Of a stretch of 64,000 nt of DNA, positions 1 to 64,000 are shown one piece after another. Both the position numbers and the translations under genes were made by a program. The stretch lies in NCBI GenBank assembly GCA_039802605.1, contig JBDRWW010000005.1, positions 47,462 through 111,461 on the forward strand, in the 5' to 3' direction. This DNA is from a candidate division WOR-3 bacterium (lineage in GTDB: Bacteria > Hydrothermota > Hydrothermia > LBFQ01). Under the pieces are notes generated by a model, which saw only the letters and a list, made by a program, of their open reading frames with translations, was not told the origin of the DNA and ran no database searches. The stretch's first letter is position 1; the number at the start of each line of letters is the position of its first letter.

Positions 1-1
1 T

Positions 2-163
2 GATAACGCCTTACCAGAAGAAGCGGTAAATTATGCCATAAAGGAGTTTGGCGCAACGCACGTACATATAACGGAAATTACCCGCGGTATAGACGATGGG
101 GATAGGATTTTCTACCATACAATAGCCACCTGGGAGGAGGCGACAAAAGAGAAGTTCTTATAA
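2..163 (+). CDS. 3' end of a CDS entering from the left edge (unknown product)
   Basis: Open frame from base 2 (DNALPEEAVNYAIKEFGATHVHITEITRG...KEKFL) ending at TAA 161-163. Confidence 0.6.
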   Translation, partial: DNALPEEAVNYAIKEFGATHVHITEITRGIDDGDRIFYHTIATWEEATKEKFL

Positions 164-807
164 TTATACCCTGTTATAACTGCGTACCGGAACTTATAGA
201 GGTTTTGGATGAATGGAAAATTTTGGGTTATGATATTTTGGTTGTGGATGACGGGTCAGAAAGTGATGTAAGGGAGGTATGTGAGAGATTTGGGGTTTAT
301 TATATCAAACTTGAAAAAAACTACGGTAAGGGATATGCCTTAAAGGAAGGTTTTAAATGGGGAATGCTTAGGGGGTATAACCTCTTTGCCACGGTTGATG
401 GGGATAGGCAGCATAAGGCAGAAAATTTCCAAAAATTTTTAGAAGCAATAAAATCGTTTGATATTGTAATCGGAAGTAGAAGGGGTGAAATATCCCGTAT
501 GGATTTACCGAGGAAGTTATCAAACCGCATAACGAGTTCCTTTATCTCCATTATGACGGGTAAAAGGATTGAGGATTCCCAATGCGGTTATAGGCTTATA
601 AAAAGGGAGGTTTTGGAGAAGGTTGAACTAAAAAGGAATAGATACGACCTAGAATCGGAGCTCTTGGTAAAGGGCATTTGGATGGGTTTCAAGGTGGGTT
701 TTGTCCCCATAAGCGTTGTAAAATCCAAAAAATCCTACATAAAACCCCTTAGGGATATATTTTTGGCCATATCCTTAGCTTTGGAGCTGATTTTTTTGAA
801 ATCTTAG
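130..807 (+). CDS. Glycosyltransferase family 2 (DPM/DPG-synthase-like); true start uncertain
   Basis: VVDDGS, NYGKG, DGDRQH, DSQCGY motifs. The conserved IIIPCYN strand (160-180) lies upstream of the ORF-track TTG at 205. Confidence 0.85.
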   Translation: MGGGDKREVLIIIPCYNCVPELIEVLDEWKILGYDILVVDDGSESDVREVCERFGVYYIKLEKNYGKGYALKEGFKWGMLRGYNLFATVDGDRQHKAENFQKFLEAIKSFDIVIGSRRGEISRMDLPRKLSNRITSSFISIMTGKRIEDSQCGYRLIKREVLEKVELKRNRYDLESELLVKGIWMGFKVGFVPISVVKSKKSYIKPLRDIFLAISLALELIFLKS

Positions 808-1478
808 CGGGGCCTTAAATATCTCTTTATGTCCATTTTTTGGGACAACACCGCTATTGTCGTCGGCATGAGCCAAATTATTGATATGTCCGTGGAGGTA
901 TATCCGTAAAATAGCCATAAGAAAAACCATATTTCGGATACCGCATATATTCCAAAGGCTATAAACCTTATGGTCCATGCCCTATCGTAAAATGCGGGTG
1001 GGAATATGAGTATGGTGTTTAAAATTCCGAGGAACATATACAATATGTTAAAAAATGTGCCAATCCTTGAAACAAAAGCGGGTTCAATTTGGACGGCCAG
1101 ATAATACGATACAAAGGGTGATAAAAGCAATAGTATAAATATCAACATCAAATACACCCTTGACCCCTCATTCCACATATACCAAGCCGAGCCGGTAAAG
1201 AACATAAGGTAAGCACCCATATACAATGCATCGGCGATGTAGTAAAACTCTTGGGGTAATTTAAAGGAATTTATAAGGGAGTATAGGGCAAGGAATAAAA
1301 AACCACCAGCCCAGACCCTTTCAAAAACCCTACCCTCAACAAAAGTTATAAAGGAAGATATTAGATAAACAAGCGTTCCCATTTGATATACATAGTTTTC
1401 GCTTATCTCCCTCATATAAGGTGAAACGGCCATGGCGGTTATCACAAAAATCACAAATACACCCTTAAAAACCCTCAT
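804..1478 (-). CDS. Hypothetical polytopic membrane protein
   Basis: 224 aa, about 7 hydrophobic segments, ATGA overlap with upstream gene. Confidence 0.75.
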   Translation of the reverse strand: MRVFKGVFVIFVITAMAVSPYMREISENYVYQMGTLVYLISSFITFVEGRVFERVWAGGFLFLALYSLINSFKLPQEFYYIADALYMGAYLMFFTGSAWYMWNEGSRVYLMLIFILLLLSPFVSYYLAVQIEPAFVSRIGTFFNILYMFLGILNTILIFPPAFYDRAWTIRFIAFGIYAVSEIWFFLWLFYGYTSTDISIIWLMPTTIAVLSQKMDIKRYLRPR

Positions 1479-4400
1479 CTTATTACCACAAACCTTGTAA
1501 AGTTTTTCACCTTTTCTTCCCGCGTTTTAGCCTCTACAAGGGCAACATATATCCCGTTTGAGAGGGAGTTTATCGGAACATTTAAGGAGTTAAAGCCCGG
1601 TGGGAGGTTCATAAAATACCGTTCAATGGCCACTTTACCCGTAGGCGTGTATATCCTTAACCTTACATCGGCGGATTTTGTCAGTTTAAAGGTTATGTAA
1701 AAATTACCACCCCTATAAGGGTTTGGGTATGTCAAAAGGTCAAAAACCCTTAAAGAATCCGAAACGAAGTTTAAATCCCAAATGTTATACCCCCTTATAC
1801 CTTTTGCGGATGTTATTGATACGCCTATCCTATGGGTTCCCGGGGATGTGGAAAAATCAAAATCGTAGCTCGCTTCCGCCAAGGTATCGTTTAAAATTTT
1901 CACTTCCAAAACATCGGTAAAGGAATTGTCTATTATAATTCTTGGGGGTGAAGCGTTGTCCCCACTTGTCCTTATATCAAACCCCTCGTGGCTAATAAAT
2001 TGAAACCTAAGGGTTGTTTTTGCGGGTAAATTCATCCCGTTTCTTAAACCCTCATCCTTATAAAAGCCCAAAACCTTAGGCCTTTCCGTTCCGATTGTGG
2101 AATCGGCATAAGATATAGGGTATAACCCCGCATAACCCCTATCCCCCTTCCACCACAAAAGGCTTGCCTTTTGCCAAGCGGATGTATCGGAGGATATATG
2201 CCCGCGAAATGGTATCCAAAACCCAATCGTATCCCCTTTTACATCCCCGTAAAACATAACTGTCCTTTCCGAGTAGTAAGGGTACTTTACGCTTAAACAG
2301 GTAAATGAAACCGTATCAATATCCGGTATATCAAGGACCAAGAATTTACCATCTTCCGGTATTATTGCCGAATTTTTCGCCCCCCTACGCAGAGTATCGG
2401 ATATTAAAGGCCCAACACTGTCGGGGAATTTAAGCATTATCCCGGGATCCCCTAGGAGAACATAATACCTATCGTTTTTACCAACAAGGGAAAGGTATCC
2501 CAACGGCGTTTTACCATAAGTGTTCAGATAAGAGTATATAGCCCGTGCGTACAAAGCGTTGTTTCCCGCATATGCCAAGGCCGTGGTTGATAAAACCGCT
2601 ATTCCCCTGTTTTTATGCAACATCATCTCCTCACCCAATACATGCTCGGGGTCCAACCTATCATAAGCCCCCACCTTACAAGACAAAACCGTAATAAACG
2701 GTTCTCTACCCCTTGTGTTTAGTTTTGGAACATCGTCTAAGGTAAATAATCTCTCGTGGGCCATTTGGCTGGGATTTCCGTGTATAAAGAAGCTAACCAT
2801 CAGGACACCGGAGTTTAAAATCCTTATTAAATCCCTAGTGGCCTTAGGTTTTGTGTATCCTTCAAGGGGATAATTTTGTAAAAGAAAGGGGATCGTGTTT
2901 ATCCTTGGGGATAGTTGTGGTCTAACGGTATATAAAACATCGTATGTATGGAATATTTCGCAAGATGAAGGGCTATCGCTCTTCTCGTCATCGGCAACCA
3001 GCATAATCCTATAACGCCAAAAACCATCGTTTATAAGGCTTTCGTATTCAATAACCTTGTTTATATATTCCGCAAGTTCCGTGTTATCCCTTACGGGTAT
3101 TCTCCCAATACCTATATCGGAATAGTAATCGCCATCGAAATCACCGTAAAAATCGTCATAAGCACCAAAGTTATCGAGATTAACGGATAAACTGGAATCA
3201 ATGGGATAATATGGGGGAACTTGCTTTGGGAAGTAATTCTGGGTAAATCCCTTATAATCGTATGTTCCATCCCCAACGAGAACGGCATATAAAGGTTTGT
3301 TTCCACCACTCCTTAAAAAAATGTTATACAAAAAGTTCCTTATAGCCACGGGATCGGGATTTCCCAAAGAGAACTGGGTATATATGTCTTCAAGGTTTAT
3401 CCACAAAACGGTACCTACGGAATACTCCCAATTTCTACCGTTAAAAACCGGTATCCTGTTCCTTCTAAAATTTAGGAGTTTCCAAAATGTCCCGGAAAAC
3501 CCTTTATTCCCTATTGCCACATAATCGGGGGAGATGTTGTACAAATCTTGCGACAAATCTATCAACTCAATGGATATAGGTCTCCTCGCAAAGTTTGATA
3601 GGTATATCTTAGTCCAACCGTTTGCCGAGTCGTTTATGAAAAGGTTCCCCGAGGAATAAGTATAACTTTCAATTATTTTGGGATTATACGGGTCTGATAC
3701 ATCCCATACAAACACGGGCCTATTACCCTTTAAATTTACCGTAAATTTCCCCGAAGCGTTTATAAAGAAAATGCCCTCATTTCCATAAGAGCCGGTTGAT
3801 ATGTATGAAACCTGATAGTAGTCCAGGTATAGGGTTTGGGAGCCACCAGAGGGTTTTATAACATAATCAACATTGTTGTTTTCGGACAAATTGGGGATGC
3901 AGGTTATGGTACGGTAGTTCCTTGGTAAAACCCCAATGGAATCGCAAATTTGACCGTTTATTCTTACAACAACGGATGTTATACTATCCGAGAATTCACT
4001 ATTTGCTATCCTTGTTCTAAATTCAACTCCGGATAAAACATCGTTCAATGCAAAGCCGTATGTATAAACCCTCTCGGGGTCGGATGGGTTTCTCGTCATC
4101 TCCCTTCCAACCCAGACCCTCCCCTTTTTTCCGGGGTTGTTTATGTTCTCCTCAAACCTGTAAAACTTAACGGGTTGGGCATAAGGACCCGGAGATGCGG
4201 TTATTATCCCCATTCTTCCACCTACTTCCCCACCAATACCCAAAAAATAATAGGTGGTATCGGTATAAGGATTTTCAAAATAGACAACATTCCCGTTTAT
4301 TATCCTGAAACCCTTTTGAGATTCACCCCAGAAAAGGACCCTTCTCCCGGCTTCATCAATCCAAATGGGAACTTCATATTTTTGGGGAAATGCGGAATCC

Positions 4401-4888
4401 AAGGGCGATTTAAGGGTATCAAGGAGGGCTATCATTTTAAGGGTTTGCAACGGATAAGAATTTATGTTTATGCCAAGTTTTTCTATCTCCGAAAATGGGA
4501 TTTCGTATATTCCGCTTTTTGTTATTTTAACCTTTATCCAAACTTCGGATTTTGAAAAGGGGTTTTGGGGAGCGCTTTGGGGTCTAAATACCAGGTATTC
4601 CACCCATTCCTCTTTGGGATTTAAAACCGAGTTTAAAATTATATGAGTCCTAAAATCCTTAATCTTTGAGGGTTTAACCTTTGGCTCGGGGAATACCACT
4701 TCAACCTTCCCATCCTTATAGGCCTTTATTTCAACATACCTAACCCCAAAGGAATAACCTTCTCTATGTTCGCACTTATTACAAATAACGGTGTAGGAAA
4801 CCTTTGGCGGAATTTGAACTTTAAAGGTTTCATATGGCTTACCTTTAAGGGAAACTTCAAATGAGAAGTTTGAAATAATCCATACCAT
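1475..4888 (-). CDS. porU: C25 (gingipain) family cysteine peptidase, PorU/T9SS sortase-like, with C-terminal sorting-type domain
   Basis: ENPYTDTTYYFL, DPVAIRNFL, LVGDGTYDYK, IGRIPV, catalytic His (FIHG) and Cys (LSC); C-terminal TYPNP...IYTPTGK...LSNGIY. Confidence 0.8.
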   Translation of the reverse strand: MVWIISNFSFEVSLKGKPYETFKVQIPPKVSYTVICNKCEHREGYSFGVRYVEIKAYKDGKVEVVFPEPKVKPSKIKDFRTHIILNSVLNPKEEWVEYLVFRPQSAPQNPFSKSEVWIKVKITKSGIYEIPFSEIEKLGININSYPLQTLKMIALLDTLKSPLDSAFPQKYEVPIWIDEAGRRVLFWGESQKGFRIINGNVVYFENPYTDTTYYFLGIGGEVGGRMGIITASPGPYAQPVKFYRFEENINNPGKKGRVWVGREMTRNPSDPERVYTYGFALNDVLSGVEFRTRIANSEFSDSITSVVVRINGQICDSIGVLPRNYRTITCIPNLSENNNVDYVIKPSGGSQTLYLDYYQVSYISTGSYGNEGIFFINASGKFTVNLKGNRPVFVWDVSDPYNPKIIESYTYSSGNLFINDSANGWTKIYLSNFARRPISIELIDLSQDLYNISPDYVAIGNKGFSGTFWKLLNFRRNRIPVFNGRNWEYSVGTVLWINLEDIYTQFSLGNPDPVAIRNFLYNIFLRSGGNKPLYAVLVGDGTYDYKGFTQNYFPKQVPPYYPIDSSLSVNLDNFGAYDDFYGDFDGDYYSDIGIGRIPVRDNTELAEYINKVIEYESLINDGFWRYRIMLVADDEKSDSPSSCEIFHTYDVLYTVRPQLSPRINTIPFLLQNYPLEGYTKPKATRDLIRILNSGVLMVSFFIHGNPSQMAHERLFTLDDVPKLNTRGREPFITVLSCKVGAYDRLDPEHVLGEEMMLHKNRGIAVLSTTALAYAGNNALYARAIYSYLNTYGKTPLGYLSLVGKNDRYYVLLGDPGIMLKFPDSVGPLISDTLRRGAKNSAIIPEDGKFLVLDIPDIDTVSFTCLSVKYPYYSERTVMFYGDVKGDTIGFWIPFRGHISSDTSAWQKASLLWWKGDRGYAGLYPISYADSTIGTERPKVLGFYKDEGLRNGMNLPAKTTLRFQFISHEGFDIRTSGDNASPPRIIIDNSFTDVLEVKILNDTLAEASYDFDFSTSPGTHRIGVSITSAKGIRGYNIWDLNFVSDSLRVFDLLTYPNPYRGGNFYITFKLTKSADVRLRIYTPTGKVAIERYFMNLPPGFNSLNVPINSLSNGIYVALVEAKTREEKVKNFTRFVVIR

Positions 4889-5614
4889 TTATCCCCAAAT
4901 TCCGGTAATCGTGGGAAGCCAGTTGTTTAACAAAAAGTATATCCTCCCCAATAGTAGGGATATCCTTCCCATAACCGTATAACCGAACGAGGCCCCAAAT
5001 GCTATCATTATAAAAACTATACCCAACCTTACGATCGGCTTCATAATACCCTTATGCTCCGTTGAGAAAAAGAAGTAAAGGATTGATGTTATAACACCTA
5101 CGAAGAATACCCAGTTTGAAAAAACCGTCCAAAAGCTTTCCCCCCAAAGGGGTAAAAATGTCGCCCTTATTTGGGGAATTATAAAACCTTGAAATGTAGC
5201 CGTTAAACCTATACCCGTATATATACCAATAGTGTAAGCCAATGGGTATAAAGCAAGCCATCTAAGGTTTGGGGCTATGTATCCGAAAATTTCAAGTTTT
5301 GTAAGTATTAAAAGTCCGAGTATTACCCCCACTATCACCGCAAATTGCCCCCAAGACAAAAAGGCGACTTTCTGACCAAAGAGGTATATTTCTCCGAACT
5401 TATAAATCATATACTTTGTATCCAACAAACCGTTCTGTATTTGTGGCCATATAGCCTGCTGCAAGGTATTAATTATTCCATATCCGGCCGAAACTCCGAC
5501 AAATATGTGTTCCGCAAGCCTATAAAAGGGGTTTTCCTTGAAAATCAAAGAGAGTATTGCAAATGTCAGTAAAGCCGCTACCCATATACCCACTATATCC
5601 CAGAAACCGTTCAT
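4889..5614 (-). CDS. Hypothetical polytopic membrane protein
   Basis: 241 aa, about 6 TM segments, ENPFYRLAEHIFVGVSAGY and FGASFGYTVMGR motifs; coupled to neighbours. Confidence 0.8.
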   Translation of the reverse strand: MNGFWDIVGIWVAALLTFAILSLIFKENPFYRLAEHIFVGVSAGYGIINTLQQAIWPQIQNGLLDTKYMIYKFGEIYLFGQKVAFLSWGQFAVIVGVILGLLILTKLEIFGYIAPNLRWLALYPLAYTIGIYTGIGLTATFQGFIIPQIRATFLPLWGESFWTVFSNWVFFVGVITSILYFFFSTEHKGIMKPIVRLGIVFIMIAFGASFGYTVMGRISLLLGRIYFLLNNWLPTITGIWG

Positions 5615-5850
5615 CTTTTACCTTTTTTGAGGTTTTCCACCTCTTTGTAAAGGATTTCGTAGTTCTTTTCCAAAGCCTTTACCTTACCCACGGCGGATGA
5701 AACTTCCCCGTTTGCCTCGCTTAACTCGTTTCTCAACCTATTAACCTCTATTTCCAACTTTGTTATCCTCTCCTCAAACTTTTTAACATCCCTTCCCGAA
5801 GAACAACCCGCAATAACAAAAAGAGACAATAAAAAAATCAACCTTTTCAT
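5611..5850 (-). CDS. Small coiled-coil lipoprotein
   Basis: Lipobox IAGC, heptad-repeat mature region, basic C-terminus. Confidence 0.75.
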   Translation of the reverse strand: MKRLIFLLSLFVIAGCSSGRDVKKFEERITKLEIEVNRLRNELSEANGEVSSAVGKVKALEKNYEILYKEVENLKKGKR

Positions 5851-6222
5851 TCAAAACCAATCCAAACCCTTATACCTATAGGCGTACATCCATCCACCCA
5901 TTAATATGCTTACAAAAACTACAACAGCCCAAAAGGACAGGATTGGAGCAACCGAGGTGTATGATACTATCCATGGGAGGAAAAATGCTATTTCCACATC
6001 GAAGAGTAAGAACATGAGGGCTATCGGGAAGTACCTTATGAAATACCTTTTACGGGCTTCGTCCATCGGTTTTTCACCGGATTCATACGGTTCATACTTT
6101 TGGGGTTCGGGTATGGCCCTCGGACGGAGGATTTTGTATATAACAAGCATTCCAGCTATGGCCAAAAATCCGAGTAAGAAGAAGATCCCCAAGGAGGTTA
6201 AATTTATCCAGAAGTTTTCCAA
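5851..6222 (-). CDS. nuoA: NADH-quinone oxidoreductase subunit A (solitary copy 1)
   Basis: 3 TM; PYESG, FLLFDVE, FLPW, GLDW motifs. Confidence 0.9.
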   Translation of the reverse strand: MENFWINLTSLGIFFLLGFLAIAGMLVIYKILRPRAIPEPQKYEPYESGEKPMDEARKRYFIRYFPIALMFLLFDVEIAFFLPWIVSYTSVAPILSFWAVVVFVSILMGGWMYAYRYKGLDWF

Positions 6223-6224
6223 TG

Positions 6225-6297
6225 CTCCCCGGGCAGGATTCGAACCTGCGACCCCCCGGTTAACAGCCGGGTGCTCTACCTGCTGAGCTACCGGGGA
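6225..6297 (-). tRNA. tRNA-Asn(GTT), no encoded CCA
   Basis: Cloverleaf with acceptor TCCCCGG/CCGGGGA, anticodon loop CTGTTAA, TTCGAAT T-loop, discriminator G. Confidence 0.97.
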
Positions 6298-6354
6298 GCG
6301 TAGTAGGGTATTATAAGGGTGAAAGGGTTTTGGGTTAGGGTAGTTTTTCCGTAA

Positions 6355-6360
6355 TATAAT
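6355..6360 (+). promoter_or_regulatory. -10 box of probable leaderless promoter
   Basis: TATAAT 9 nt before ATG 6370, no SD. Confidence 0.65.
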
Positions 6361-6369
6361 TCCCGGATT

Positions 6370-6957
6370 ATGAAAAGGTATTTAAAGGCTGGGGAAAAGC
6401 TCTTGCTCAACCATCCGTTTTATAAGGATTGGGAAAGCGGAAGGTTATCCGAAAGGGATCTGGCAATATACTCCGCAGAATACGAGCATTTTATAAAAGG
6501 GATCTTACCCCTTGCTTGGAAAGAATTGAGATATAACAATATCTACGAGGAGGAATTGGAACATGCGGAACTTTGGAAGGTATTCGGCAATTCGGTAAAT
6601 TATACTCCTACCAAAACCCCACAAACCGACGGTATGAAAAGGTTAATTCAAAAGTTCAACTCCATAAAACATAACAAACCCTCCCTAATAGGATTCCTTT
6701 ACGCCTTCGAACATCAACAGCCGGAGGTATCAAAGAGCAAACTTCAAGGCTTGGAAAAATGGTTTAACATCCCGGATAAAGGCAAGGAGTACTTTTTATT
6801 ACACGCCAGAAATACGGAGGAAAAGGGGATTTTGGAGAACCTTATAAACTCTATGAACAACGATGAATTCTCCAAATGCGAGGAAACATTTGAGGAAACC
6901 ATAAACATCTTGTGGGATGTTTTAACCGATATACAAAACCTTTGCCTTAAAGGTTGA
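6370..6957 (+). CDS. Heme-oxygenase-like diiron (CADD/PqqC/TenA-like) redox protein
   Basis: HPFY..W..G.L, EE..H..LW..F, LYAFE.Q.PEVS..K..GL..YF..H pattern typical of the CADD family. Confidence 0.8.
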   Translation: MKRYLKAGEKLLLNHPFYKDWESGRLSERDLAIYSAEYEHFIKGILPLAWKELRYNNIYEEELEHAELWKVFGNSVNYTPTKTPQTDGMKRLIQKFNSIKHNKPSLIGFLYAFEHQQPEVSKSKLQGLEKWFNIPDKGKEYFLLHARNTEEKGILENLINSMNNDEFSKCEETFEETINILWDVLTDIQNLCLKG

Positions 6958-7373
6958 GGGAACAACTCCTGAAATTTTTAGATGAAAGGTTTGGAATAGG
7001 GGAGGATGTTTTTAAGGGTTTTAAGTTTGTACAAAGGGGGGATGATGTTTGGATAATGTCGCAGGATATACCGGATAACCTAAAAGACATAAATAGGGCG
7101 GGTTTGAGGTTTGCGAGGGGGGTTTCAAGGAATATAAAGATAACAACGGCCGTCATCCAGCTCTTCGGTAAATACGCCACAAAAAATGTGGTTAATATAT
7201 CGGAGGAACACCTATGGGATTTTCTCGCGGGAAGGGATATAATTGTTGGAAAATTGGAAGGCGTTGAAAGGGGTCAGGTTATAGTGAAATTCGGGGAAGA
7301 TGTTTTGGGTTTGGGTTTGTACGACGGTGAGAAAATTAAAAATCAAATACCCAAGGCCAGAAGAATAGTTTAG
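6954..7373 (+). CDS. PUA-like RNA-binding protein (RsmF C-terminal/NIP7-like)
   Basis: AGLRF, KITT..IQLFG..ATKNVV, FLAGRDI, GQVIV..LGLG..IKNQIPKARR. Confidence 0.7.
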   Translation: MREQLLKFLDERFGIGEDVFKGFKFVQRGDDVWIMSQDIPDNLKDINRAGLRFARGVSRNIKITTAVIQLFGKYATKNVVNISEEHLWDFLAGRDIIVGKLEGVERGQVIVKFGEDVLGLGLYDGEKIKNQIPKARRIV

Positions 7374-7660
7374 AGTATGTCAAAGGATATGGGTTCTATA
7401 CTCTTCTTTATCCCGAGGATTTCAAAGTTTTCATCAACCTTATCTATGATCCTCTCCAATATGGAATCCAAAACGCTCGCGGTATTCCCCACAACGACAT
7501 AAACAACGGTTGCCAGTTGCCATTTATCGTGATTGTCAATTTCGGAGAACGCCGCATTAAAATCCCGGGAAATACTTCGCAATGTATAAAGGTATTTCCT
7601 CTTTTCCTTTAACGACCTAACAAAGGGGAGGTGTATTTCCAAAACCAATATTCCCAACAT
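7370..7660 (-). CDS. DUF503 (YlxP) family protein
   Basis: LP.VRSLKEKR, FN.A.SE.D.HDKWQ motif. Confidence 0.85.
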   Translation of the reverse strand: MLGILVLEIHLPFVRSLKEKRKYLYTLRSISRDFNAAFSEIDNHDKWQLATVVYVVVGNTASVLDSILERIIDKVDENFEILGIKKSIEPISFDIL

Positions 7661-7661
7661 C

Positions 7662-8606
7662 TTACGATTTTATAGCCGAAGCCCTTATGTATATACAGTC
7701 CCCATCTTTAACCACATAATCCCTACCCTCCAACCTTATGAAGTTTTTCTCCCTTGCCCCCTTCCAACCCCCATACTTTATAAGTTCTTCCCAGTTTATA
7801 ACCTCCGCCTTTATAAATGTGCGGGCTAAATCCTTGTGTATCTTACCGGCGGCATCAACCGCGGTTGAGCCCTTTTCCAACAACCAGCCCCTAACCTCCT
7901 TTTCCGAAGGTGTAAAGAAAACTATAAGTTGTAGGATTTCAAGGAGTTTTTGGAAAAGTTTTTCCGTAATATCATCAACATCGTCTTTTAAAACATTGAA
8001 AAGGAGATACGGGAGGTTTTGGCTTTTGAGTTCTTCATATACCGAATCCTCTATTTTGGAGTTTTCGGTAATGTTTAGAACTACCAAGCGGGGTTTTAAC
8101 GAAAGGAATCCATAGCCTTTTAAGATCTTTCTTTCTTCATCGGAAAAATCACCGGAGTTTAACGGTATCCCTTCGGATATGATTTTATAAGCCTTTTCCA
8201 AAACCCCTAAAACCTTTTCATCCCCCTTACCTACGGCAACCTCTTTTTTTAATCTCTGTATATTCCCCTCTAAAACTTCGGATTCTATGCTCAGAAATTT
8301 CAGCGTTGTATCCGTAAATGTGGTAAAGTTTTCGGTCAATCCTCCTACAACCTCAATAAAGGCGTCGGCATTAACGAGTTGTTGAAATAACGACCTCTCC
8401 TTTCCGTATGAAAACATCTTGCCAAGGGCATCGGAATCGTAAAGGTTTATGAAGGGTGGGGTAATCTTTTTTGGTTTGAAGAAATCAACAAGTGTTTTGA
8501 GCCTTTTATCGTTAAGCTTTAAAGAACCAACACCTTTGCCACCCGTTAGCCTATACAAAAGCGTACTTTTCCCCGTAAAGGGGGAACCGATTATATAAAC
8601 ATCCAT
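7662..8606 (-). CDS. YchF-like P-loop protein with DUF933/TGS C-terminal domain
   Basis: GSPFTGKST; LSLKP; FFT...EVRGW...AAGKIHKDL...FIKAEV...LEGRDYVVKDGD. Confidence 0.85.
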   Translation of the reverse strand: MDVYIIGSPFTGKSTLLYRLTGGKGVGSLKLNDKRLKTLVDFFKPKKITPPFINLYDSDALGKMFSYGKERSLFQQLVNADAFIEVVGGLTENFTTFTDTTLKFLSIESEVLEGNIQRLKKEVAVGKGDEKVLGVLEKAYKIISEGIPLNSGDFSDEERKILKGYGFLSLKPRLVVLNITENSKIEDSVYEELKSQNLPYLLFNVLKDDVDDITEKLFQKLLEILQLIVFFTPSEKEVRGWLLEKGSTAVDAAGKIHKDLARTFIKAEVINWEELIKYGGWKGAREKNFIRLEGRDYVVKDGDCIYIRASAIKS

Positions 8607-9037
8607 TAAAGGAGTTCGGCGTTAAGGACTATTTCCGGAACACCTCCCAAGGCAACGGATACAGGGCAACCCTTTTTTGCCTGCTCGGCAAATTTTAAAA
8701 ATGTTTCCCAATCTATACCCTCAACCCTTGCCTTTGTATTTAAAACGATTTTTGTAATCCTAGGACCCTCTTCCTTCATCTCCAAATAAACCTCGGCTTC
8801 CGTTGAAACCTCATTAACCTTATAACCGTTCTTTTCCAAGGTCGCGGATAGGGCCATACTAAAACAACCCGCATGAGCCGCCGCTATTAACTCCTCGGGG
8901 TTCGTACCCTCACCGCTTTCAAACCTTGAAGCAAAGGTAAAGGGACCCTCAAACCAACCCCTACCCACAACCATTTTACCCTTTCCATCCCTTAAACCGC
9001 CAGACCATACGGCCGATGATTTTCTGATTATCGCCAT
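8606..9037 (-). CDS. osmC: OsmC family peroxiredoxin
   Basis: GTNPEELIAAAHAGCFSMAL and AKKGCPVS. Confidence 0.93.
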   Translation of the reverse strand: MAIIRKSSAVWSGGLRDGKGKMVVGRGWFEGPFTFASRFESGEGTNPEELIAAAHAGCFSMALSATLEKNGYKVNEVSTEAEVYLEMKEEGPRITKIVLNTKARVEGIDWETFLKFAEQAKKGCPVSVALGGVPEIVLNAELL

Positions 9038-9057
9038 AGGTGGGTATTGTAAGGGCG

Positions 9058-9819
9058 TTATATATTTGATAGGTTTTCCGCAAAATATGTGGGGACTATT
9101 TTCAACCTTTCCACATCTTCAAGGGTATGTACGCCCGTTAAAACAAAAACCGTGGGTATGTTTAGCCTATTCCCGCCGATAATATCCGTATCCAGCCTAT
9201 CCCCTATTACTATTGCGGTTTCTATACTCCCCGAGAATTCGTAAATATAACGGTTTGGTTTTCCCATAACGGCATCCGGCTCCCTACCAGAAGCGTATGA
9301 TATAGCCGAAACCAAGGAACCCGCGCCGGGCAAGATCCCATCCGATTTTTTTATATGTGCATCCGTATTTGTGGCTATAAATGTTAGTCCCCTATGAACA
9401 AAGTTTGCCGCTTTTTTTAGTTTCTCATAGTTAAAATTCCTATCCAAACCCACCACAACGGCTTCGGGATTGACATCATCGGTTGTAATACCTTTGCTTT
9501 TTAATGGGTCAATCAGTCCGTCCTCACCTATTGCAAAAACCCTTTTTATACCCCTTTTAAAAAGGTATTCCGCCGCAACGACGGAAGGGGTTATAACCTT
9601 GTCGGGATACAAACCCAAAGCCCTCAACCTTTCGGCATAGTACTCCGGCGTTCTTGTGGAGTTGTTGGTTAAGAACACCAATTTTTTACCCATTTCCTTT
9701 AACCTCTTTAAACCCTCAACATTTTCCCAAATAACTTCCTCCTCCATCCACACAACACCATCCAAATCGCACAAAACGGTTTCAAACTTTCTAAAATCAT
9801 CAATTGTTATCCTTTTCAC
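9058..9819 (-). CDS. HAD-IIA hydrolase (NagD-like)
   Basis: DLDGV, LTNNS, GKP, IGDRLDTDI. Confidence 0.9.
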   Translation of the reverse strand: MKRITIDDFRKFETVLCDLDGVVWMEEEVIWENVEGLKRLKEMGKKLVFLTNNSTRTPEYYAERLRALGLYPDKVITPSVVAAEYLFKRGIKRVFAIGEDGLIDPLKSKGITTDDVNPEAVVVGLDRNFNYEKLKKAANFVHRGLTFIATNTDAHIKKSDGILPGAGSLVSAISYASGREPDAVMGKPNRYIYEFSGSIETAIVIGDRLDTDIIGGNRLNIPTVFVLTGVHTLEDVERLKIVPTYFAENLSNI

Positions 9820-10565
9820 CTAAAACCGTAAATTTTTACAATTGTGGGCGAAAAGGACGAGAGGATTTTTGAGGCCAAGAAGTCCCCAAAGGATATAAAA
9901 ACCTCTTCCTTTTCGCGGATTATTGACTTTACTATTTTATCCGCAACCTTATCGGGTGAAACGGCTCTACCAACGGGTTTGGACCTTTCTCCGATGGTTT
10001 TTTCAAAAAATGGGGTTTTAACCGCCGGTGGATAAACGTTTATGATTTTTATCCCCTTATCCTTTAACTCCTCCCTTAGAGACATAAATATAAACCTCTC
10101 GGCGGATTTTGAGGTGGCATAAATGTTCCATTTAGGCAAGGGCAAAAATGCTATAAGGCTTATAACATTGACGATTATGGCCTTTTCGCCGTTTTTAAAT
10201 TTTGCGAATTCTATTGATAAATCCAAAGGCGCCCAGAAGTTAACCTCCATTATGGTTTGCAAATCCTTCCAGTTGGAATGTAAAAGACTTCCAAAATAAC
10301 CCACACCGGCGTTGTTTATCAAGATATCAACACCATCAAGGATTTCATAGGCGGATGGTATTAAACCCTTTCTCGCGGATGCATCCCTTAAATCCAACCT
10401 AAAAGTTTTTATTTCGGGAAATTCCTCTTTTAGTTTTTTTAATGCCTCTTCGTTTTTGCCCACGGCCAAAATCTTCGCATTTCTCTCGTAGAGTTTCCTA
10501 ACCAAGGAATAACCTATTCCGGAAGTTGCCCCCGTTATGATAACGCCTTTCCCCTCAATTTTCAT
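9816..10565 (-). CDS. Short-chain dehydrogenase/reductase
   Basis: [18 protein letters not shown]. Confidence 0.9.
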
Positions 10566-11655
10566 TTCTTTTCTTTGACAATTCTAGGAGCTTTTTGTAA
10601 AGCTCCCTTTCTTCCTTACTTATACCGCGTGGTACTTTTATGGTTGCCTTTAACAACAGATCGCCGCTTCCCCCACCCGGATCGGGAATCCCTTTACCCC
10701 TAATCCTTGCGAATATTTCACCGTTTTGCAAACCTTCCGGGATTTTAACCCTTATTTTTTCACCGGTTAAATGTACAAACTCCGTTTCACCACCCAAAAC
10801 GGCCAATGGTGGCTCAACTTCAAGGTTGTATATTAGGTCTCTATTGTTTCTCGTGTATTGTGGGTGTGGTTTTTCCTTTATGTGGATAACAAGCCTCCCC
10901 CTTCCCCTCCTACCCTCATGCCCCCAATTTTTATAAACCACTTTTTGCCCATTAAGAACACCGGGCGGTATATTTACAACCCTTTGTACCTCCTCCCATA
11001 CAAACCCCCTACCCCCACATCTATAACAGGTTTTACCACTAATTCCCCTACCCCCACAGTTTGAGCAAACCGTATCTACATAAAAAGTACCTATGAAAGT
11101 CCTGTTGGCCCTCCTAATCCTACCGCTTCCATAACAAACGGGACAGGTATGCGGGTCGGTTATACCCTCACCCCTGCAAACCGGACATAAGACCTTTCTG
11201 GTATATTTAATCCTTTTCTCCGCTCCCTTAACTATTTCTTCCAGATCCAATTCCAAATCAATATGCACATCAAGGTCTTCCACCTCTTCATATACCCTTC
11301 TACCCCTCCCGAAAAGGGTTTCAAATATATCCTCAAACCTTCCAAAACCCCTTCCAAATATGTTTTCCAAAATCTCGTCTACGGTCATACCCGAGAAATC
11401 AACACCCACATCGGGTGCCCCTGTATCGGGATCCCATCCCCTATCATACATTTCTCTCTTTTTCGGATCGGATAACACCGCGTAGGCCTCGCTTATCTCC
11501 TTGAACTTTTGCTCCGCTTCCGCCTTTTTTTCGGGTGGAACCCTGTCGGGATGCCATTGCATTGCCAATTTGGCAAAAGCGGCATCTATTTGTTCTTTCG
11601 TTGCATTACGGGGAACGCCCAGAATCTCATAATAATCCTTTTTATTCGCCCTCAT
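10555..11655 (-). CDS. dnaJ: Chaperone DnaJ
   Basis: J domain with HPD, four CxxCxGxG repeats, C-terminal domain. Confidence 0.92.
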
Positions 11656-11656
11656 A

Positions 11657-12010
11657 TCACAACCACTTTATAGCACCCTTACCCCAAGCATATATATAAC
11701 CAACCAATAAAACCAAGATAAAGAAACCCCCTTCTAGCGCCGCCAAAAGCTTCAAATCCCCCACTTGCAACGCCCACGGGAATAACAATATAGCCTCAAC
11801 ATCAAAAATTAAAAATATTACCGCAACCAAAAAGTATTTTACGGCAAGTTTTCCTTTTGGCCACTTACCGGGCTTCACCCCGGATTCGTAGGGCTCCAAC
11901 TTCTCCTTATTTGGTCTTTTTGGACCCAAAACAAAGGACAAAACAACACCCGAATACCCCAACACTATGGCTATTAACAACATTACACCCAACTTCCAGA
12001 GTTCCTCCAT
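11657..12010 (-). CDS. nuoA: NADH-quinone oxidoreductase subunit A (solitary copy 2)
   Basis: [26 protein letters not shown]; start reassigned to ATG 12010 downstream of TAAAAT. Confidence 0.9.
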
Positions 12011-12091
12011 AAAGTTGTGTATTTTAAGGTTGTTAATTGTGGGTTTAATATGCCACCCCCGGTAAATCACTCACCCTTAAAATACCGTTCT

Positions 12092-12344
12092 TTGAGGGAG
12101 AAATTGGGTGAGGAAGCAACGGATTCGCTTAGTTATGGAAGCCGCCGAGGATAGGTTTGCTAGGAGATTGGCGGAGGAAATTGGGAAGTTAAGGGTGGAA
12201 ATGTATAACGAAATGGGGAAATTAAGGGCAGAGATGCACCAATTCAAAGGGGATATAGTTAAATGGATGTTTGTGTTTTGGATTGGACAGGTTATAGCCC
12301 TCGGAAGTTTGATGTTTGCAATGATAAAAATTTTTCGGGAATAG
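12092..12344 (+). pseudogene. DUF1640-like coiled-coil/TM protein, frameshifted or internally deleted
   Basis: TTG 12092 reads LREKLGEEATDSL, then the frame changes to VMEAAEDRFARRLAEEIGKLR...IVKWMFVFWIGQ. Confidence 0.55.
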
Positions 12345-12356
12345 AATAACGGCTTA

Positions 12357-13274
12357 ATGAAACACCTACTTGATATTGAAACCCTGCAAGTTGAAGATAT
12401 TTTAAAAATCCTTGATACCGCCGAGATCTTTTTAAAAGTTTTGGATCAGCCTTCCAAGAAATTACCAACGCTAAAAGGTAAAACGGTTCTGTTTATGTTC
12501 CTTGAACCCTCAACTAGGACTCAAATGTCTTTTGAATTGGCCGCTAAAAGGCTTTCGGCCGACACCATAAACTTCTCGCCCTCAAAATCCTCCATGCAAA
12601 AAGGCGAAACCCTACTTGATACGCTTTTGAACCTACAATCTATGGAAATAGATGCAATAGTTGTAAGGAGTTCTTCGCCGGGAGCACCACACTTTTTAGC
12701 AAAACACACAAATGCAAGCGTTATAAACGCGGGGGATGGTATGCACGAACATCCAACGCAGGCCTTGCTTGATGCCTTTACGGTAAGGAAAAAATTGGGG
12801 AAATTGGAAAACTTAAAAATACTCATAGTGGGCGATATTTTGCATTCAAGGGTTGCAAGGTCAAACCTGTTTTTGTGGAAAAAGTTTAATTCAGAGGTTT
12901 ATTTTAGTGGCCCTCCAACCCTTGTACCTAAGGAATTTGAAAAATTGGGGGCAAAAATTGTAAATTTTGACGAGTATATTGATAAAGTTGATGTTATAAT
13001 GGCTTTGAGGGTTCAGAGGGAAAGGATGGAGGGATCGTTTATACCATCTGTGAGGGAATACAGAAAATTCTGGGGTATAACGGTTGAGAGGCTAAATAAG
13101 ATTCCGGAGAAAACTATAATTATGCATCCAGGCCCCGTAAATTGGGGTGTTGAAATGGATTGGGAGGTTAATCATAGGGAAAACACCGTAATTTTGGATC
13201 AGGTTAGGAATGGCGTTGCGGTTAGAATGTCCGTATTGTATCACTTACTCGCAAAAGCGGAGGATATGAGGTGA
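12357..13274 (+). CDS. pyrB: Aspartate carbamoyltransferase catalytic subunit
   Basis: FLEPSTRT, NAGDG.HEHPTQ, HSRV, RVQRER, MHPGP. Confidence 0.96.
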   Translation: MKHLLDIETLQVEDILKILDTAEIFLKVLDQPSKKLPTLKGKTVLFMFLEPSTRTQMSFELAAKRLSADTINFSPSKSSMQKGETLLDTLLNLQSMEIDAIVVRSSSPGAPHFLAKHTNASVINAGDGMHEHPTQALLDAFTVRKKLGKLENLKILIVGDILHSRVARSNLFLWKKFNSEVYFSGPPTLVPKEFEKLGAKIVNFDEYIDKVDVIMALRVQRERMEGSFIPSVREYRKFWGITVERLNKIPEKTIIMHPGPVNWGVEMDWEVNHRENTVILDQVRNGVAVRMSVLYHLLAKAEDMR

Positions 13275-14431
13275 AGGGGATTTTGTACTATCCTTACAAG
13301 GCTTTAACTGTTAAAAAGATCTCATTGGCCTTTATATGGGTCTTGATAGGGGCGGTTTTGTATTCTTCATTTACATATTTGGCATATTATGTGTCGGGTT
13401 TGGATTTATCAAGGGTTTGGGAGATAAACGGTTTATTCCCCATACCCATATGGGCTAAAACCTTTCCAAAATACTTGCCGGAAAGGGGGGGAAATGTGCT
13501 ATTCCCCACGGATTTTGAGGTATTCAATTTTTGGGGAAAGGTTCTTTGGTTCTTAGGAGTTTATGGGGTTATATATTCATACTTTTCGGCGGGCATAGGG
13601 ATTTCAAGGTTTGTTATAGAGGAGGAAAGGGGAGACCCTTTTTATCCATTTTTGGATGCCTTAAAGGAATCGTTTAAAAAATCCGGCCTCTTCATAACAT
13701 CAACCCTAACCGTAATTTCCTCTTTTGTAATAGTGATTATAGTTCATCTGTTGATTTCGCTTTGGGGGAATTTTAAAGGTTTGGTTTATTTAACAGGTGC
13801 AGTACTGATCATTGTTTTTCCGTTTTTGGTTGTTTTGAGCGCCCTGTTTTTATACCTGATTTTGGGATTTTTGAGCGTTGTAATCTTTGGCCCCGTAGTT
13901 TCCACATCAATGGAAGGGGATACATTTGACCTGTTTTATGAAGGCTTCACCATTTTAAACGAGAGATTGGTTAAGGCCATATTTTTGGAAGGCATAAACT
14001 TTGCGGTTAAAATTTTCTCATTTTCCCTGTTTTCATATGTGTTTTTAAGGGCGGTGTTGTTATCTTTAAAAATTTTAACCCTTATATCCCCAAGGCTGAA
14101 ATTCATCCTTTATTCAAATATAGACCTCGTTTCCTTTCCACAACTCCATCCCCTACTATCGCAATACTTTGCCTTTATCATACCCCGTGAGTTTTTCGTT
14201 CCCATCGCCACCCCCATACCATCACCGCTTACAAATACATTTTCTATCGTATTTTCAGTCTGGTTTTTTGTTTTTATGTTTGTATGTTCGGCGGTTTATG
14301 TAAGCCTTACTTGGACGGGTAGAACATATGTTTATAGGGAAATGGTTAAGGATAAAGATGGCTTGGATATATTTGCAATAAAACCAAAATTGCTAAATTT
14401 CAAGGTTGAGACCCAATCCCAAACCGAATAG
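13271..14431 (+). CDS. Hypothetical polytopic membrane protein
   Basis: 386 aa with several TM segments; GTGA overlap with pyrB. Confidence 0.75.
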   Translation: MKGILYYPYKALTVKKISLAFIWVLIGAVLYSSFTYLAYYVSGLDLSRVWEINGLFPIPIWAKTFPKYLPERGGNVLFPTDFEVFNFWGKVLWFLGVYGVIYSYFSAGIGISRFVIEEERGDPFYPFLDALKESFKKSGLFITSTLTVISSFVIVIIVHLLISLWGNFKGLVYLTGAVLIIVFPFLVVLSALFLYLILGFLSVVIFGPVVSTSMEGDTFDLFYEGFTILNERLVKAIFLEGINFAVKIFSFSLFSYVFLRAVLLSLKILTLISPRLKFILYSNIDLVSFPQLHPLLSQYFAFIIPREFFVPIATPIPSPLTNTFSIVFSVWFFVFMFVCSAVYVSLTWTGRTYVYREMVKDKDGLDIFAIKPKLLNFKVETQSQTE

Positions 14432-15967
14432 CGTATTTATTTTCCTTTCTTCTTTGGTTTTACCGTTTATAGCCTTTGATATTTCGGATAACTTAATCCT
14501 TTCGGCGGAAATCATCAAAATCCAAGGGGTATCCTTATACTTGTAATTTAAAGATGTTCTCAGGGATGCGGGGTTTTTACCCCCTTCGTTTAGTATTCCT
14601 ATGCCCATAGCGAGTTTTAAGGATTTATAGGTGTATAGCCCTTCAAACCTAAGCCTCTCATATCCCCCCAAAAATGCTATGAACCTTACAAAGGGTGCTC
14701 CCAAACCCATCCCAAAGGAAGAATTCTTTACGACATAAAGCGTTGTATTCCAAAACATTAAATCAACACCTAAGAATGCCTCCATCCTATCATCGGGGGT
14801 TAAGGTGTTATCACCGTAGAGGAAGTTGTCCGCGTAACCCCTCACAAAATATACACCAAATTCAACCGTTCTCTTCTTCTTATAAACGCTGCCAATATTT
14901 ACAGGCTTGGGAGCTTCAACGCTTAAAGTTTCCCCTTTTCCTTTATCCTCTTCGGACTCTGTGGATTCTTCGTAGGTTTCTTCTTTTGCGGTGGTATCTT
15001 TCTCCTCGGGGTTCAAAAGTTTTTCAACGGTTTCCTTATTATAGTTATCGTCAAACAGGGATGGTTTGAGTTTATAAGCGGTGTTGTATTCCCTTTGCGC
15101 TATCTTGTAAGCATTATACTTATAGGCCAAGAATCCGTAAAAGAAATGCCCTTCGGCGTAATTTGGGTCTATTTCTATGGCCTTTTGGGCGTGGGTTATA
15201 GCCTCGTTGTAATCTTCAAAGAAGAGGGCCTTTATCAAACCCCTTCCCAGTTCCTCATAAGCCTCATACATATCCGTACCCGCATATTTTCCTTTGAAAC
15301 CCCTGAGATCCACCTTCCTCAAAACCTTTTTGACAACATGCGTGGGTACGGCATAAGATATCGCTTCCCTGCCGCCTCCCTCTTTGGCAAACACAACTCC
15401 AATAACATCCCCATTCCTATCAATCAAAGGCCCCCCACTATTTCCCGGATTTACACTCATGTTTAAGGCAATGGGATTTGCATTTTTATCGGAGGCCACA
15501 AACCCAAACATAACCTTTAATTCGTTGTCATGATAAGATGTTCCCGGATATCCCAGGGCGGCTACCGGTTCCCCCTGGTTCAAGGTTTCCCTTGAAGAAA
15601 GACTTATGGTTGGAAAATTCTCACCGGTAATCTTTAAGACTGCGATATCGTTATCCGGGTCATCGTATATAACCTCCGCAAAGTATAACCTATCAACCAA
15701 CTCTTTAAAGTTTGTAGCAGTAGGACCGTTTAACAAAACCGCTATTATCTTACCCGACCTTATAACATGACTATTGGTTATTATTGTACCGTTTTTATCA
15801 ACAAAGAAACCAGAACCCGTTGATACATTCCAATCCGCGACCACATCCCCAACGGATCTGAGTTTTGGCAAACCAAAGGATATTATCCTGATCACGGCAT
15901 CCTTTTTGTCCTTAGTTAATAGCGCATCCCAATTGGGTAAAGTTATCTGTCCTAAAAGCATTAGCAT
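14393..15967 (-). CDS. Trypsin-like (S1C/HtrA-type) serine protease with TPR, acidic linker and beta-strand-rich C-terminal domain
   Basis: GSGF, TNSHV, DIAVL, GNSGGP catalytic triad; AIEIDPNYAEGH TPR; ends LFGLGLGLNLEI. Confidence 0.85.
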   Translation of the reverse strand: MLMLLGQITLPNWDALLTKDKKDAVIRIISFGLPKLRSVGDVVADWNVSTGSGFFVDKNGTIITNSHVIRSGKIIAVLLNGPTATNFKELVDRLYFAEVIYDDPDNDIAVLKITGENFPTISLSSRETLNQGEPVAALGYPGTSYHDNELKVMFGFVASDKNANPIALNMSVNPGNSGGPLIDRNGDVIGVVFAKEGGGREAISYAVPTHVVKKVLRKVDLRGFKGKYAGTDMYEAYEELGRGLIKALFFEDYNEAITHAQKAIEIDPNYAEGHFFYGFLAYKYNAYKIAQREYNTAYKLKPSLFDDNYNKETVEKLLNPEEKDTTAKEETYEESTESEEDKGKGETLSVEAPKPVNIGSVYKKKRTVEFGVYFVRGYADNFLYGDNTLTPDDRMEAFLGVDLMFWNTTLYVVKNSSFGMGLGAPFVRFIAFLGGYERLRFEGLYTYKSLKLAMGIGILNEGGKNPASLRTSLNYKYKDTPWILMISAERIKLSEISKAINGKTKEERKINTLFGLGLGLNLEI

Positions 15968-16037
15968 ATGCAACCAATATTATAAAGCCGATGTGTTTGT
16001 TCGTTAAACAAAGCATTCCCATTTACAATAAACACCT

Positions 16038-16598
16038 ATGAAATTGCTGGAAAAGTTCAATTTTAGGAGATTGTACGCGGTATATCCCACTTCCGCGGTC
16101 GTGGCCACGGCATATGATGGGGAAAATAAGGCCGTTATGAGCTTGGTATGGCACACCCCATTGTCCTTTGATCCGCCTTTATACGGCATTTCAGTATCCC
16201 CCAAAAGGTTTAGCCACGATATATTTTTAAAGGCGCGGGCCTTTGCGGTTCATTATTTCCATTATAATTATTCCGATTTCGTTGAAAAGGTTGGTTCGGT
16301 TAGCGGGAGGGATGTTGATAAATACAAAGAGTTTAAAATTGATTTCTTCACCTCACCGTTAAACAATCCCATAATAAAAACTGCTTTTTTGGTTTTGGAT
16401 TGCTATTATGTTGAACACTATGTAATAGGCGATCATACGCTAATTGTTGGGGAGGTTCAAAGGGTATATTACGACGAAGGAAAAGTTGAAATAAAGGATG
16501 ATTATATTTTGCTGAAAGACAAGAGAACGGTCTTATATGCGGGTATGGGTGAATACATAACATCCGACCCAAAAACTTTGATTAAGTTAAGAAAGTGA
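16038..16598 (+). CDS. Flavin reductase-like (DIM6/NTAB) protein
   Basis: PLSFDPP, GSVSGRDVDK, GDHTLIVGEV. Confidence 0.88.
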   Translation: MKLLEKFNFRRLYAVYPTSAVVATAYDGENKAVMSLVWHTPLSFDPPLYGISVSPKRFSHDIFLKARAFAVHYFHYNYSDFVEKVGSVSGRDVDKYKEFKIDFFTSPLNNPIIKTAFLVLDCYYVEHYVIGDHTLIVGEVQRVYYDEGKVEIKDDYILLKDKRTVLYAGMGEYITSDPKTLIKLRK

Positions 16599-16601
16599 GG
16601 T

Positions 16602-18230
16602 TTAATCAAATTTTCCCGGAGAGTAAAGGCTCTTGTAAATCCAATAGCCCTTCAAAACCCTCCTGACATAAGCACGGGTTTCGTTGTAGGGTATAATATC
16701 AATGAATAGGTCGTAATCAAGTCTTTCATACTCGTAATCGCAAAGCCATCCGTTCAGCGCTCCCATACCGGCGTTATAAGACGCCAAGGCCAAAGCGTAA
16801 TCGGGGAAAACCCTTAAATATTCCGAAAAAACCCAGGCTCCAATTAAAAGGTTTGTCTTCGGGTCGTATGGATCTTTAATCCCCTTTTTGAACTTCCTTG
16901 AAAATTTTTTAACCTTGTCGGGCATAATTTGGGATAAACCCAAAGCACCGGCTGGGGATTGGGCTCTAACCATAAACCTACTTTCTTCCCTTATTAATGC
17001 TACAAATAAAAGGGGATCTATACCAAAGGTAGTTGAAGCCGAATCGATGTAATGGGAAAAGAACTTCTTGTTATAGGGGTAAGCGAGCTTTCCCCACCAC
17101 AAGGGAATCCCCTCACTTTTATCGGAAATGTCATATATGTACTGCAATACAAGGGAAGCCCTATAAAAATCCCCACTTTTCAGCAAATCCTTTAAATGCT
17201 TGTAAGCCGAGGGGATGTTTTTCAGGTAAAAATCCCTTGCGTATTGATAACCTGCGATTTTTTCAACAATTTTACCCATCTCGTAAAATCTGGTATCCCC
17301 CAATGTATCCCATAAGGCACCTTTCGACCATTTTGGCTTTATTCCCAGTTTTAAGGAATAGTAATTTAAAGGATCCTCACTTTTTATTATGCGAACATAA
17401 TAGGTGTCCCGTGTAATTTTGTATAGCCAAAAAGCCGCCCGAATCCTGTTAAAATCGCCATAACCGCCTTTACGAAAGGCCATATAAAGGTAGTTATAAG
17501 CATCCTCTATGTATCCCAAAATGTAAGCGGAAATACCCAGCCATACCAAACCATCCGATTCGGTGTTTTCATCAGCATAGGATTTTAATAGAGAAAATAG
17601 CCTGTAACCCAAATGTTTCATATCGGGTTTGGCCACTTCCGAGGCCATAAGTCTGAATGCCCTTTCTTCGTCCCCTATATCCGCCAAAACCTTTAAATAA
17701 ACCTCTATTGAATCGTAAATTTCATCGGTTAGGGCTTTTATCAAAGGTTTCACTATATATCCTCTCAAATACCATTTGGGGAGTTTAAGCATTTCGTCAA
17801 GGGTTAGGTCTGTAAATTTGCTCTTTGCTACAAGATAAAGGGAATACTCGTTTTCCTTTGTGGTATCGGCATACTTAAATACGCTATCGTAAAGTTTGTG
17901 GTCGAGGAATACGCGCAATTTGTTATAGTTGTCCAAAAGGGGTATTGCCTTCAAAGAAAACGGGTAATATGGGTATAACTTTGCGAGTTTAATTAGGGAA
18001 GATGTATCGGCGAATAATTCGTATTTGGCTTTTAAAACCTCGGGTATTTCGGGGCAAAGGGTGTAGTCGGTTTTAACACCTTTAAGGGCAATAAATTTAC
18101 AAGACAATGTGCAAGGAGGGGTTGGATTATTGCAAACCTCCTTTAATAAACCGTACTCCCCCGCCTTTATCCTATCATAAAGTAAAAACCCCTCAATTTC
18201 GGGATATGAGGATATAAGAAATAAGCTCAT
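16602..18230 (-). CDS. Soluble lytic transglycosylase (SLT domain, helical N-terminus)
   Basis: IREESRF, SPAGALGLSQIMP, ASYNAG, IPYNETRAYV. Confidence 0.9.
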   Translation of the reverse strand: MSLFLISSYPEIEGFLLYDRIKAGEYGLLKEVCNNPTPPCTLSCKFIALKGVKTDYTLCPEIPEVLKAKYELFADTSSLIKLAKLYPYYPFSLKAIPLLDNYNKLRVFLDHKLYDSVFKYADTTKENEYSLYLVAKSKFTDLTLDEMLKLPKWYLRGYIVKPLIKALTDEIYDSIEVYLKVLADIGDEERAFRLMASEVAKPDMKHLGYRLFSLLKSYADENTESDGLVWLGISAYILGYIEDAYNYLYMAFRKGGYGDFNRIRAAFWLYKITRDTYYVRIIKSEDPLNYYSLKLGIKPKWSKGALWDTLGDTRFYEMGKIVEKIAGYQYARDFYLKNIPSAYKHLKDLLKSGDFYRASLVLQYIYDISDKSEGIPLWWGKLAYPYNKKFFSHYIDSASTTFGIDPLLFVALIREESRFMVRAQSPAGALGLSQIMPDKVKKFSRKFKKGIKDPYDPKTNLLIGAWVFSEYLRVFPDYALALASYNAGMGALNGWLCDYEYERLDYDLFIDIIPYNETRAYVRRVLKGYWIYKSLYSPGKFD

Positions 18231-18814
18231 TTTTCAGAAGGCTTGTGTATAGCCTCTATTTGCAATTCAACCTTTACGGTTTTATCAACCACCAAACCCC
18301 CGGTTTCAAGTACCTTATTCCAGTTTAATCCGAAGTCAAACCTGTTGATTTCAAAAGATGCCTCAACCCCTATCCTTAGATTGCCCCAAGGATCTTTAAT
18401 TGGACCATTTATCGTGTAGGGAAAAGATACGGTTTTGGTAGTTCCCTTTATGGTTAAATCCGCATCCGCCCACCAAGTATTACCCTTTTTATAAACCTTT
18501 TTTACCACCATCCTCATTTCCGGATATTTTTCGGCATCAAAGAAATCGGGACTCCTCAAATGCTCATCCCTCCTTTCATTTCTCGTATCTATGCTTTGAA
18601 CATAAACCACGCCTTCGGCCTTCGTGTTTTTTGGATTATCCGGGTCGTACTCTATCCAACCGTCAAACTTTTCAAATGTGCCCACGACCGTCGTCACCAT
18701 CATGTGTTTTACCTTGAATGTAATGGATGTATGCGCTGGATCCACCACAAACTTCAAAGGCTTTGCATATACCAATGCCGGCGCAAGGGCTAATAATATC
18801 GCCATCCTTTTCAT
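18227..18814 (-). CDS. yceI: YceI family polyisoprenoid-binding protein
   Basis: Signal peptide; DPAHT..F.VKH, RDEHLRSPDFFD, INRFDFGL.WN. Confidence 0.92.
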   Translation of the reverse strand: MKRMAILLALAPALVYAKPLKFVVDPAHTSITFKVKHMMVTTVVGTFEKFDGWIEYDPDNPKNTKAEGVVYVQSIDTRNERRDEHLRSPDFFDAEKYPEMRMVVKKVYKKGNTWWADADLTIKGTTKTVSFPYTINGPIKDPWGNLRIGVEASFEINRFDFGLNWNKVLETGGLVVDKTVKVELQIEAIHKPSEK

Positions 18815-18875
18815 ATCAGCGGGTATAATAAGGTGTGAAGGGATACTTTTAGTAAATTATATGCCACTAAGATAA

Positions 18876-18893
18876 TACCCAACTTTTTGGGTA
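18876..18893 (-). terminator. Possible weak hairpin terminator after uvrC
   Basis: TACCCAA-CTTT-TTGGGTA perfect 7-bp stem just past the uvrC stop; U-tract is poor. Confidence 0.3.
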
Positions 18894-18900
18894 AGTTTCC

Positions 18901-20637
18901 CTATCCATTTAGAAACTCCTTTAAGGTTTTTGCCACCTTTTTGTTAAAACCGGGGAGCGACGCTATCTCTTCAACACTTGCCTCCTTTATCCCCTTAATG
19001 CTCCCGAAATAAGCGAGGAGAACCTTCTTCCTCTTCTCACCTATCCCAGGTATTAAATCAAGAACGGATTTATTTGCGTTTTTACTCCTCAATGTTCTAT
19101 GATAACTCAAAGCAAACCTGTGTGCCTCATCCCTAACGCTTTGCAGGAGCTTCAAAGCGGGTTCGCTTAAAGGAATCTGAACTATTCTGTTGCCGGGTAA
19201 TATTACCGTTTCAAACCGTTTTGCAAGGGCCACCGTGGGAATTTCAAGGTTGAGCTCTTCTAAGGCTTTCAAGGCCGAATTCAACTGACCTATCCCCCCA
19301 TCTATAAGGATTAAATCCGGTAGCTCTTTACCTTCTTCCAAAACCCTTTTATACCTCCTATAAACCACCTCATAAATGGCCTTGTAATCGTCAATGCCTT
19401 TAACCGTTTTTATTTTAAACCTCCTATAACCGGATTTAAAAGGTTTCCCATCTTTAAAAACCACAAGGGATGCAACCTTATGGGTTCCAAAGGTGTGGGA
19501 AACATCAAACCCTTCAATTATTCTCGGCAGTTTCGGGAGTTTTAATAATTTTTTCAAAGATTCCAATGATGGGTGAATTCTTTGCGATTTTTGGATATAA
19601 CCTTCAACCTCCAACCTCGCGTACATTTCTGCCGCCCTAACCGTCTCCAAAACCCCTTCATAAGGCAATTTTATGGGTATCCCGTTTATCTCGTTTAGTT
19701 CCAATTCAAAAGGTACTATTATTTCATCCACCTTTCTTGGATTGTTGGCATAGTACATTATAAGAAACTCCTCCAATGTTCCCCTTTCCCCTTCTATTGA
19801 TGTGGTCGTTAAAAATTTATAACTCCCATTTATAATACCGCCTTCAAGGGTGTATAAGACCACACACGAAGTATTACCTAGGGTATATATAGCCCAAACA
19901 TCCTTTTCACCCGTATTCCTTGACATAAACTCGTTTAAACTCCTAAGCCTATCCCTCCAAATCGCCGCGGCCTCAAAGTTGAGTTTGTTCGCCTCGTTTA
20001 TCATCCTTTCGTAAATATACCTTGCGACATCACCAATATCACCGCTTAAAAACCTCTTAAACCTCTCAACATATTCCGAATATTCTCCTTTAACATCAAA
20101 CCTACAAGGTGCTATACACCTGCCTATGTGATACTCTATACAGGGGTTGTATTTTTTACTTGAAGGGAGCTTTAAAGAGCAATTCCTTAAAGGAAATAGC
20201 TTTCTTGCAAACTTCAAGAAGAACCTAACCTGTGATCTGTTCAGGTAAGGGCCGAAGTTCTCGCCATCCTCCAATGGCCTTCTCGTTAGAACCACACGGG
20301 GAATTTCCTCACCGGTAAGGTGTATATAGTAAAAAGGTGTCTCGCTTTTGAGTTTTATGTTATACTTTGGCTGATGCTTTTTTATAAGGCTGGCCTCCAA
20401 AAAAACCGCATTCCTTTCCCCATCCGTTATTATGAATTCCAAGTCATCCGCTTCCGAAACCATCTTTTGCACCCTCTCATCCGTAGGGGATAGGTAGTAT
20501 TTAAGCCTATTCCTAAGATTCTTGGCCTTACCGATATATATTGGATTGCCGTTATTTTTAAAAACATAAACACCGCTCCTTTCCGGAGCGTTTAATATCT
20601 TTTCGGTTATGCTATCTTTGGGTTGAAAGCGATACAT
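18901..20637 (-). CDS. uvrC: Excinuclease ABC subunit C
   Basis: GIY-YIG (GVY..YIGKAKNLR), Cys cluster, RIIEGFDVSH, DGGIGQL, RDEAHRFA, HhH. Confidence 0.96.
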   Translation of the reverse strand: MYRFQPKDSITEKILNAPERSGVYVFKNNGNPIYIGKAKNLRNRLKYYLSPTDERVQKMVSEADDLEFIITDGERNAVFLEASLIKKHQPKYNIKLKSETPFYYIHLTGEEIPRVVLTRRPLEDGENFGPYLNRSQVRFFLKFARKLFPLRNCSLKLPSSKKYNPCIEYHIGRCIAPCRFDVKGEYSEYVERFKRFLSGDIGDVARYIYERMINEANKLNFEAAAIWRDRLRSLNEFMSRNTGEKDVWAIYTLGNTSCVVLYTLEGGIINGSYKFLTTTSIEGERGTLEEFLIMYYANNPRKVDEIIVPFELELNEINGIPIKLPYEGVLETVRAAEMYARLEVEGYIQKSQRIHPSLESLKKLLKLPKLPRIIEGFDVSHTFGTHKVASLVVFKDGKPFKSGYRRFKIKTVKGIDDYKAIYEVVYRRYKRVLEEGKELPDLILIDGGIGQLNSALKALEELNLEIPTVALAKRFETVILPGNRIVQIPLSEPALKLLQSVRDEAHRFALSYHRTLRSKNANKSVLDLIPGIGEKRKKVLLAYFGSIKGIKEASVEEIASLPGFNKKVAKTLKEFLNG

Positions 20638-21049
20638 AAATCATGGGTGCTGGTAAAACGGAGAATTTGCCCTCCTGGGCGAGTAGATATATGGGCAGAT
20701 TTATACCCCCTTTTAAAAACTTCAACCTATATCCACCCCTTAAAAATATCGCCGTATAACTCTGATCGTATATGTTTAACCTCGGTATCCCCGCAGTTGT
20801 ACCGGAAAACCCAAAAGCCAATTCCCATTTGCCGATGTTCCCACCAAAACCCAAGGAAGAGTTGAGGAGGACAATGTTTTCTTCTCCAATACTATACCTT
20901 ATACCACCGACTTCAAAAATCCCAAAGGTTGCTTCTCCAAAGGGGGCATTAACGCCGAAGGCGGGATAACCGAAAAAAATGGGTAATTCTTTATTTACCA
21001 AGCCCGGAAATGTGGCAAAGAGATTAATATTAAAAGCCAAACTTAGCAT
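20612..21049 (-). CDS. Hypothetical beta-strand-rich (outer-membrane-like) protein
   Basis: Alternating Gly/aromatic strands; start reassigned to ATG 21049 (MLSLAFNINLF) to limit overlap with the upstream gene. Confidence 0.6.
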   Translation of the reverse strand: MLSLAFNINLFATFPGLVNKELPIFFGYPAFGVNAPFGEATFGIFEVGGIRYSIGEENIVLLNSSLGFGGNIGKWELAFGFSGTTAGIPRLNIYDQSYTAIFLRGGYRLKFLKGGINLPIYLLAQEGKFSVLPAPMIYVSLSTQR

Positions 21050-22094
21050 ATTCAAACTCCATTCCCAAGTAAAAAGACCTATGCGAGTTGTTGTAAGCAA
21101 ATGTAAAGCTCCTGCGGAATAGGTTAAGGGATATTCCCCCAAATAAGGCTTTATCCACCGGATACAGGTATCCTATAAATACCTCGGGTCTAAACCTCTT
21201 TGCGAATCTATACCTAATAACGGGCTCAAAACCCAATAATTGCCCTCCCCCGCTTAGAAACCACCTAAAACCTATACCCATCTCCCCACCTTCAAAAAAT
21301 CCCGTATATCCCAACCTGTTTTCAAATATCAGGCCATTTTTCAAGTTTTCCGAGTTAAAGACATAACCCAAAAAAGAATAAAAGTCCAAATTATACCTAC
21401 CCCTGACAAAAACCTTACCCACTTCACCCTCCACCCTCACGGGGATTATGGTGGTTGATAGGAAGGATATCTGCCTAAACCTTATGTTGTATCCGTTAAA
21501 GGTTTTGTAAAACCCCGACCAAAGGGGAACACCGGAATTGTTATAAACAAATCCCGAAAAGTACCCGTATCCATCACCCCTTGAAACAAACTCCAAACCT
21601 CCACTTGAAAGGTATATCCACTCTTCATAAAAGTCCAAAACCATAGTGTCATAAGGATACCTACCTATGTACGCGCTCCTACGGAAAGTTGTAAAGAAAC
21701 CGCTAATTGTGAATTCCTTCAAAAGCGAAGAATAGGATGAAAAGGAGATCTTCCCAAAGGATACATCATAATCACCAACCTTGTCCGTGTAACTTCCCCA
21801 AAAACTTCCTTCAAATTGAAGGTAAGATTTTCCAATTTTGCCTCCCACACTCATAAATACCGGTTTTGCATAAAATGGCCTTGTAAGATAAGCGCTATCG
21901 CTTAAATATTCGGAATTCTGTGAGGATACCGAATAGGGGTATGTATATGCAAAAACATATTCCCTTAGAATTGATGATGAACCCAAGGAACTGTGATAGT
22001 TGGCTATGTCTTCAAGCGTTTTATAAGAATTTGGCAAAGAAAAGGTTAAACCTCCGGATAAAATTGCGTGTAATAAGGGCAGAGTATCTATCAA
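21030..22094 (-). CDS. Hypothetical outer-membrane beta-barrel-like protein
   Basis: 354 aa rich in Y/F/G amphipathic strands, C-terminal Phe. Confidence 0.65.
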   Translation of the reverse strand: MIDTLPLLHAILSGGLTFSLPNSYKTLEDIANYHSSLGSSSILREYVFAYTYPYSVSSQNSEYLSDSAYLTRPFYAKPVFMSVGGKIGKSYLQFEGSFWGSYTDKVGDYDVSFGKISFSSYSSLLKEFTISGFFTTFRRSAYIGRYPYDTMVLDFYEEWIYLSSGGLEFVSRGDGYGYFSGFVYNNSGVPLWSGFYKTFNGYNIRFRQISFLSTTIIPVRVEGEVGKVFVRGRYNLDFYSFLGYVFNSENLKNGLIFENRLGYTGFFEGGEMGIGFRWFLSGGGQLLGFEPVIRYRFAKRFRPEVFIGYLYPVDKALFGGISLNLFRRSFTFAYNNSHRSFYLGMEFEYAKFGF

Positions 22095-22095
22095 G

Positions 22096-22170
<75 letters not shown>

Positions 22171-22225
22171 TAGAAGTGGATATTTTATACCCGAACGATT
22201 GGTTTGTGTGAAAATAAAACGGAGG

Positions 22226-22231
22226 TATAAT
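22226..22231 (+). promoter_or_regulatory. -10 box of probable leaderless secD promoter
   Basis: TATAAT 9 nt before ATG 22241. Confidence 0.65.
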
Positions 22232-22240
22232 TCCCGCTCT

Positions 22241-23806
22241 ATGTCAAGCAAAAACCTTATAAGGTTGATTATTATCCTCTTGGTATTTGTTGGGGGCTTA
22301 TGGTTGTTGTATCCCACTTATAGGGTTTTAACCATGTCCCAAGAGGAAAAGGAAAAGATGAACCCCTACGAATTCCAAAAGTTGATGAAGAATTCCCTAA
22401 ACCTCGGTTTGGATATACAAGGGGGTATGTATATAGTCCTTTCCATTGACAAATCCAAGCTAAAACCCGAACAGGCGGTGGATGCCGCGGATAGGGTTGT
22501 TGAGGTTATAAGGAACAGGGTTGACCAGTTGGGGGTATTTGAGCCGGTTATCCAAAAGGTCGGTGATGATAGGATAATAGTGCAATTGCCGGGTGTTGTT
22601 AGTAAGGAGAGGGCGAGGATGATTATAGGAAAAACCGCCCTTTTGGAGTTTAAGCTTCTGGCGGATGAAAGGTTATTTGTTGATTTTATTAGGGATGTTG
22701 ATAGGACTTTGAAAGGGGAAAAAACAGATGGCATTTTTAACAGAGAAGATACGACAAAATTGAGCGGGCCGTTTTCAAAACTGCTGGTAGGATTGGAAGG
22801 AGATGTAGCGGTTGCGGAAGAAAATTGGGCCAAAGTGGATAGCATTTTGAATTTACCCGAGGTAAAGAAACTTGTACCCCCCGGTTATGAAATCCTTTGG
22901 GGGGCAACAAAGGAGATTAACGGAAAGAAGTTTAGACATCTCTTTATGGTAAAGGCCGAAACTCCCCTTACGGGTGCCTATTTGGTGGATGCAAATGCCA
23001 CAATTGGACAGCAACAGGCGGCGGGGCAGCCCGTGGTTCAACTGAGATTTGATAGGACGGGAGCCGCCATATTCGCGAGGATAACCGGTGAAAATGTTGG
23101 CAAAAGACTTGCAATAGTTTTGGACGGTATAGTGCAATCAGCCCCAAGAATTCAAGAAAAAATTCCCACGGGTAATGCCCAGATAACGGGTATTCCGACG
23201 CTTCAAGAGGCCAGGGATTTGGCGGCCATTTTAAGGGGCGGCGCATTGCCCGTACCCGTTAAAATAGAGGAGGAAAGGGTAGTTGGACCCACCTTAGGAA
23301 AAGATTCAATAGAAAGGGGTATGAGGGCACTGGCATTGGCTTTTATAGCCGTAGTGCTGTTTATGATACTATATTACAGGTTTGGCGGAATTATAGCAAA
23401 CCTCGCCCTTTTGGCAAACTTGGTCCTTATTTTGGACTTTATGGCCATGCTAAACGCAACGCTGACTATGCCCGGAATGGCGGGGCTTATTCTAACGGTT
23501 GGTATGGCGGTTGATTCAAATGTCCTCATATTTGAGAGAATAAGGGAGGAACTGAGAAAGGGGAATCCTTTTAGAACCGCCCTTGAAAGCGGTTATTCAA
23601 ACGCAACCCGTACCATCTTGGACGCAAATATAACAACGCTTTTAACATCCTTGGTCCTGATGTTCTTGGGTACGGGTCCAATTCGGGGTTTTGCCGTAGT
23701 TTTGAGCATAGGTATCGTAATAAACCTATTCACGGCTATTGTAATGACGCGTTGGATATTTGAGATTTTGTTGGAAGAGTTAAAGTGGAAAGAAGTGGCG
23801 GTATAA
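22241..23806 (+). CDS. secD: Protein translocase subunit SecD
   Basis: LGLDIQGG, IRNRVDQLGV.EP, LAIVLDG, VGPTLG, GMAVDSNVLIFERIREE. Confidence 0.96.
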   Translation: MSSKNLIRLIIILLVFVGGLWLLYPTYRVLTMSQEEKEKMNPYEFQKLMKNSLNLGLDIQGGMYIVLSIDKSKLKPEQAVDAADRVVEVIRNRVDQLGVFEPVIQKVGDDRIIVQLPGVVSKERARMIIGKTALLEFKLLADERLFVDFIRDVDRTLKGEKTDGIFNREDTTKLSGPFSKLLVGLEGDVAVAEENWAKVDSILNLPEVKKLVPPGYEILWGATKEINGKKFRHLFMVKAETPLTGAYLVDANATIGQQQAAGQPVVQLRFDRTGAAIFARITGENVGKRLAIVLDGIVQSAPRIQEKIPTGNAQITGIPTLQEARDLAAILRGGALPVPVKIEEERVVGPTLGKDSIERGMRALALAFIAVVLFMILYYRFGGIIANLALLANLVLILDFMAMLNATLTMPGMAGLILTVGMAVDSNVLIFERIREELRKGNPFRTALESGYSNATRTILDANITTLLTSLVLMFLGTGPIRGFAVVLSIGIVINLFTAIVMTRWIFEILLEELKWKEVAV

Positions 23807-23816
23807 GGAGGGAAAA

Positions 23817-24728
23817 ATGTTTAAGTTCCTTTACAATTTAAACTTTGATTTTATGGGCAATCGAAGGATAGCATATTTGATTTCCGGAACCCTTGTAGCG
23901 CTTGGATTGGTGGGGATACTTTTGAGGCTTACACCTCTGGCGGGATTGGTGGGCTTGAAACAAACATGGTCAATAGATTTCACGGGCGGTAGGTTGGTAC
24001 AGGTATATGTTGAGGCTCCAATTGAAAGGGTTAGGGGTGCAATTCTCGGTGCCGGGATAAATGCGGAAATCCAAAACATAGGAGAGGCCAACAAATTCCT
24101 GATAAAATATTCCGGGAATGTTGAAGCGGATAGTGTTGTTAAAATATTGGAGAACAAACTCGGCAAAAAGGTTAGGCTTGATAGGTCGGATATAGTGGGT
24201 CCCCGTATAGGATCCGAATTGAGGGAAAGGGCTATACTCCTCAGCATTTTGGGTTTAATATTGATACTCATATACATATGGTTTAGGTTTGACTTGGTTT
24301 TCGGTTTGGCGGCCACCTTAGCATTGTTCCACGATGCGATAATCTCTTGGGGTATATACTCCCTGCTCGGTTTTGAAACGGACATGACCGTAATAGCGGC
24401 GGTTCTAACCCTTATAGGTTATTCAATAAACGACTCCATAGTTATAGCGGATAGGGTGAGGGAATACTTGGGAAGGTTTAAGCTGATGGAGTTTTCGGCA
24501 GAGGAACTCATAAAAATCTTTAACAGTGCTATAAATTCCACGCTTTCAAGAACCGTTATAACCGCATTTACCGCACTAATAGTTGTGTTGGCCATTCTGT
24601 TCTTTGGGGGACCCGTTCTATTCAATTTTGCCTTTGTTATGACCGTAGGGATAATTGTGGGTACATATTCATCAATATTTATTGTTGCGGCTTTGGTATT
24701 GGATTGGAGGCTTAGAAGGGAGAAATAA
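23817..24728 (+). CDS. secF: Protein translocase subunit SecF
   Basis: IDFTGG, VGPRIG.EL, HDA, GYSINDSIVI.DRVRE, GTYSSIF; AGGAGG SD. Confidence 0.96.
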   Translation: MFKFLYNLNFDFMGNRRIAYLISGTLVALGLVGILLRLTPLAGLVGLKQTWSIDFTGGRLVQVYVEAPIERVRGAILGAGINAEIQNIGEANKFLIKYSGNVEADSVVKILENKLGKKVRLDRSDIVGPRIGSELRERAILLSILGLILILIYIWFRFDLVFGLAATLALFHDAIISWGIYSLLGFETDMTVIAAVLTLIGYSINDSIVIADRVREYLGRFKLMEFSAEELIKIFNSAINSTLSRTVITAFTALIVVLAILFFGGPVLFNFAFVMTVGIIVGTYSSIFIVAALVLDWRLRREK

Positions 24729-24740
24729 AATCCCCAAACT

Positions 24741-26813
24741 TCAGCCAACGGTTATGGCATCTTTGAAGTTTTGAAGGGTTTCCCTCAATATTTTGTTCTT
24801 TTCCGATAATAGGTCGGGGTCTTTGGTTAAAATATATTCCGCATCTTTTTTTGCAATTTCAACGATTTTTAAAAACCTCTCATCGGATGAGATTTCTGTG
24901 AGGTTTATACCCTTTAACGACCACTCCCCATGCTGCTTTGTACCTATTATTTCCCCCGGACCCCTTATCTTCATATCCTCCTCGGCCAAAACAAAGCCAT
25001 CGGTAATACTTTCAATTGCCTTTATCCTAAGATACGCCTCATAACCCAATTTTTCCGGAACCACCATTATGAAAAACGCGGGCTCTTCGTTTCTCAAAAT
25101 CCTACCCCTTAACTGGTGCAACTGCGCTATTCCAAACCTGTGGGCATCCTCAACAACCATGAACTTTGCCTTTGGAACATCAACCCCCACCTCAACTATG
25201 GTCGTTGAAACCAATATATGTATTTCACCACTCCTAAACCTTTCCATAACCCCGTTCCTCTCATCGAGTTTCATTTTCCCGTGTATTAAACCCACATTTA
25301 TTTCCGGTGGCGCTATGGATATCAGGTTTTCGTATAACTTTTGAACGGATATCAATTGCATCTTTTCACTCTCATCTATCAAGGGTGCTATTACATATGC
25401 CTGCCTTTTCGTCTCTATAATCTTTCTAAAAAGCCATTTGTATAGGTTTAACCTCTGACCTTTCCTTACAACCCGGTTATATACGACGGTTTCAAATGGC
25501 CTTTTGGTTATCCTTGAAACCTTTAAATCACCGTATACGGTTAGGGCCAATGTCCTCGGTATGGGGGTTGCGGTTGAAACTAGAAAGTGGGGATAATAAT
25601 CCTTTGCCTTCTCAACTAGCCTTGCCCTTTGCGCCACACCAAACCTGTGTTGCTCATCAACTATGGCCAAAGCCAGGTTTTTAAAAACCGTCTCATCCGT
25701 TATCAGGGCGTGGGTTCCAATGACCAATTGTGCCCTACCACTTCTAACCTCCTCCCTTACCAACCTTTTAACCCTACCCTTTTGGGAGCTCGTAAGTAAG
25801 ACCACATTTATCCCCAAAGGTTTCAAATATCCGTATGCAACGGAAAATATTTGTTCTGCGAGTATTTCCGTAGGGGCCATTAAGGCCGCCTGATAACCGT
25901 TTTCTATTGCTATAAGGGCACTCCAAAGGAGTACAACCGTCTTACCCGAACCGACATCACCCTGCAAAAGCCTGTGCATGGCCTCGTCTTTGGACATATC
26001 CTCCTCTATCTCCCCCATAACCCTCATTTGTTCTTCGGTAAGTTTAAATGGAAGGCTTTTTACAAATTCATCCGTATATTTCCCAGTTCTATTTAAGGGT
26101 ATAGCCCTCCTCTTTCCAAAAGATGCGGATATGTTTAAGGATAGATAAAACTTTAAAAACTGCTCGTAAATTACCCTCTTTTTACCCTGTAAAATCTCCT
26201 CTTCGCTGTTGGGAAAGTGCAAGTGGTATAGGGCATCCTTTAAGGATACCAAATTCCTACTTTTAACAATGTATTCCGGTAGGGTTTCCGGTATTTCAAC
26301 TTCCTTCAAAGCGATTTCCACAAGCTTATGAATAGTTTTTGATTTTAATCCCTCCGTTTGGGGATATACCGGTGTTATCCCCACAAGCTCGTCTTCGGTT
26401 GCTATCTCGGGATGAAAAATCCTAAAACTTCCAAAACTCCTACCGGAATAAGCCCTACCCGCCGCAAGGATTATATCCCCTATCTCGTATTTTCCGAGGA
26501 TGAATTCCATACCCCTCCATATGAGTTCAACTATTCCCGAACCGTCGGATATAACTATGACGGCTTCCGATATGTTGTTTTCCCTATGCCTTTTAAACTT
26601 CTTTATAACCCTACCCCTAACCACGACATCCTCACCGGCTTTTATATACGCTATTCTCTTTATCTCGTTCCTTATTATATACCTTCGGGGTAAGAAAAAT
26701 AACAAATCTTCAACGGTTTTTATTCCAAGTTTCATTAACTTTTTAGCCCTACTTTCTCCAACCCCTTTTAAAAACCTAACCTCTGAATTCAGCTTCACTT
26801 GTGTATATCGCAA
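24741..26813 (-). CDS. recG: ATP-dependent DNA helicase RecG
   Basis: LQGDVGSGKT, APTEILAEQ, DEQHRFGV.QR, TATPIPRTL, QLHQLRGR. Confidence 0.96.
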   Translation of the reverse strand: MRYTQVKLNSEVRFLKGVGESRAKKLMKLGIKTVEDLLFFLPRRYIIRNEIKRIAYIKAGEDVVVRGRVIKKFKRHRENNISEAVIVISDGSGIVELIWRGMEFILGKYEIGDIILAAGRAYSGRSFGSFRIFHPEIATEDELVGITPVYPQTEGLKSKTIHKLVEIALKEVEIPETLPEYIVKSRNLVSLKDALYHLHFPNSEEEILQGKKRVIYEQFLKFYLSLNISASFGKRRAIPLNRTGKYTDEFVKSLPFKLTEEQMRVMGEIEEDMSKDEAMHRLLQGDVGSGKTVVLLWSALIAIENGYQAALMAPTEILAEQIFSVAYGYLKPLGINVVLLTSSQKGRVKRLVREEVRSGRAQLVIGTHALITDETVFKNLALAIVDEQHRFGVAQRARLVEKAKDYYPHFLVSTATPIPRTLALTVYGDLKVSRITKRPFETVVYNRVVRKGQRLNLYKWLFRKIIETKRQAYVIAPLIDESEKMQLISVQKLYENLISIAPPEINVGLIHGKMKLDERNGVMERFRSGEIHILVSTTIVEVGVDVPKAKFMVVEDAHRFGIAQLHQLRGRILRNEEPAFFIMVVPEKLGYEAYLRIKAIESITDGFVLAEEDMKIRGPGEIIGTKQHGEWSLKGINLTEISSDERFLKIVEIAKKDAEYILTKDPDLLSEKNKILRETLQNFKDAITVG

Positions 26814-28822
26814 CTGTCTTGGGGTTCCCTACCGGCCCAAAACATCTCCAAAGTCTTCTTTGGACAACTTTCCCTTGCGAGTTTAAGGGATTCCGAACAT
26901 ACATTTACAAACCTGAAAGGACCGGAAAAGTCAAAGCTTTTGGGTTTCAAACCCCTATGAACCTGCGCCATAAACTTTGCCCAAATTGGTACCGCCAATT
27001 CCGAACCCGTAGCCCCATAAAATATAACCCTTAAACTGTCATATCCCACCCATACCCCAGTAACCATATATGGAGAAAAACCCACAAACCATGTATCCTT
27101 GTAATCATCCGTGGTTCCCGTTTTACCAGCAGCCGGCATTTTCGCATTATCCCACCCGTAATACCTGCTGTTATATGCCGTTCCGCAACACACCACAAAT
27201 GTTAAAGCATAAGTCGCCATTTTTGCAACATTGGGGTCTAAAACCTGCACGAGGGTGGGGTGGTTTTCCTCCAAAACATTCCCATAAGCATCTTCAATAC
27301 GGGTTATGAAGTACGGGTTAAACCTCTTCCCCTTATCCATTAAAGTCCCAAATGCCCTTGTCAAATCCCAAAGGGTTACCTCTATACCCCCCAGTGCCAT
27401 AGATGGATAGGGTTTTATTTGTGTCGTTATTCCCATTTTTCTCGCAATATCGGATATGTAATATGGCCCTATGTCAAGCGTTAATTTAACCGCCGGGATA
27501 TTTTTTGATAAGGCCAAGGCCCTCCTTAAATTTATCAAACCATCGTATTTTCCATCGTAGTTTTTTGGGGACCATATCCTACCCAACTCATCGACCATTT
27601 CAACCTCTTCATCCCTTATGGTATCGCCTGGGGAGTATCCCTTTGAAAAGGCCGCGGTATATACAAAAACTTTAAAAGCCGAACCCGGTTGCCTCTTAGC
27701 CTGCCTAACCCTGTCAAATTGGGAATGTTGGAAATCCCTCCCCCCAACATATGCCAAAATTCCTCCCAAGGTATCGTAAGCTATTAAGGCCGCTTGAAGG
27801 TATTTAGGCTCCCCACCCTTGTAATCTATATACTTCGGTTTTAGGAATTTCCACTTTTTTTCGTAGTTATCCAAAGTGCTCTTTACTACATCGTTTGCTA
27901 TCCTCTGCATGTCCAAATCCAAAGTTGTGTATATTTTTCCGCCACCTCTGTATAAAAAGTCCTCGCCGTATTTTTCAATTACATACTGCCTTACCAACTC
28001 CGCAAAATAAGGGGCATCCCCTCCGAATGTGGTTTTCGGGCGTGGCTGTAATTTTGGTTGTACGTTTATCAAACTGTCGTACTGCTTTTTGTTTATTACC
28101 CCGTTTTTAAGCATTGCGTGTAAAACAACCTTTCTACGGGCGTTTGCCCTTTCGGGATATTTATAAGGGGAGTATGCATTTGGGCTTTTAGGCAATCCGG
28201 CGAGTAATGCCGCCTCGTTTATATCTATGTCCTTTGCATCCTTACCGAAAAAGAACTTTGCGGCGGATTGAACTCCATAAACCCCTTCCCCAAAGTATAT
28301 TTGGTTTAGATACCTTTCAAGGATTTCATCCTTTGTAAATGTGGATTCAAGTTTCAAGGCTAATGCCAACTCCAAGATTTTCCTGTTAATAGTCCTTTCG
28401 TGTCCGAGAAACATATTTCTTGCCAACTGTTGGGTTATGGTTGATCCCCCCTGCCTTATCCGTAAGGAAAACAAGTTTATAATCAATGCCGTAAATGTCC
28501 TTCTAAGATCAAAACCCCAATGGTTATAAAATTTCCTATCTTCAAGGGATATAAAGGCATTTTTTAGTCCGTCGGATATTTTGTCAAGGGTTACATACTC
28601 CCTCCTCTCCTCATAAAACTGGTATATAACCTTTCCATGCCTATCGTAAAGGGTTGTGGCTTGGGGGGGTTTAAAGGCCTCCAACCTCTCAACATCCGGC
28701 AGATGTGGCGAAGCCCATATAACTATTAATCCGAGGAGGAAAAAACCCAAGCAATAAAGTATAAAAACGACCACACCTGTTAATAAGAAATTCCTGAGTT
28801 CCTTTTTAAGAAAGTTCTCCAT
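26795..28822 (-). CDS. Class A penicillin-binding protein (PBP1A family)
   Basis: EDRKFYNHWG, GGSTITQQL, RKILE transglycosylase motifs; SAFK, SKN, KTG transpeptidase motifs. Confidence 0.95.
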   Translation of the reverse strand: MENFLKKELRNFLLTGVVVFILYCLGFFLLGLIVIWASPHLPDVERLEAFKPPQATTLYDRHGKVIYQFYEERREYVTLDKISDGLKNAFISLEDRKFYNHWGFDLRRTFTALIINLFSLRIRQGGSTITQQLARNMFLGHERTINRKILELALALKLESTFTKDEILERYLNQIYFGEGVYGVQSAAKFFFGKDAKDIDINEAALLAGLPKSPNAYSPYKYPERANARRKVVLHAMLKNGVINKKQYDSLINVQPKLQPRPKTTFGGDAPYFAELVRQYVIEKYGEDFLYRGGGKIYTTLDLDMQRIANDVVKSTLDNYEKKWKFLKPKYIDYKGGEPKYLQAALIAYDTLGGILAYVGGRDFQHSQFDRVRQAKRQPGSAFKVFVYTAAFSKGYSPGDTIRDEEVEMVDELGRIWSPKNYDGKYDGLINLRRALALSKNIPAVKLTLDIGPYYISDIARKMGITTQIKPYPSMALGGIEVTLWDLTRAFGTLMDKGKRFNPYFITRIEDAYGNVLEENHPTLVQVLDPNVAKMATYALTFVVCCGTAYNSRYYGWDNAKMPAAGKTGTTDDYKDTWFVGFSPYMVTGVWVGYDSLRVIFYGATGSELAVPIWAKFMAQVHRGLKPKSFDFSGPFRFVNVCSESLKLARESCPKKTLEMFWAGREPQDSCDIHK

Positions 28823-31532
28823 GATAAATCTTTCTCAAAACATATGGCAGAATTCCGCCGTGTTTATAGTATTCCACCTCTACTGGTGTATCCAACCTTG
28901 CTATTACTTCAAATTCAATTTTGCCGCCATCGGGCTTATGGGCTATAACCTTTAAGGTTTTGCGGGGATGTATATCCCTTATACCGATTATGTCATATCT
29001 CTCAAAACCCGTTAAACCCAGGGTTTTCATGTTTTCGCCCTCTTTAAACTGCAAGGGTAAAACTCCCATACCCACCAAGTTGCTCCTGTGGATCCTCTCG
29101 AAACTTTCGGCTATAACGGCCTTAACCCCAAGCAAGGCTGTCCCCTTTGCCGCCCAATCCCTTGAAGAACCAGTACCGTATTCCTTTCCCGCAAGTATTA
29201 TTAAAGGTATATTCTCGGATTTATATCGCATAGCGGCATCATAGACGCTCATCTTTTCACCCGTTGGAATGTATATTGTCCACCAACCCCTAACCTCTTC
29301 CTTAAACAGATAGTTCCTAAACCTCACATTTGCAAATGTACCCCTCATCATAACTTCATGGTTTCCCCTCCTTGAACCATACGAGTTGAATTCGGAAGGT
29401 TTAACACCACTTTCTATAAGGTATTTCCCGGCAGGGCTTTCTGGGTGTATGCTACCAGCAGGTGATATATGATCCGTGGTTACACTATCACCACCAACGA
29501 CCAACACATAGGCGCCCTTTATATCTTCGGGTGGTTTCACCTCTAAGGAGAAGTTCTCAAAGTATGGAGGTTTCTTTATGTATGTTGAATTCGGATCCCA
29601 TTCAAATGTTTCACCCTCTTTTACATCTAAGGATTTCCAGTACTCATCCCCTTCAAAAACATCTGCATATCTCTTACGGAACATCTCGGGATTTAAACTC
29701 TTCTCTATGTATTCCCTTATTTCCCTTTGGGATGGCCAAATATCCCTCAAATAAACAGGTTCTCCATTCGGGTCGTATCCCAAAGGTTCGTTTTCAAAGT
29801 CAATATCAACCCTACCCGCTAAGGCAAAGGCAACCACAAGCATAGGGGATGCTAAGTAGTTAGCCTTTACAAGGGGATGGATTCTCGCCTCAAAGTTTCT
29901 ATTCCCACTCAAAACGGATGCAACCACAAGGTCATATTCCTTAATAGCTTCCTCAACCTTCTTGGGCAAAGGACCGCTGTTCCCTATGCATGTAGTGCAA
30001 CCATAACCTACAACATGGAACCGTAATGCTTCAAGGTAGGGCAATAATCCGGATTCCCTCAAATAATCCGTCACCACCCCTGAACCAGGTGCCAAACTCG
30101 TCTTTATATAGGGTTTAACAGTTAAACCTCTCTCAACCGCCTTTTTTGCAACAAGACCCGCGCCTATCATAACGGAAGGGTTTGATGTATTGGTGCAACT
30201 CGTTATGGCAGCTATCACAACTGAACCGTGTGTTAGGAAAAATTCCTCACCCTCATGTACTATAACCGCAACATCGCTTTTTACAGCCAAACCTCCCTCG
30301 GATTCATAAGCATCCTTTTGGTGGTTATCAAAGGGCTTTTTTCCAAACTCTTTTTCAAGGGATATGTAAAAGGATTTTTTAAGGTCCTTTAAAGGTATCC
30401 TATCCTGTGGCCTTTTTGGACCTGCAACGCTCGGTTCAATCTTCGAAAGGTCTATTTCAACCACATCGCTATATTCCGGTTCGGGTGAATCGGGTGTCCA
30501 GAATATACCCTGTTCCTTTGCAAAAACTTCAACGAGTTTAACCAATTCTTCATCCCTACCTGTTCCCCTTAAATATTCCAATGTCCTTTCGTCTATGGGG
30601 AAGTATCCACAGGTTGAACCGTATTCGGGAGCCATATTGGCAATTGTCGCCCTATCAGGTACGCTTAAATTTTTTAAGGCTGGCCCAAAGTATTCCACGA
30701 ATTTACCTACAACTCCCTTTTTCCTCAAAACCTCAGTTATCGTCAATACTAAATCGGTTGCCGTAGAACCCTCGGGTAATTCCCCCACAAGCCTTACCCC
30801 AACCACCTCGGGTAATAGCATGTAGTAGGGTTGTCCTAACATTACCGCCTCGGCTTCTATACCCCCGACTCCCCATCCCAAAACACCTATGCCGTTTATC
30901 ATTGTGGTGTGTGAATCCGTTCCCAAAAGCGTATCAAGAACTACAATTCCATCCTTTATATAAACAACCTTTGCAAAATATTCGAGATTTACCTGATGGA
31001 TGATACCCGTACCGGTTGGGACAACGCGAAAATTCTTAAAAGACTTCTGTGCCCATTTCAAGAGTTGATACCTCTCCCTATTCCTTTCAAGTTCCTTTTT
31101 AACATTCATAACATATGCATAACCCGTCCCAAAATAATCAACCTGAACGGAATGGTCTATAACCAGATCCGATTGTATTACCGGGTTTATCCTCTTGGGG
31201 TCTCCCCCCAATTCTTTCATAGCATCACGCATAGCCGCCAAATCCACCACAACGGGAACACCTGTAAAATCTTGTAAAACGACCCTTATCGGCATATAGG
31301 GTATTTCAACTTCCTTAGGTTTTGGTTTCCAATTCGCTATATCCTTTAAATTTTCCTCAGTCACAAGAAAACCATCAACGCTGTGTAATGCATTCTCAAC
31401 CAAAACTCTAATGGAATACGGGAGTTTATCGGGATTTATACCAAGAGATTGGAGATATTCTGGAATTGAAAAATAAGGGAATTCACCGCTATCCGTTTTC
31501 AGAACCCTTTGAAAATATTTTAAGCCCTTCAT
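28806..31532 (-). CDS. acnA: Aconitate hydratase A
   Basis: QDFTGVP, DSHTTM, AITSCTNTSNP, GCTTCIGNSG, GSSRDWAAKG. Confidence 0.97.
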   Translation of the reverse strand: MKGLKYFQRVLKTDSGEFPYFSIPEYLQSLGINPDKLPYSIRVLVENALHSVDGFLVTEENLKDIANWKPKPKEVEIPYMPIRVVLQDFTGVPVVVDLAAMRDAMKELGGDPKRINPVIQSDLVIDHSVQVDYFGTGYAYVMNVKKELERNRERYQLLKWAQKSFKNFRVVPTGTGIIHQVNLEYFAKVVYIKDGIVVLDTLLGTDSHTTMINGIGVLGWGVGGIEAEAVMLGQPYYMLLPEVVGVRLVGELPEGSTATDLVLTITEVLRKKGVVGKFVEYFGPALKNLSVPDRATIANMAPEYGSTCGYFPIDERTLEYLRGTGRDEELVKLVEVFAKEQGIFWTPDSPEPEYSDVVEIDLSKIEPSVAGPKRPQDRIPLKDLKKSFYISLEKEFGKKPFDNHQKDAYESEGGLAVKSDVAVIVHEGEEFFLTHGSVVIAAITSCTNTSNPSVMIGAGLVAKKAVERGLTVKPYIKTSLAPGSGVVTDYLRESGLLPYLEALRFHVVGYGCTTCIGNSGPLPKKVEEAIKEYDLVVASVLSGNRNFEARIHPLVKANYLASPMLVVAFALAGRVDIDFENEPLGYDPNGEPVYLRDIWPSQREIREYIEKSLNPEMFRKRYADVFEGDEYWKSLDVKEGETFEWDPNSTYIKKPPYFENFSLEVKPPEDIKGAYVLVVGGDSVTTDHISPAGSIHPESPAGKYLIESGVKPSEFNSYGSRRGNHEVMMRGTFANVRFRNYLFKEEVRGWWTIYIPTGEKMSVYDAAMRYKSENIPLIILAGKEYGTGSSRDWAAKGTALLGVKAVIAESFERIHRSNLVGMGVLPLQFKEGENMKTLGLTGFERYDIIGIRDIHPRKTLKVIAHKPDGGKIEFEVIARLDTPVEVEYYKHGGILPYVLRKIYHGELS

Positions 31533-31570
31533 AAGTCGGGAATTTTAACGCTGAAAAGGATTAGAATACC

Positions 31571-32044
31571 TTAAAGTTTTTTAGCCGGTGTAGGTTTGCC
31601 GTTTATATGCTTTTCAACGATTTTTATGATTTTTTCAACCTTCTCAAAACCATCGTCTATTGACTTTTTACTCTGCAACTCCCTGTAATAACCGCTTATG
31701 TGGAGGATCGTATAAACATCATCAAACAAACCCAAAAGAATATCCCTATCCTTTCCCAAACCCTTAATTTCCTTTAAACCCTTGTAATACCCTTCAACTT
31801 TCTTTAACCTTTGGTTTAACTCCTCACTTGAAATCAATCCTTTGGAAATAAACAATGCCTTTAAAGCCTCCAAAGCAACGAGATAAGCAATACCGCAAGC
31901 TGATGAGATATGCTTTAAATCAATATAACGCCCAACAACCCTATCAATACCCGCCTTCCTTAACTCTTCCTTTGCATTCTTCAAATACCTCTTTGCCAGC
32001 TCTAACCTTCCTTCCGGTGTTAAAGGTATTTTTGTTTTCGGCAT
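31571..32044 (-). CDS. DUF5618-like (HEPN-like helical) protein
   Basis: AKRYLKNAKEEL...Y.D.K....A.GIAY..ALEAL...Y..LHI.GYY pattern. Confidence 0.65.
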   Translation of the reverse strand: MPKTKIPLTPEGRLELAKRYLKNAKEELRKAGIDRVVGRYIDLKHISSACGIAYLVALEALKALFISKGLISSEELNQRLKKVEGYYKGLKEIKGLGKDRDILLGLFDDVYTILHISGYYRELQSKKSIDDGFEKVEKIIKIVEKHINGKPTPAKKL

Positions 32045-32151
32045 AAGCCCTTATTTTAAGGTTGTTTAGCCCATACATCTATAATTTCTCCCCCAAACCC
32101 GTTTTGTCAATCCCAACCTCTAATTTGACCATTAGGGGTTTATCAGCGCGT

Positions 32152-32200
32152 TTAAAAATAAAAAACCCCAACCCCACCAATAAAGGCGAGATTGGGGTGG
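32152..32200 (-). terminator. Possible intrinsic terminator downstream of FG-GAP gene
   Basis: Imperfect CCACC..AAT/ATTGGTGG stem followed on the minus strand by a long T-rich tract. Confidence 0.35.
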
Positions 32201-32224
32201 AAAACGAAAGAGAAATATGGGAAA

Positions 32225-33835
32225 TTATCTAACCACTACGGTTTTGACACCTTTACTCGTTCTCACGATATAAACACCTCTTGGAAGTTCAAACCTCGCA
32301 TATCCGTTTACCTCTCCACCCTTCACAAGCCTACCCGAGGGTGTGTATATCCCAATATTTCCACTATATCCCGTGATCTCAACATAATTTTTACCACCCA
32401 ACACGGCATATGGAACTATTGTGCCCGCCTTCTCACCTACACTTAGACCATCATCATACCCTAACACTGCCACAGGACAAGACCACACATTCGTATAACA
32501 GGAAACATCACCCTCTACTATAAGCATACTCGTGTTTGTGTGCTTTGCAACTATTAGGTCAGAACTTATAGGAGGTTCATCCGCACATCCAGAAGATGTC
32601 CACACAGGAGCACTCCAACCGTTTGACATTGACCAAGCGTGTGGATTTCCACAACCACACTCGGAAATAAGCACATCGAAAACACCATCACCGCTTATAT
32701 CGGCTATAGTAGGGGCTCCGCAGTAGCTTGCCGAACCGTTTGGAGCCGCCAAGACCGAACCGTCCACCCCATTCAAAACGACGAAATCCCAAGAACCCGA
32801 GCCATCCCTAAAAACTATATCGGGATGACCGTCCATATTCAAGTCACCCACAGCAACGGCGCTTAGTGGAGACCCCGTCCATGTCCAAAAAACTACCGGA
32901 GAACCGGAAACCTCTTTAACGGCAATTATACCCGTTGTGGTCCTAACTATGAGTTCATCTTTCCCATCCCCATCAAGGTCGGATGCGGCGAGAACACTAC
33001 TATAAATATCCCAACTTAACAAATTAGGAAATGTTCCGCCTGTATTCCAAGTCCATCTCGGTGTTCCGGTTAAGGCATCATAGGAATAAACATTATTGTT
33101 AGAGGCAGGGAAGTAGGCTTCAAGATTCCTGTCCCCGTTTAAATCGGCTAAAACAGGAATCCCCACAGTTGTACCTATGCTTCTTGACCACCTTTCGGTA
33201 TATGTATTGGCACATCCATCAACGCTTACAGCATATCCTCCAACACCTCTATAAATTTCCGGACACCCATCGCCATTAACATCGGCTATAGTTAGACCGG
33301 AATGGTCGCTTGACTCGTTCCTTTCGTATATTTGGCCCCCGGTTATAGCATCTCTGACCTCAAAAAGGTAATACGAATCCCATGTATCATCGTCATAATA
33401 AACGGAAAAAATCCTATTTTGCCCCGATGGTGTTTTACCAACCGCCCAGTAAGCATCATAATCATCTCCATCGTATGTAATATCCCAAATTATAGAACCG
33501 TTTGAGCCCACATATAAATACATTCCCACATCCATACCTGCGAAACCGTCATCATCCGGACCGCCTCCTAAAACCTCACTTACCCCATCGTTATTATAAT
33601 CAAACACGGCATTCAAAACAGCAGAGCCAGAAGCCAAAAACCAACCCGGGCTGCTTTCGTGAGACCAAATCCTACTAACCGAAGCCGGGGATGAACACCT
33701 CCAAGGAGACCGAGCGGTCTTTTTATAATCATGCCTTCCCTGTCTCCATTCCGGATCACTGGGGGAATACGTTTGTGCAAATAACCCCCACACCCAGAGG
33801 CATATCAACACAGGTATTAAATATAGCCTTTTCAT
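32225..33835 (-). CDS. Secreted FG-GAP/PQQ-like beta-propeller protein with T9SS-type C-terminal domain
   Basis: Signal peptide MKRLYLIP...LFA; repeated D.NGDG..E/D Ca-binding loops; C-terminal IYTPSGRLV...LPRGVYIV...VVVR. Confidence 0.85.
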   Translation of the reverse strand: MKRLYLIPVLICLWVWGLFAQTYSPSDPEWRQGRHDYKKTARSPWRCSSPASVSRIWSHESSPGWFLASGSAVLNAVFDYNNDGVSEVLGGGPDDDGFAGMDVGMYLYVGSNGSIIWDITYDGDDYDAYWAVGKTPSGQNRIFSVYYDDDTWDSYYLFEVRDAITGGQIYERNESSDHSGLTIADVNGDGCPEIYRGVGGYAVSVDGCANTYTERWSRSIGTTVGIPVLADLNGDRNLEAYFPASNNNVYSYDALTGTPRWTWNTGGTFPNLLSWDIYSSVLAASDLDGDGKDELIVRTTTGIIAVKEVSGSPVVFWTWTGSPLSAVAVGDLNMDGHPDIVFRDGSGSWDFVVLNGVDGSVLAAPNGSASYCGAPTIADISGDGVFDVLISECGCGNPHAWSMSNGWSAPVWTSSGCADEPPISSDLIVAKHTNTSMLIVEGDVSCYTNVWSCPVAVLGYDDGLSVGEKAGTIVPYAVLGGKNYVEITGYSGNIGIYTPSGRLVKGGEVNGYARFELPRGVYIVRTSKGVKTVVVR

Positions 33836-33934
33836 CACCCTATATTGTAATGCCAAAAACTTTGCCAAGGGGTGTGGCAAAGACACTAAAAATTATTTCC
33901 TGACAATCAAATAAGGTAAGGTTTATTTCCGCTA

Positions 33935-33940
33935 TATAAT
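33935..33940 (+). promoter_or_regulatory. -10 box of Rieske/cyt b operon
   Basis: TATAAT 10 nt before ATG 33951. Confidence 0.6.
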
Positions 33941-33950
33941 ACCCAGCCCT

Positions 33951-34466
33951 ATGACCGAAAAGGAAATCAAGAATAAAAGGCGGGAATTCCTAAAAAACAT
34001 AGGAAGGTTAATCGGTTATGGAACCCTTGGGGGTTTGTTTGCGGGTTTCGGTAGGTCCCTTTGGCCGAACATCCTATATGAACCCCCAAAGAGGGTTAGG
34101 TTGATAGATCCCAAGAATCTGGCCGAGGGAATGAATTATTTCCCCGAGCAAAGGCTTTTTGTCTTTAAGAGGGGAGGTGAGGTTTGGGCTATTTCCGCCG
34201 TATGCCAACACCTCGGATGTACGGTAAATTTTGTTCCCTTTGGTGAGAAAATAGAGAAAAAGATTCTCGGAAAGGTTATAGAGGAGGAATGGGAATTCCA
34301 CTGCCCTTGCCACGGTTCAAAATACACGCAGGAAGGGGATATATATGAAGGCCCGGCACCGAGGGGATTGCCCCATTATCCCCTTGAAATAGATCCCGCT
34401 ACGGGTTATCTTGTGGTTGATATGTCAAAAGAGGTGAAAAAGGATTGGAGGCTTAAACTTTCATAA
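33951..34466 (+). CDS. Rieske iron-sulfur subunit of cytochrome bc complex
   Basis: Tat motif RREFLK; CQHLGC and CPCHGS boxes; GPAP. Confidence 0.95.
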   Translation: MTEKEIKNKRREFLKNIGRLIGYGTLGGLFAGFGRSLWPNILYEPPKRVRLIDPKNLAEGMNYFPEQRLFVFKRGGEVWAISAVCQHLGCTVNFVPFGEKIEKKILGKVIEEEWEFHCPCHGSKYTQEGDIYEGPAPRGLPHYPLEIDPATGYLVVDMSKEVKKDWRLKLS

Positions 34467-34478
34467 AGGAGGGAAAAT

Positions 34479-35714
34479 ATGAAGGAAAGGCTCTATCAGG
34501 TTTGGAGGGCACTTATATGGACATTTGACCCGGCGGATAGGGGGGAGGCGGGTAAGGCCGTAACAAGAAACTTTTGGCTCCACTGGTTTCCCCCAAGGAT
34601 GACCAAGGAAAGCCTATCTTGGGGGTATTCCCTATGGTTGGGGACGATTTCAGCGGTTTTGTTTTTTATACTAGTAATAACCGGTATAATCCTTATGTTC
34701 CTTTATGTTCCCTCCGTTGAAAGGGCATACCAATCAATAAAGGATCTTGAATATGCCGTTTCATTTGGGTGGTTTTTGAGGAACATGCACAGGTGGTCGG
34801 CACACATGATGGTCGCCGCCGTATTCTTACATATGCTAAGGGTTTTCTACACCGGGGCGTATAAAAACGGTATGAGTCATATGGCAAAAAGGCAAATAAA
34901 CTGGGTTGTGGGTATGATTTTGTTGGGTGTTACGCTGTTGCTATCTTTCAGCGGATACCTACTCCCTTGGGATCAGTTGGCCCTTTGGGCGGTTACGGTT
35001 GGAACGCAAATAGCGAGGTCCGTGCCGTTTATAGGCGATGAAATATACTATGTTTTGGCGGGCGGTACGAGGTTGGACCAAAACGCCTTAATAAGGTTTT
35101 ATACCTTGCATGTGATATTCTTGCCGGCTTTGCTCTTGGTATTGTTCTCTTATCATATGTGGAGGATTAGAAAGGACGAGGGGCTTGCCATAACGGAGCA
35201 GTTTAGCATAGCGAGGAAGAAGGGAGAAGCGGTACAGCCGGAAATGGTGTTCTCAACACCTTGGGCTGTTAGGAGGATAGTTTTGGTTTCCTTGGGCACG
35301 CTGGTTTGGGTTATGTTTCTCTCGGTATTCTTAAAATCACCCTTGGAGGAACCCGCAAGCCTTGAATGGACACCCAACCCCGCAAAAGCACCTTGGTATT
35401 TCCTATGGTTGCAGGAGCTGGTGGCCATAACAACGATAAGGATAGGTGGATTCACATTAAACGGTGGGTTTGTTGGAGGGGTTTTGATTCCCGCAATTCT
35501 CGGTGGAGCGGCAACCATATGGGCATTTATAGACAAAAGCCCAGCGGAGGCTACGGGGGTTTGGTTTCACAAAAGTAGGCTCGTTCAAAACTTGGTATTT
35601 ACCTTTTTCGTTTTAATAATAGTGGGAATGACAATTTTCGCTATGTACTTCCGTGGGCCGTATTGGGGTATTTACTGGCCTTGGGCTTGGCCGGAATTGC
35701 CGGAGATAATTTAA
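34479..35714 (+). CDS. Cytochrome b (b6-like N-terminus fused to subunit IV-like region)
   Basis: HRWSAH...LH and LH...YH heme ligands, GYLLPWDQ, TPNPAKAPWYF. Confidence 0.93.
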   Translation: MKERLYQVWRALIWTFDPADRGEAGKAVTRNFWLHWFPPRMTKESLSWGYSLWLGTISAVLFFILVITGIILMFLYVPSVERAYQSIKDLEYAVSFGWFLRNMHRWSAHMMVAAVFLHMLRVFYTGAYKNGMSHMAKRQINWVVGMILLGVTLLLSFSGYLLPWDQLALWAVTVGTQIARSVPFIGDEIYYVLAGGTRLDQNALIRFYTLHVIFLPALLLVLFSYHMWRIRKDEGLAITEQFSIARKKGEAVQPEMVFSTPWAVRRIVLVSLGTLVWVMFLSVFLKSPLEEPASLEWTPNPAKAPWYFLWLQELVAITTIRIGGFTLNGGFVGGVLIPAILGGAATIWAFIDKSPAEATGVWFHKSRLVQNLVFTFFVLIIVGMTIFAMYFRGPYWGIYWPWAWPELPEII

Positions 35715-35727
35715 AAGGAGGTAAAAA

Positions 35728-37056
35728 ATGGAACAGAAACCTCAAAAACAGGCTCTACCCGATGTTAAAGAAGACCCATTTCCTTATGATTCTTGGATAA
35801 TATACGGTTTGGCGGTTGTAGGCGCTTTCCTTTTGGGTTTGGCCATATACAAGGAGTTAAATCCGGAATACATAAAGTACCAGAGGGAGTTCAAGGCCCT
35901 GGTTGAAAAAAAGTTCGGAAAGGAGGCCGCCGCATCCATAACATTTGGTGTAAAGCAGATATGGATACCAGCGTTGAACAAAACCGAAAGGTGTATAACC
36001 TGTCATATGGGTTATGAGTGGAAAGGGCTTGAAGGTGAAGATGTCCCAAAGGTTTTCAGGACACATCCGGACATAGAAGGCCTTATAGCAAAGCATCCAT
36101 TTAATAAGTTCGGATGTACGACATGCCACGGGGGTCAGGGTTTTGCAACCAATGTAAGGGAGGCGCATGTTATAAATGAGGGTGGAAAGAAGGTTAGGTG
36201 GCTTGAACCACTCTTATCCTCCGAAAAAGCAAAGGAATACGGGTTCAAAGACTGGCAAAAATCTCCACTGATTGAAATAAACTGTAATACTTGCCATAGG
36301 TTTGACGATAGCCTTCCCGGTACCCCTTATATAAACCTTGCGAAAAGGTTGGTTGAAGAAAAGGCTTGTAGAACCTGCCACATGATAAACGGAGAAGGGG
36401 GACAAATAGGACCGGATTTAACTTACGAGGGTTCAAAGATGCCAGAAATGTTTGACATGAGGGGAACATATTATGAAATAAAGGATGGAAAACCCGTACC
36501 TTCCGGAAGAACTGTACAAGAGGAAATTGAGAGGAGGGGATTACCATTAACCGTGTTCTCCTGGCACATATTACACTTTGAAGAACCGAGGTCTATAACC
36601 CCAACTTCAAAAATGCCAAACTTTGGATTTACGGATGAGGAAAAGTTGGCTTTGACCATGCTAGTAATGTCTTGGAAGAAGGTAAATCTCCCCGCGGAAT
36701 ACATACCGAGGCCGAAGAAGGGGGAGGTAATACCCCAAGCGGATACATCCAAGAAGGCCGAGGGAACCGTTTCGGCGGATTTGGTAAAGAGGGGTGAGGA
36801 GATATTCAAACAGAAGTGTACCGCTTGCCATCAGATTGACAAAAAACTCGTAGGACCTGCCTTAAAGGGCTTGTTTGAAAGGAGAAAGGAAGAATGGGTT
36901 TTTGCTATGATTATGCATCCGGATTCAATGGTTAAGAACGACCCAACGGCAAAGAAGCTGCTTGAGGAATATAAAGTTCCTATGGCAGTGCCCGGTGGTA
37001 TAACGGAGGATGAGACAAAGGCCGTAATTGAATACTTAAAGCAGGCGACCAAGTGA
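35728..37056 (+). CDS. Membrane-anchored pentaheme cytochrome c
   Basis: One TM plus CITCH, CTTCH, CNTCH, CRTCH, CTACH. Confidence 0.92.
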   Translation: MEQKPQKQALPDVKEDPFPYDSWIIYGLAVVGAFLLGLAIYKELNPEYIKYQREFKALVEKKFGKEAAASITFGVKQIWIPALNKTERCITCHMGYEWKGLEGEDVPKVFRTHPDIEGLIAKHPFNKFGCTTCHGGQGFATNVREAHVINEGGKKVRWLEPLLSSEKAKEYGFKDWQKSPLIEINCNTCHRFDDSLPGTPYINLAKRLVEEKACRTCHMINGEGGQIGPDLTYEGSKMPEMFDMRGTYYEIKDGKPVPSGRTVQEEIERRGLPLTVFSWHILHFEEPRSITPTSKMPNFGFTDEEKLALTMLVMSWKKVNLPAEYIPRPKKGEVIPQADTSKKAEGTVSADLVKRGEEIFKQKCTACHQIDKKLVGPALKGLFERRKEEWVFAMIMHPDSMVKNDPTAKKLLEEYKVPMAVPGGITEDETKAVIEYLKQATK

Positions 37057-37706
37057 AGGTTTCGTTTATAACGGGCGGAACATCCGGCATAGGCTTTGCT
37101 ATAGCGGAGTTATTTGAGAAAAGGGGTTATAGGGTTTATGTTTGCGGTAGGAGGGAAGGTTTTGAAAGGTTTAACTACCTTAGGGCGGATGTTAGTAAGT
37201 ATGAAGAGGTTAGGAGGGCTGTTGAAGACATCGTAAGTAAGGAGGGGGGAATAAATGTTTTGGTTGTGAATGCGGGTATAGGTAGGGTTGGTTATGTGGA
37301 GGAATTTCCAATAGATGAATGGGAAGAGGTTATAAAAATCAACCTGAACGGGGCTTTCTACACGGTTAAGGCCGCACTACCCCATATAAATAGGGGTGGA
37401 AATATAATTTTCATAGGTTCGGTGGCGTCAAAGGAGGCCTTTGCCGGGTGGTCCGCCTATTGCGCTTCAAAGTTTGGGCTTTTGGGGTTTGCCAAGAGTT
37501 TGGCGGATGAACTCAGGGGAAAAATAAAGGTTTCCTTTGTTATGCCCGGGGCGGTTGATACGGATATATGGAACTCCGTGGGATACAAACCCCCAAAAGA
37601 GGCAATGCTGAAACCCGAAGATGTCGCAAGGGTTGTTTTGGAAATAGTTGAAAATCCGGGTTGGATAAGGGAGATAGAAATATTACCAAAGGGTGGGATA
37701 CTTTGA
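37053..37706 (+). CDS. Short-chain dehydrogenase/reductase
   Basis: TGGTSGIG, VNAG, YCASK. Confidence 0.9.
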   Translation: MKVSFITGGTSGIGFAIAELFEKRGYRVYVCGRREGFERFNYLRADVSKYEEVRRAVEDIVSKEGGINVLVVNAGIGRVGYVEEFPIDEWEEVIKINLNGAFYTVKAALPHINRGGNIIFIGSVASKEAFAGWSAYCASKFGLLGFAKSLADELRGKIKVSFVMPGAVDTDIWNSVGYKPPKEAMLKPEDVARVVLEIVENPGWIREIEILPKGGIL

Positions 37707-38392
37707 GGGTTGTGGGAATACCCGCAAGGTATGGCTCAACGAGGTTTCCTGGAAAACTTTTGGCGGAAATAAAGGGAAAACCCATAATAGTTTGGGTGGT
37801 TGAAAGGGTTTTAAAGGTAAAGAACGCAAGGGTTATAGTCGCCACGGACGACGATAGGATAAAGGAAGCCGTTAAGGGTTTGTGCGAAGTTGTATTAACA
37901 CCTACGGATTTACCTTCCGGAACGGATAGGCTCGCGTATGCTTTAAGGGATTTTGACGATAACGCAAAAATCGTAAATGTTCAGGGGGATGAACCCTTTA
38001 TAAAACCCGAAGTGGTTGAATACTTGTTTAACATGATGGAAAACGAAGATGCGGATATTTACACCCTTGCAAAAAGGGATAAAATGGACGAAAACCCCAA
38101 CAGGGTTAAAGTGGTTTTGGATTCAAGGGGTTATGCCCTTTACTTTTCAAGGAGTCCAATACCGTACGGTTCAAGGGAAGGACTGATACACATAGGCATA
38201 TACGGATATACGAAAGGAAAACTTTTAGAGTTTTCAAAACTTCCAAAACCGGGTATAGAAAAAACGGAAAAGTTGGAGCAGTTGAGGGCATTATATTACG
38301 GTTGGAGGGTTAAAGTTGGGATAGTGGAATACGGGGGAATAAGCATAGATACTCCGGAAGATTTGGAAATCGCCCGTAAAATGTTGGAATGA
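37703..38392 (+). CDS. kdsB: 3-deoxy-manno-octulosonate cytidylyltransferase
   Basis: IPARYGSTRFPGK, SGTDR, NVQGDEP, YFSRSPIP, EKLEQLR; TTG start overlapping the SDR stop. Confidence 0.95.
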   Translation: MRVVGIPARYGSTRFPGKLLAEIKGKPIIVWVVERVLKVKNARVIVATDDDRIKEAVKGLCEVVLTPTDLPSGTDRLAYALRDFDDNAKIVNVQGDEPFIKPEVVEYLFNMMENEDADIYTLAKRDKMDENPNRVKVVLDSRGYALYFSRSPIPYGSREGLIHIGIYGYTKGKLLEFSKLPKPGIEKTEKLEQLRALYYGWRVKVGIVEYGGISIDTPEDLEIARKMLE

Positions 38393-39195
38393 ATTTAAGG
38401 GAGTTTGTATTAAGGGCAATAGAAGAGGATGCACCCTTTGGGGATATAACATCGGAGGTTTTCAAGGGGATAAAAATAAAGGCTGTTATACTAGCAAAGG
38501 GTGATGGGGTTTTTTGTGGGGATAGGGTTTTAAGGGAGTTTGAAAGGGTTTTTGACTTTTCGGTTAAAAGCGTTCCGGATGGTTTTGGTTTTAAATACGG
38601 GGATGTTTTGGCGGAAATAAAGGGGGATGCGTATGATATACTCCTGTGCGAGAGGACGGTTTTAAACATAATATCAAAACTTTCGGGAATAGCAACCCTA
38701 ACGAAAAGGTTTGTTGATTTGGCCGGAGATGTTCCCATATATGATACGAGGAAAACGACGCCTTTAATGAGATTTTTGGAAAAGTATGCGGTTAGGGTTG
38801 GGGGTGGGTATAACCATAGGCTAACCCTATCGGAAATAGCGATGGTTAAAGATAACCATAAGAGGATAGCGGGGGGGATAAAAAAGGCCATCGGGATGAT
38901 AAGGGAAAGGTTTGGAAGGCATGTGTATATTGAGGTTGAGGTTGAAAACCTTGAAGAGTTAAAGGAGGCTTTGGAATGCGGTGTTGATTGGGTTTTGTTG
39001 GATAATATGGATATTGAAACATTGCGGGAGGCGATAAATATGGCTAAGGGAAAGGTTAAGGTTGAGGTTTCGGGAGGTGTTAGCCTTGAAAATGTTAAGG
39101 AAATAGCATCTTTAAAACCCGATAGGATTTCCGTAGGGGCAATTACAAAGGCTGCAAAACCAATTGACATTAGTTTAGAGGTTGTGGAATGGTAA
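38389..39195 (+). CDS. nadC: Nicotinate-nucleotide diphosphorylase (carboxylating)
   Basis: GDITS, ERTVLN, DTRKT, HR..L, KDNH, EVEVE, LLDN, E.SGG. Confidence 0.96.
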   Translation: MNLREFVLRAIEEDAPFGDITSEVFKGIKIKAVILAKGDGVFCGDRVLREFERVFDFSVKSVPDGFGFKYGDVLAEIKGDAYDILLCERTVLNIISKLSGIATLTKRFVDLAGDVPIYDTRKTTPLMRFLEKYAVRVGGGYNHRLTLSEIAMVKDNHKRIAGGIKKAIGMIRERFGRHVYIEVEVENLEELKEALECGVDWVLLDNMDIETLREAINMAKGKVKVEVSGGVSLENVKEIASLKPDRISVGAITKAAKPIDISLEVVEW

Positions 39196-39206
39196 ATGTG
39201 TAATGT

Positions 39207-39487
39207 TTATTTAAAACCCTCCAAATCATCCGGGGAACTTATATTTCCCGTCTTCCTCAAAGCTATAAACCTAAATAGGGGATTTCCGAAACACAAGGGC
39301 CCTACATTAAATCCACCTTGGCGATTTCAACCATATTACCGTAATTCCTTTAATGGGGAGTTTGTCAAAACATACCAAGTGGAATACAAAATCACCCTTT
39401 ATAGCGTACTCATACCTTCCGCCACGAGGAGCGTCCAGTTTACGAAGTTAAGGAAAATGCCACCATAAGGGGGAACACCCTTTTCAT
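39207..39487 (-). pseudogene. Possible remnant of a lipoprotein gene
   Basis: TATAAT, then ATG 39487 MKRVFPLMVAFSLTS* followed by protein-like fragments in shifting frames (KLDAPRGGRYEY, VYSFEEDGKYKF). Confidence 0.35.
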
Positions 39488-39558
39488 AACCGGCGTGGAT
39501 TATAAGGCAAAACGGTTATCCGATGGGTTTTCAATGCACCCTTATATTACATTCTCGT

Positions 39559-42500
39559 ATGGCGGATTTTGTCCATTTACATGTTCATAGCGAGTACAGT
39601 TTGCTTGATGGGGCTGCGAGGATTGATGATTTGATTAAAAAGGCTAAGGAATTGGGGTTTGAAGCATTGGCATTAACTGATCACGGTAATTTATTTGGAG
39701 CGATCGAATTCTATGTAAAGGCATTGGAGGAAGGTATTAAACCCATTCTCGGAATGGAGGCGTACATAGTTGATGACCTAAACGATAGGAGTAAAAGAGA
39801 TTACAACCACTTAACCCTGCTCGCAATGGATGAGCGGGGTTGGAAAAATCTCATAAAGTTGTCATCCATAGGTTGGACAAAGGGGTTTTATTCAAAACCG
39901 AGAATTGATAAGAAATCCTTAGAGGAATATTCGGAGGGAATAATAGTCCTTTCGGGTTGCCCAAAAGGGGAAATAGCCCAATACATTTTAAACGACAATT
40001 ATAAAAAGGCCTATGAATTAATAGACTGGTTTAAGGAAGTTTTCAAGGATAGGTTTTTCCTTGAAGTTCAGGATGTTGGAATACCGGAAAACCAAAAGAT
40101 AAACACATTCTTACTTGAAGCGTCAAAGAAAACGGGTTTGAAACTGGTTGCTACAAACGATGTGCATTACATAAACAGGGAGGACAGGCATTTACAGGAT
40201 ATTTTAATGTGTATAGCGCAAGGGACAAAATTGACGGATGAAAAGAGGTTCAGACTATCCACAGAGGAAATTTATATGAGGACGGAAGAGGAGATGTTAA
40301 ATCTATTCAAGGATATACCCGAAGCGGTAAAAAATACAAAACTCGTGGCTGAAATGATTGATTTAAAGATAGAAATTGACCCACAAAAGTTAAAACTCCC
40401 CCTACCCCCCAATGTTAAAGAGCCGTTTGAAGACTTAAAAGTAAAGGCTTATGAGGGTTTGAGGAGGAAGTTAAATGGTAATATCCCAAAGGAGTATGAG
40501 GAAAGGCTTGAATACGAGTTGGAGGTCATAAGGAACACGGGATTTGCCGGCTATTTCTTGATAATTGAGGATATAATAAACTATTGCAAAAACAACGGTA
40601 TAATGGTGGGTATAGGGAGGGGATCGGCGGCGGGTTCTTTGGTCTTGTACGCCCTTGATATTACAGATGTGGATCCTATAAAGTACGGCTTGCTCTTTGA
40701 GAGGTTTTTAAACCCCGAAAGGGTTTCCCCTCCGGATGTTGATATAGACTTTGAGGATAGGAGAAGGGACGAAGTTATAGATTACATAAGGAAAACCTAT
40801 GGTGAGAATTCAACCGCACAGATAATAACTTTTAGCAAGTTGAAGCCGAGGGCGGCTTTGAAGGATACCGCAAGAGTTTACGGTATTGAGTTTGATGAGG
40901 CAAACCGTATAACAAAACTCGTTCCAAACATACCCTCCGATCCCATAACATTAAAGGAAGCGTATGAAACCGTAGAAGATTTTAAAAAGGCGGTTTCAAA
41001 TGGAAAATGGAAGGAAATAGTTGAAAATGCGATTAAAATAGAAAATTTTACAAGGGGCGTTAGCGTTCATGCCGCCGGCGTGGTAATTACACCGGGGGAA
41101 ATAACGGATTATGTACCTTTGGCCGTTGTTAAGGATAGGGTTGTAACGCAGTTTGATAAGAACACCCTTGAACTTTTGGGCATTTTGAAGATTGATATTT
41201 TGGGTTTGAGGACATTAAGCGCCCTGAGTATGGCCGAAAAGATGATAAGGGAGATATACGACCCCAACTTCTCCTTAAAAGATATACCCCTTGATGACAA
41301 AAAGACATTTGAACTACTCCAACAAGGTAAAACCATGGGGGTATTTCAGCTTGAAAGCCCCGCAATGAGAAAACTTTTAATGAGGTTAAGACCAAACCAC
41401 ATAAACGACATTATAGCATTAAACGCCCTCTACAGACCAGGACCTATACAGAGCGGTATGGTTGATGAATATATTGAAAGAAAACACGGAAAACCCTATG
41501 ATTACGAATTCGAAGGGTTAAAACCAATACTTGAAGAGACTTACGGGCTTATAGTCTATCAGGAGCAGGTTATGAAGGCGGCACAAATCCTTGCGGGCTT
41601 CACACCAGGCGAAGCCGATACGCTGAGAAAAGCAATAGGAAAGAAAAAGAAGGATCTAATGGACGCCATGAGGGAGAAGTTTATAAACGGGGCGGTTGAA
41701 AGGGGATACCCGAAGGAAAAGATAGAGGAACTTTGGGAAAAGATTGAGAAGTTTGCCAGCTATTCCTTCAACAAATCCCATTCCGTTGCTTACGCGATAA
41801 CATCCTTTTGGACGGCATACATAAAGGCGCATTACCCCTTGGTTTTCTACGCATCAACACTGTCATCTTTTAGAACATCGGGGCAACAGAAGTTTTTTGA
41901 TAACGCACCCCTGTTTATATCCGAGATGAAGGAAAGCGGAATAAAAATAGAACCCCCGGATGTGAATAAGAGCGATGTGGAATTCATAATTGATAAGGAG
42001 CAGAACAAGATTATATGGGGGCTTGGGTTCATAAAGTCGGTTGGGGATAGCGCCGCGGAAACCATAGTAAACGAGAGGAGAACTAGGGGGCCTTATAAAT
42101 CCCTTGAAGAGTTCTCGAAGAGGACGAAGTTAAATAAAAGGACACTTGAAGGGCTTGCAAAGGCTGGGGCGTTTAGAAGCATTACAAACCTTCCAAAAAC
42201 AAAAATAATTGAGTATATAAACTTTGGGAAGAAGATCACAAAGGGAACGTCCAAGGACATATTCGGCATAGGCAAAAAATTGGAAGGGGAAAGCGGAAAG
42301 GAAGACTTTAAAACGAATTTGATGATGGAAAGGGAATCCATAGGCGTGTACATTTCAGAAAACCCGTTTGAAAGGTATATAAAACTCCGGAATTCCTTGG
42401 GACTACCAAAAATTTCCGATTTGGAAAACTATGAGGATAAAAGGGTTGGGATATTGGGTTCTTTAATGTACTTTTCAAAGAAGAAGTTTAAAAACGGGAC

Positions 42501-43038
42501 AAGGTTTAGCCTTAGGTTGGAAGACGATACGGGGTATGTGGATGCAGTAATATTTATAAACGATGACCCCAACTCCTTTGAAAAGAAGCTCTCCGAAAAC
42601 CTGGTATTATATGTTGAAGGTTTTGTTAGGACTTTGGAGGTTGAAGACGAAAACGGCGAGGAGGAGGTTAGCATAGAGATAAGGATAGATACCATAAACG
42701 ATGTTAAAACCGTTGACGAAATGCTTACACAGTTTTTGGAAAAAATAGACTTAAACCGGGCTTGGAAGGGCTATGTTATGAACATGAACGGATACACGGA
42801 TGAAATGGATATAAAGAGGGAGTTTGTAAGGTTTTGGATAAAGGAAATTGCGGGCGAGGAGTTCTCCACATCAGAAATACCGTATATGGAGGGCTTAAGG
42901 GTTATAAAAACGTTGAAAACATACGGCTCTAAAATTCTTGAAAATTCGGAGAACGACCCGATAAAAATGGGTGCGAAGGCCTTATTGTTAAAGGATATAG
43001 GTTTATGGCAGGATTTCCTTAGGAGGGTTAAGGGATGA
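39559..43038 (+). CDS. dnaE: DNA polymerase III alpha subunit
   Basis: HLHVHSEYSLLDG PHP domain, GRGSAAGS, PDVDID, FNKSHS, OB fold; start at MADFVH. Confidence 0.97.
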   Translation: MADFVHLHVHSEYSLLDGAARIDDLIKKAKELGFEALALTDHGNLFGAIEFYVKALEEGIKPILGMEAYIVDDLNDRSKRDYNHLTLLAMDERGWKNLIKLSSIGWTKGFYSKPRIDKKSLEEYSEGIIVLSGCPKGEIAQYILNDNYKKAYELIDWFKEVFKDRFFLEVQDVGIPENQKINTFLLEASKKTGLKLVATNDVHYINREDRHLQDILMCIAQGTKLTDEKRFRLSTEEIYMRTEEEMLNLFKDIPEAVKNTKLVAEMIDLKIEIDPQKLKLPLPPNVKEPFEDLKVKAYEGLRRKLNGNIPKEYEERLEYELEVIRNTGFAGYFLIIEDIINYCKNNGIMVGIGRGSAAGSLVLYALDITDVDPIKYGLLFERFLNPERVSPPDVDIDFEDRRRDEVIDYIRKTYGENSTAQIITFSKLKPRAALKDTARVYGIEFDEANRITKLVPNIPSDPITLKEAYETVEDFKKAVSNGKWKEIVENAIKIENFTRGVSVHAAGVVITPGEITDYVPLAVVKDRVVTQFDKNTLELLGILKIDILGLRTLSALSMAEKMIREIYDPNFSLKDIPLDDKKTFELLQQGKTMGVFQLESPAMRKLLMRLRPNHINDIIALNALYRPGPIQSGMVDEYIERKHGKPYDYEFEGLKPILEETYGLIVYQEQVMKAAQILAGFTPGEADTLRKAIGKKKKDLMDAMREKFINGAVERGYPKEKIEELWEKIEKFASYSFNKSHSVAYAITSFWTAYIKAHYPLVFYASTLSSFRTSGQQKFFDNAPLFISEMKESGIKIEPPDVNKSDVEFIIDKEQNKIIWGLGFIKSVGDSAAETIVNERRTRGPYKSLEEFSKRTKLNKRTLEGLAKAGAFRSITNLPKTKIIEYINFGKKITKGTSKDIFGIGKKLEGESGKEDFKTNLMMERESIGVYISENPFERYIKLRNSLGLPKISDLENYEDKRVGILGSLMYFSKKKFKNGTRFSLRLEDDTGYVDAVIFINDDPNSFEKKLSENLVLYVEGFVRTLEVEDENGEEEVSIEIRIDTINDVKTVDEMLTQFLEKIDLNRAWKGYVMNMNGYTDEMDIKREFVRFWIKEIAGEEFSTSEIPYMEGLRVIKTLKTYGSKILENSENDPIKMGAKALLLKDIGLWQDFLRRVKG

Positions 43039-44051
43039 TATTCCCCTTATGCTCGCCGTATCATCCGTTGTTCGGTTATCAAAACTGCGAAACATACTCC
43101 CTAACTTACTTTTACGATATACCGAGATTTACATACGAGAGGACGATAACATTTGAAAGCTTTTCAAGCTCAACGTTTACGGACATTTACACCTACAAAA
43201 CCGTTTACGATACCTTTGATTATCAAACCGTGGGCTTTAAATTCCATTCCCCCAATGTCGTAGGTGGGGCTTACACGGAAAGGATAAACATAAAGGAAAA
43301 CTATGCCTTCGGTTTTGTGGGGAGGTATAGGTGGTTTTCGGGTTTAATTTTGAAAGGGAAGAGAAACCCTTATGAGGAAAAGGCGTATTTTGTGAATTTT
43401 GATTACGGGAAGTTTTCCTTAGGCGGCGGGTGGGATAGGGGTTATAGTTTTGGGGGAAGTTTTGGGGATAAAATATTATTAAAGGGTTTGTATTATTCGT
43501 CTTATGATACCGTTTTTGGGGGAGGCTTGGGTTACAGGGGGGATAACTTTACGCTTTCGCTTTTGGGTGGCTACGGGTTTTTGACGGATTTCCTCTTATT
43601 CATCTCGGATTTTCAAGTATCGGGGGGATATAATCTAACTAAAAGGTTAAAAAATGGGTTTATAACATTGAAGTACGGGGATTTTACGGGTCTATCGCTC
43701 GTTTACGGTAAAAGGCCTTGGGGTGAAAATGAGTATATTGATAATCCTGAGGTTCAGGGCTTTATAAGTTTTAAAAACCCTTGGTTTTCCACATATCTCA
43801 AAGGTGTGTATTTAACCCAAAGGCTTGTGTATAGGATTGCCGGGGGTATTCAACTGAACTTTTTAAAGTTAAAAGAAATAGCGGAATTAAAACCGGTATT
43901 GGATACATATTATGAGGATAACGGAAACCTTTGGGTTAATGCGGGGGTAGAGGTGATATTTTACAAGGATTTGCGCATAGGAGCCTTTTACGATTATTGG
44001 AAAGGGGGGCAAACCATAGGGGTAAAAGTCCTTTGGAGGTTGTGGGATTGA
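43035..44051 (+). CDS. Hypothetical outer-membrane beta-barrel-like protein
   Basis: 338 aa with G/Y/F-rich amphipathic strands; ATGA overlap with dnaE. Confidence 0.65.
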   Translation: MIFPLCSPYHPLFGYQNCETYSLTYFYDIPRFTYERTITFESFSSSTFTDIYTYKTVYDTFDYQTVGFKFHSPNVVGGAYTERINIKENYAFGFVGRYRWFSGLILKGKRNPYEEKAYFVNFDYGKFSLGGGWDRGYSFGGSFGDKILLKGLYYSSYDTVFGGGLGYRGDNFTLSLLGGYGFLTDFLLFISDFQVSGGYNLTKRLKNGFITLKYGDFTGLSLVYGKRPWGENEYIDNPEVQGFISFKNPWFSTYLKGVYLTQRLVYRIAGGIQLNFLKLKEIAELKPVLDTYYEDNGNLWVNAGVEVIFYKDLRIGAFYDYWKGGQTIGVKVLWRLWD

Positions 44052-44068
44052 ACAAGGCTTATTATACG

Positions 44069-44084
44069 ACCACATAGTGAGACT
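44069..44084. repeat. 16-bp sequence matching 56837-56852 in inverted orientation
   Basis: ACCACATAGTGAGACT versus AGTCTCACTATGTGGT. Confidence 0.8.
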
Positions 44085-44105
44085 GGGTTAGTTTTATAAA
44101 AACTC

Positions 44106-44130
44106 CACCCTTAGAATATCTACTATGATG
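44106..44130 (+). repeat. 25-bp direct repeat copy 1 (contains TAGAAT -10 box and start codon)
   Basis: CACCCTTAGAATATCTACTATGATG, identical to 46095-46119. Confidence 0.92.
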
Positions 44131-44244
44131 CACAGTTGGAATATGATGGGAAACGCCATGTGGATGGGTTGGGTAATATGGATACTGATAGTAATAATCC
44201 TCGTGTTACTCATCGCGCTTTTACTCAAATATCTGTTTAAATAA
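44125..44244 (+). CDS. 39-aa Met/Trp-rich single-TM protein (copper-cluster associated)
   Basis: MMHSWNMMGNAMWMGWVIWILIVIILVLLIALLLKYLFK; absent from the ORF track; TAGAAT 7 nt upstream. Confidence 0.75.
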   Translation: MMHSWNMMGNAMWMGWVIWILIVIILVLLIALLLKYLFK

Positions 44245-44255
44245 AGGGTAGAAAT

Positions 44256-46089
44256 ATGGAACACGCACACCACAAGCACCACGGGCACCATAAAAGCATG
44301 GAAAAGGATTTTAGGAATAGGTTTATAGTTTCGTTAATCCTAACCGTACCCATAATCCTTTTATCCGAAACCATACGGGGCTTCTTAGGGATAAACATCA
44401 AAATACCTTATGGTGATTTTGTTTCCACATTCATATCCACCATTATATTCTTTTACGGCGGATATCCGTTTTTCAAAGGCTTTAAAGACGAGATGGTAAA
44501 ACGATCACCGGGTATGATGACCCTCATCACCTTAGCAATAACCGTGGCATATGTTTATAGTATTGCGGTGGTAATAGGATTTAAAGGTTCACCTTTTTTC
44601 TGGGAGCTCGCCACCCTTATAGATATTATGTTGTTGGGACATTGGATAGAAATGAGGTCGGTAATGGGAGCCTCACGGGCTTTAGAAAAACTTAGCAAAC
44701 TCCTACCGTCCCATGCCATATTGGTGGATGAGAACGGGGAAACCAGAAAGGTTCATATTCGGGATTTAAAGGTTGGGCATAGGGTTTTGGTTCAAAGCGG
44801 GGAAAGGATACCCTTAGACGGTATTGTTATAGACGGCAAGAGTTATGTGGATGAATCTATGCTTACGGGTGAGTCTAAGCCCGTGGAAAAGTCTAAGGGT
44901 TCAAATGTAATAGGTGGTTCGTTGGTTTTGGACGGTTATCTCATAGTTGAAATAAAGAAAGTTGGGAAAGATACCTATATTCAACAGGTTATGGAAATCG
45001 TTAAAAGGGCACAGGAGAGTAGGTCAAAAACCCAAGATTTGGCGAACAGGTTTGCAAGATACCTAACCGTATTGGCCGTATTGGTAGGTGTTATTACCTT
45101 CACCGTTTGGATAGTATTGGGACAAGACTGGCAATACCCTTGGTCGTGGCGGTATCAACGGCAATAGGGGCAAGTAGGGGTTTGTTGGTAAGAAATAGGG
45201 AAGCCTTTGAGAGGGCGAGGAATATAAATGTTGTGGTTTTTGATAAAACCGGAACTTTAACCTATGGTAGGTTTGAGGTTTCGGAAATCGTTTCCTTGGG
45301 TGATAAGGATGAAAGGGATATTCTATCATTAGCCGCATCTCTGGAAATAAATTCCAGTCATCCAATAGCAAAGGCAATAGTGCCAAGAAAAACGGTGTAA
45401 AATTCCTAAAAGTTGAAGATTTTAAAACCCTACCGGGTAAAGGTGTTGAGGGAAAGATTAACGGAAAAGTATATAGACTGTTGAATCCCAAGTATGTGGA
45501 AGGGGTTAATGTACCTTCGGGCAAAACATCGGCTGTGGTGGTTGAGGATAACAAACCTCTGGGTATAGTAATATTATCCGATAAGGTCAGACCGGAATCC
45601 AAAGAAGCCATAAAAAAACTATCCGAAATGGGTATTAAATGCGTTATGATAACCGGGGATAATGAGGCGGTGGCTTCGGCGGTTGCCGGGGAACTGAATA
45701 TAACGGAATACTACGCGGGAGTTATGCCCCACGAAAAGGCTGAAAAGATTAAAGAGATCAAGGGAAGGGGGTTTAAGGTCGCTATGGTGGGAGATGGTAT
45801 AAACGACGCCCCCGCACTCGTAGAGGCAGATGTAGGAATAGCAATAGGAACCGGAACGGACATAGCAATTGAATCCGCGGATATAATTCTGGTTAAGGAT
45901 AACCCTTTGGATGTCGTGTTTTTATTTAAACTCTCCAAGGCAACATATAGAAAAAATGTATTCGCCATACCGTTAGCAGCAGGAGTCTTATACCCCTTAG
46001 GTATAACCCTTACACCCGCCACAGGGGCATTGCTTATGTCTTTAAGTACCGTAATAGTAGCCATAAACTCCCGTTTCCTACGCGTTTAA
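44256..46089 (+). pseudogene. copB: Copper-translocating P1B-3 ATPase (CopB), disrupted
   Basis: His-rich N-terminus, TGES, DKTGTLT, SSHP, GDGINDAP split over three frames; the CPH-bearing TM segment is missing near 45125-45135. Confidence 0.9.
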
Positions 46090-46094
46090 ATTTT

Positions 46095-46119
46095 CACCCT
46101 TAGAATATCTACTATGATG
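46095..46119 (+). repeat. 25-bp direct repeat copy 2
   Basis: Identical to 44106-44130. Confidence 0.92.
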
Positions 46120-46503
46120 AATAGTAGAACTTTCACAGCCGCATTTTTAACGCTTTTGACTTGCACTTCCGGGAATAATTATCCCGAGGTTATATCCTTC
46201 AAGGGGGCAGGATATGAGGTAAGGATATACTCAAAAGACGGCGATTTAAATGTTGGGCTAAACGATATAAGGGTTGAGGTAAAACCCCCAGCAAAAATTG
46301 AAGAGCTCTACCTCTATATGCCCGAGATGAAAGATTATGCCCAATTAAAGGAGGAGAAAAAAGGTGTATATTCGGGAAGCATAAGCATTAGTATGGAAGG
46401 CCCTTGGGAGTTGAGGATTAAAGTTAACGGAAAAGATATTCGCAAGGAGATAACTATACCTGTTAAGGGAGGTGCTTCGGAAAATGAAAAACATAGCCAC
46501 TAA
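46114..46503 (+). CDS. YtkA/FixH-like lipoprotein, paralog of the N-terminal domain of the next gene
   Basis: PEVISF.G.GY...YSK.G.L.VGLNDI.VEV.PPAKIEE.YLYMP...SMEG.W shared with 46484-46860. Confidence 0.75.
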   Translation: MMNSRTFTAAFLTLLTCTSGNNYPEVISFKGAGYEVRIYSKDGDLNVGLNDIRVEVKPPAKIEELYLYMPEMKDYAQLKEEKKGVYSGSISISMEGPWELRIKVNGKDIRKEITIPVKGGASENEKHSH

Positions 46504-47785
46504 GTGGGTTTTTGCCTTAATTCTCCTTTTTTCGTGTAAAGGCGGGAAATTTCCCGAGGTTATAAGTTTTGGCGGTGAAGGTTATACGATAAAGGTTTAT
46601 TCAAAAAGTGGGGAATTAAAAGTTGGACTAAACGACATAATGGTTGAAGTGCAACCACCTGCAAAAATAGAAGAATTCTATTTATACATGCCTCCAATGC
46701 CCGGAATGCCGGAGATGAGAGCGTTTGCAAACATAAAAGAAAAGGGAAAGGGAATTTATGAGGGTAAGATTAGCATAAGTATGGAAGGCTCTTGGCAGAT
46801 AAGGGCTAAGGTTGACGGAAAGGTTTTAAAAAGGGATATAAACATACCTTTAAGAGGTGAAAAGCACATGCACGAGGGTATGGACATGGGAAATGTAATG
46901 GAATTGACCGCCGCAAAACTTGCGGCTTTTAATGTATCCACTTATAAGGTGGATACCCTAAGCGTTCCCGCAGTCATTTACGCCTCGGGAAGCATAAAAT
47001 ATCCCAAAAGTAAAACATTTATGATAACCCCGAGGTTTTCGGGTTATATAACCGAGATTTTTGTGGATAGGGAGGGTAGTTTTGTGGAAAGGGGTACCCC
47101 CCTCTTTGAGTTTTATTCCCCTGAGATTGTTAGGACATACGAGGAGTACATAAACGCGAAAGAAACCGGGGATAGCGTATCCTTGACATTGACTTTGGAA
47201 AAATTCTCAATATATGGAATATCCCCCGATGATGTTAAGGATACATTGGCGGTTTTTAGATCCCCTTCCTCGGGGAAGGTTTCAAAAGTAATGGTGGCTA
47301 AGGGGATGATGTTTTCCGAAAACCAAAGCTTATACGAGTTAGTTACGGGGAAAGTGTTTTACTTTGTGGGGGAAGTTCCACAGGAAAAGGCGAAGCATTT
47401 ATATCCGGGCTCTTTGGTGGAAATTGAGGGTATATACGCGAGGTTGGATAGGGTATTCCCAGAGGTTAATCCGGAAACAAAAACGATTAGGTTTATTTCG
47501 GTTTTTACAACGGAAAGGGATCTCTACGAAGGTATGATATTAACGGCCAAGATAAAGAGGATGGTTAAGGGGTTGTTTGTCCCGAAGGATGCCGTAATAA
47601 GGACGGGGACCGCCGATTTTGTTTATTTGAAGGTTCGGGATAACGCCTTTTTACCAAAAAGGGTTAAGGTTTTATCCGAAGTTGAAAACGGCTATATGGT
47701 AGAGGGCTTGAAGGTGGGAGATGAGGTTGTTGCAAAGGGGGTATTCTTCATAGATGCCGAGGCCAACCTTAGGGGGTTAAGATGA
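46484..47785 (+). CDS. cusB: CusB-like RND periplasmic adaptor with N-terminal YtkA-like Met-rich domain
   Basis: Lipobox LFSC, MPPMPGMPEM, HMHEGMDM, PRFSGYI, YSPE, VPKDAVIRTG, FFIDAE.NL. Confidence 0.85.
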   Translation: MKNIATKWVFALILLFSCKGGKFPEVISFGGEGYTIKVYSKSGELKVGLNDIMVEVQPPAKIEEFYLYMPPMPGMPEMRAFANIKEKGKGIYEGKISISMEGSWQIRAKVDGKVLKRDINIPLRGEKHMHEGMDMGNVMELTAAKLAAFNVSTYKVDTLSVPAVIYASGSIKYPKSKTFMITPRFSGYITEIFVDREGSFVERGTPLFEFYSPEIVRTYEEYINAKETGDSVSLTLTLEKFSIYGISPDDVKDTLAVFRSPSSGKVSKVMVAKGMMFSENQSLYELVTGKVFYFVGEVPQEKAKHLYPGSLVEIEGIYARLDRVFPEVNPETKTIRFISVFTTERDLYEGMILTAKIKRMVKGLFVPKDAVIRTGTADFVYLKVRDNAFLPKRVKVLSEVENGYMVEGLKVGDEVVAKGVFFIDAEANLRGLR

Positions 47786-50700
47786 AAATGGATAAATTAA
47801 TACGCTGGGTTTTAAATAATCCCTTTCTAACCCTAACTATAACGGCGTTTTTTGTTATATTGGGCTTTATAGCGGTTTATAAAACACCCCTTGACGCAAT
47901 ACCCAACATATCCGATACGCAGGTAATAATTGAGGCCAAGTGGGAGGGGCAAGACCCAACGACAATGGAAGATCAAGTGACATATCCCATAGCTTCCGCC
48001 ATGCTTTCCGCGCCAAAAACAAAGGCGGTTAGGGGCTTTTCGATGCCAAACAAGTCCTTGATATATGTCATTTTTGAAGATGGGACGGATATATATTGGG
48101 CCAGGAGTAGGGTTTTGGAATACCTTTCGGGAATAAGCCTACCGGATGAAGTTTCGTTAAGACTGGGACCGGACGCAACCGCCCTTGGGTGGGTGTTTAT
48201 GTACGCCCTTATTGATACATCCGGAAAAAACGATATATCCTTTTTGAGGACTTTTAACGATTTCTACCTACGATATAGAATACTTTCGGCGGATGGGGTA
48301 TCGGATGTTGCGAGCGTAGGGGGGTACTTAAAGGAATATCAGGTAGATATAGACCCTTATAAGCTCAGGGCTTACGGTTTAACACTAAAAGATGTTTTAA
48401 ACGCCGTTAAGGGTTCAAATATGCAAGGTGGGGGAAGGGTAATAGAGGTTTCCGAAAGGTATTATATGATTAGGGGTTTGGGTTATATAAAATCCCCGGA
48501 AGATTTGGAAAAGGCTGTTATAAAGACCGATCCGGAAACCGGGGCAAGTATAAAGTTGGGTGATGTTGCAATTGTCCAATTGGGGCCGGCATTACAGGAG
48601 GGTGCCGCCGATTTGGATGGGAAAGGGGAAGTTGTTGGGGGAATAGTCATAATGAGGGACGGGGAAAACGCTTTGAGGGTTATAAACAATGTTAAAAGGG
48701 TTTTAAGCGAAACCCCCCTACCCGAAGGCGTAAAGATCGTTATAACATATGACAGGAGCGAACTCATAAAGGAGGCGGTTAGCACCCTTTTTAATACCCT
48801 TATAAAGGAATCAATAGCCGTTTTAATAGTGGTTGCCATATTCCTTTTTACCCTAAGGGGTTCGCTACCCATAGTGGTGTTCTTGCCCTTGGCCCTCATA
48901 ATCCCTTACATATTTATATATGCAATGCGTATAACCACCAACATTATGAGCCTTGGGGGTATGGCTTTGAGCATCGGGGTAATGGTGGATGCGGGTATAG
49001 TAATGGTTGAAAATACTTTTAAACATTTTGAAAAAAATCCACCTAAAACATTTGGTGAGAGGTTGGAAATCGTGTATAAGGCCATATGCGAAGTCGCCCC
49101 ATCCATAATTTTCTCATTGGCAATTGTTACAATATCCTTTTTGCCCATCTTTGCATTAACGGGTGAAGAGGGGAGGCTCTTTAAACCCTTGGCTTTTACA
49201 AAAACATTGACAATGGCGGTTGCCACGGTCTTATCAATTACTTTAATGCCCGTTTTGATTTTATTAATCATTCCAAACAGGGTTAGGGATGAAACCCAAA
49301 ACCCCGTAAATGTAATATTACACAAACTCTACGAGCCCATATTCAACTCAACGATGAAATACCCTTATGTATTCATCGGTACATGGGTGGTGATGAGTGT
49401 TATGGCCTTTTTCATTTTGAAAAGAATCCCCAACGAATTCATGCCACCCCTTGAGGAGGGTTCCCTTTTGTATATGCCTTCATCCGTTGCGGGTGTCCCC
49501 CTTGACAAGGGTGTTGAAATTCTTAGAAAACAGGATTCAATTTTAAAAACCTTTCCGGAAGTTGAAAGGGTTTTTGGGAAGATAGGTAGGGCGGACAACC
49601 CAACGGACCCCGCCCCCCTTTCAATGATAGAAACAACAATCCTTTTAAAACCGGAAAAGGAATGGAGAAGGGGTATGACCTTGGAAAAACTCATCGGTGA
49701 GATGAACGAGAAATTACAATTCCCGGGGTGGGTGAACACATGGGGTATGCCCATAAGGATAAGGGTGGATATGTTATCAACCGGTATAAGGACGCCGGTT
49801 GGGATTAAGGTTTTGGGCAACGACCCTTATAAAGTTGAGAGTTTGGCCGTTGAGGTGGAAAGGATAATTTCGGGATTAAAGGAAACCCAAACCGCCTTTG
49901 CGGATAGGTCTGCAAAAATGCTCTATGTTGATATAATTCCCAAGAGGGAAAAGCTCGCGGAGTATGGTTTAAGCGTGTCGGATTTAACGGATATTATAGG
50001 TAAGGTTATAGGGGGTATGCCGATTGGCTATGCTGTTGAGGGGAGGGAAAGGTATCCCATAAGGGTTAGGTTGGCGAGGGATTTTAGAGACGAGGTTGAG
50101 GATATAAGGGATTTGGAGTTTATAACACCCACCGGTGCGGTTGTTAGTCTTGGCAGTGTGGCGGATGTTAATATATCACGGGCGCCATCAGAAATAAAAA
50201 GCGATAACGGTTTTATAGCATCGTATGTTTATGTGGTTCCAAAGGGGGACATTGGAATGGATAGTTATGTTGAGATGGCTAAAAAAATTCTAAAAGAAAA
50301 ACTAAAACTCCCTCCCGGATATTTCCTAGTATTCTCCGGGCAATACGAGAATCTCAAAAGGGCGCAACAAACTATGGTAATCATACTCCCAATAACGCTT
50401 ATAATTATCTTCATCTTGCTTTATATGAACTTCCGCTCTTTCTTTAAATCAATCCTTGTGATTTTGAGTGTTCCCTTCACACTCTTTGGTGCCTTTGGAT
50501 TAATGTATATCCTCGGATACAAAATGTCAATTGCTTCTTGGGTTGGAGTAGTGGCCCTTTTGGGTTTGACGGCGGAGTTGGGGGTTGTAATGATTATGTT
50601 TATGGATTTGGGATTAAAGGAACACCCATACGACCCATTAAAGGGTATATACGAGGGTGCCCTGAGGAGGTTGAGGCCCAAGGTTATGACGGCCACCACG

Positions 50701-50862
50701 ACATTTATATCACTTATTCCCATAATGTTTGAAACCGAAGTAGGTTCGGGTGTTATGAAGAGGTTGGCCGCTCCCATGATAGGTGGGGTATTTTTCGCGT
50801 TAATATTGGTTTTGGTCGTGTATCCGGCGATATATAGGGTAATCTACGGGAGGGGCAAATGA
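47782..50862 (+). CDS. cusA: CusA/CzcA family heavy-metal RND permease (Cu/Ag type)
   Basis: PLDAIPNISDTQV, GPDATALGW, GVMVDA.IVMVEN, EFMPPL.EG, DPAPLSM, R.RPK.MT. Confidence 0.93.
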   Translation: MKMDKLIRWVLNNPFLTLTITAFFVILGFIAVYKTPLDAIPNISDTQVIIEAKWEGQDPTTMEDQVTYPIASAMLSAPKTKAVRGFSMPNKSLIYVIFEDGTDIYWARSRVLEYLSGISLPDEVSLRLGPDATALGWVFMYALIDTSGKNDISFLRTFNDFYLRYRILSADGVSDVASVGGYLKEYQVDIDPYKLRAYGLTLKDVLNAVKGSNMQGGGRVIEVSERYYMIRGLGYIKSPEDLEKAVIKTDPETGASIKLGDVAIVQLGPALQEGAADLDGKGEVVGGIVIMRDGENALRVINNVKRVLSETPLPEGVKIVITYDRSELIKEAVSTLFNTLIKESIAVLIVVAIFLFTLRGSLPIVVFLPLALIIPYIFIYAMRITTNIMSLGGMALSIGVMVDAGIVMVENTFKHFEKNPPKTFGERLEIVYKAICEVAPSIIFSLAIVTISFLPIFALTGEEGRLFKPLAFTKTLTMAVATVLSITLMPVLILLIIPNRVRDETQNPVNVILHKLYEPIFNSTMKYPYVFIGTWVVMSVMAFFILKRIPNEFMPPLEEGSLLYMPSSVAGVPLDKGVEILRKQDSILKTFPEVERVFGKIGRADNPTDPAPLSMIETTILLKPEKEWRRGMTLEKLIGEMNEKLQFPGWVNTWGMPIRIRVDMLSTGIRTPVGIKVLGNDPYKVESLAVEVERIISGLKETQTAFADRSAKMLYVDIIPKREKLAEYGLSVSDLTDIIGKVIGGMPIGYAVEGRERYPIRVRLARDFRDEVEDIRDLEFITPTGAVVSLGSVADVNISRAPSEIKSDNGFIASYVYVVPKGDIGMDSYVEMAKKILKEKLKLPPGYFLVFSGQYENLKRAQQTMVIILPITLIIIFILLYMNFRSFFKSILVILSVPFTLFGAFGLMYILGYKMSIASWVGVVALLGLTAELGVVMIMFMDLGLKEHPYDPLKGIYEGALRRLRPKVMTATTTFISLIPIMFETEVGSGVMKRLAAPMIGGVFFALILVLVVYPAIYRVIYGRGK

Positions 50863-51956
50863 TTTTAATCCTCGCTTTAACACTTGATGATTATTTAAAG
50901 GGTGTTAAAAACCATCCGCAGATAAAGGGGTACGAAAGCGGTGTTAGGGTTTATTCCGGAAGGGTTATAACGGATCTTTTGCCACCAAATCCTACGCTAA
51001 CATATAACGCCATGTTTATGCCCGGCGCAATATCCTTAGACCAACCAATACCCCTTTCATGGCCTATAAAAACCCTTTCAAGCTTGGAAAACAAAAGGGC
51101 TATGGAATACCAATACTTAGAACTCAAAAACGAGTTCCTTTTTATGGCTATAAACTCATACCTTGATGCCTTGTATTTACATGAGAAAATAAGGGTTTTG
51201 GAGGAAATTTTGAAGAACCTACAAAGCGTTTATAAGAGCGTATCCGCCCTTTACAAGGTTGGGAAAATCCCGGAAAGTGAGTTAAAGAGGATAGAGGCAA
51301 AGATGAATGTAATTCGCGCCGATATAGAGGGGGCAAGGGGTGAATTACTTGGTAAAATGAAACTTGTGGAATACTTTTATGGAAAATCCGTTGATAGTTT
51401 GGAATTCCCACCCGTTGATACCCTACCCAACCTTGAAAGTTTGTTAAAGGATGTTGAGAAATCCCCTTACATCAAATCCCAATATCATGCAAAGCGCTCT
51501 TCAAATTACAACAGGCTTTCATCAATCCTATCTTTGGTCCCGGTTTTATCACCGGGAATCCTTTACAACAACGGTACGATGTCCTTTTCTATATCCTTTG
51601 AAATCCCCCTTTGGCTTCCCAAATATTTTGGGGATTTAAAGGGCTCCCAAAGCGAATACAAAATGCAAGAGTACATTTACCAAAGCGTTAAATTAAGGGT
51701 GAATTCGGAGGTTTATTCGGAATATGAGGCCTATGTCTCGTCTTTGGGCAGATTAAAATCCCTTGAAATGTCTTTAAAAGAACTTGAAAAGGCTTATTCT
51801 TCCGAACTCTCAAAGTATAAAACAACGGGCGCCGGTACGACGGATTACCTGTTTATTCAAAACGATATACTTGAAACCGAACTGGCGATAATAAAGGAAA
51901 AACTTGAAGTTATAAGGAGGATATATAGGGTTAAATCGCTTCTTGGAACTATTTAA
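50859..51956 (+). CDS. TolC family outer-membrane efflux protein
   Basis: LTLDD...NHP, two helical repeats (YKVGKIP...L, EIPLW, YKTTG...DYL); follows cusA. Confidence 0.85.
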   Translation: MILILALTLDDYLKGVKNHPQIKGYESGVRVYSGRVITDLLPPNPTLTYNAMFMPGAISLDQPIPLSWPIKTLSSLENKRAMEYQYLELKNEFLFMAINSYLDALYLHEKIRVLEEILKNLQSVYKSVSALYKVGKIPESELKRIEAKMNVIRADIEGARGELLGKMKLVEYFYGKSVDSLEFPPVDTLPNLESLLKDVEKSPYIKSQYHAKRSSNYNRLSSILSLVPVLSPGILYNNGTMSFSISFEIPLWLPKYFGDLKGSQSEYKMQEYIYQSVKLRVNSEVYSEYEAYVSSLGRLKSLEMSLKELEKAYSSELSKYKTTGAGTTDYLFIQNDILETELAIIKEKLEVIRRIYRVKSLLGTI

Positions 51957-53541
51957 ACTCCCAGAATGACCTTTCCATCTTTTTCCAACCCATTTCTTCA
52001 AGGTTTTTTTGCACATCGTAATCCCCGTATGGAGCCTCAATTATGTTTCCAAAATCCCTTTCCCTATAAAAATCACCACCATGGTCGTCAAGACGGAATA
52101 TCTCTCCGGTTTCTGGGTCTTTGGTGAAGACATGCTCGCCCAAAGCGTTTGTCCAAGCGGTGTTCATATCCGATACGAACTCGTTCCCCTCAGAAATAAT
52201 TTCCCTCCAAGACTCGGATTCCTCCCTTATGGAAGAAAGGTAGTTTTGAAAGGCTTGGGCTTCCCTCCTCCTCTCCTCAATTATATTCATGGTTAAAGCG
52301 TTAAGCCTTTTGTTTTCCGCAATGAATCTCTGGTTTGTAATTTCCAACCACTGGGGGTTATAAAAATTGGAGTTTAAAAAGGATATTGCTATTCTTGAAA
52401 ACTCAACATGCCTTTTCTCCGGCATTTGGAATGTAAAAACAAAGATGGACCCACCGCCATACCCATTGGAAATTCCAAACATATCCGTGTTTACAAAACC
52501 GGCCAAAGAACAGAACCCTAAGCCATACCTAAGGGTATCCCCCTTAACGGCTTTAATGTATATTTTGTAAGCCATGCTTTTCCCCCCGGGTACCATAGAG
52601 GGTGGAGCCTTTAACCTTTGATAATCAATGTCCTCAACATTCCAACCCTTATCCCAAATCAAGTTTATAATAAGGTCTTGGCAGGTTTTTTGGGATTCCA
52701 CGCTTAAAAACCCCTCTGCCCTCCAAACTTTACCGTTCAGGTTATAAACCGTAAAAGCCGAATACCCCATAGGGCTACCGACATAGGAGGATTTAAAGTT
52801 AAAACCATCCAACCTTAGGAATTCCCCGGTTGTATCCCCAACAAGTGAATAGGAAACCCCCCAAGCGGTTCCCAATTTTATAACGCTTCCGTTAAAGTTA
52901 TACCCCTCGGGAACCAGGGAATACATAGCCACTATTCCGGATGGGTCAAGGATTGAATCCACGGTAAATGGGATACGGTAAGATGGTGGGAGTATATGGA
53001 AACTTCCAACTATTTCTTTAAGCTCATTGAGATATAAGGTATCGTATTTTGATGGGTATAACATGGCGGATACCCGTGTGTATTCCTTTCCACCGATGAG
53101 GACGAATATGGCGTCATATTCTCCTTTACCTTCGTTAATGGCAAACTTAGAGGGGAAGAGGATTTTCCTTAGGTATATAGCCCTTTCGTTTTCTTTACCC
53201 TCTTTATACATAACCTCTGTGCCGTTTAGTACATAAGGGGATAAATCCCTTTTTAGAGAATTAAAAACCTCATCTATGCTTCCACGGGCAAAGGCCACCA
53301 TGCCCGAATAGCCCTTATCGTTATATGCGTAAAATATTCCACCAACGGTTTGAAAAGTCCAACCCTTATGGTGTCTAACATAATAGCCGTTTATAGGATC
53401 TACGAATACACCCTTCCCTTTGAATAGGGAATCCAAACCTACATTTGCACTTTCCGGAAGTTTAAACTCAAAGTTTTCTTTTTTCTTAGAAGCCCTAACG
53501 CAAGCCGCTAAAATCAGAACCAAAATTATAACTTTACGCAT
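51949..53541 (-). CDS. Hypothetical lipoprotein
   Basis: Lipobox LAAC; 530 aa with C-terminal coiled region. Confidence 0.75.
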   Translation of the reverse strand: MRKVIILVLILAACVRASKKKENFEFKLPESANVGLDSLFKGKGVFVDPINGYYVRHHKGWTFQTVGGIFYAYNDKGYSGMVAFARGSIDEVFNSLKRDLSPYVLNGTEVMYKEGKENERAIYLRKILFPSKFAINEGKGEYDAIFVLIGGKEYTRVSAMLYPSKYDTLYLNELKEIVGSFHILPPSYRIPFTVDSILDPSGIVAMYSLVPEGYNFNGSVIKLGTAWGVSYSLVGDTTGEFLRLDGFNFKSSYVGSPMGYSAFTVYNLNGKVWRAEGFLSVESQKTCQDLIINLIWDKGWNVEDIDYQRLKAPPSMVPGGKSMAYKIYIKAVKGDTLRYGLGFCSLAGFVNTDMFGISNGYGGGSIFVFTFQMPEKRHVEFSRIAISFLNSNFYNPQWLEITNQRFIAENKRLNALTMNIIEERRREAQAFQNYLSSIREESESWREIISEGNEFVSDMNTAWTNALGEHVFTKDPETGEIFRLDDHGGDFYRERDFGNIIEAPYGDYDVQKNLEEMGWKKMERSFWEFK

Positions 53542-53550
53542 AGATTGGAA

Positions 53551-54114
53551 TTATACGGATGTTTTAAAAATCTCGTTTAAATCAATTTCTAAGCCTTCTA
53601 AAACCTTGCCTTTAACCTTCCCCTCTTTTTCTGCAAAGGAATAAAGTTCATATTTTCCTTTATCACCCAAAACCCATACCTCCACTACCCTTTCACCGGG
53701 TAAAACAATCCAATACTCCTTAACACCAAACTCCTCATATATTTTGAATTTTTCATACCTATCCTTCCTATAACTTCCCGGCGATACTATTTCAACAACC
53801 ATGTCTGGGGTACCGAACAAACGGCCTTCTCTTATATTTTTCAAGTTATCTTTGGATATAAAAACTATATCCGGCTGAACAACAATATCCTCGGATAATA
53901 TAACATCAAAGGGTGCATCTAAGACTTCTCCCAAACCCTTTTCTTTAACAAATTCCCAAAGTTTAAATTCTAAATCCCTTGAAATTCTCTGATGCTCGAA
54001 GTTTAGTGCGGGCATTTCTATCAACCTCCCGTTAATAACCTCATAGCGCTTATCGTCTTCGAGTTTCAAATAATCCTCGTAAGTCCAAATCCTTTCCTTA
54101 ACCATTTCCTTCAT
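53551..54114 (-). CDS. Uma2 family (PD-(D/E)xK) endonuclease, copy 5
   Basis: TYEDY, RYEVING, HQ, QPD, PD.VVEIVSP, GVKEYWIV. Confidence 0.92.
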   Translation of the reverse strand: MKEMVKERIWTYEDYLKLEDDKRYEVINGRLIEMPALNFEHQRISRDLEFKLWEFVKEKGLGEVLDAPFDVILSEDIVVQPDIVFISKDNLKNIREGRLFGTPDMVVEIVSPGSYRKDRYEKFKIYEEFGVKEYWIVLPGERVVEVWVLGDKGKYELYSFAEKEGKVKGKVLEGLEIDLNEIFKTSV

Positions 54115-54665
54115 CCGAACACCTCCTTTAAATCAACCTCTAAGCCTTCCAAAACCTTGCTTTTAACCTTCCCCTCTTTTTCTGCAAAGGAATAAAGTTC
54201 ATACTTTCCCTTCTCACCCAAAACCCATACCTCTACTGCCTTTTCTTCGGGATAAACAATCCAATACTCCTTAACACCAAACTCCTCATATATCCCCTTT
54301 TTTACAAATATATCCCTCCGTGCCGTTGATGGCGAAACTATTTCAACAACCAAGTCCGGAGCGCCCATTATTGCCTTTTCCCCTATTATGCCAAGCCTTT
54401 CCTTTGAAACATAAACTATATCCGGTTGTAATATGACATCTCCCCTAAACACAACATCTATGGGTGAGTAGTATATTTTTCCTATGCCCTTTTCCATAAC
54501 AAATTTTCTCATAACAAAATATAAACATCCGGCAATATCCTGATGCCAAGGAGTAGGTGCGGGCATTTCTGTCAACCTCCCGTTAATAACCTCATAACGC
54601 TTATCGTCTTCAAGTTTCAAATAATCCTCATAAGTCCAAATCCTTTCCTTAACCATTTCCTTCAT
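54111..54665 (-). CDS. Uma2 family endonuclease, copy 4
   Basis: Same motifs; ATGA coupling. Confidence 0.92.
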   Translation of the reverse strand: MKEMVKERIWTYEDYLKLEDDKRYEVINGRLTEMPAPTPWHQDIAGCLYFVMRKFVMEKGIGKIYYSPIDVVFRGDVILQPDIVYVSKERLGIIGEKAIMGAPDLVVEIVSPSTARRDIFVKKGIYEEFGVKEYWIVYPEEKAVEVWVLGEKGKYELYSFAEKEGKVKSKVLEGLEVDLKEVFG

Positions 54666-55216
54666 CCGAACACCTCCTTTAAATCAACCTCTAAACCTTC
54701 CAAGACTTTGCTTTTAACTTTCCCCTCTTTTTCTGCAAAGGAATAAAGTTCATATTTTCCCTTCTCACCCAAAACCCATACCTCTACTGCCTTTTCTTCG
54801 GGATAAACAATCCAATACTCCTTAACACCAAAGTTTTCATATACCCCCTTCTTAACTACGGTATCCCTCCTAGTCGTTGATGGCGAAACTATTTCAACAA
54901 TCAAGTCGGGAACACCCATTATTGCCTTTTCCCCTATTATGCCAAGCCTTTCCTTTGAAACATAAACTATATCCGGTTGTAATACAACATCCCCACTGAA
55001 TAAAACATCTATGGGAGAAACAAACGCTTTACCTAAATTTTTCCCGTTTACAAAATTTACAAGGATTACAAAAATTTTGCCAACCAAATCCTGATGCCAA
55101 GGAGTAGGTGCGGGCATTTCTACCAACCTCCCGTTAATAACCTCATAACGCTTATCATCTTCAAGTTTTAAGTAATCCTCATATGTCCAAACCTTTTCCT
55201 TAACATCCACTTTCAT
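54662..55216 (-). CDS. Uma2 family endonuclease, copy 3
   Basis: Same motifs; ATGA coupling. Confidence 0.92.
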   Translation of the reverse strand: MKVDVKEKVWTYEDYLKLEDDKRYEVINGRLVEMPAPTPWHQDLVGKIFVILVNFVNGKNLGKAFVSPIDVLFSGDVVLQPDIVYVSKERLGIIGEKAIMGVPDLIVEIVSPSTTRRDTVVKKGVYENFGVKEYWIVYPEEKAVEVWVLGEKGKYELYSFAEKEGKVKSKVLEGLEVDLKEVFG

Positions 55217-55764
55217 TTAAACACCTCCTCAACATTAACCTTTAAACCCTTTAAAAGACAGCTTTCAACCTCCCCCTTTTCAACGGCTATGGAGTGTAAA
55301 ACATACTTACCTTCCTTCAAACACCATACCTCTATTGCCTTTTCACCCGGCAAAACTATCCAATATTCCCTTACATTATACTCCTCGTATATACTAAACT
55401 TTTCATACCTATCCCTCTTATAACTACCGGGCGATACAATTTCAGCAACCAAGTCCGGTATTCCAAAAAGGCGTCCTTCCTTTATGTTTTTTAAGTTTTC
55501 GTTTGATATAAAAACTATATCAGGCTGAACCACAAGTTTTTTAGAGATAATTACATCAAATGGGGATGGGATAATTTCGCCTAGGCCCTTATCCTCGACA
55601 AAGTTCCTCATCTTAGTTGCCAATATTATCAGTATTCTCTGGTGTTCAAAGTTTAGTGCGGGCATTTCTACCAACCTCCCGTTAATAACCTCATAGCGCT
55701 TATCATCTTCAAGTTTCAAATAATCCTCGTAAGTCCAAATCCTTTCCTTAACCATTTCCTTCAT
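55213..55764 (-). CDS. Uma2 family endonuclease, copy 2
   Basis: Same motifs; ATGA coupling. Confidence 0.92.
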   Translation of the reverse strand: MKEMVKERIWTYEDYLKLEDDKRYEVINGRLVEMPALNFEHQRILIILATKMRNFVEDKGLGEIIPSPFDVIISKKLVVQPDIVFISNENLKNIKEGRLFGIPDLVAEIVSPGSYKRDRYEKFSIYEEYNVREYWIVLPGEKAIEVWCLKEGKYVLHSIAVEKGEVESCLLKGLKVNVEEVFK

Positions 55765-56186
55765 CCGAACACCTCCTTTAAATCAATTTCTAAACCTTCC
55801 AAAACCTTGCTTTTAACTTTCCCCTCTTTCTCTGCAAAGGAATAAAGTTCATATTTTCCTTTATCACCCAAAACCCACACCTCTATCGCCTTTTCATCGG
55901 GATAAACAATCCAATATTCCTTAACACCAAAGTTTTCATATATCTCCTTCTTAACTACCGTATCCCTCCTAGTCGTTGATGGCGAAACTATTTCAACAAT
56001 CAAGTTGGGTGTCCCGAACAAACTCCCTTCTTTGTCGGGTTGAACGACGATGTCTTCCGATGGTATAACATCAAAAGGGGAAGGTATGACCTTTAAACTC
56101 CCTTTCATAACCTCATAACGCTTGTCATCATCGAATTTGAAGTAATCTTCATAAGTCCAAGCCTTCCTTTCAACCACATCTTCCAT
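55761..56186 (-). CDS. Uma2 family protein, copy 1, with two in-frame internal deletions
   Basis: Start MEDVVERK at 56186; lacks the MPA..HQ helix and the segment after QPD. Confidence 0.75.
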   Translation of the reverse strand: MEDVVERKAWTYEDYFKFDDDKRYEVMKGSLKVIPSPFDVIPSEDIVVQPDKEGSLFGTPNLIVEIVSPSTTRRDTVVKKEIYENFGVKEYWIVYPDEKAIEVWVLGDKGKYELYSFAEKEGKVKSKVLEGLEIDLKEVFG

Positions 56187-56257
56187 ACAAAGTAGTATTT
56201 TAAGGCAGAGAAGGAGTATATGTTTTAAACTTTTCGCCTTTAAAATACCCGCTTTAC

Positions 56258-56347
56258 GGAGAGGTGCCCGAGCGGCCGAAGGGGCGCGACTGGAAATCGC
56301 GCGTCCCCCCAAAAGGGGGACCGAGGGTTCAAATCCCTCCCTCTCCG
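56258..56347 (+). tRNA. tRNA-Ser(GGA), no encoded CCA
   Basis: GGAGAGG/CCTCTCC acceptor, loop CTGGAAA, long variable arm, TTCAAAT, discriminator G. Confidence 0.97.
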
Positions 56348-56350
56348 TTT

Positions 56351-56836
56351 TTGAAAAAGTACGTTTTGGGTTATCTCCTAAGGGGGGAAGAGATTTTATT
56401 GATTTACAAAAAAAGGGGATTGGGTGAAGGTTTGTATAACGGTTTTGGTGGAAAGATAGAGGTTGGCGAAAACTCTTTAAGGGCTTTAATAAGGGAAAGT
56501 AAGGAAGAAATTGGGGTTATACCCATTGAGTTTGAAAGGGTTGCGAGGCTGTATTTCTTTGACGATGTCGGTGTGGAAATGGCAGGTGATGTATTTTTCA
56601 TTACCAAATGGGAGGGGGAAATAGTTGAATCGGATGAGGCAAAACCCCAATGGTTTAAAATTTCCCAAATCCCTTATGATAAAATGTGGGAGGATGATAA
56701 AATTTGGCTACCTTTGGTTTTACAAGGAAAGAGAATAACCGGGAAATTTTACTTTGATGATTTATATTCCGATTCCCCAAAGTTAAAGGGTTATACGATA
56801 AAAGAGAGGATATTGGAAGAAATGTTTCAAATGTAA
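56351..56836 (+). CDS. NUDIX hydrolase (8-oxo-dGTP diphosphatase, MTH1-like)
   Basis: KKRG.G.G.YNGFGGKIE.GE.....LIRE..EE.G Nudix box, IPYDKMW.DD; TTG start after the tRNA. Confidence 0.9.
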   Translation: MKKYVLGYLLRGEEILLIYKKRGLGEGLYNGFGGKIEVGENSLRALIRESKEEIGVIPIEFERVARLYFFDDVGVEMAGDVFFITKWEGEIVESDEAKPQWFKISQIPYDKMWEDDKIWLPLVLQGKRITGKFYFDDLYSDSPKLKGYTIKERILEEMFQM

Positions 56837-56870
56837 AGTCTCACTATGTGGTTTATAAAGCACAGAGTGA
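56837..56870. repeat. Imperfect palindrome and partner of the 16-bp inverted repeat
   Basis: TCACTATGTG-G-TTTATAAA-G-CACAGAGTGA (56841-56870). Confidence 0.7.
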
Positions 56871-56964
56871 TATACAAAACACCTTATCGGGGTTGCCCTA
56901 CCCTCTGCCCCGTCATTCACCAAACTTCCCACAAAAAAGTTTCTCAAAGGTATTATTTCCGCTT

Positions 56965-58257
56965 ATGAGATTTGGTGTAAGGTTTTCTTACCTTTTGCCG
57001 ATAGAACCGGATGATGTAATTGAAGACGGTTTGTTGGTTGTTGAGGACGATACAATCATATACTGCGGAAAGTGGAGGGATGTTGAGGATATACCCGTAA
57101 TAGATACAAGACCATCTATTGGTTTGCCAACTTTGATAAACACTCATACACATACTGCAATGGTTGCTTATAGGGGGCTTGCGGATGATTTACCTTTATT
57201 TAAATGGCTTCAAGAGTATATATGGCCTGCGGAAGCGAAAACGGTTAATGAGGAAATGATAAAATTGGCGTTTAAACTGGCAATTGCGGAAATGGTTAAT
57301 GGGGGAACCGGTGCAATAAACGATATGTATTTCTTCCAAGAAGCTGCCGCGGAAGTTATGGAGGAAATAGGTTTTAGGGGTTTGTTGGGTGAGGGGTTAA
57401 TAGATTTTCCAACACCTTCATTTAAAAAACCCGAGGAAGGGATTAAGAAGGTTGAAAACCAGTTAAGGGCCAGGAATATGTATAAGTTTGTAAGGTTTTC
57501 CGTTTGCCTCCACGCCCCCTATTCTTGCTCCCCCGAACTTATAAAAACGGGTGTGGATATGGCAAGGGATTACGATGTGCCTGTTCATATGCATGTTGCG
57601 GAAACCCTAAACGAGGTTGATGAAATAACAAAAAGGTATGGCAAAAGACCGGTTGAATACCTTGAAAGTTTGGGAGTTCTAAGCGAAAAATTTATAGCAG
57701 CGCACTCCGTTCATCTAAACGAAGAAGAAATAAACATATATGCCGAAAGGGGTGTAAAGGTTGCGCACGACCCCCAGAGTAATATGAAGTTGTCTTCGGG
57801 TATAGCCCCGGTGGATGAGTATTTAAACAGGGGTATAACCGTTGGTTTGGCTACGGATGGGGCGGCTTCAAACAACGATTTGGATATGTTTGAGGAGATG
57901 CGGACAGCCGCTCTACTCCACAAGGTTAGGACGATGAATCCAGAAGTTATGGATGCAAAAACGGTGGTTAAGATGGCAACAATTGAAGGGGCAAAGGTTA
58001 TAGGATTTGATGATATAATAGGATCTTTGAAGGTTGGAAAAAAGGCGGACTTTATTGCCGTTTCCCTCGATTCCCCGCACATGCAACCCGTTTATGACCC
58101 ATATTCCCATTTGGTTTATGTTGCAAAATCTTCGGATGTGAAATGGGTTTTTATAGACGGGAAGCCTTTAAAAAAGGACGGAAAATTGACATTTATAAGC
58201 GATGAGGAAATAAGGGATATAGGTAAAAAACTAAAAGAAATGGTTTTAGGGGGCTAA
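56965..58257 (+). CDS. mtaD: Amidohydrolase, 5-methylthioadenosine/SAH deaminase-like
   Basis: NTHTH, HAPYSC, HMHVAET, AAHSVH, SNMKLSSG, TDGAASNN.LD; start reassigned to ATG 56965. Confidence 0.85.
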   Translation: MRFGVRFSYLLPIEPDDVIEDGLLVVEDDTIIYCGKWRDVEDIPVIDTRPSIGLPTLINTHTHTAMVAYRGLADDLPLFKWLQEYIWPAEAKTVNEEMIKLAFKLAIAEMVNGGTGAINDMYFFQEAAAEVMEEIGFRGLLGEGLIDFPTPSFKKPEEGIKKVENQLRARNMYKFVRFSVCLHAPYSCSPELIKTGVDMARDYDVPVHMHVAETLNEVDEITKRYGKRPVEYLESLGVLSEKFIAAHSVHLNEEEINIYAERGVKVAHDPQSNMKLSSGIAPVDEYLNRGITVGLATDGAASNNDLDMFEEMRTAALLHKVRTMNPEVMDAKTVVKMATIEGAKVIGFDDIIGSLKVGKKADFIAVSLDSPHMQPVYDPYSHLVYVAKSSDVKWVFIDGKPLKKDGKLTFISDEEIRDIGKKLKEMVLGG

Positions 58258-58258
58258 G

Positions 58259-58783
58259 ATGATTTCCCCTTTAAGTTTTAACATTTTCATTACGGGAATT
58301 TTGCTCAAAGGAAATGATAACATACGGAGAATCCAAAGGGATTAAAAACGCCAACGCCGGAAAATCATCTCTATGGCCGAATACGACGAAATGATAAAGT
58401 TAAAACTTAGGAGTAATGGGGGTTTGGGTGCAAAATACGATTTTTTAAAGGATAGTTTAAAGGAATTCTCAATAAGTGTTGCCGTATTGAGATCGTATGA
58501 GGAGTTTTTTGGCCTTTCACCCTCTTAGTTGTACAGATTATCCATAAGGCCTAAAGTTAGAATATCCGTAGGTAATTTAAGGGTTTATGGCTTGGTGTTC
58601 TACCAACCGAGGATTGGAAAGTTTGAAGATTATCTGATTGATGCCACCCTTTCGGCAAACTTAATTTTATCTTCACGAATATCCCTACGAGTAGAAATAG
58701 CGGATAAATATACGAGTATCGTACCCGAAGGGGTAAAGAATAACGATGTTAAAACCCTATTGGGACTAAATCTATCGTTTTAA
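58259..58783 (+). pseudogene. DUF481-like outer-membrane beta-barrel, disrupted
   Basis: Fragments KGNDN / YGESKGIKNAN / EYDEMIKLKLR.NGGLG.KY / FYQP....EDY / PEGVKNND...GLNLSF, with frameshifts and TAG 58526-58528. Confidence 0.65.
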
Positions 58784-58859
58784 AAATAGACCTAAGCCTA
58801 AACCCAAAATCAAACCCGCAAACCATAGGGGAGCGAAGCACATTTATAATACCAGAATT

Positions 58860-60188
58860 ATGATACACATAATTATTTCTCAGTGCTTTACGGATTATGC
58901 TTGCGGTTCTTGGTTGATCTATCAGGGCTCTCAAAAGCATACGGGGTTTCAGGCTTTAAGGGGTTATTTGGACAGCGCGAGAACCGTAAAATGGACATCT
59001 TTAACGCATATCAATATTATTGCCGTTCCAACCGTTGGCGATGTTAATGGCGATGGGTTAAATGAGGTCTTAGTTATAGGTTCGGATACCCTATTCGTTT
59101 TAAGGGGGTCGGACGGAAGTTTATTATGGAAAAAGTATTTGGGGGGACACGAAGGTTCAACCCCCGCAATATACGATATAGATGGGGATGATTCCGTAGA
59201 AATCGTTATCGGAAAGTATGGAAGTGTATGGGCTTACCAGGTCATGTTTTTAATTCACCGGTAATAGGGGATGTAAATAACGATGGTTATACCGATGTGG
59301 TAATATTATCAACATGGGGAATTGTTGGCCTTGACACCTCGAGGATGTTCGTAATAAGGGGAGATGGAACCCCCATATATCAGGTGGATGCCCCAACCAT
59401 CGCCCTTTATTCATATGCTTCGCCTTTATTAGGGGATTTAAACGGTGATGGTTATAAGGAAATAATTACGGTTTATAGCGATGAGGATGCCGGTGGGGGT
59501 GTTGCTTGTGCTTACGATGGTCCTTCGGGTACAAACATTTGGTGTTCCACAATGGGATTTCCTTTAACATATATGGGGGCATCTTCATCGCCGGTAATAA
59601 CGGATGCCAATAACGATGGAAATCCAGATGTTATTGTATCCGAAGCGTATTCCAATTTATACATTTTTAGAGGTTCGGATGGATATACCCTATTTTCATT
59701 GTCCGGTGCGGGAAGGAATACCCCGGCATCTTGGGATATAGATAACGACGGAAACCGTGAAATAATAGTTCCGGGTGTTAGGGCTTATAGAAATGGGATG
59801 CTTATTTGGTATAAAAATAGCGGATGTAAGCAATAGTTCTATGGGTTTGGAGATTGTAGTAAGCGTGGATACCGGTTTGTTCGTTTTATCGTCTTCTGGG
59901 AGCATACTTTGGCGGGAACGTCCTATAACCACAATAAAAAATTCTTCTGTCGCAGATGTTGATGGAGATGGGTGTTCCGAAATTGTAGTCGTTGGAAGGG
60001 GTGTGGCAATTATAGACGCACCGGCCTCGGCCTGCGGTTATGTATGGGTTTCAGAAGGTATAACAAAACCAAAGAAGGGCAATTTAAGGATTTATAACAT
60101 ACTTGGGGCGGAGGTTGAAGGTTTTAAAGGTAAAGGTGTGTATTTTGTAAAGGAAGGTGGGAGGGTTTATAAGGTATTAAAGAGGTAA
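58860..60188 (+). pseudogene. FG-GAP repeat protein with T9SS-type CTD, two frameshifts
   Basis: D.N.DG..E loops across three ORFs (58860-59264, 59228-59836, 59775-60188); C-terminal IYNILG...GVYFV...KVLKR. Confidence 0.8.
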
Positions 60189-62252
60189 TTAACGCCTTAG
60201 AATTAAACCCAAAGCCAAACCCATAAACAAACCCACAAACCACAAGGTTATGGATATAATCAGCGGCTTCTTATCGTAGAATATCTCAACCATATTACTA
60301 CCTTTGGGAACTTCTAAGGCCATAAATGTCCAATTCGCCCTTAGGATTTTGGTTTCCTTACCATTAACCTTTGCCTTCCAATAGGGATATATCGGCAATG
60401 AAACATATAATATTGCGGGTTTATCCGATTCGTAAGAGAGTTTTATTTTTTCGTAATCGTAATTTAGGATTTTTACGGATTTACAGGGTTGGGGTTCTTT
60501 GTAGTAGCCTTTTGGATTATCTTGTAAGTATAGGGTTGTTTTAACATCGTAGTTTGGGAGGTTTTCAAAGAATGTAGCGCTATCTTTAACCACTTCCGCA
60601 TTGAAGAACAAACAAGCCCTTGGAAGGTTTTCCTTGTTTTCCAAAAATCCCATTTCGTACGCATAGAACTTTACATTGGCCATACTCAAAAGTTTTTCAT
60701 ATCCCTCCACCCTGTTTATCATAAACCTGTAAAAGGAAATGTAAAACTTTGATATTAAAGGCTCATAACCGTCGGTCAATTCTAAGCCGTTAATCATACC
60801 CGAATTTCTCGGCAAAACCATACCCCTTTCAAACCTCGCATTTATTCGGTAATAACCTAGGTATGGGGGTTTAATGGAGGATATGTAATTTGGTTTGTAA
60901 TAATTTTCAACATCCATTTTTCTGCGTATGTAGGGGTTTCCGGCGGAATATAGGTCTATAAAGGCCAATGCCGTTAAGGATAACGCGAGGGCGTTCCTTT
61001 CCTTTAAAGCATATACCAAAACATATGTTCCGGCTAAAAGTAAGAAAAACTTTAAAATTTCCCCGGAATTATCGATTTGGGGTTTTTGGAGGAGAAAGAT
61101 AGAGGACACTACGAGTATTGAAACCGCAATTTTTAATACGGTTTTTGCATCCCTATCCTCCAAAAAGGATTTTAATCCGTATGATGAGAGTATTGATACA
61201 AAAATGGGTAGTATGTGCAAAGCCCTAACGGGATCCCTCAAACCCTTAACAATGCCGGTTGAATATATGATGTTTATTATGGGGTTTTGGTCCCCAAGGG
61301 CCAAAAGGAACATAAGTAAAACTATGAGGGTATAGGCTTTAACTTCGAGGACTTGGCGATTTTTTACAATGCCGTATATTGCGAATATTAAGGCGGGGAT
61401 TGAAAAGTATATACTCATCTGCATGTAGAAGTGATAGGGACCTCCAACATAAAGGGCGCCCTCCTCAATTGATCCGTAAAATTTTGGTATTATTAAAGAA
61501 ACAAACTTGTCAATGTGGTATGATGATTCCAGCAAGGCCTTTATATTCCATTCAAGCCTCTCACTAAAAGAAAACAGATCCTTTGCCTGAAAGTAGTATG
61601 CAAGCACAAAAGGCACAACAACCACCGAGTATAAAAAGAGTGTTTTCAATTTGGACCTATCCTTTGAGGTTAAGAAGAGGTAGTATATAACAACGGAAAG
61701 TAGAAGGTATAGGGGTTTTTGGGGATGACCTGTGTGAAAACCTATTCCGAGTAAAATGGCGGAGATATAAGGTTTATCGTCCAAAAAGTAAAATATCAAA
61801 GGGATTAAGGGTATAAGGTCAAAAACATGGGGATGGACGATAGTTGTTATGTGGTTCATGGAGAAGATATAAACGGTGGCGCCGAAAAGGGATATTAAAT
61901 CGTCAAACCTCTTGCGGAGAAATAGATATGCGAATAAAAATCCGGCCAAATAGTTTAAGGAAACCAGAAAGTTGTATGTGTAAAGGGAATTCTTCATTAA
62001 ACCCACGGCAAGCCTTATAATAAAGAAGGGGTTTAGGGCAAAATATTGGGGTTCGTTCAAGAATGGAAAACCGGAAAATAGGTGATGGTTGAAAAAGGGG
62101 ATTTGCCCCCTCTTTAAGGATTCCGTAAAGAAGTAAAAGGCGGGATAAAACTGTTCTATTGTATCGTCAAAAAGGGTTGAGCCTTGAAAAATTGGCAAGA
62201 AGAAAACTATCCAAAAGGCTAAAATAACAACAAGGGGCAAAACCCTACGCAT
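60189..62252 (-). CDS. YfhO-like GT-C fold membrane protein
   Basis: D..EQFYP, G.IPFFN...FSGFP, GHPQ, YPYWKAKVNG...ILRANWTFMALEVP.G. Confidence 0.85.
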   Translation of the reverse strand: MRRVLPLVVILAFWIVFFLPIFQGSTLFDDTIEQFYPAFYFFTESLKRGQIPFFNHHLFSGFPFLNEPQYFALNPFFIIRLAVGLMKNSLYTYNFLVSLNYLAGFLFAYLFLRKRFDDLISLFGATVYIFSMNHITTIVHPHVFDLIPLIPLIFYFLDDKPYISAILLGIGFHTGHPQKPLYLLLSVVIYYLFLTSKDRSKLKTLFLYSVVVVPFVLAYYFQAKDLFSFSERLEWNIKALLESSYHIDKFVSLIIPKFYGSIEEGALYVGGPYHFYMQMSIYFSIPALIFAIYGIVKNRQVLEVKAYTLIVLLMFLLALGDQNPIINIIYSTGIVKGLRDPVRALHILPIFVSILSSYGLKSFLEDRDAKTVLKIAVSILVVSSIFLLQKPQIDNSGEILKFFLLLAGTYVLVYALKERNALALSLTALAFIDLYSAGNPYIRRKMDVENYYKPNYISSIKPPYLGYYRINARFERGMVLPRNSGMINGLELTDGYEPLISKFYISFYRFMINRVEGYEKLLSMANVKFYAYEMGFLENKENLPRACLFFNAEVVKDSATFFENLPNYDVKTTLYLQDNPKGYYKEPQPCKSVKILNYDYEKIKLSYESDKPAILYVSLPIYPYWKAKVNGKETKILRANWTFMALEVPKGSNMVEIFYDKKPLIISITLWFVGLFMGLALGLILRR

Positions 62253-62276
62253 AAGCCGGAATTTTAATACTGATAG

Positions 62277-62810
62277 TTATAACCACCTTCTAAGCGATAC
62301 CAAGTTTGCCACGGAAGAAATCACCATAAATATTAATGCCGAATATAGGACATAAATCTTGAACCCATAATCGTAAAAGAAGGCTATAAGGGTTAGGGCC
62401 GAAAGTAATCCAAAAACCCTACCTACGGGGTTTGATGATGGAAATTTCCCCTTTAAGATTTTAACCCAAAGGGCGACCAAAGAGGTTATCAATTCCCTAA
62501 GTATTAGGATATAAAGCACCCAAAGTGGTAATCCGTATTTTAAGGTTAGAATGTATGCAATTGTTAGTATTAGTACCTTGTCAACGGTGTGATCTAAAAC
62601 CTTACCGAGATTGGAAACGGCATTCAACCCTCTCGCCAAAAAACCATCCAAACCATCGGATACGGCGGTTAATATCAAGAAAATCCAAAAGGTTATTTTG
62701 TCGTTTTTTAAAAGGGCAAGGATTAAAAAATATCCAAAGAATACACGGCTTAAACTTACGATGTTTGGCAAGTGCTTATAGATGCCTTTTAATCTCCGAG
62801 ATGATGGCAT
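62277..62810 (-). CDS. pgsA: CDP-alcohol phosphatidyltransferase (PgsA-like)
   Basis: PN.VS..R, DGLDGFLAR..N..S..GK.LD...DK. Confidence 0.88.
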   Translation of the reverse strand: MPSSRRLKGIYKHLPNIVSLSRVFFGYFLILALLKNDKITFWIFLILTAVSDGLDGFLARGLNAVSNLGKVLDHTVDKVLILTIAYILTLKYGLPLWVLYILILRELITSLVALWVKILKGKFPSSNPVGRVFGLLSALTLIAFFYDYGFKIYVLYSALIFMVISSVANLVSLRRWL

Positions 62811-63705
62811 CTAAAACCTCTTGTTCTGAACCGTAAACTTTACAACCTGCGGAGAAGTGGTGCCCTCCCCCTCCAAACCTCTGGGCGATCTTTGCAACAT
62901 TGGGGCCCCCTTCCTTACTCCTCAAACCCACCTTCCAATAACCCCTCGGGTCCCATTCCATTTTAAAGGCAACCATCACACCCCTTATGGACAGGGGATA
63001 CTCAACGAATTCCTCGGTATGTTCTTTACTGGTACCCGTTTCTTTAAAGAACTCCTCCCTAATTATCATATACCCGATTTTGCCATCAACAACATTTAAG
63101 GTTTTTAACGCCAAGGATAGCAGTTTATAGGTTTCAAAAGGGGTTTCCCTAAAAACCCTTTCTGCAACCCATTTGGGATTAACCCCTTTGTTTATAAGGT
63201 ATATCGCATCTTCAAAGGATTTTGTTCCATCGCGATTTTTAAAACTTCCCGTATCCGTTAGCAATCCAACATAAAGGGGTAAGGCTACGGAATAGTCAAT
63301 GTTACCTTCATCCCAGAACCTAAGGAATTCTAAAATCACAGAAGTCGCACTGGGATAACTTTCATCGAGTATATCGTATTCCGAATACCTTTCACCCGTA
63401 AGATGATGGTCAAACCTTATTATGGGTTTATCCGGCATAGGAAACCCCGTTCTACTCCAATCACTCGCATCCACGAGGATATAAACATCGGCGTTGGGGA
63501 GGTTTGTAAATATTTCGCAATCTCCCCCAAGAAAATCAAAAACCTTTGGAATCCCATCCTTTAAAACGCCATAAACTTCAAAGCCCTTACTTTTCAAAAA
63601 CCTAAGAAAACCTAAAACACTGCCAACGGCATCACCATCGGGCCTTTCGTGGGAAACTATGGCAATTTTTTGGAATGAGGATATAAATTTAACCGTCTTT
63701 TTCAA
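62776..63705 (-). CDS. nrnA: DHH/DHHA1 phosphoesterase (NrnA-like)
   Basis: H.RPDGDA.GS, DHH, TDTGSF, GGGGH..SAG. Confidence 0.92.
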   Translation of the reverse strand: MKKTVKFISSFQKIAIVSHERPDGDAVGSVLGFLRFLKSKGFEVYGVLKDGIPKVFDFLGGDCEIFTNLPNADVYILVDASDWSRTGFPMPDKPIIRFDHHLTGERYSEYDILDESYPSATSVILEFLRFWDEGNIDYSVALPLYVGLLTDTGSFKNRDGTKSFEDAIYLINKGVNPKWVAERVFRETPFETYKLLSLALKTLNVVDGKIGYMIIREEFFKETGTSKEHTEEFVEYPLSIRGVMVAFKMEWDPRGYWKVGLRSKEGGPNVAKIAQRFGGGGHHFSAGCKVYGSEQEVLDAIISEIKRHL

Positions 63706-63722
63706 ACGGGAATTATATAACG

Positions 63723-64000
63723 GTTAAAATCCATCATAGGTAGGCTAATAATGGGCTCTTAGTTTTTGTTCGTTTCAACCCCTTATAGGTAGGCTAATAA
63801 CTGCGTTTGGTGAAGACATACTCCTGAGCGCTACATAGTTTCAACCCCTTATAGGTAGGCTAATAACCACTTTCTGCAACTAAGAAGGCTCCGTTGTCGG
63901 CTACCAGTTTCAACCCCTTATAGGTAGGCTAATAACCTCACCAAGGTCTATGCGTGCCTTATTGAGATTTTCGTTTCAACCCCTTATAGGTAGGCTAATA
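63723..64000 (-). CRISPR. CRISPR array, trailer end; continues beyond the window
   Basis: 30-bp repeat GTTTCAACCCCTTATAGGTAGGCTAATAAC at 63772, 63838, 63907 and 63973 (cut by the edge); spacers of 36, 39 and 36 bp; degenerate copy at 63723-63752; reverse complement ends in GAAAC. Confidence 0.96.

Follow-up and report, generated by a model that had tools for sequence, protein, structure and literature searches.

Most extracytoplasmic proteins other than lipoproteins in a hot-spring bacterium of candidate division WOR-3 and its close relatives appear, from their coding sequences, to start with about 6–8 apolar residues. Such leaders are shorter than textbook rules for export signals permit: a usual signal has about twenty residues, and the total length of ordinary Sec signal peptides is about 18–25 residues. 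Comparison among genomes indicates that the short hydrophobic N-termini are genuine, conserved starts, and they cluster on protein families with functions outside the cytoplasm. They are probably extremely truncated Sec-type (SPase I) signal peptides, with predicted export and cleavage. A minimal export signal, as the initial annotation had proposed for genes in the window (the whole 64,000-nucleotide stretch of contig JBDRWW010000005.1 analysed here), seems the best reading because the starts are conserved, specific to export families, located at the position of ordinary signals, and ended by a small residue that is often followed by Gln.

Start Sites and Protein Families

Gene calling in the 1.65 Mb, 90%-complete genome, using a crude caller written for this analysis, yielded 1644 genes. 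A strict pattern was defined as Met followed by 4–8 apolar residues, without a later membrane helix, with a maximum 12-residue hydropathy below 1.9 and with an in-frame stop no more than 12 codons upstream; all counts for this set depend on the crude caller and on our own hydrophobicity rules. In the genome-wide comparison that the initial annotation had suggested as a check, the pattern was found in 71 of the 1644 genes; when two other genomes of the phylum were sampled by the same method, it turned up in 1/363 and 2/373 genes. A Met with four or more apolar residues behind it is seen at 125/1644 N-termini, versus 217/8479 internal Met residues. In all 63 envelope-type members, Met and the apolar run together span 5–8 residues, and the next residue is Ser, Gly or Thr in 45 of the 63, often followed by Gln. 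Gln is present at positions 6–12 in 20/63 of these members versus 179/1573 other proteins, and Lys or Arg occurs within the first seven residues in none of the 63 versus 1101/1573 other proteins. Of the 71 strict-set genes, 27 encode Trp at position 3.

The short leaders share with Sec-type signals their location at the N-terminus of extracytoplasmic families, and lack the positively charged n-region and the h-region of ordinary length. They have no twin-arginine motif (the leaders contain neither Arg nor Lys), and TatC is encoded in the genome. Cys is absent except in the family of the protein starting at 43035 and in about one other, and so the leaders do not carry a lipobox; likewise, they bear no charge and have no helix behind them (a helix being excluded by the set definition), unlike type IV prepilin (class III) signals. 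Lipoproteins retain ordinary signals of the MKR type, with 71 such N-termini in the genome; for several lipoproteins, the crude caller wrongly chose inner starts.

Several features of the DNA place translation initiation at the called starts. An in-frame stop lies 0–12 codons upstream in 71/71 genes (by definition of the set), and the DNA ahead of the start is often part of the preceding gene; a concealed upstream leader is ruled out on these two grounds. A Shine–Dalgarno-like motif precedes 33 of the 71 genes, and among the remaining 38, a −10-like box is located 4–13 nt upstream in 28, as at leaderless promoters, compared with 4.5% of internal ATG codons. TAA, TGA and TAG terminate 374, 262 and 120 long open reading frames (ORFs), respectively. 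Because all three serve as stops, the code is standard, and an alternative genetic code is ruled out. The short leaders also recur in independent assemblies of the genus, family and order. DNA contigs of two other studies cover positions 14000–23999 of the window in all 30 bins with a single indel, at the 5′ end of the SLT gene, which speaks against the assembly errors that the initial annotation had considered. RNA contigs cover 19/30 bins in run X19 and 7/30 in run X20, and do not mark transcript starts.

A Pfam scan of 60 of the 71 strict-set proteins gave matches for 46, which were sorted by hand into 29 of extracytoplasmic families, 10 ambiguous, one permease and six cytoplasmic. The strict set contains BamA, SurA, LolA-like proteins, two TolC proteins and cytochromes c. 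BamA, SurA and LolA-like proteins are central in envelope biogenesis of model diderms. All three Omp85 proteins have a short leader, including BamA (MLLGILVL-Q; here and below, a hyphen marks the end of the leader), and 8/9 Plug-domain (TonB-receptor) proteins lack an ordinary signal, the other one having it. Among 19 Por_Secre_tail matches, about 12 have a short leader, one has an ordinary signal, five have ambiguous starts and one has no gene call, so that about 12 of the 18 called proteins of type IX cargo carry a short leader.

Leaders in the Window and in Relatives

The sequence contains, as described, every one of the eight N-terminal peptides and all four in-frame upstream stops that the initial annotation named, and five of the eight examples are sound gene starts (TolC, PorU-like, SLT, protease and the protein starting at 43035; Table 1). 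The coexistence of ordinary signals with short ones in the window, also pointed out there, holds for YceI, an FG-GAP protein (which has an inner Met near 33835) and the lipoproteins.

Table 1. Genes of the window with short leaders, with ordinary signals or related to export.
Feature	Position	Strand	Match or remark
PorU-like C25 peptidase with T9SS C-terminal domain	1475..4888	-	Pfam Peptidase_C25 5.5e-62, Por_Secre_tail
Lipoproteins with ordinary signals	5611-5850 and 51949-53541
Trypsin_2/TPR serine protease	14393..15967	-	Pfam; leader MLMLLG-QITLPNWDA
SLT-domain lytic transglycosylase	16602..18230	-	Pfam SLT 1.5e-23; leader MSLFLIS-SY
YceI-like protein, ordinary signal MKRMAILLALAPALVYA-K	18227..18814	-	Pfam YceI 1.4e-47
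Small conserved ORF, MLSLAFN start	20612..21049	-	no Pfam family
secD + secF	22241..24728	+	Pfam SecDF_P1_head, SecD_1st, SecD_SecF_C
FG-GAP protein, ordinary signal MKRLYLIPVLICLWVWGLFA-Q, ending A-Q	32225..33886	-	Pfam FG-GAP_3
338-aa protein, leader MIFPLC-S with conserved Cys	43035..44051	+	no Pfam family
AcrB-type RND pump	47782..50862	+	Pfam ACR_tran 1.3e-202; stop overlaps TolC start (ATGA)
TolC-like outer-membrane factor	50859..51956	+	Pfam OEP 1.7e-30; leader MILILA-LTLDDYL
DUF481 outer-membrane gene, probably broken	58259..58783	+	28-codon MISPLS stub, then 84-aa C-terminal piece in another frame
FG-GAP propeller gene, start MIHIIIS-Q	58860..60188	+	two frameshifts, giving three ORFs

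The PorU-like leader (MVWIIS-NF) is immediately preceded by a TAA stop. The protease start has a TATAAT box 11 nt upstream, and the mRNA looks leaderless; contigs of two other studies span this start unaltered, and the orthologues in all three sister-genus genomes begin with ML(A/L)(L/I)L(S/G)-QITLPNWDA, with a stop three codons upstream. The TolC-like gene has GGGAGG upstream and a TAG stop eight codons upstream. Among its relatives (loci L003 and L004 left out), the open frame is often just about 7–10 residues longer than the match, with starts such as MIVILA, MILLLG, MITLIC and MLLSILLA. The ATG of the gene at 43035 overlaps the dnaE stop and is preceded by AGGAGG. The encoded protein is confined to the family to which the window belongs (genome G000 and 3/3 sister-genus genomes, i.e., 4/41 class genomes searched), and the other two full-length orthologues start with (GTG)IFLPFC and (GTG)FFLPFC. 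A language-model score of 0.88 gives a lead that this protein might be an Omp85-like barrel.

The SLT transglycosylase, the ATG of which overlaps the YceI stop, is the most variable example. Inside the family, its orthologues have leaders of about 4 up to about 22 residues; one genome has MLLA-LYPEI and another has MFIYAEVQGF at the start. An 18-nt insertion after position 18220, present in runs X8, X9 and X19, changes the start to GTG and leaves the leader short, as in the sister-species genome G002.

The remaining three examples of the initial annotation fared less well. The start of the FG-GAP gene at 58860 is plausible, a TATAAT box lying 9 nt upstream, but the gene is broken; its pieces align in order with intact paralogues of about 500 residues, two of which (g309 and g1530) carry ordinary signals. 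What begins at 58259 is a 28-codon stub, probably of a broken DUF481 outer-membrane gene, since the C-terminal third of DUF481 is matched by the 84-aa ORF at 58529-58780; this region is mostly without a DNA match in G002. The ORF at 21049 is real and its two-ORF layout, in which it overlaps the last part of a gene lying upstream and finishing ...FGF, is retained in 4/4 genomes of the genus, but the label "beta-barrel-like" is unsupported because the ORF belongs to no family.

Ortholog comparison, also proposed in the initial annotation, aligns the short leaders with ordinary signals in sister families. The SurA leader has 7–8 residues in the family of the window, 9 and 11–12 residues in two sister families, and 15–22 residues with Lys or Arg in other families; Gln follows most SurA leaders (loci L072, L073, L083, L086 and L096 were left out of this comparison). 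Similarly, the PorU leader has 6–8 residues in the family of the window and its sister family, and 10–17 residues in other families of the class. In orthologue pairs with two other genomes, the ordinary signal is about 5–19 residues longer and ends at the same place (e.g., S-Q on S-Q). The short leaders are thus positionally homologous to ordinary signals in SurA, PorU and the paired orthologues, and leader length forms a continuum up to ordinary Sec signals across sister families. The short leaders resemble the ordinary signals of the same genome in their final small residue and in the Gln that often comes next.

Sec Components and the SRP Pathway

The genome encodes SecA, SecY, SecDF and a single, ordinary LepB. 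The initial annotation had suggested a modified Sec/SPase system, and the two halves of this suggestion fared differently. A LepB change as the cause is rejected: when 15 sequences of the two shortest-leader families were compared with 15 of others, the one lineage-specific column was located in the cytoplasmic N-tail, and none was found near the membrane anchor or the catalytic boxes. SecY carries a substitution in the pore ring. The residue aligned to Escherichia coli I187, which belongs to the isoleucine ring (PMC2171872), is Ala in the genome studied, Ala or Ser in 14/14 sampled genomes of the two shortest-leader families, and Ile in 21/22 genomes drawn from 12 further families of the phylum, a count that sets aside five families (Ala in f3 and f18, Ile in f5 and f22, and Val in f19). 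The other five pore-ring positions are nearly invariant, and the plug shows no change at the residues aligned to F64, F67 and G69. The classical prlA positions (F64, F67, G69, I90, I278, S282, F286 and I408) were considered and rejected, being unchanged or varying without pattern.

Alleles of the prl type are described as affecting mostly the plug or the pore ring and as lowering the hydrophobicity threshold for signals (PMC3518225), and super-active SecY is reported as a frequent outcome of pore-ring substitutions (PMC13537251). By its alignment to I187, the Ala would class as such a pore-ring substitution; I187 is absent from the five prlA positions named in one of these sources (PMC2171872). 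Between the SecY residue and leader length, five independent contrasts on the SecY tree gave three in the same direction, none opposite and two equal, which is not significant in a sign test (p = 0.25). Two families with uncharged SurA leaders of 9–13 residues retain Ile at this position, and Ala also occupies it in Aquifex aeolicus SecY. The relation between the pore-ring change and the short leaders should be read as a correlation only.

None of 61 genomes of the class yielded Ffh or FtsY of the SRP pathway; this class comprises hot-spring and other environmental bacteria with genomes of 1.2–2.4 Mb. A weak SRP54 match in the genome is RadA-like by its motifs (judged by eye), not a divergent Ffh. 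Family by family, leader length does not go with SRP absence: some SRP-less families have ordinary SurA signals, and some SRP-bearing families have short uncharged leaders.

Possible Modes of Export and Known Signals

In the mechanism that we favor, the leader would consist of formyl-Met, 4–7 apolar residues (often with Trp at position 3) and a final Ser, Gly or Ala, frequently with Gln next to it, and would have no basic n-region. This stub would enter the lateral gate of SecY as a minimal hydrophobic key and, with no charges to anchor it at the inner face, could shift to a point where LepB cuts behind the small residue. A 6–8-residue segment is too short for a membrane span and is below the hydrophobic-core length needed in E. 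coli. The lineage may tolerate such weak signals via easier opening of the translocon, a natural "prl-like" state in which one of six pore-ring isoleucines (I187) is replaced by Ala or Ser. High growth temperature may contribute to this opening, and class-wide SRP loss may have eliminated a rival reader of N-terminal hydrophobic segments. A fuller version is put forward tentatively: a free-living, SRP-less lineage with a "prl-like" SecY might have remodelled the first step in export and might export most of its non-lipoprotein secretome, including BamA and SurA, via charge-free leaders of 6–8 residues that would be the shortest natural signal peptides, with targeting residing mostly elsewhere.

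The stubs could instead be vestiges, with a translocase that opens signal-free, cargo chosen by mature parts or a chaperone, and a leader that is maybe uncut, which would resemble E. coli prlA strains exporting signal-less precursors. The Ala/Ser in the SecY pore ring and the SRP pathway not being found agree with this view, as do SLT orthologues with leaders down to 4–5 residues and wide variation within one family, observations more in keeping with an almost dispensable leader than with one that is recognised. We nevertheless regard it as unlikely. The stubs follow a marked pattern (no charge, Trp at position 3, a small residue then Gln), and those of the protease and SurA are near-identical across genera, which argues for selection on the leader itself; in addition, yeast prl alleles are described as reducing the threshold, with a signal still needed (PMC3518225). 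A dedicated novel receptor or pathway that reads the Met–apolar–Trp–apolar motif, independent of classical signal recognition, is more doubtful still. It would account for a sharp motif with a rare Trp at a set position that recurs in several families of the phylum, and, since SRP was not found, another targeting device for membrane proteins must exist; but leader lengths grade into ordinary Sec signals across sister families, and the Sec-like look of the cleavage sites is unpredicted by a separate pathway.

Artefact or decay, in which starts are miscalled (through a hidden leader, recoding or a frameshift) or genes are 5′-truncated relics, is largely refuted and very improbable. Two of the cited examples (58259 and 58860) do sit in broken genes, the caller's lipoprotein starts were partly wrong, and the SLT 5′ end is polymorphic. 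Against this stand the close upstream stops and preceding genes, the standard usage of all three stop codons, the ribosome sites or promoter boxes at called starts, intact ORFs with the same leader in many independent assemblies, and the presence of BamA, SurA and LolA-like proteins in the set.

If the truncated signals work, the lower limit for a Sec signal moves down, nature can do without a basic n-region and a membrane-spanning h-region, and the old question of the minimal task of a signal peptide can be tested in a naturally occurring system. Prediction tools that were trained on ordinary signals would probably class about 70 proteins per genome as cytoplasmic, in which case secretome and metabolic readings of a widespread uncultured phylum would be skewed. 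Two concrete leads are the SecY pore-ring change and the absent SRP pathway, and SRP absence in non-symbiotic bacteria would be remarkable by itself. Full-text searches and the main texts of four WOR-3/Caldipriscus papers gave no report of ultra-short signals or SRP loss in the phylum.

Canonical Sec/SPase I signal peptides have n-, h- and c-regions (PMC9360617). The short leaders resemble them in being N-terminal and apolar, in marking the same protein families, in ending in a small residue and in occurring with the same Sec and LepB genes, but differ in having no basic n-region (0/63), an apolar run of 4–7 residues and a whole length of about 6–9. Bacteroidetes "Q-rule" signals (PMC5837995, PMC10653852) share with them a frequent Gln behind the predicted cut site, which is seen here in the short and the ordinary signals alike. 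However, that rule is described as not extending to the whole FCB group (PMC5837995, PMC10653852), the present lineage is of WOR-3 type, and a glutaminyl cyclase of the PF05096 type (Glu_cyclase_2) was not found in the 90%-complete genome. Type IV prepilin (class III) leaders are also very short, but they are charged, pilin-specific and cut by a dedicated peptidase before a hydrophobic helix of about 20 residues, whereas the leader here is the sole apolar part and marks all kinds of envelope proteins. Pore-ring or plug changes that let precursors with weak signals be exported are known from E. coli prlA and yeast sec61 prl (PMC3518225, PMC2585858, PMC2171872). As in these suppressors, a pore-ring Ile is changed, here naturally to Ala or Ser; whereas those are laboratory mutants affecting single defective precursors, here a whole secretome would depend on this state.

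Short leaders in the window and across the genome

According to the initial annotation, envelope proteins of the window begin with 5–7 hydrophobic residues in place of a signal peptide, and the eight N-terminal peptides and four upstream stop codons that it quoted are all found in the window sequence as described. The eight examples differ in strength. Four belong to families confirmed by Pfam, and three are weaker: an FG-GAP gene, which is one gene interrupted by two frameshifts; a 28-codon stub, probably from a broken DUF481 outer-membrane gene; and the start of a small ORF that is kept across the genus and is without known family. For the protein at 43035, which is without Pfam family, the sole lead comes from a language model, by which it weakly resembles barrels of the Omp85 type. 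The broken DUF481 and FG-GAP genes lie side by side in a stretch that looks decaying or variable, since most of it is without DNA match in three sister species. Among other features of the window, a P-type ATPase seemingly in three ORFs may be a broken gene, five tandem paralogues share a near-identical N-terminus (the one that was scanned is a Uma2-family putative endonuclease), and two separate nuoA-like genes lie no more than 6 kb apart.

Features of the window discussed in the text, and SecY of the same genome
Position	Feature	Detail
4888	PorU-like C25 peptidase with type IX C-terminal domain	Family confirmed by Pfam
5851–6222	nuoA-like gene	Oxidored_q4
11657–12010	nuoA-like gene	Oxidored_q4
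15967	Trypsin_2/TPR protease	Family confirmed by Pfam
15968–15990	TAnAAT box example	
18230	SLT transglycosylase	Family confirmed by Pfam
21049	Small ORF	
43035	Protein with short leader	
44256–45167	P-type ATPase piece (44256–46089)	E1-E2_ATPase
45107–45400	P-type ATPase piece	97 aa
45481–46089	P-type ATPase piece	Hydrolase domain
50859	TolC-like OEP protein	Family confirmed by Pfam
53551–56186	Five tandem paralogues	About 141–187 aa
58200–60250	Broken DUF481 and FG-GAP genes	
58259	Stub	
58835–58859	TAnAAT box example	
58860–60188	FG-GAP gene	
G000:C2:107320–108651	SecY	Outside window coordinates

The genome that holds the window (1.65 Mb, 23 contigs, 90% complete) was represented by 1644 genes from a crude, purpose-made gene caller; the sequencing runs that contain window DNA and have a stated habitat are all hot-spring or sediment metagenomes. 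A strict pattern, defined as Met plus 4–8 apolar residues with no later hydrophobic stretch and with an in-frame stop within the 12 codons before the start, is found in 71 of these genes, with the logo M-[LI]-[W/L/F]-[LIV]-[LI]-[L/S/A/G] and Trp at position 3 in 27. Apart from the three that lie in the window and eight short ones, all of the 71 were scanned against Pfam, and 46 of these 60 gave a match. When the families were sorted by our own judgement, 29 of the 46 were extracytoplasmic, 10 ambiguous, 1 a permease and 6 cytoplasmic, which bears out the proposed association of short leaders with extracytoplasmic families. The 29 include SurA, LolA-like proteins, a DsbA-like thioredoxin, cytochromes c, NosD, SCO1 and two OEP proteins, as well as TonB receptors, subtilases, M23 and type IX cargo. 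Read from family to N-terminus, an ordinary signal is lacking in all three Omp85 proteins, BamA (MLLGILVL|Q, where the bar marks the predicted cut site) among them, in 8 of 9 proteins with a Plug domain, and in about 12 of the 18 Por_Secre_tail proteins for which a gene was called.

Composition was compared after removal from the 71 of eight proteins judged non-exported (six cytoplasmic, the permease and one without family). Lys or Arg within the first 7 residues occurs in none of the remaining 63, compared with 1101 of 1573 other proteins; Ser, Gly or Thr directly follows the apolar run in 45, and Gln is present at positions 6–12 in 20 (179 of the 1573 others). Ordinary signals coexist with the short leaders, as had been noted for the window: the genome has few of the SPase I type, and in these too the end is A|Q or S|Q; it has 71 lipoprotein-like N-termini with an MKR-type n-region, although several 'short' lipoprotein calls are errors of the gene caller.

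Authenticity of the start sites

All three stop codons serve as stops in this genome. Shine-Dalgarno-like motifs accompany 33 of the 71 short-leader genes; of the 38 that lack one, 28 carry a TAnAAT-like box 4–13 nt upstream, with a peak at 7–9 nt. Genome-wide, a box at this distance precedes 493 of 941 non-Shine-Dalgarno starts versus 4.5% of internal ATG codons, and this placement suggests that leaderless mRNAs are widespread in the organism.

Relatives repeat the TolC leader together with its ATGA overlap with acrB, and the sister genus has an almost unchanged form of the protease's leader, ML-x-LL(G/S)|QITLPNWDA. For window positions 14000–23999, DNA contigs from two other studies span 30 of 30 bins with a single indel, an 18-nt insertion after 18220 (18220/18221) that is also present in one RNA-library contig. 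With this insertion the transglycosylase gene no longer starts at the ATG that overlaps the YceI stop; its start is a GTG preceded by a TATAAT box. The leader is still short, and a sister species (G002) also carries the insertion.

Leader length and the export machinery in relatives

The SurA leader has 7–8 residues in the window's family (MILMLLS|Q), 9 (MTWFLALLS|Q) and 11–12 in two sister families, and 15–22, with Lys or Arg present, in further families of this class; outside the class, the phylum has both ordinary signals and uncharged leaders of 9–15 residues. For PorU, both the window's family and its sister family have leaders of 6–8 residues, and the range in the remaining class is 10–17. 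Pairing of orthologs, a comparison that the initial annotation had proposed, finds in two other genomes an ordinary signal about 5–19 residues longer at the same spot. With the same gene caller applied to samples of about 330–400 kb from five other genomes of the phylum, the strict pattern was found in 1/363 genes (G020, family f4), 2/373 (G101, f16), 7/359 (G071, f5), 1/339 (G019, f3) and 5/328 (G069, f18), beside 71/1644 in the window's genome (G000, f1). When length is disregarded, all sampled genomes have uncharged apolar N-termini (just one in G101); counted up to the first polar residue, their median length is 8 in G000 versus 9–13 in G020, G071, G019 and G069; the short leaders are therefore the extreme of a phylum-wide drift to short, charge-free leaders.

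The genome encodes SecA (978 aa), SecY (443 aa), SecD, SecF, one LepB (223 aa) and TatC. The suggestion of a modified Sec/SPase system is half borne out: LepB has no lineage-specific change near the anchor or catalytic boxes, and in SecY a pore-ring residue varies. As read from alignment to E. coli SecY, five pore-ring positions are Ile in all 42 SecY proteins of the phylum, one position being Val in three genomes. The residue aligned to E. coli I187 is Ala in the SecY of G000. In the two families with the shortest leaders, all 14 genomes have Ala or Ser there; two further short-leader families have Ala, and two more have Thr and Val, so that the position is non-Ile in six families of the phylum. 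It is Ile in 21 of 22 genomes from 12 other families, whose SurA signals, where read, are ordinary, and also in two families with leaders of 9–13 residues. On a SecY tree built with this column itself included, at least five changes are needed at the site, and five independent contrasts of residue against leader length gave three with, none against and two without difference (p = 0.25). [quoted passage not shown]

Among the 61 genomes searched in the class, G000 included and several with a completeness rating of 100%, none has an Ffh M-domain (PF02978) match above cut-off; all 14 control genomes have one. For the SRP54 GTPase (PF00448), the class has weak P-loop matches only; the SRP54-family match in G000 has motifs that, on inspection by eye, mark it as RadA-like. 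Across the phylum, strong PF00448 matches are present in 95 of 151 genomes, usually two each, and absent from all ten sampled families of the class and from four other families. In tblastn searches of G000 with Ffh and FtsY of the same phylum the best E value was 0.2, with a clear positive control, and the small SRP RNA model RF00169 gave no match there. Because SRP absence and leader length show no family-by-family correspondence, this absence is a permissive context at most.

Interpretation and comparison with known systems

The short leaders are probably Sec/SPase I signal peptides in a naturally occurring, extremely truncated form. Export, cleavage and a role for the SecY change are inferred: an easier-opening translocon would tolerate truncated signal peptides. 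Against a simple causal link of this kind, Aquifex SecY also has Ala at the I187-aligned position. Artefact or gene decay, to which the frameshifted gene and the stub in the window are relevant on one side and the boxes before the starts, the independent contigs and the leaders repeated in relatives on the other, is very improbable as a general source of the leaders.

Two further explanations accept the leaders as genuine. The stubs could be vestigial and export signal-independent, which we consider unlikely; against it stands the strong patterning of the leaders, with the residues that recur after the apolar run. A dedicated and so far unknown reader of a Met-apolar-Trp motif would take up the frequent Trp at position 3, and appears still less likely; against it stands the graded leader length between these leaders and ordinary signals across sister families. 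Truncation of Sec/SPase I signals remains the preferred reading. Full-text literature searches and look-ups in the main text of articles on this phylum found no earlier report of ultra-short signals or SRP loss in it.

The 90%-complete genome gave no match to the glutaminyl cyclase family PF05096. Both the short and the ordinary signals of this genome often have Gln after the predicted cut site, and in this respect they are alike to those described by the Q-rule of Bacteroidetes.

Follow-up and report, generated by a model that had tools for sequence, protein, structure and literature searches.

In this genome, protein-coding genes systematically begin at, or within a few nucleotides of, the 3' ends of tRNA genes. 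None of the 46 tRNA genes is followed by CCA. For 29 of the 42 tRNAs not followed by another tRNA, an open reading frame (ORF) of at least 50 aa starts 0-5 nt past the discriminator. The gap is 0 nt once, 1 nt in 12 cases, 2 nt in 4, 3 nt in 9, 4 nt in 2 and 5 nt once; the start codon is TTG in 23 cases and ATG in 6. By chance, such an ORF occurs at 3330 of 50000 random positions (6.7%; binomial p = 8e-25). Seven further ORFs, all with ATG starts, lie 6-19 nt past terminal tRNAs and, of these, tuf (at 19 nt) is alone in being preceded by a Shine-Dalgarno site (AGGAGGT). The remaining 6 of the 42 terminal tRNAs have no ORF of at least 50 aa inside 20 nt. The observation made in the first-pass annotation, which described three such junctions and proposed a genome-wide tRNA scan, is thus confirmed, and had understated the case. 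The arrangement affects about two thirds of tRNA units and tight spacing is enriched across the genome's other tRNAs. Since the tRNAs adjoin start codons, excision of the tRNA would probably free a message beginning at its own start codon. We think it probable that most tRNA genes of this lineage supply both a promoter and a processing signal to the protein genes that follow.

The source is an uncultured hot-spring bacterium, with a genome of 1.65 Mb that is 90% complete and has about 96% of its bases in called ORFs. The window, by which we mean the whole 64,000 nt stretch analysed, contains three junctions (Table 1). Their gaps are 2, 1, and 3 nt, each start codon is TTG, and all three tRNAs lack CCA. 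On each point the initial description agrees with the sequence, with ARAGORN, and with Rfam tRNA matches, which convert to window positions 6225-6297 and 22096-22169. For tRNA-Ser, ARAGORN gave 56257-56348, and the acceptor stem and U8 set the bounds listed. As had been claimed, each tRNA has its own -10 box, with the hexamer 11-12 nt upstream of the tRNA 5' end in all three cases. Similarly, the junctions are too tight for a promoter or Shine-Dalgarno site, and neither was seen. Downstream of nuoA are three tightly packed genes (1475-5850, minus strand), and further genes of the tRNA-Met unit span 18901-21142 (minus strand). Searches of Pfam and NCBIfam returned no match for the 354-aa gene that abuts tRNA-Met.

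Table 1. Features of the three tRNA-gene junctions, in window coordinates
Feature	Coordinates	Strand	Details
-10 box TATAAT, tRNA-Asn unit	6310-6315	-	12 nt upstream of tRNA 5' end
tRNA-Asn(GTT)	6225-6297	-	no CCA; discriminator G at 6225; ARAGORN, Rfam
Gap CA, tRNA-Asn discriminator to start codon	6223-6224	-	2 nt
nuoA	5851-6222	-	123 aa; TTG start 6222-6220
Lipoprotein, tRNA-Asn/nuoA unit	5611-5850	-	79 aa
Membrane protein, tRNA-Asn/nuoA unit	4889-5614	-	241 aa
Protein with Peptidase_C25 and T9SS sorting domains, tRNA-Asn/nuoA unit	1475-4888	-	1137 aa
-10 box TAAAAT, tRNA-Met unit	22182-22187	-	12 nt upstream of tRNA 5' end
tRNA-Met(CAT), elongator type (G1-C72)	22096-22169	-	no CCA; discriminator A at 22096; ARAGORN, Rfam
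Gene with C-terminal ...FGF	21030-22094	-	354 aa; TTG start 22094-22092; gap 1 nt (C, 22095)
ORF, tRNA-Met unit	20612-21142	-	176 aa
Putative uvrC, tRNA-Met unit	18901-20637	-	name from reading of translation
-10 box TAAAAT, tRNA-Ser unit	56241-56246	+	11 nt upstream of tRNA 5' end
tRNA-Ser(GGA)	56258-56347	+	no CCA; discriminator G at 56347; acceptor stem GGAGAGG/CCTCTCC with U8
Gap TTT, tRNA-Ser to NUDIX start	56348-56350	+	3 nt
NUDIX hydrolase gene	56351-56836	+	161 aa; TTG start 56351

Promoters are found in front of the tRNAs, not in front of the abutting genes. A TATAAT-like hexamer lies 8-16 nt upstream of the tRNA 5' end in 41 of the 42 tRNA units, and even a loose TANNNT motif is absent 4-12 nt upstream of all 29 abutting start codons. 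These genes also have no Shine-Dalgarno site, the gap being only 0-5 nt. Leaderless expression was assessed using genes and starts from a crude custom ORF caller. A promoter-driven leaderless pattern was apparent for 117 of 442 other genes with an unambiguous start, compared with none of the 29 tRNA-abutted genes; the background count for the -10 signature is about 2.5 per position. As a share of unambiguous starts, the signature accounts for 26% in G000, 32% in G006 (a second family of the order), and 7% in G024, from the sister order. Shine-Dalgarno-like motifs show the opposite trend (13%, 19%, and 32%, respectively). The genome-wide promoter signature clearly indicates that this organism makes wide use of leaderless mRNAs.

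The tRNA trailers have a shared sequence. The first trailer nucleotide is a pyrimidine for 46/46 tRNAs, the second is T for 43/46 and the third is T for 42/46. This Y-T-T trailer is independent of the presence of a following gene; the CA behind tRNA-Asn is among the few exceptions. Start codon choice is also distinctive, with TTG used by 23 of 29 abutting genes versus 17 of 117 promoter-leaderless genes (Fisher p = 5e-11). Leaderless initiation in model bacteria has a strong preference for AUG, which makes UUG an unusual start for a near-leaderless mRNA. We propose that UUG may predominate because its two U's serve also as the trailer U-U and because the purine called for at a transcription start is not required at a 5' end made by processing.

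We then consider the enzymes available for processing. The RNase P RNA gene, of bacterial type A, scored 211.6 bits against a gathering score of 100, a match that speaks to presence of the gene only. The first-pass annotation had named RNase Z as the cutting enzyme. This part of the proposal is not supported: a search of this 90%-complete genome with the RNase Z model TIGR02651 gave no hit at E <= 0.001, and across the order's 19 genomes no protein scored above the family cut-off. The metallo-beta-lactamase-fold proteins of the genome belong to other families. RNase E/G was also looked for, in the same 90%-complete genome, and not found. The genome encodes two PolyA_pol/CCA-type nucleotidyltransferases (385 and 456 aa). 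Exonucleases are represented by two RNB-family enzymes and PNPase. Candidates for the tRNA 3' nuclease, and no more than that, are RNase Y and a UPF0173 metallo-beta-lactamase-fold protein, both encoded here. In two raw-read metatranscriptomes the organism is nearly absent, contributing 16 and 2 reads, all on tRNA. From two contig-based RNA runs the pieces obtained were patchy, and none of those listed spans a junction.

Related genomes carry many of the same junctions. Within the genus, the Lys-murA junction recurs with variable gaps (0, 0, 2, 3, and 3 nt), and Gly-rpmB and Val-ahcY are likewise recurrent. In G003, abutment occurs at 6 of 12 sampled tRNAs, and the tRNA-Met junction with the 354-aa gene is kept (gap 1). 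Two sister-genus genomes have abutment at 13 of 32 evaluable tRNAs; in the sister-genus genomes G012 and G018 an ORF with a similar N-terminus, judged homologous by eye, follows tRNA-Met with gaps of 2 and 4. The corresponding counts are 8/25 for G006 and 2/24 for G005. Outside the order, abutment was found for 0 of 44 tRNAs in a phylum-wide sample and 1 of 22 in the sister order. Since 9 tRNAs are common to both samples, this amounts to 1 of 57 distinct tRNAs. Abutment goes with a strong leaderless signature and does not extend to the sister order, which uses Shine-Dalgarno sites. On these genome comparisons, the arrangement is common to the order holding Candidatus Caldipriscus. The NUDIX gene is an informative example. 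It is tRNA-abutted in 3 genomes of the genus (gap 3 in G002 and 1 in G003). In sister-genus orthologs, the N-terminus M-R-R-Y-V-I-G-Y is opened by TTG or GTG in 6 of 7 inspected, and 4 of those 6 have TACAAT 6-8 nt ahead of that codon. Thus, what appears to be a leaderless promoter in the sister genus stands exactly where this genus has tRNA-Ser.

Logically, tight spacing could arise if starts were mis-assigned, so that a chance TTG in a U-rich trailer is reached by an open frame and the true start is downstream. The T-T at trailer positions +2 and +3 does raise the chance of TTG, 6.7% of the random positions noted above likewise have an ORF of at least 50 aa beginning no more than 5 nt away, and for 11 of the 29 abutting ORFs the family profiles are uninformative about the N-terminus. 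The random frequency is well short of 29/42, and NCBIfam families are matched by 24 of the 29 ORFs. In 18 of the ORFs, the alignment starts no later than residue 11 of the protein and position 12 of the profile. Examples, given as first residue and first profile position aligned, are L28 (1, 1), MurA (1, 1), Asd (2, 1), Prs (3, 1), AhcY (3, 2), PdxT (2, 1), L33 (1, 1), FadD (1, 1), Rrf2 (1, 1), NuoA (7, 7), and NuoH (8, 10). In the window, two NuoA models align from residue 7 to position 7 of 129 and from residue 11 to position 12 of 122, and MutT models align to the NUDIX protein with an offset of 5-6 residues. Substitutions are of the coding type from the start. Compared with G003, all three window genes have synonymous third-position changes from the first codons on (from codon 4 onward for the 354-aa gene). 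Alternative downstream TTGs are not conserved: codon 11 of nuoA and codon 6 of the NUDIX gene are both TTA in G003, where nuoA starts 1 nt past tRNA-Asn. Orthologs in another genus have the same N-terminus. Mis-assignment is, therefore, barely credible. Homolog comparison, which might have moved the starts downstream, did not do so; family profiles and codon-level comparison support the codons abutting the tRNAs as the true starts.

If the starts are correct, the message could still arise in other ways. A hidden promoter inside each tRNA gene, using another sigma factor or a weak T-loop element, would make the mRNA a primary transcript, with the 3' part of the tRNA as its short leader and no role for processing. 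The T-loops TTCAAAT and TTCGAAT are superficially -10-like and lie about 14-18 nt upstream of start codons. However, the T-loop hexamers have no A at the second position, whereas promoter-leaderless genes of this genome have a clear TATAAT-like box at 6-9 nt, and a strong consensus promoter already precedes 41 of 42 units. We consider this explanation quite improbable. It is also unlikely, in our view, that tRNA and gene are co-transcribed without a precise cut at the discriminator. Abutment would then be a by-product of genome compaction and co-opted tRNA promoters, with Shine-Dalgarno-independent internal initiation on uncut, or differently cut, RNA and tRNA 3' ends made by exonucleases. The compact genome, the exonucleases present, and the failure to find RNase Z or RNase E/G all fit. 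On the other hand, internal initiation is poor directly behind a folded tRNA where there is no Shine-Dalgarno site, so starts 0-5 nt beyond the tRNA would probably be poor sites of this kind. Exonucleolytic maturation would also destroy essential messages, such as murA, rpmB, prs, and asd. Moreover, a Y-T-T trailer across 46 tRNAs, the tRNA cluster included, points to a site-specific step, the sister-genus NUDIX ortholog has its leaderless promoter at the same place, and the pattern tracks a strong leaderless signature and is not seen in the Shine-Dalgarno-using sister order.

We favour transcription from the tRNA promoter followed by processing. In this scheme, a strong promoter just upstream of the tRNA would produce one RNA, carrying the tRNA and the downstream gene or operon. 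An endonuclease, probably recognising the tRNA body plus the pyrimidine-U-U trailer, would cut at or beside the discriminator. One product would be a CCA-less tRNA, to be completed by the CCA-type nucleotidyltransferases. The other would be an mRNA with a 5' monophosphate and a leader of 0-5 nt, translated by the leaderless route that already serves many promoter-driven genes. Of these steps, co-transcription, cleavage and its site, the chemistry of the new 5' end, and translation of the released mRNA are inferred.

The arrangement resembles tRNA punctuation of animal mitochondrial transcripts, reportedly described by Ojala, Montoya and Attardi in 1981. A companion paper from the same year (Montoya, Ojala and Attardi) is cited in the reference list of PMC4633059. 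In both systems, CCA-less tRNA genes adjoin coding sequences and CCA is added afterwards; mRNAs have no Shine-Dalgarno site and, here presumably, no leader, and tRNA excision is proposed to set their 5' ends. Unlike animal mitochondria, with one genome-length transcript, each tRNA here has its own promoter, and the setting is a free-living bacterium with a 1.65-Mb genome. In addition, the message is punctuated on its 5' side only, the search of this genome and the order's 19 turned up no RNase Z homolog, and the start is mostly UUG, overlapping the conserved pyrimidine-U-U trailer. In E. coli, tRNA-tufB is a tRNA-mRNA operon in which the tRNA promoter drives a downstream protein gene. The tRNA-Gln of this genome, followed by 19 nt with AGGAGGT and then tuf, is similar. 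Conversely, the 29 units described here have gaps of 0-5 nt and no Shine-Dalgarno site, whereas in operons of the tRNA-tufB type the tRNA is followed by a spacer that carries one.

Translation without a 5' leader is also shared with the promoter-driven leaderless mRNAs of Actinobacteria and archaea, covered in PMC4633059; PMC4681348 counts 264 leaderless mRNAs in S. coelicolor versus 5 in E. coli. In Actinobacteria and archaea the 5' end is the transcription start and the start codon AUG or GUG, whereas the tRNA-abutted genes here would have a processed 5' end and mostly start with UUG. Propionibacterium acnes, according to passages of PMC3848588, similarly has CCA-less tRNA genes and no obvious tRNase Z, and its authors propose that an unidentified endonuclease cuts 3' of the tRNAs. 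Systematic abutment of coding sequences, as seen here, is not described for P. acnes in those passages.

Gene callers that bar tRNA-adjacent starts, or penalise TTG, will mis-annotate such genomes. If processing is real, expression of murA, rpmB, rpmG, prs, asd, purB, ahcY, nuoA, and nuoH would be tied to tRNA promoters, and the start-codon rules of leaderless translation would widen to UUG. An undiscovered tRNA 3' endonuclease would also be implied, because 46/46 tRNAs lack CCA and neither RNase Z nor RNase E/G was found. We regard as evenly balanced the broadest form of the proposal, that the order with Candidatus Caldipriscus (WOR-3/Caldipriscota) has an independent, genome-wide, mitochondria-like tRNA punctuation. 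Here, tRNAs would be interchangeable promoter-plus-cleavage cassettes that supply leaderless mRNAs for dozens of housekeeping operons, a nuclease unrelated to RNase Z would read the tRNA and its pyrimidine-U-U trailer, and ribosomes would start at a 5'-proximal UUG on 5'-monophosphate RNA. Punctuation by tRNAs, if processing is real, would not be just an oddity of shrunken organelle genomes; a free-living hyperthermophile would have reached it independently, once reliant on leaderless translation.

Each of the three tRNA/TTG junctions in the window is exactly as the first-pass annotation described. The gaps are the same, CCA is absent after every tRNA, and each tRNA has its own -10 hexamer, 11-12 nt to the 5' side. 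Note that, for tRNA-Ser, ARAGORN sets limits one base wider on either side; the acceptor stem and U8 fix the discriminator at 56347. The nuoA gene, behind tRNA-Asn, is separate from other nuo genes, with nuoH on another contig, behind tRNA-Val(GAC).

Coordinates of the tRNA/gene junctions and of other features discussed in the text. Plain numbers are window positions; G, genome (G000 holds the window); C, contig; L, locus.
Feature	Location	Strand	Remark
tRNA-Asn(GTT)	6225-6297	minus	followed by CA, then TTG at 6222, the start of nuoA
tRNA-Met(CAT)	22096-22169	minus	followed by C, then TTG at 22094, the start of a 354-aa ORF
tRNA-Ser(GGA)	56258-56347	plus	followed by TTT, then TTG at 56351, the start of a NUDIX gene
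1137-aa protein	1475-4888	minus	ends the tRNA-Asn-nuoA unit; Peptidase_C25 and type IX secretion sorting domains
TATAAT and ATG, non-tRNA gene	6354-6372		ATG at 6370
TATAAT and ATG, non-tRNA gene	22228-22245		ATG at 22243
93-aa gene	L009:1575-1853 (G000:C2:274517-274795)		abuts tRNA-Val(TAC)
160-aa ORF	L052:403-882 (G000:C5:46697-47176)		abuts tRNA-Leu(CAG)
CCA-type nucleotidyltransferase, 385 aa	G000:C2:23808-24971
CCA-type nucleotidyltransferase, 456 aa	G000:C1:44184-45590		HD domain
Beta-CASP/RMMBL nuclease, 434 aa	G000:C8:20128-21432
Beta-CASP/RMMBL gene, apparently broken	G004:C26:491-1353; G014:C91/C124		internal stops, split pieces
T-runs of 6-8, examples	G000:C3:101767; G000:C12:9885; G000:C14:7833		behind non-abutting tRNAs

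The same arrangement was sought throughout G000 (1.65 Mb in 23 contigs, 41% G+C, judged 90% complete). ARAGORN finds 46 tRNA genes, none of which encodes CCA. Four, inside an Ile-Pro-Pro-Pro-Val cluster, precede another tRNA and were left out, so that 42 terminal tRNAs were considered. Behind 29 of these, an ORF of at least 50 aa starts 0-5 nt past the discriminator. By chance, such an ORF is met at 3330 of 50000 random genome positions (6.7%; binomial p = 8e-25). Abutment is thus systematic, a point that the first-pass annotation had set out for checking. The gap is most often 1 nt (12 cases) or 3 nt (nine), and otherwise 2 nt (four), 4 nt (two), 0 nt or 5 nt (one each). TTG is the start codon of 23 abutting ORFs and ATG of six. 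Seven further ORFs begin 6-19 nt behind terminal tRNAs, every one with ATG, and only tuf, among these, has a Shine-Dalgarno site (AGGAGGT). For six terminal tRNAs there is no ORF of at least 50 aa within 20 nt.

The expectation that each tRNA has its own -10 box, with no room for a promoter before the gene, also holds beyond the window. A near-consensus hexamer, typically ccTTATAATAtCC, is located 8-16 nt (mostly 9-13 nt) 5' of the mature tRNA in 41 of 42 tRNA units. Conversely, the 29 abutting start codons all lack even a loose TANNNT 4-12 nt upstream, a stretch taken up by two G+C-rich helices, the T stem and the acceptor stem. Hence, the tRNA promoter is the only visible promoter of the abutting genes.

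Elsewhere in the genome, -10 elements are often positioned close to start codons. Note that these statistics rest on a crude custom ORF caller, which gave 1647 genes, 442 of them with an unambiguous start. For the latter, spacers of 6, 7, 8, and 9 nt between -10 element and start codon occur 21, 16, 44, and 36 times, over a background of about 2.5. Hence, the transcription start should fall on, or beside, the start codon. Words resembling the Shine-Dalgarno sequence peak 5-9 nt upstream in a different set of genes. Judged from these signals, the organism uses leaderless mRNAs. Two non-tRNA genes of the window, each with TATAAT 9-10 nt before an ATG, are typical of this genome-wide class; the ATG at 22243 is the likely secD start, within a longer ORF.

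We scanned the 36 ORFs downstream of tRNAs against NCBIfam, and 24 of the 29 abutting ORFs matched a family. In 18, the match begins no later than residue 11 and profile position 12 (L28, MurA, GalE-like epimerase, PurB, Asd, GFO/IDH-type dehydrogenase, heavy-metal ATPase, CC/Se-motif protein, Prs, NuoH, 2-hydroxyacid dehydrogenase, Rrf2 regulator, FadD, NuoA, CcmE, L33, AhcY, and PdxT). Six matches are uninformative about the N-terminus and five ORFs have no family. Within the window, NuoA aligns from residue 7 to position 7 of 129, and from 11 to 12 of 122, in two profiles; the NUDIX alignment is offset by 5-6 residues. The 354-aa protein has no family in NCBIfam or Pfam. Compared codon by codon with G003, another genome of the genus, all three window genes carry third-position changes that are synonymous, starting at the very first codons. 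The sole nearby alternative starts, TTG at nuoA codon 11 and NUDIX codon 6, are TTA in G003. We conclude, from profile fit and codon comparison, that the abutting start codons, including the TTG codons proposed initially, are genuine.

Two abutting ORFs deserve mention in their own right. The 93-aa gene behind tRNA-Val(TAC) encodes a member of NF041239, the CC/Se-motif (seleno)protein family; its junction is present in G002, also of the genus, and absent from G003. The 160-aa ORF behind tRNA-Leu(CAG) lies shortly upstream of the window. Of the 417 positions in the profile for diaminopimelate decarboxylase (lysA), it matches only 24-69 and 315-410, and it resembles a lysA remnant with an internal deletion.

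The bases following the tRNAs are strongly biased. In G000, the first base after the discriminator is C or T in all 46 cases, the second is T in 43, and the third is T in 42, whether or not a gene lies behind the tRNA. ATG starts are never less than 3 nt from the discriminator (Y-T-T-ATG). TTG starts occur at 0-4 nt, and their own T-T furnishes the motif. TTG opens 23 of 29 abutting genes, compared with 17 of 117 genes that have a -10-like box close upstream of the start codon (p = 5e-11). Transcription usually starts with a purine; a processed 5' end need not. We take the pyrimidine-T-T trailer to be a determinant of tRNA processing or termination that the start codon shares. By our count, 6 of the 13 terminal tRNAs with no abutting gene, and none of the 29 with one, have a run of at least six T behind them. 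These runs look like terminators; combined with such a run, the tRNA acceptor/T helix may serve as an intrinsic terminator.

The NUDIX gene provides a case of exchange. In three genomes of the genus its ortholog abuts tRNA-Ser, with gaps of 3, 3, and 1 nt. In the sister genus, TTG or GTG opens the same N-terminus (M-R-R-Y-V-I-G-Y compared with M-K-K-Y-V-L-G-Y) in six of seven orthologs inspected. Four of those six have TACAAT 6-8 nt upstream and no tRNA nearby. Thus, ahead of one and the same start codon, the tRNA module and the leaderless promoter take the same place.

Abutment is conserved in relatives. The NCBI lineage is Candidatus Caldipriscota, also called WOR-3 (PMC12285271). The MurA protein of G000 shares 94% identity with its counterpart in one MAG, and 77% with the one in a MAG titled Candidatus Caldipriscus sp. 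Within the genus, junctions recur with varying gaps (Lys-murA, 0, 0, 2, 3, and 3 nt; Gly-rpmB, 3-4 nt; Val-ahcY, 1 nt). Six of 12 sampled tRNAs in G003 are abutted, including those of Asn-nuoA and Met-354-aa gene, both with gaps of 1 nt. Two genomes of the sister genus have abutment at 13 of 32 evaluable tRNAs. In the second family of the order, the counts are 8 of 25 (G006) and 2 of 24 (G005). Several abutting genes of relatives have near-complete N-termini by Pfam (e.g. NuoH, Cmk, GatC, enoyl-CoA hydratase, L19, and MGDG synthase). The cases of a helicase C-terminal domain and of a cytochrome c assembly protein, in which 32 profile positions are missing, are doubtful. Outside the order, abutment was seen at 0 of 44 tRNAs in a phylum-wide sample and 1 of 22 in the sister order of the same class; nine tRNAs are shared, giving 1 of 57 distinct. 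Some of these tRNAs have an encoded CCA. Among unambiguous starts, the share with the leaderless -10 signature is 26% in G000 and 32% in G006, compared with 7% in sister-order genome G024; motifs resembling the Shine-Dalgarno sequence account for 13%, 19%, and 32%. Therefore, abutment is found where leaderless usage is high, among genomes that are relatives rather than independent samples.

Which enzyme might cut at the junctions? G000 encodes RNase P RNA and two CCA-type nucleotidyltransferases. Separate CC-adding and A-adding enzymes are known from some other bacteria, and the two proteins may divide the activities in this way. RNase Z was the cutter proposed initially, and this is not supported. 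Profile TIGR02651 has no match in G000 and none over the cut-off in 19 genomes of the order; in the six other genomes of the class, the best E value is 1.8e-5. Elsewhere in the phylum, short RNase Z-like proteins occur in other classes, with scores of at most 115 bits and under the curated cut-off. RNase E/G, considered as a cutter for its preference for U-rich sites, was dropped since PF10150 found nothing in G000. The presence of a beta-CASP/RMMBL nuclease does not track the trait. It is widespread (29 of 41 phylum genomes) and found in none of seven genomes of the second family, though G006 there has abutting genes. Its gene is apparently broken in two genomes, G004 and G014, and no copy was detected in G003. 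RNase Y (all 19 genomes of the order) and a UPF0173 metallo-beta-lactamase-fold protein (220 aa in G000; 17 of 19) are candidates only for the tRNA 3' nuclease, neither being specific. Exonucleases of G000 comprise two RNB-family proteins and PNPase, with no separate RNase PH. Propionibacterium acnes likewise combines CCA-less tRNAs with no obvious tRNase Z, and an endonuclease, not identified, is proposed to act 3' of these tRNAs (PMC3848588).

RNA data were inspected over window positions 4500-24499. Raw-read runs X4 and X5 gave 16 and two reads, all partial matches to tRNA-Asn, 90-99% alike, and probably tRNAs of other organisms. Contig runs X1 and X2 gave patchy coverage, with pieces inside genes (e.g. 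5311-5811 and 14151-15905); none of the pieces listed spans 6222/6225 or 22094/22096. We infer co-transcription of tRNA and gene, the cut, and the 5' chemistry.

Among known systems, tRNA punctuation in animal mitochondria comes closest; there, excision of tRNAs sets mRNA 5' ends. In mitochondria, however, RNase Z is the cutter, and none was found in G000. Classical bacterial tRNA-mRNA operons differ in keeping a Shine-Dalgarno spacer; in G000, only tRNA-Gln-tuf has one. Full-text literature searches, in the portions they returned, held no report of a genome-wide bacterial arrangement of this kind, and the main text of the paper on a cultured WOR-3 isolate (PMC12285271) makes no mention of leaderless, tRNA, Shine-Dalgarno, or RNase. 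Overall, the original observation is confirmed and greatly extended, from three window junctions to the whole genome. The interpretation, that tRNA processing may generate near-leaderless mRNAs, receives partial support: both the arrangement and the logic behind it hold, and RNase Z, with no match in G000 and none over the cut-off in the order, does not. Because of the latter, and since co-transcription is itself deduced, we liken abutment to punctuation and do not equate the two. Most likely, tRNA-gene abutment in this organism works like punctuation.
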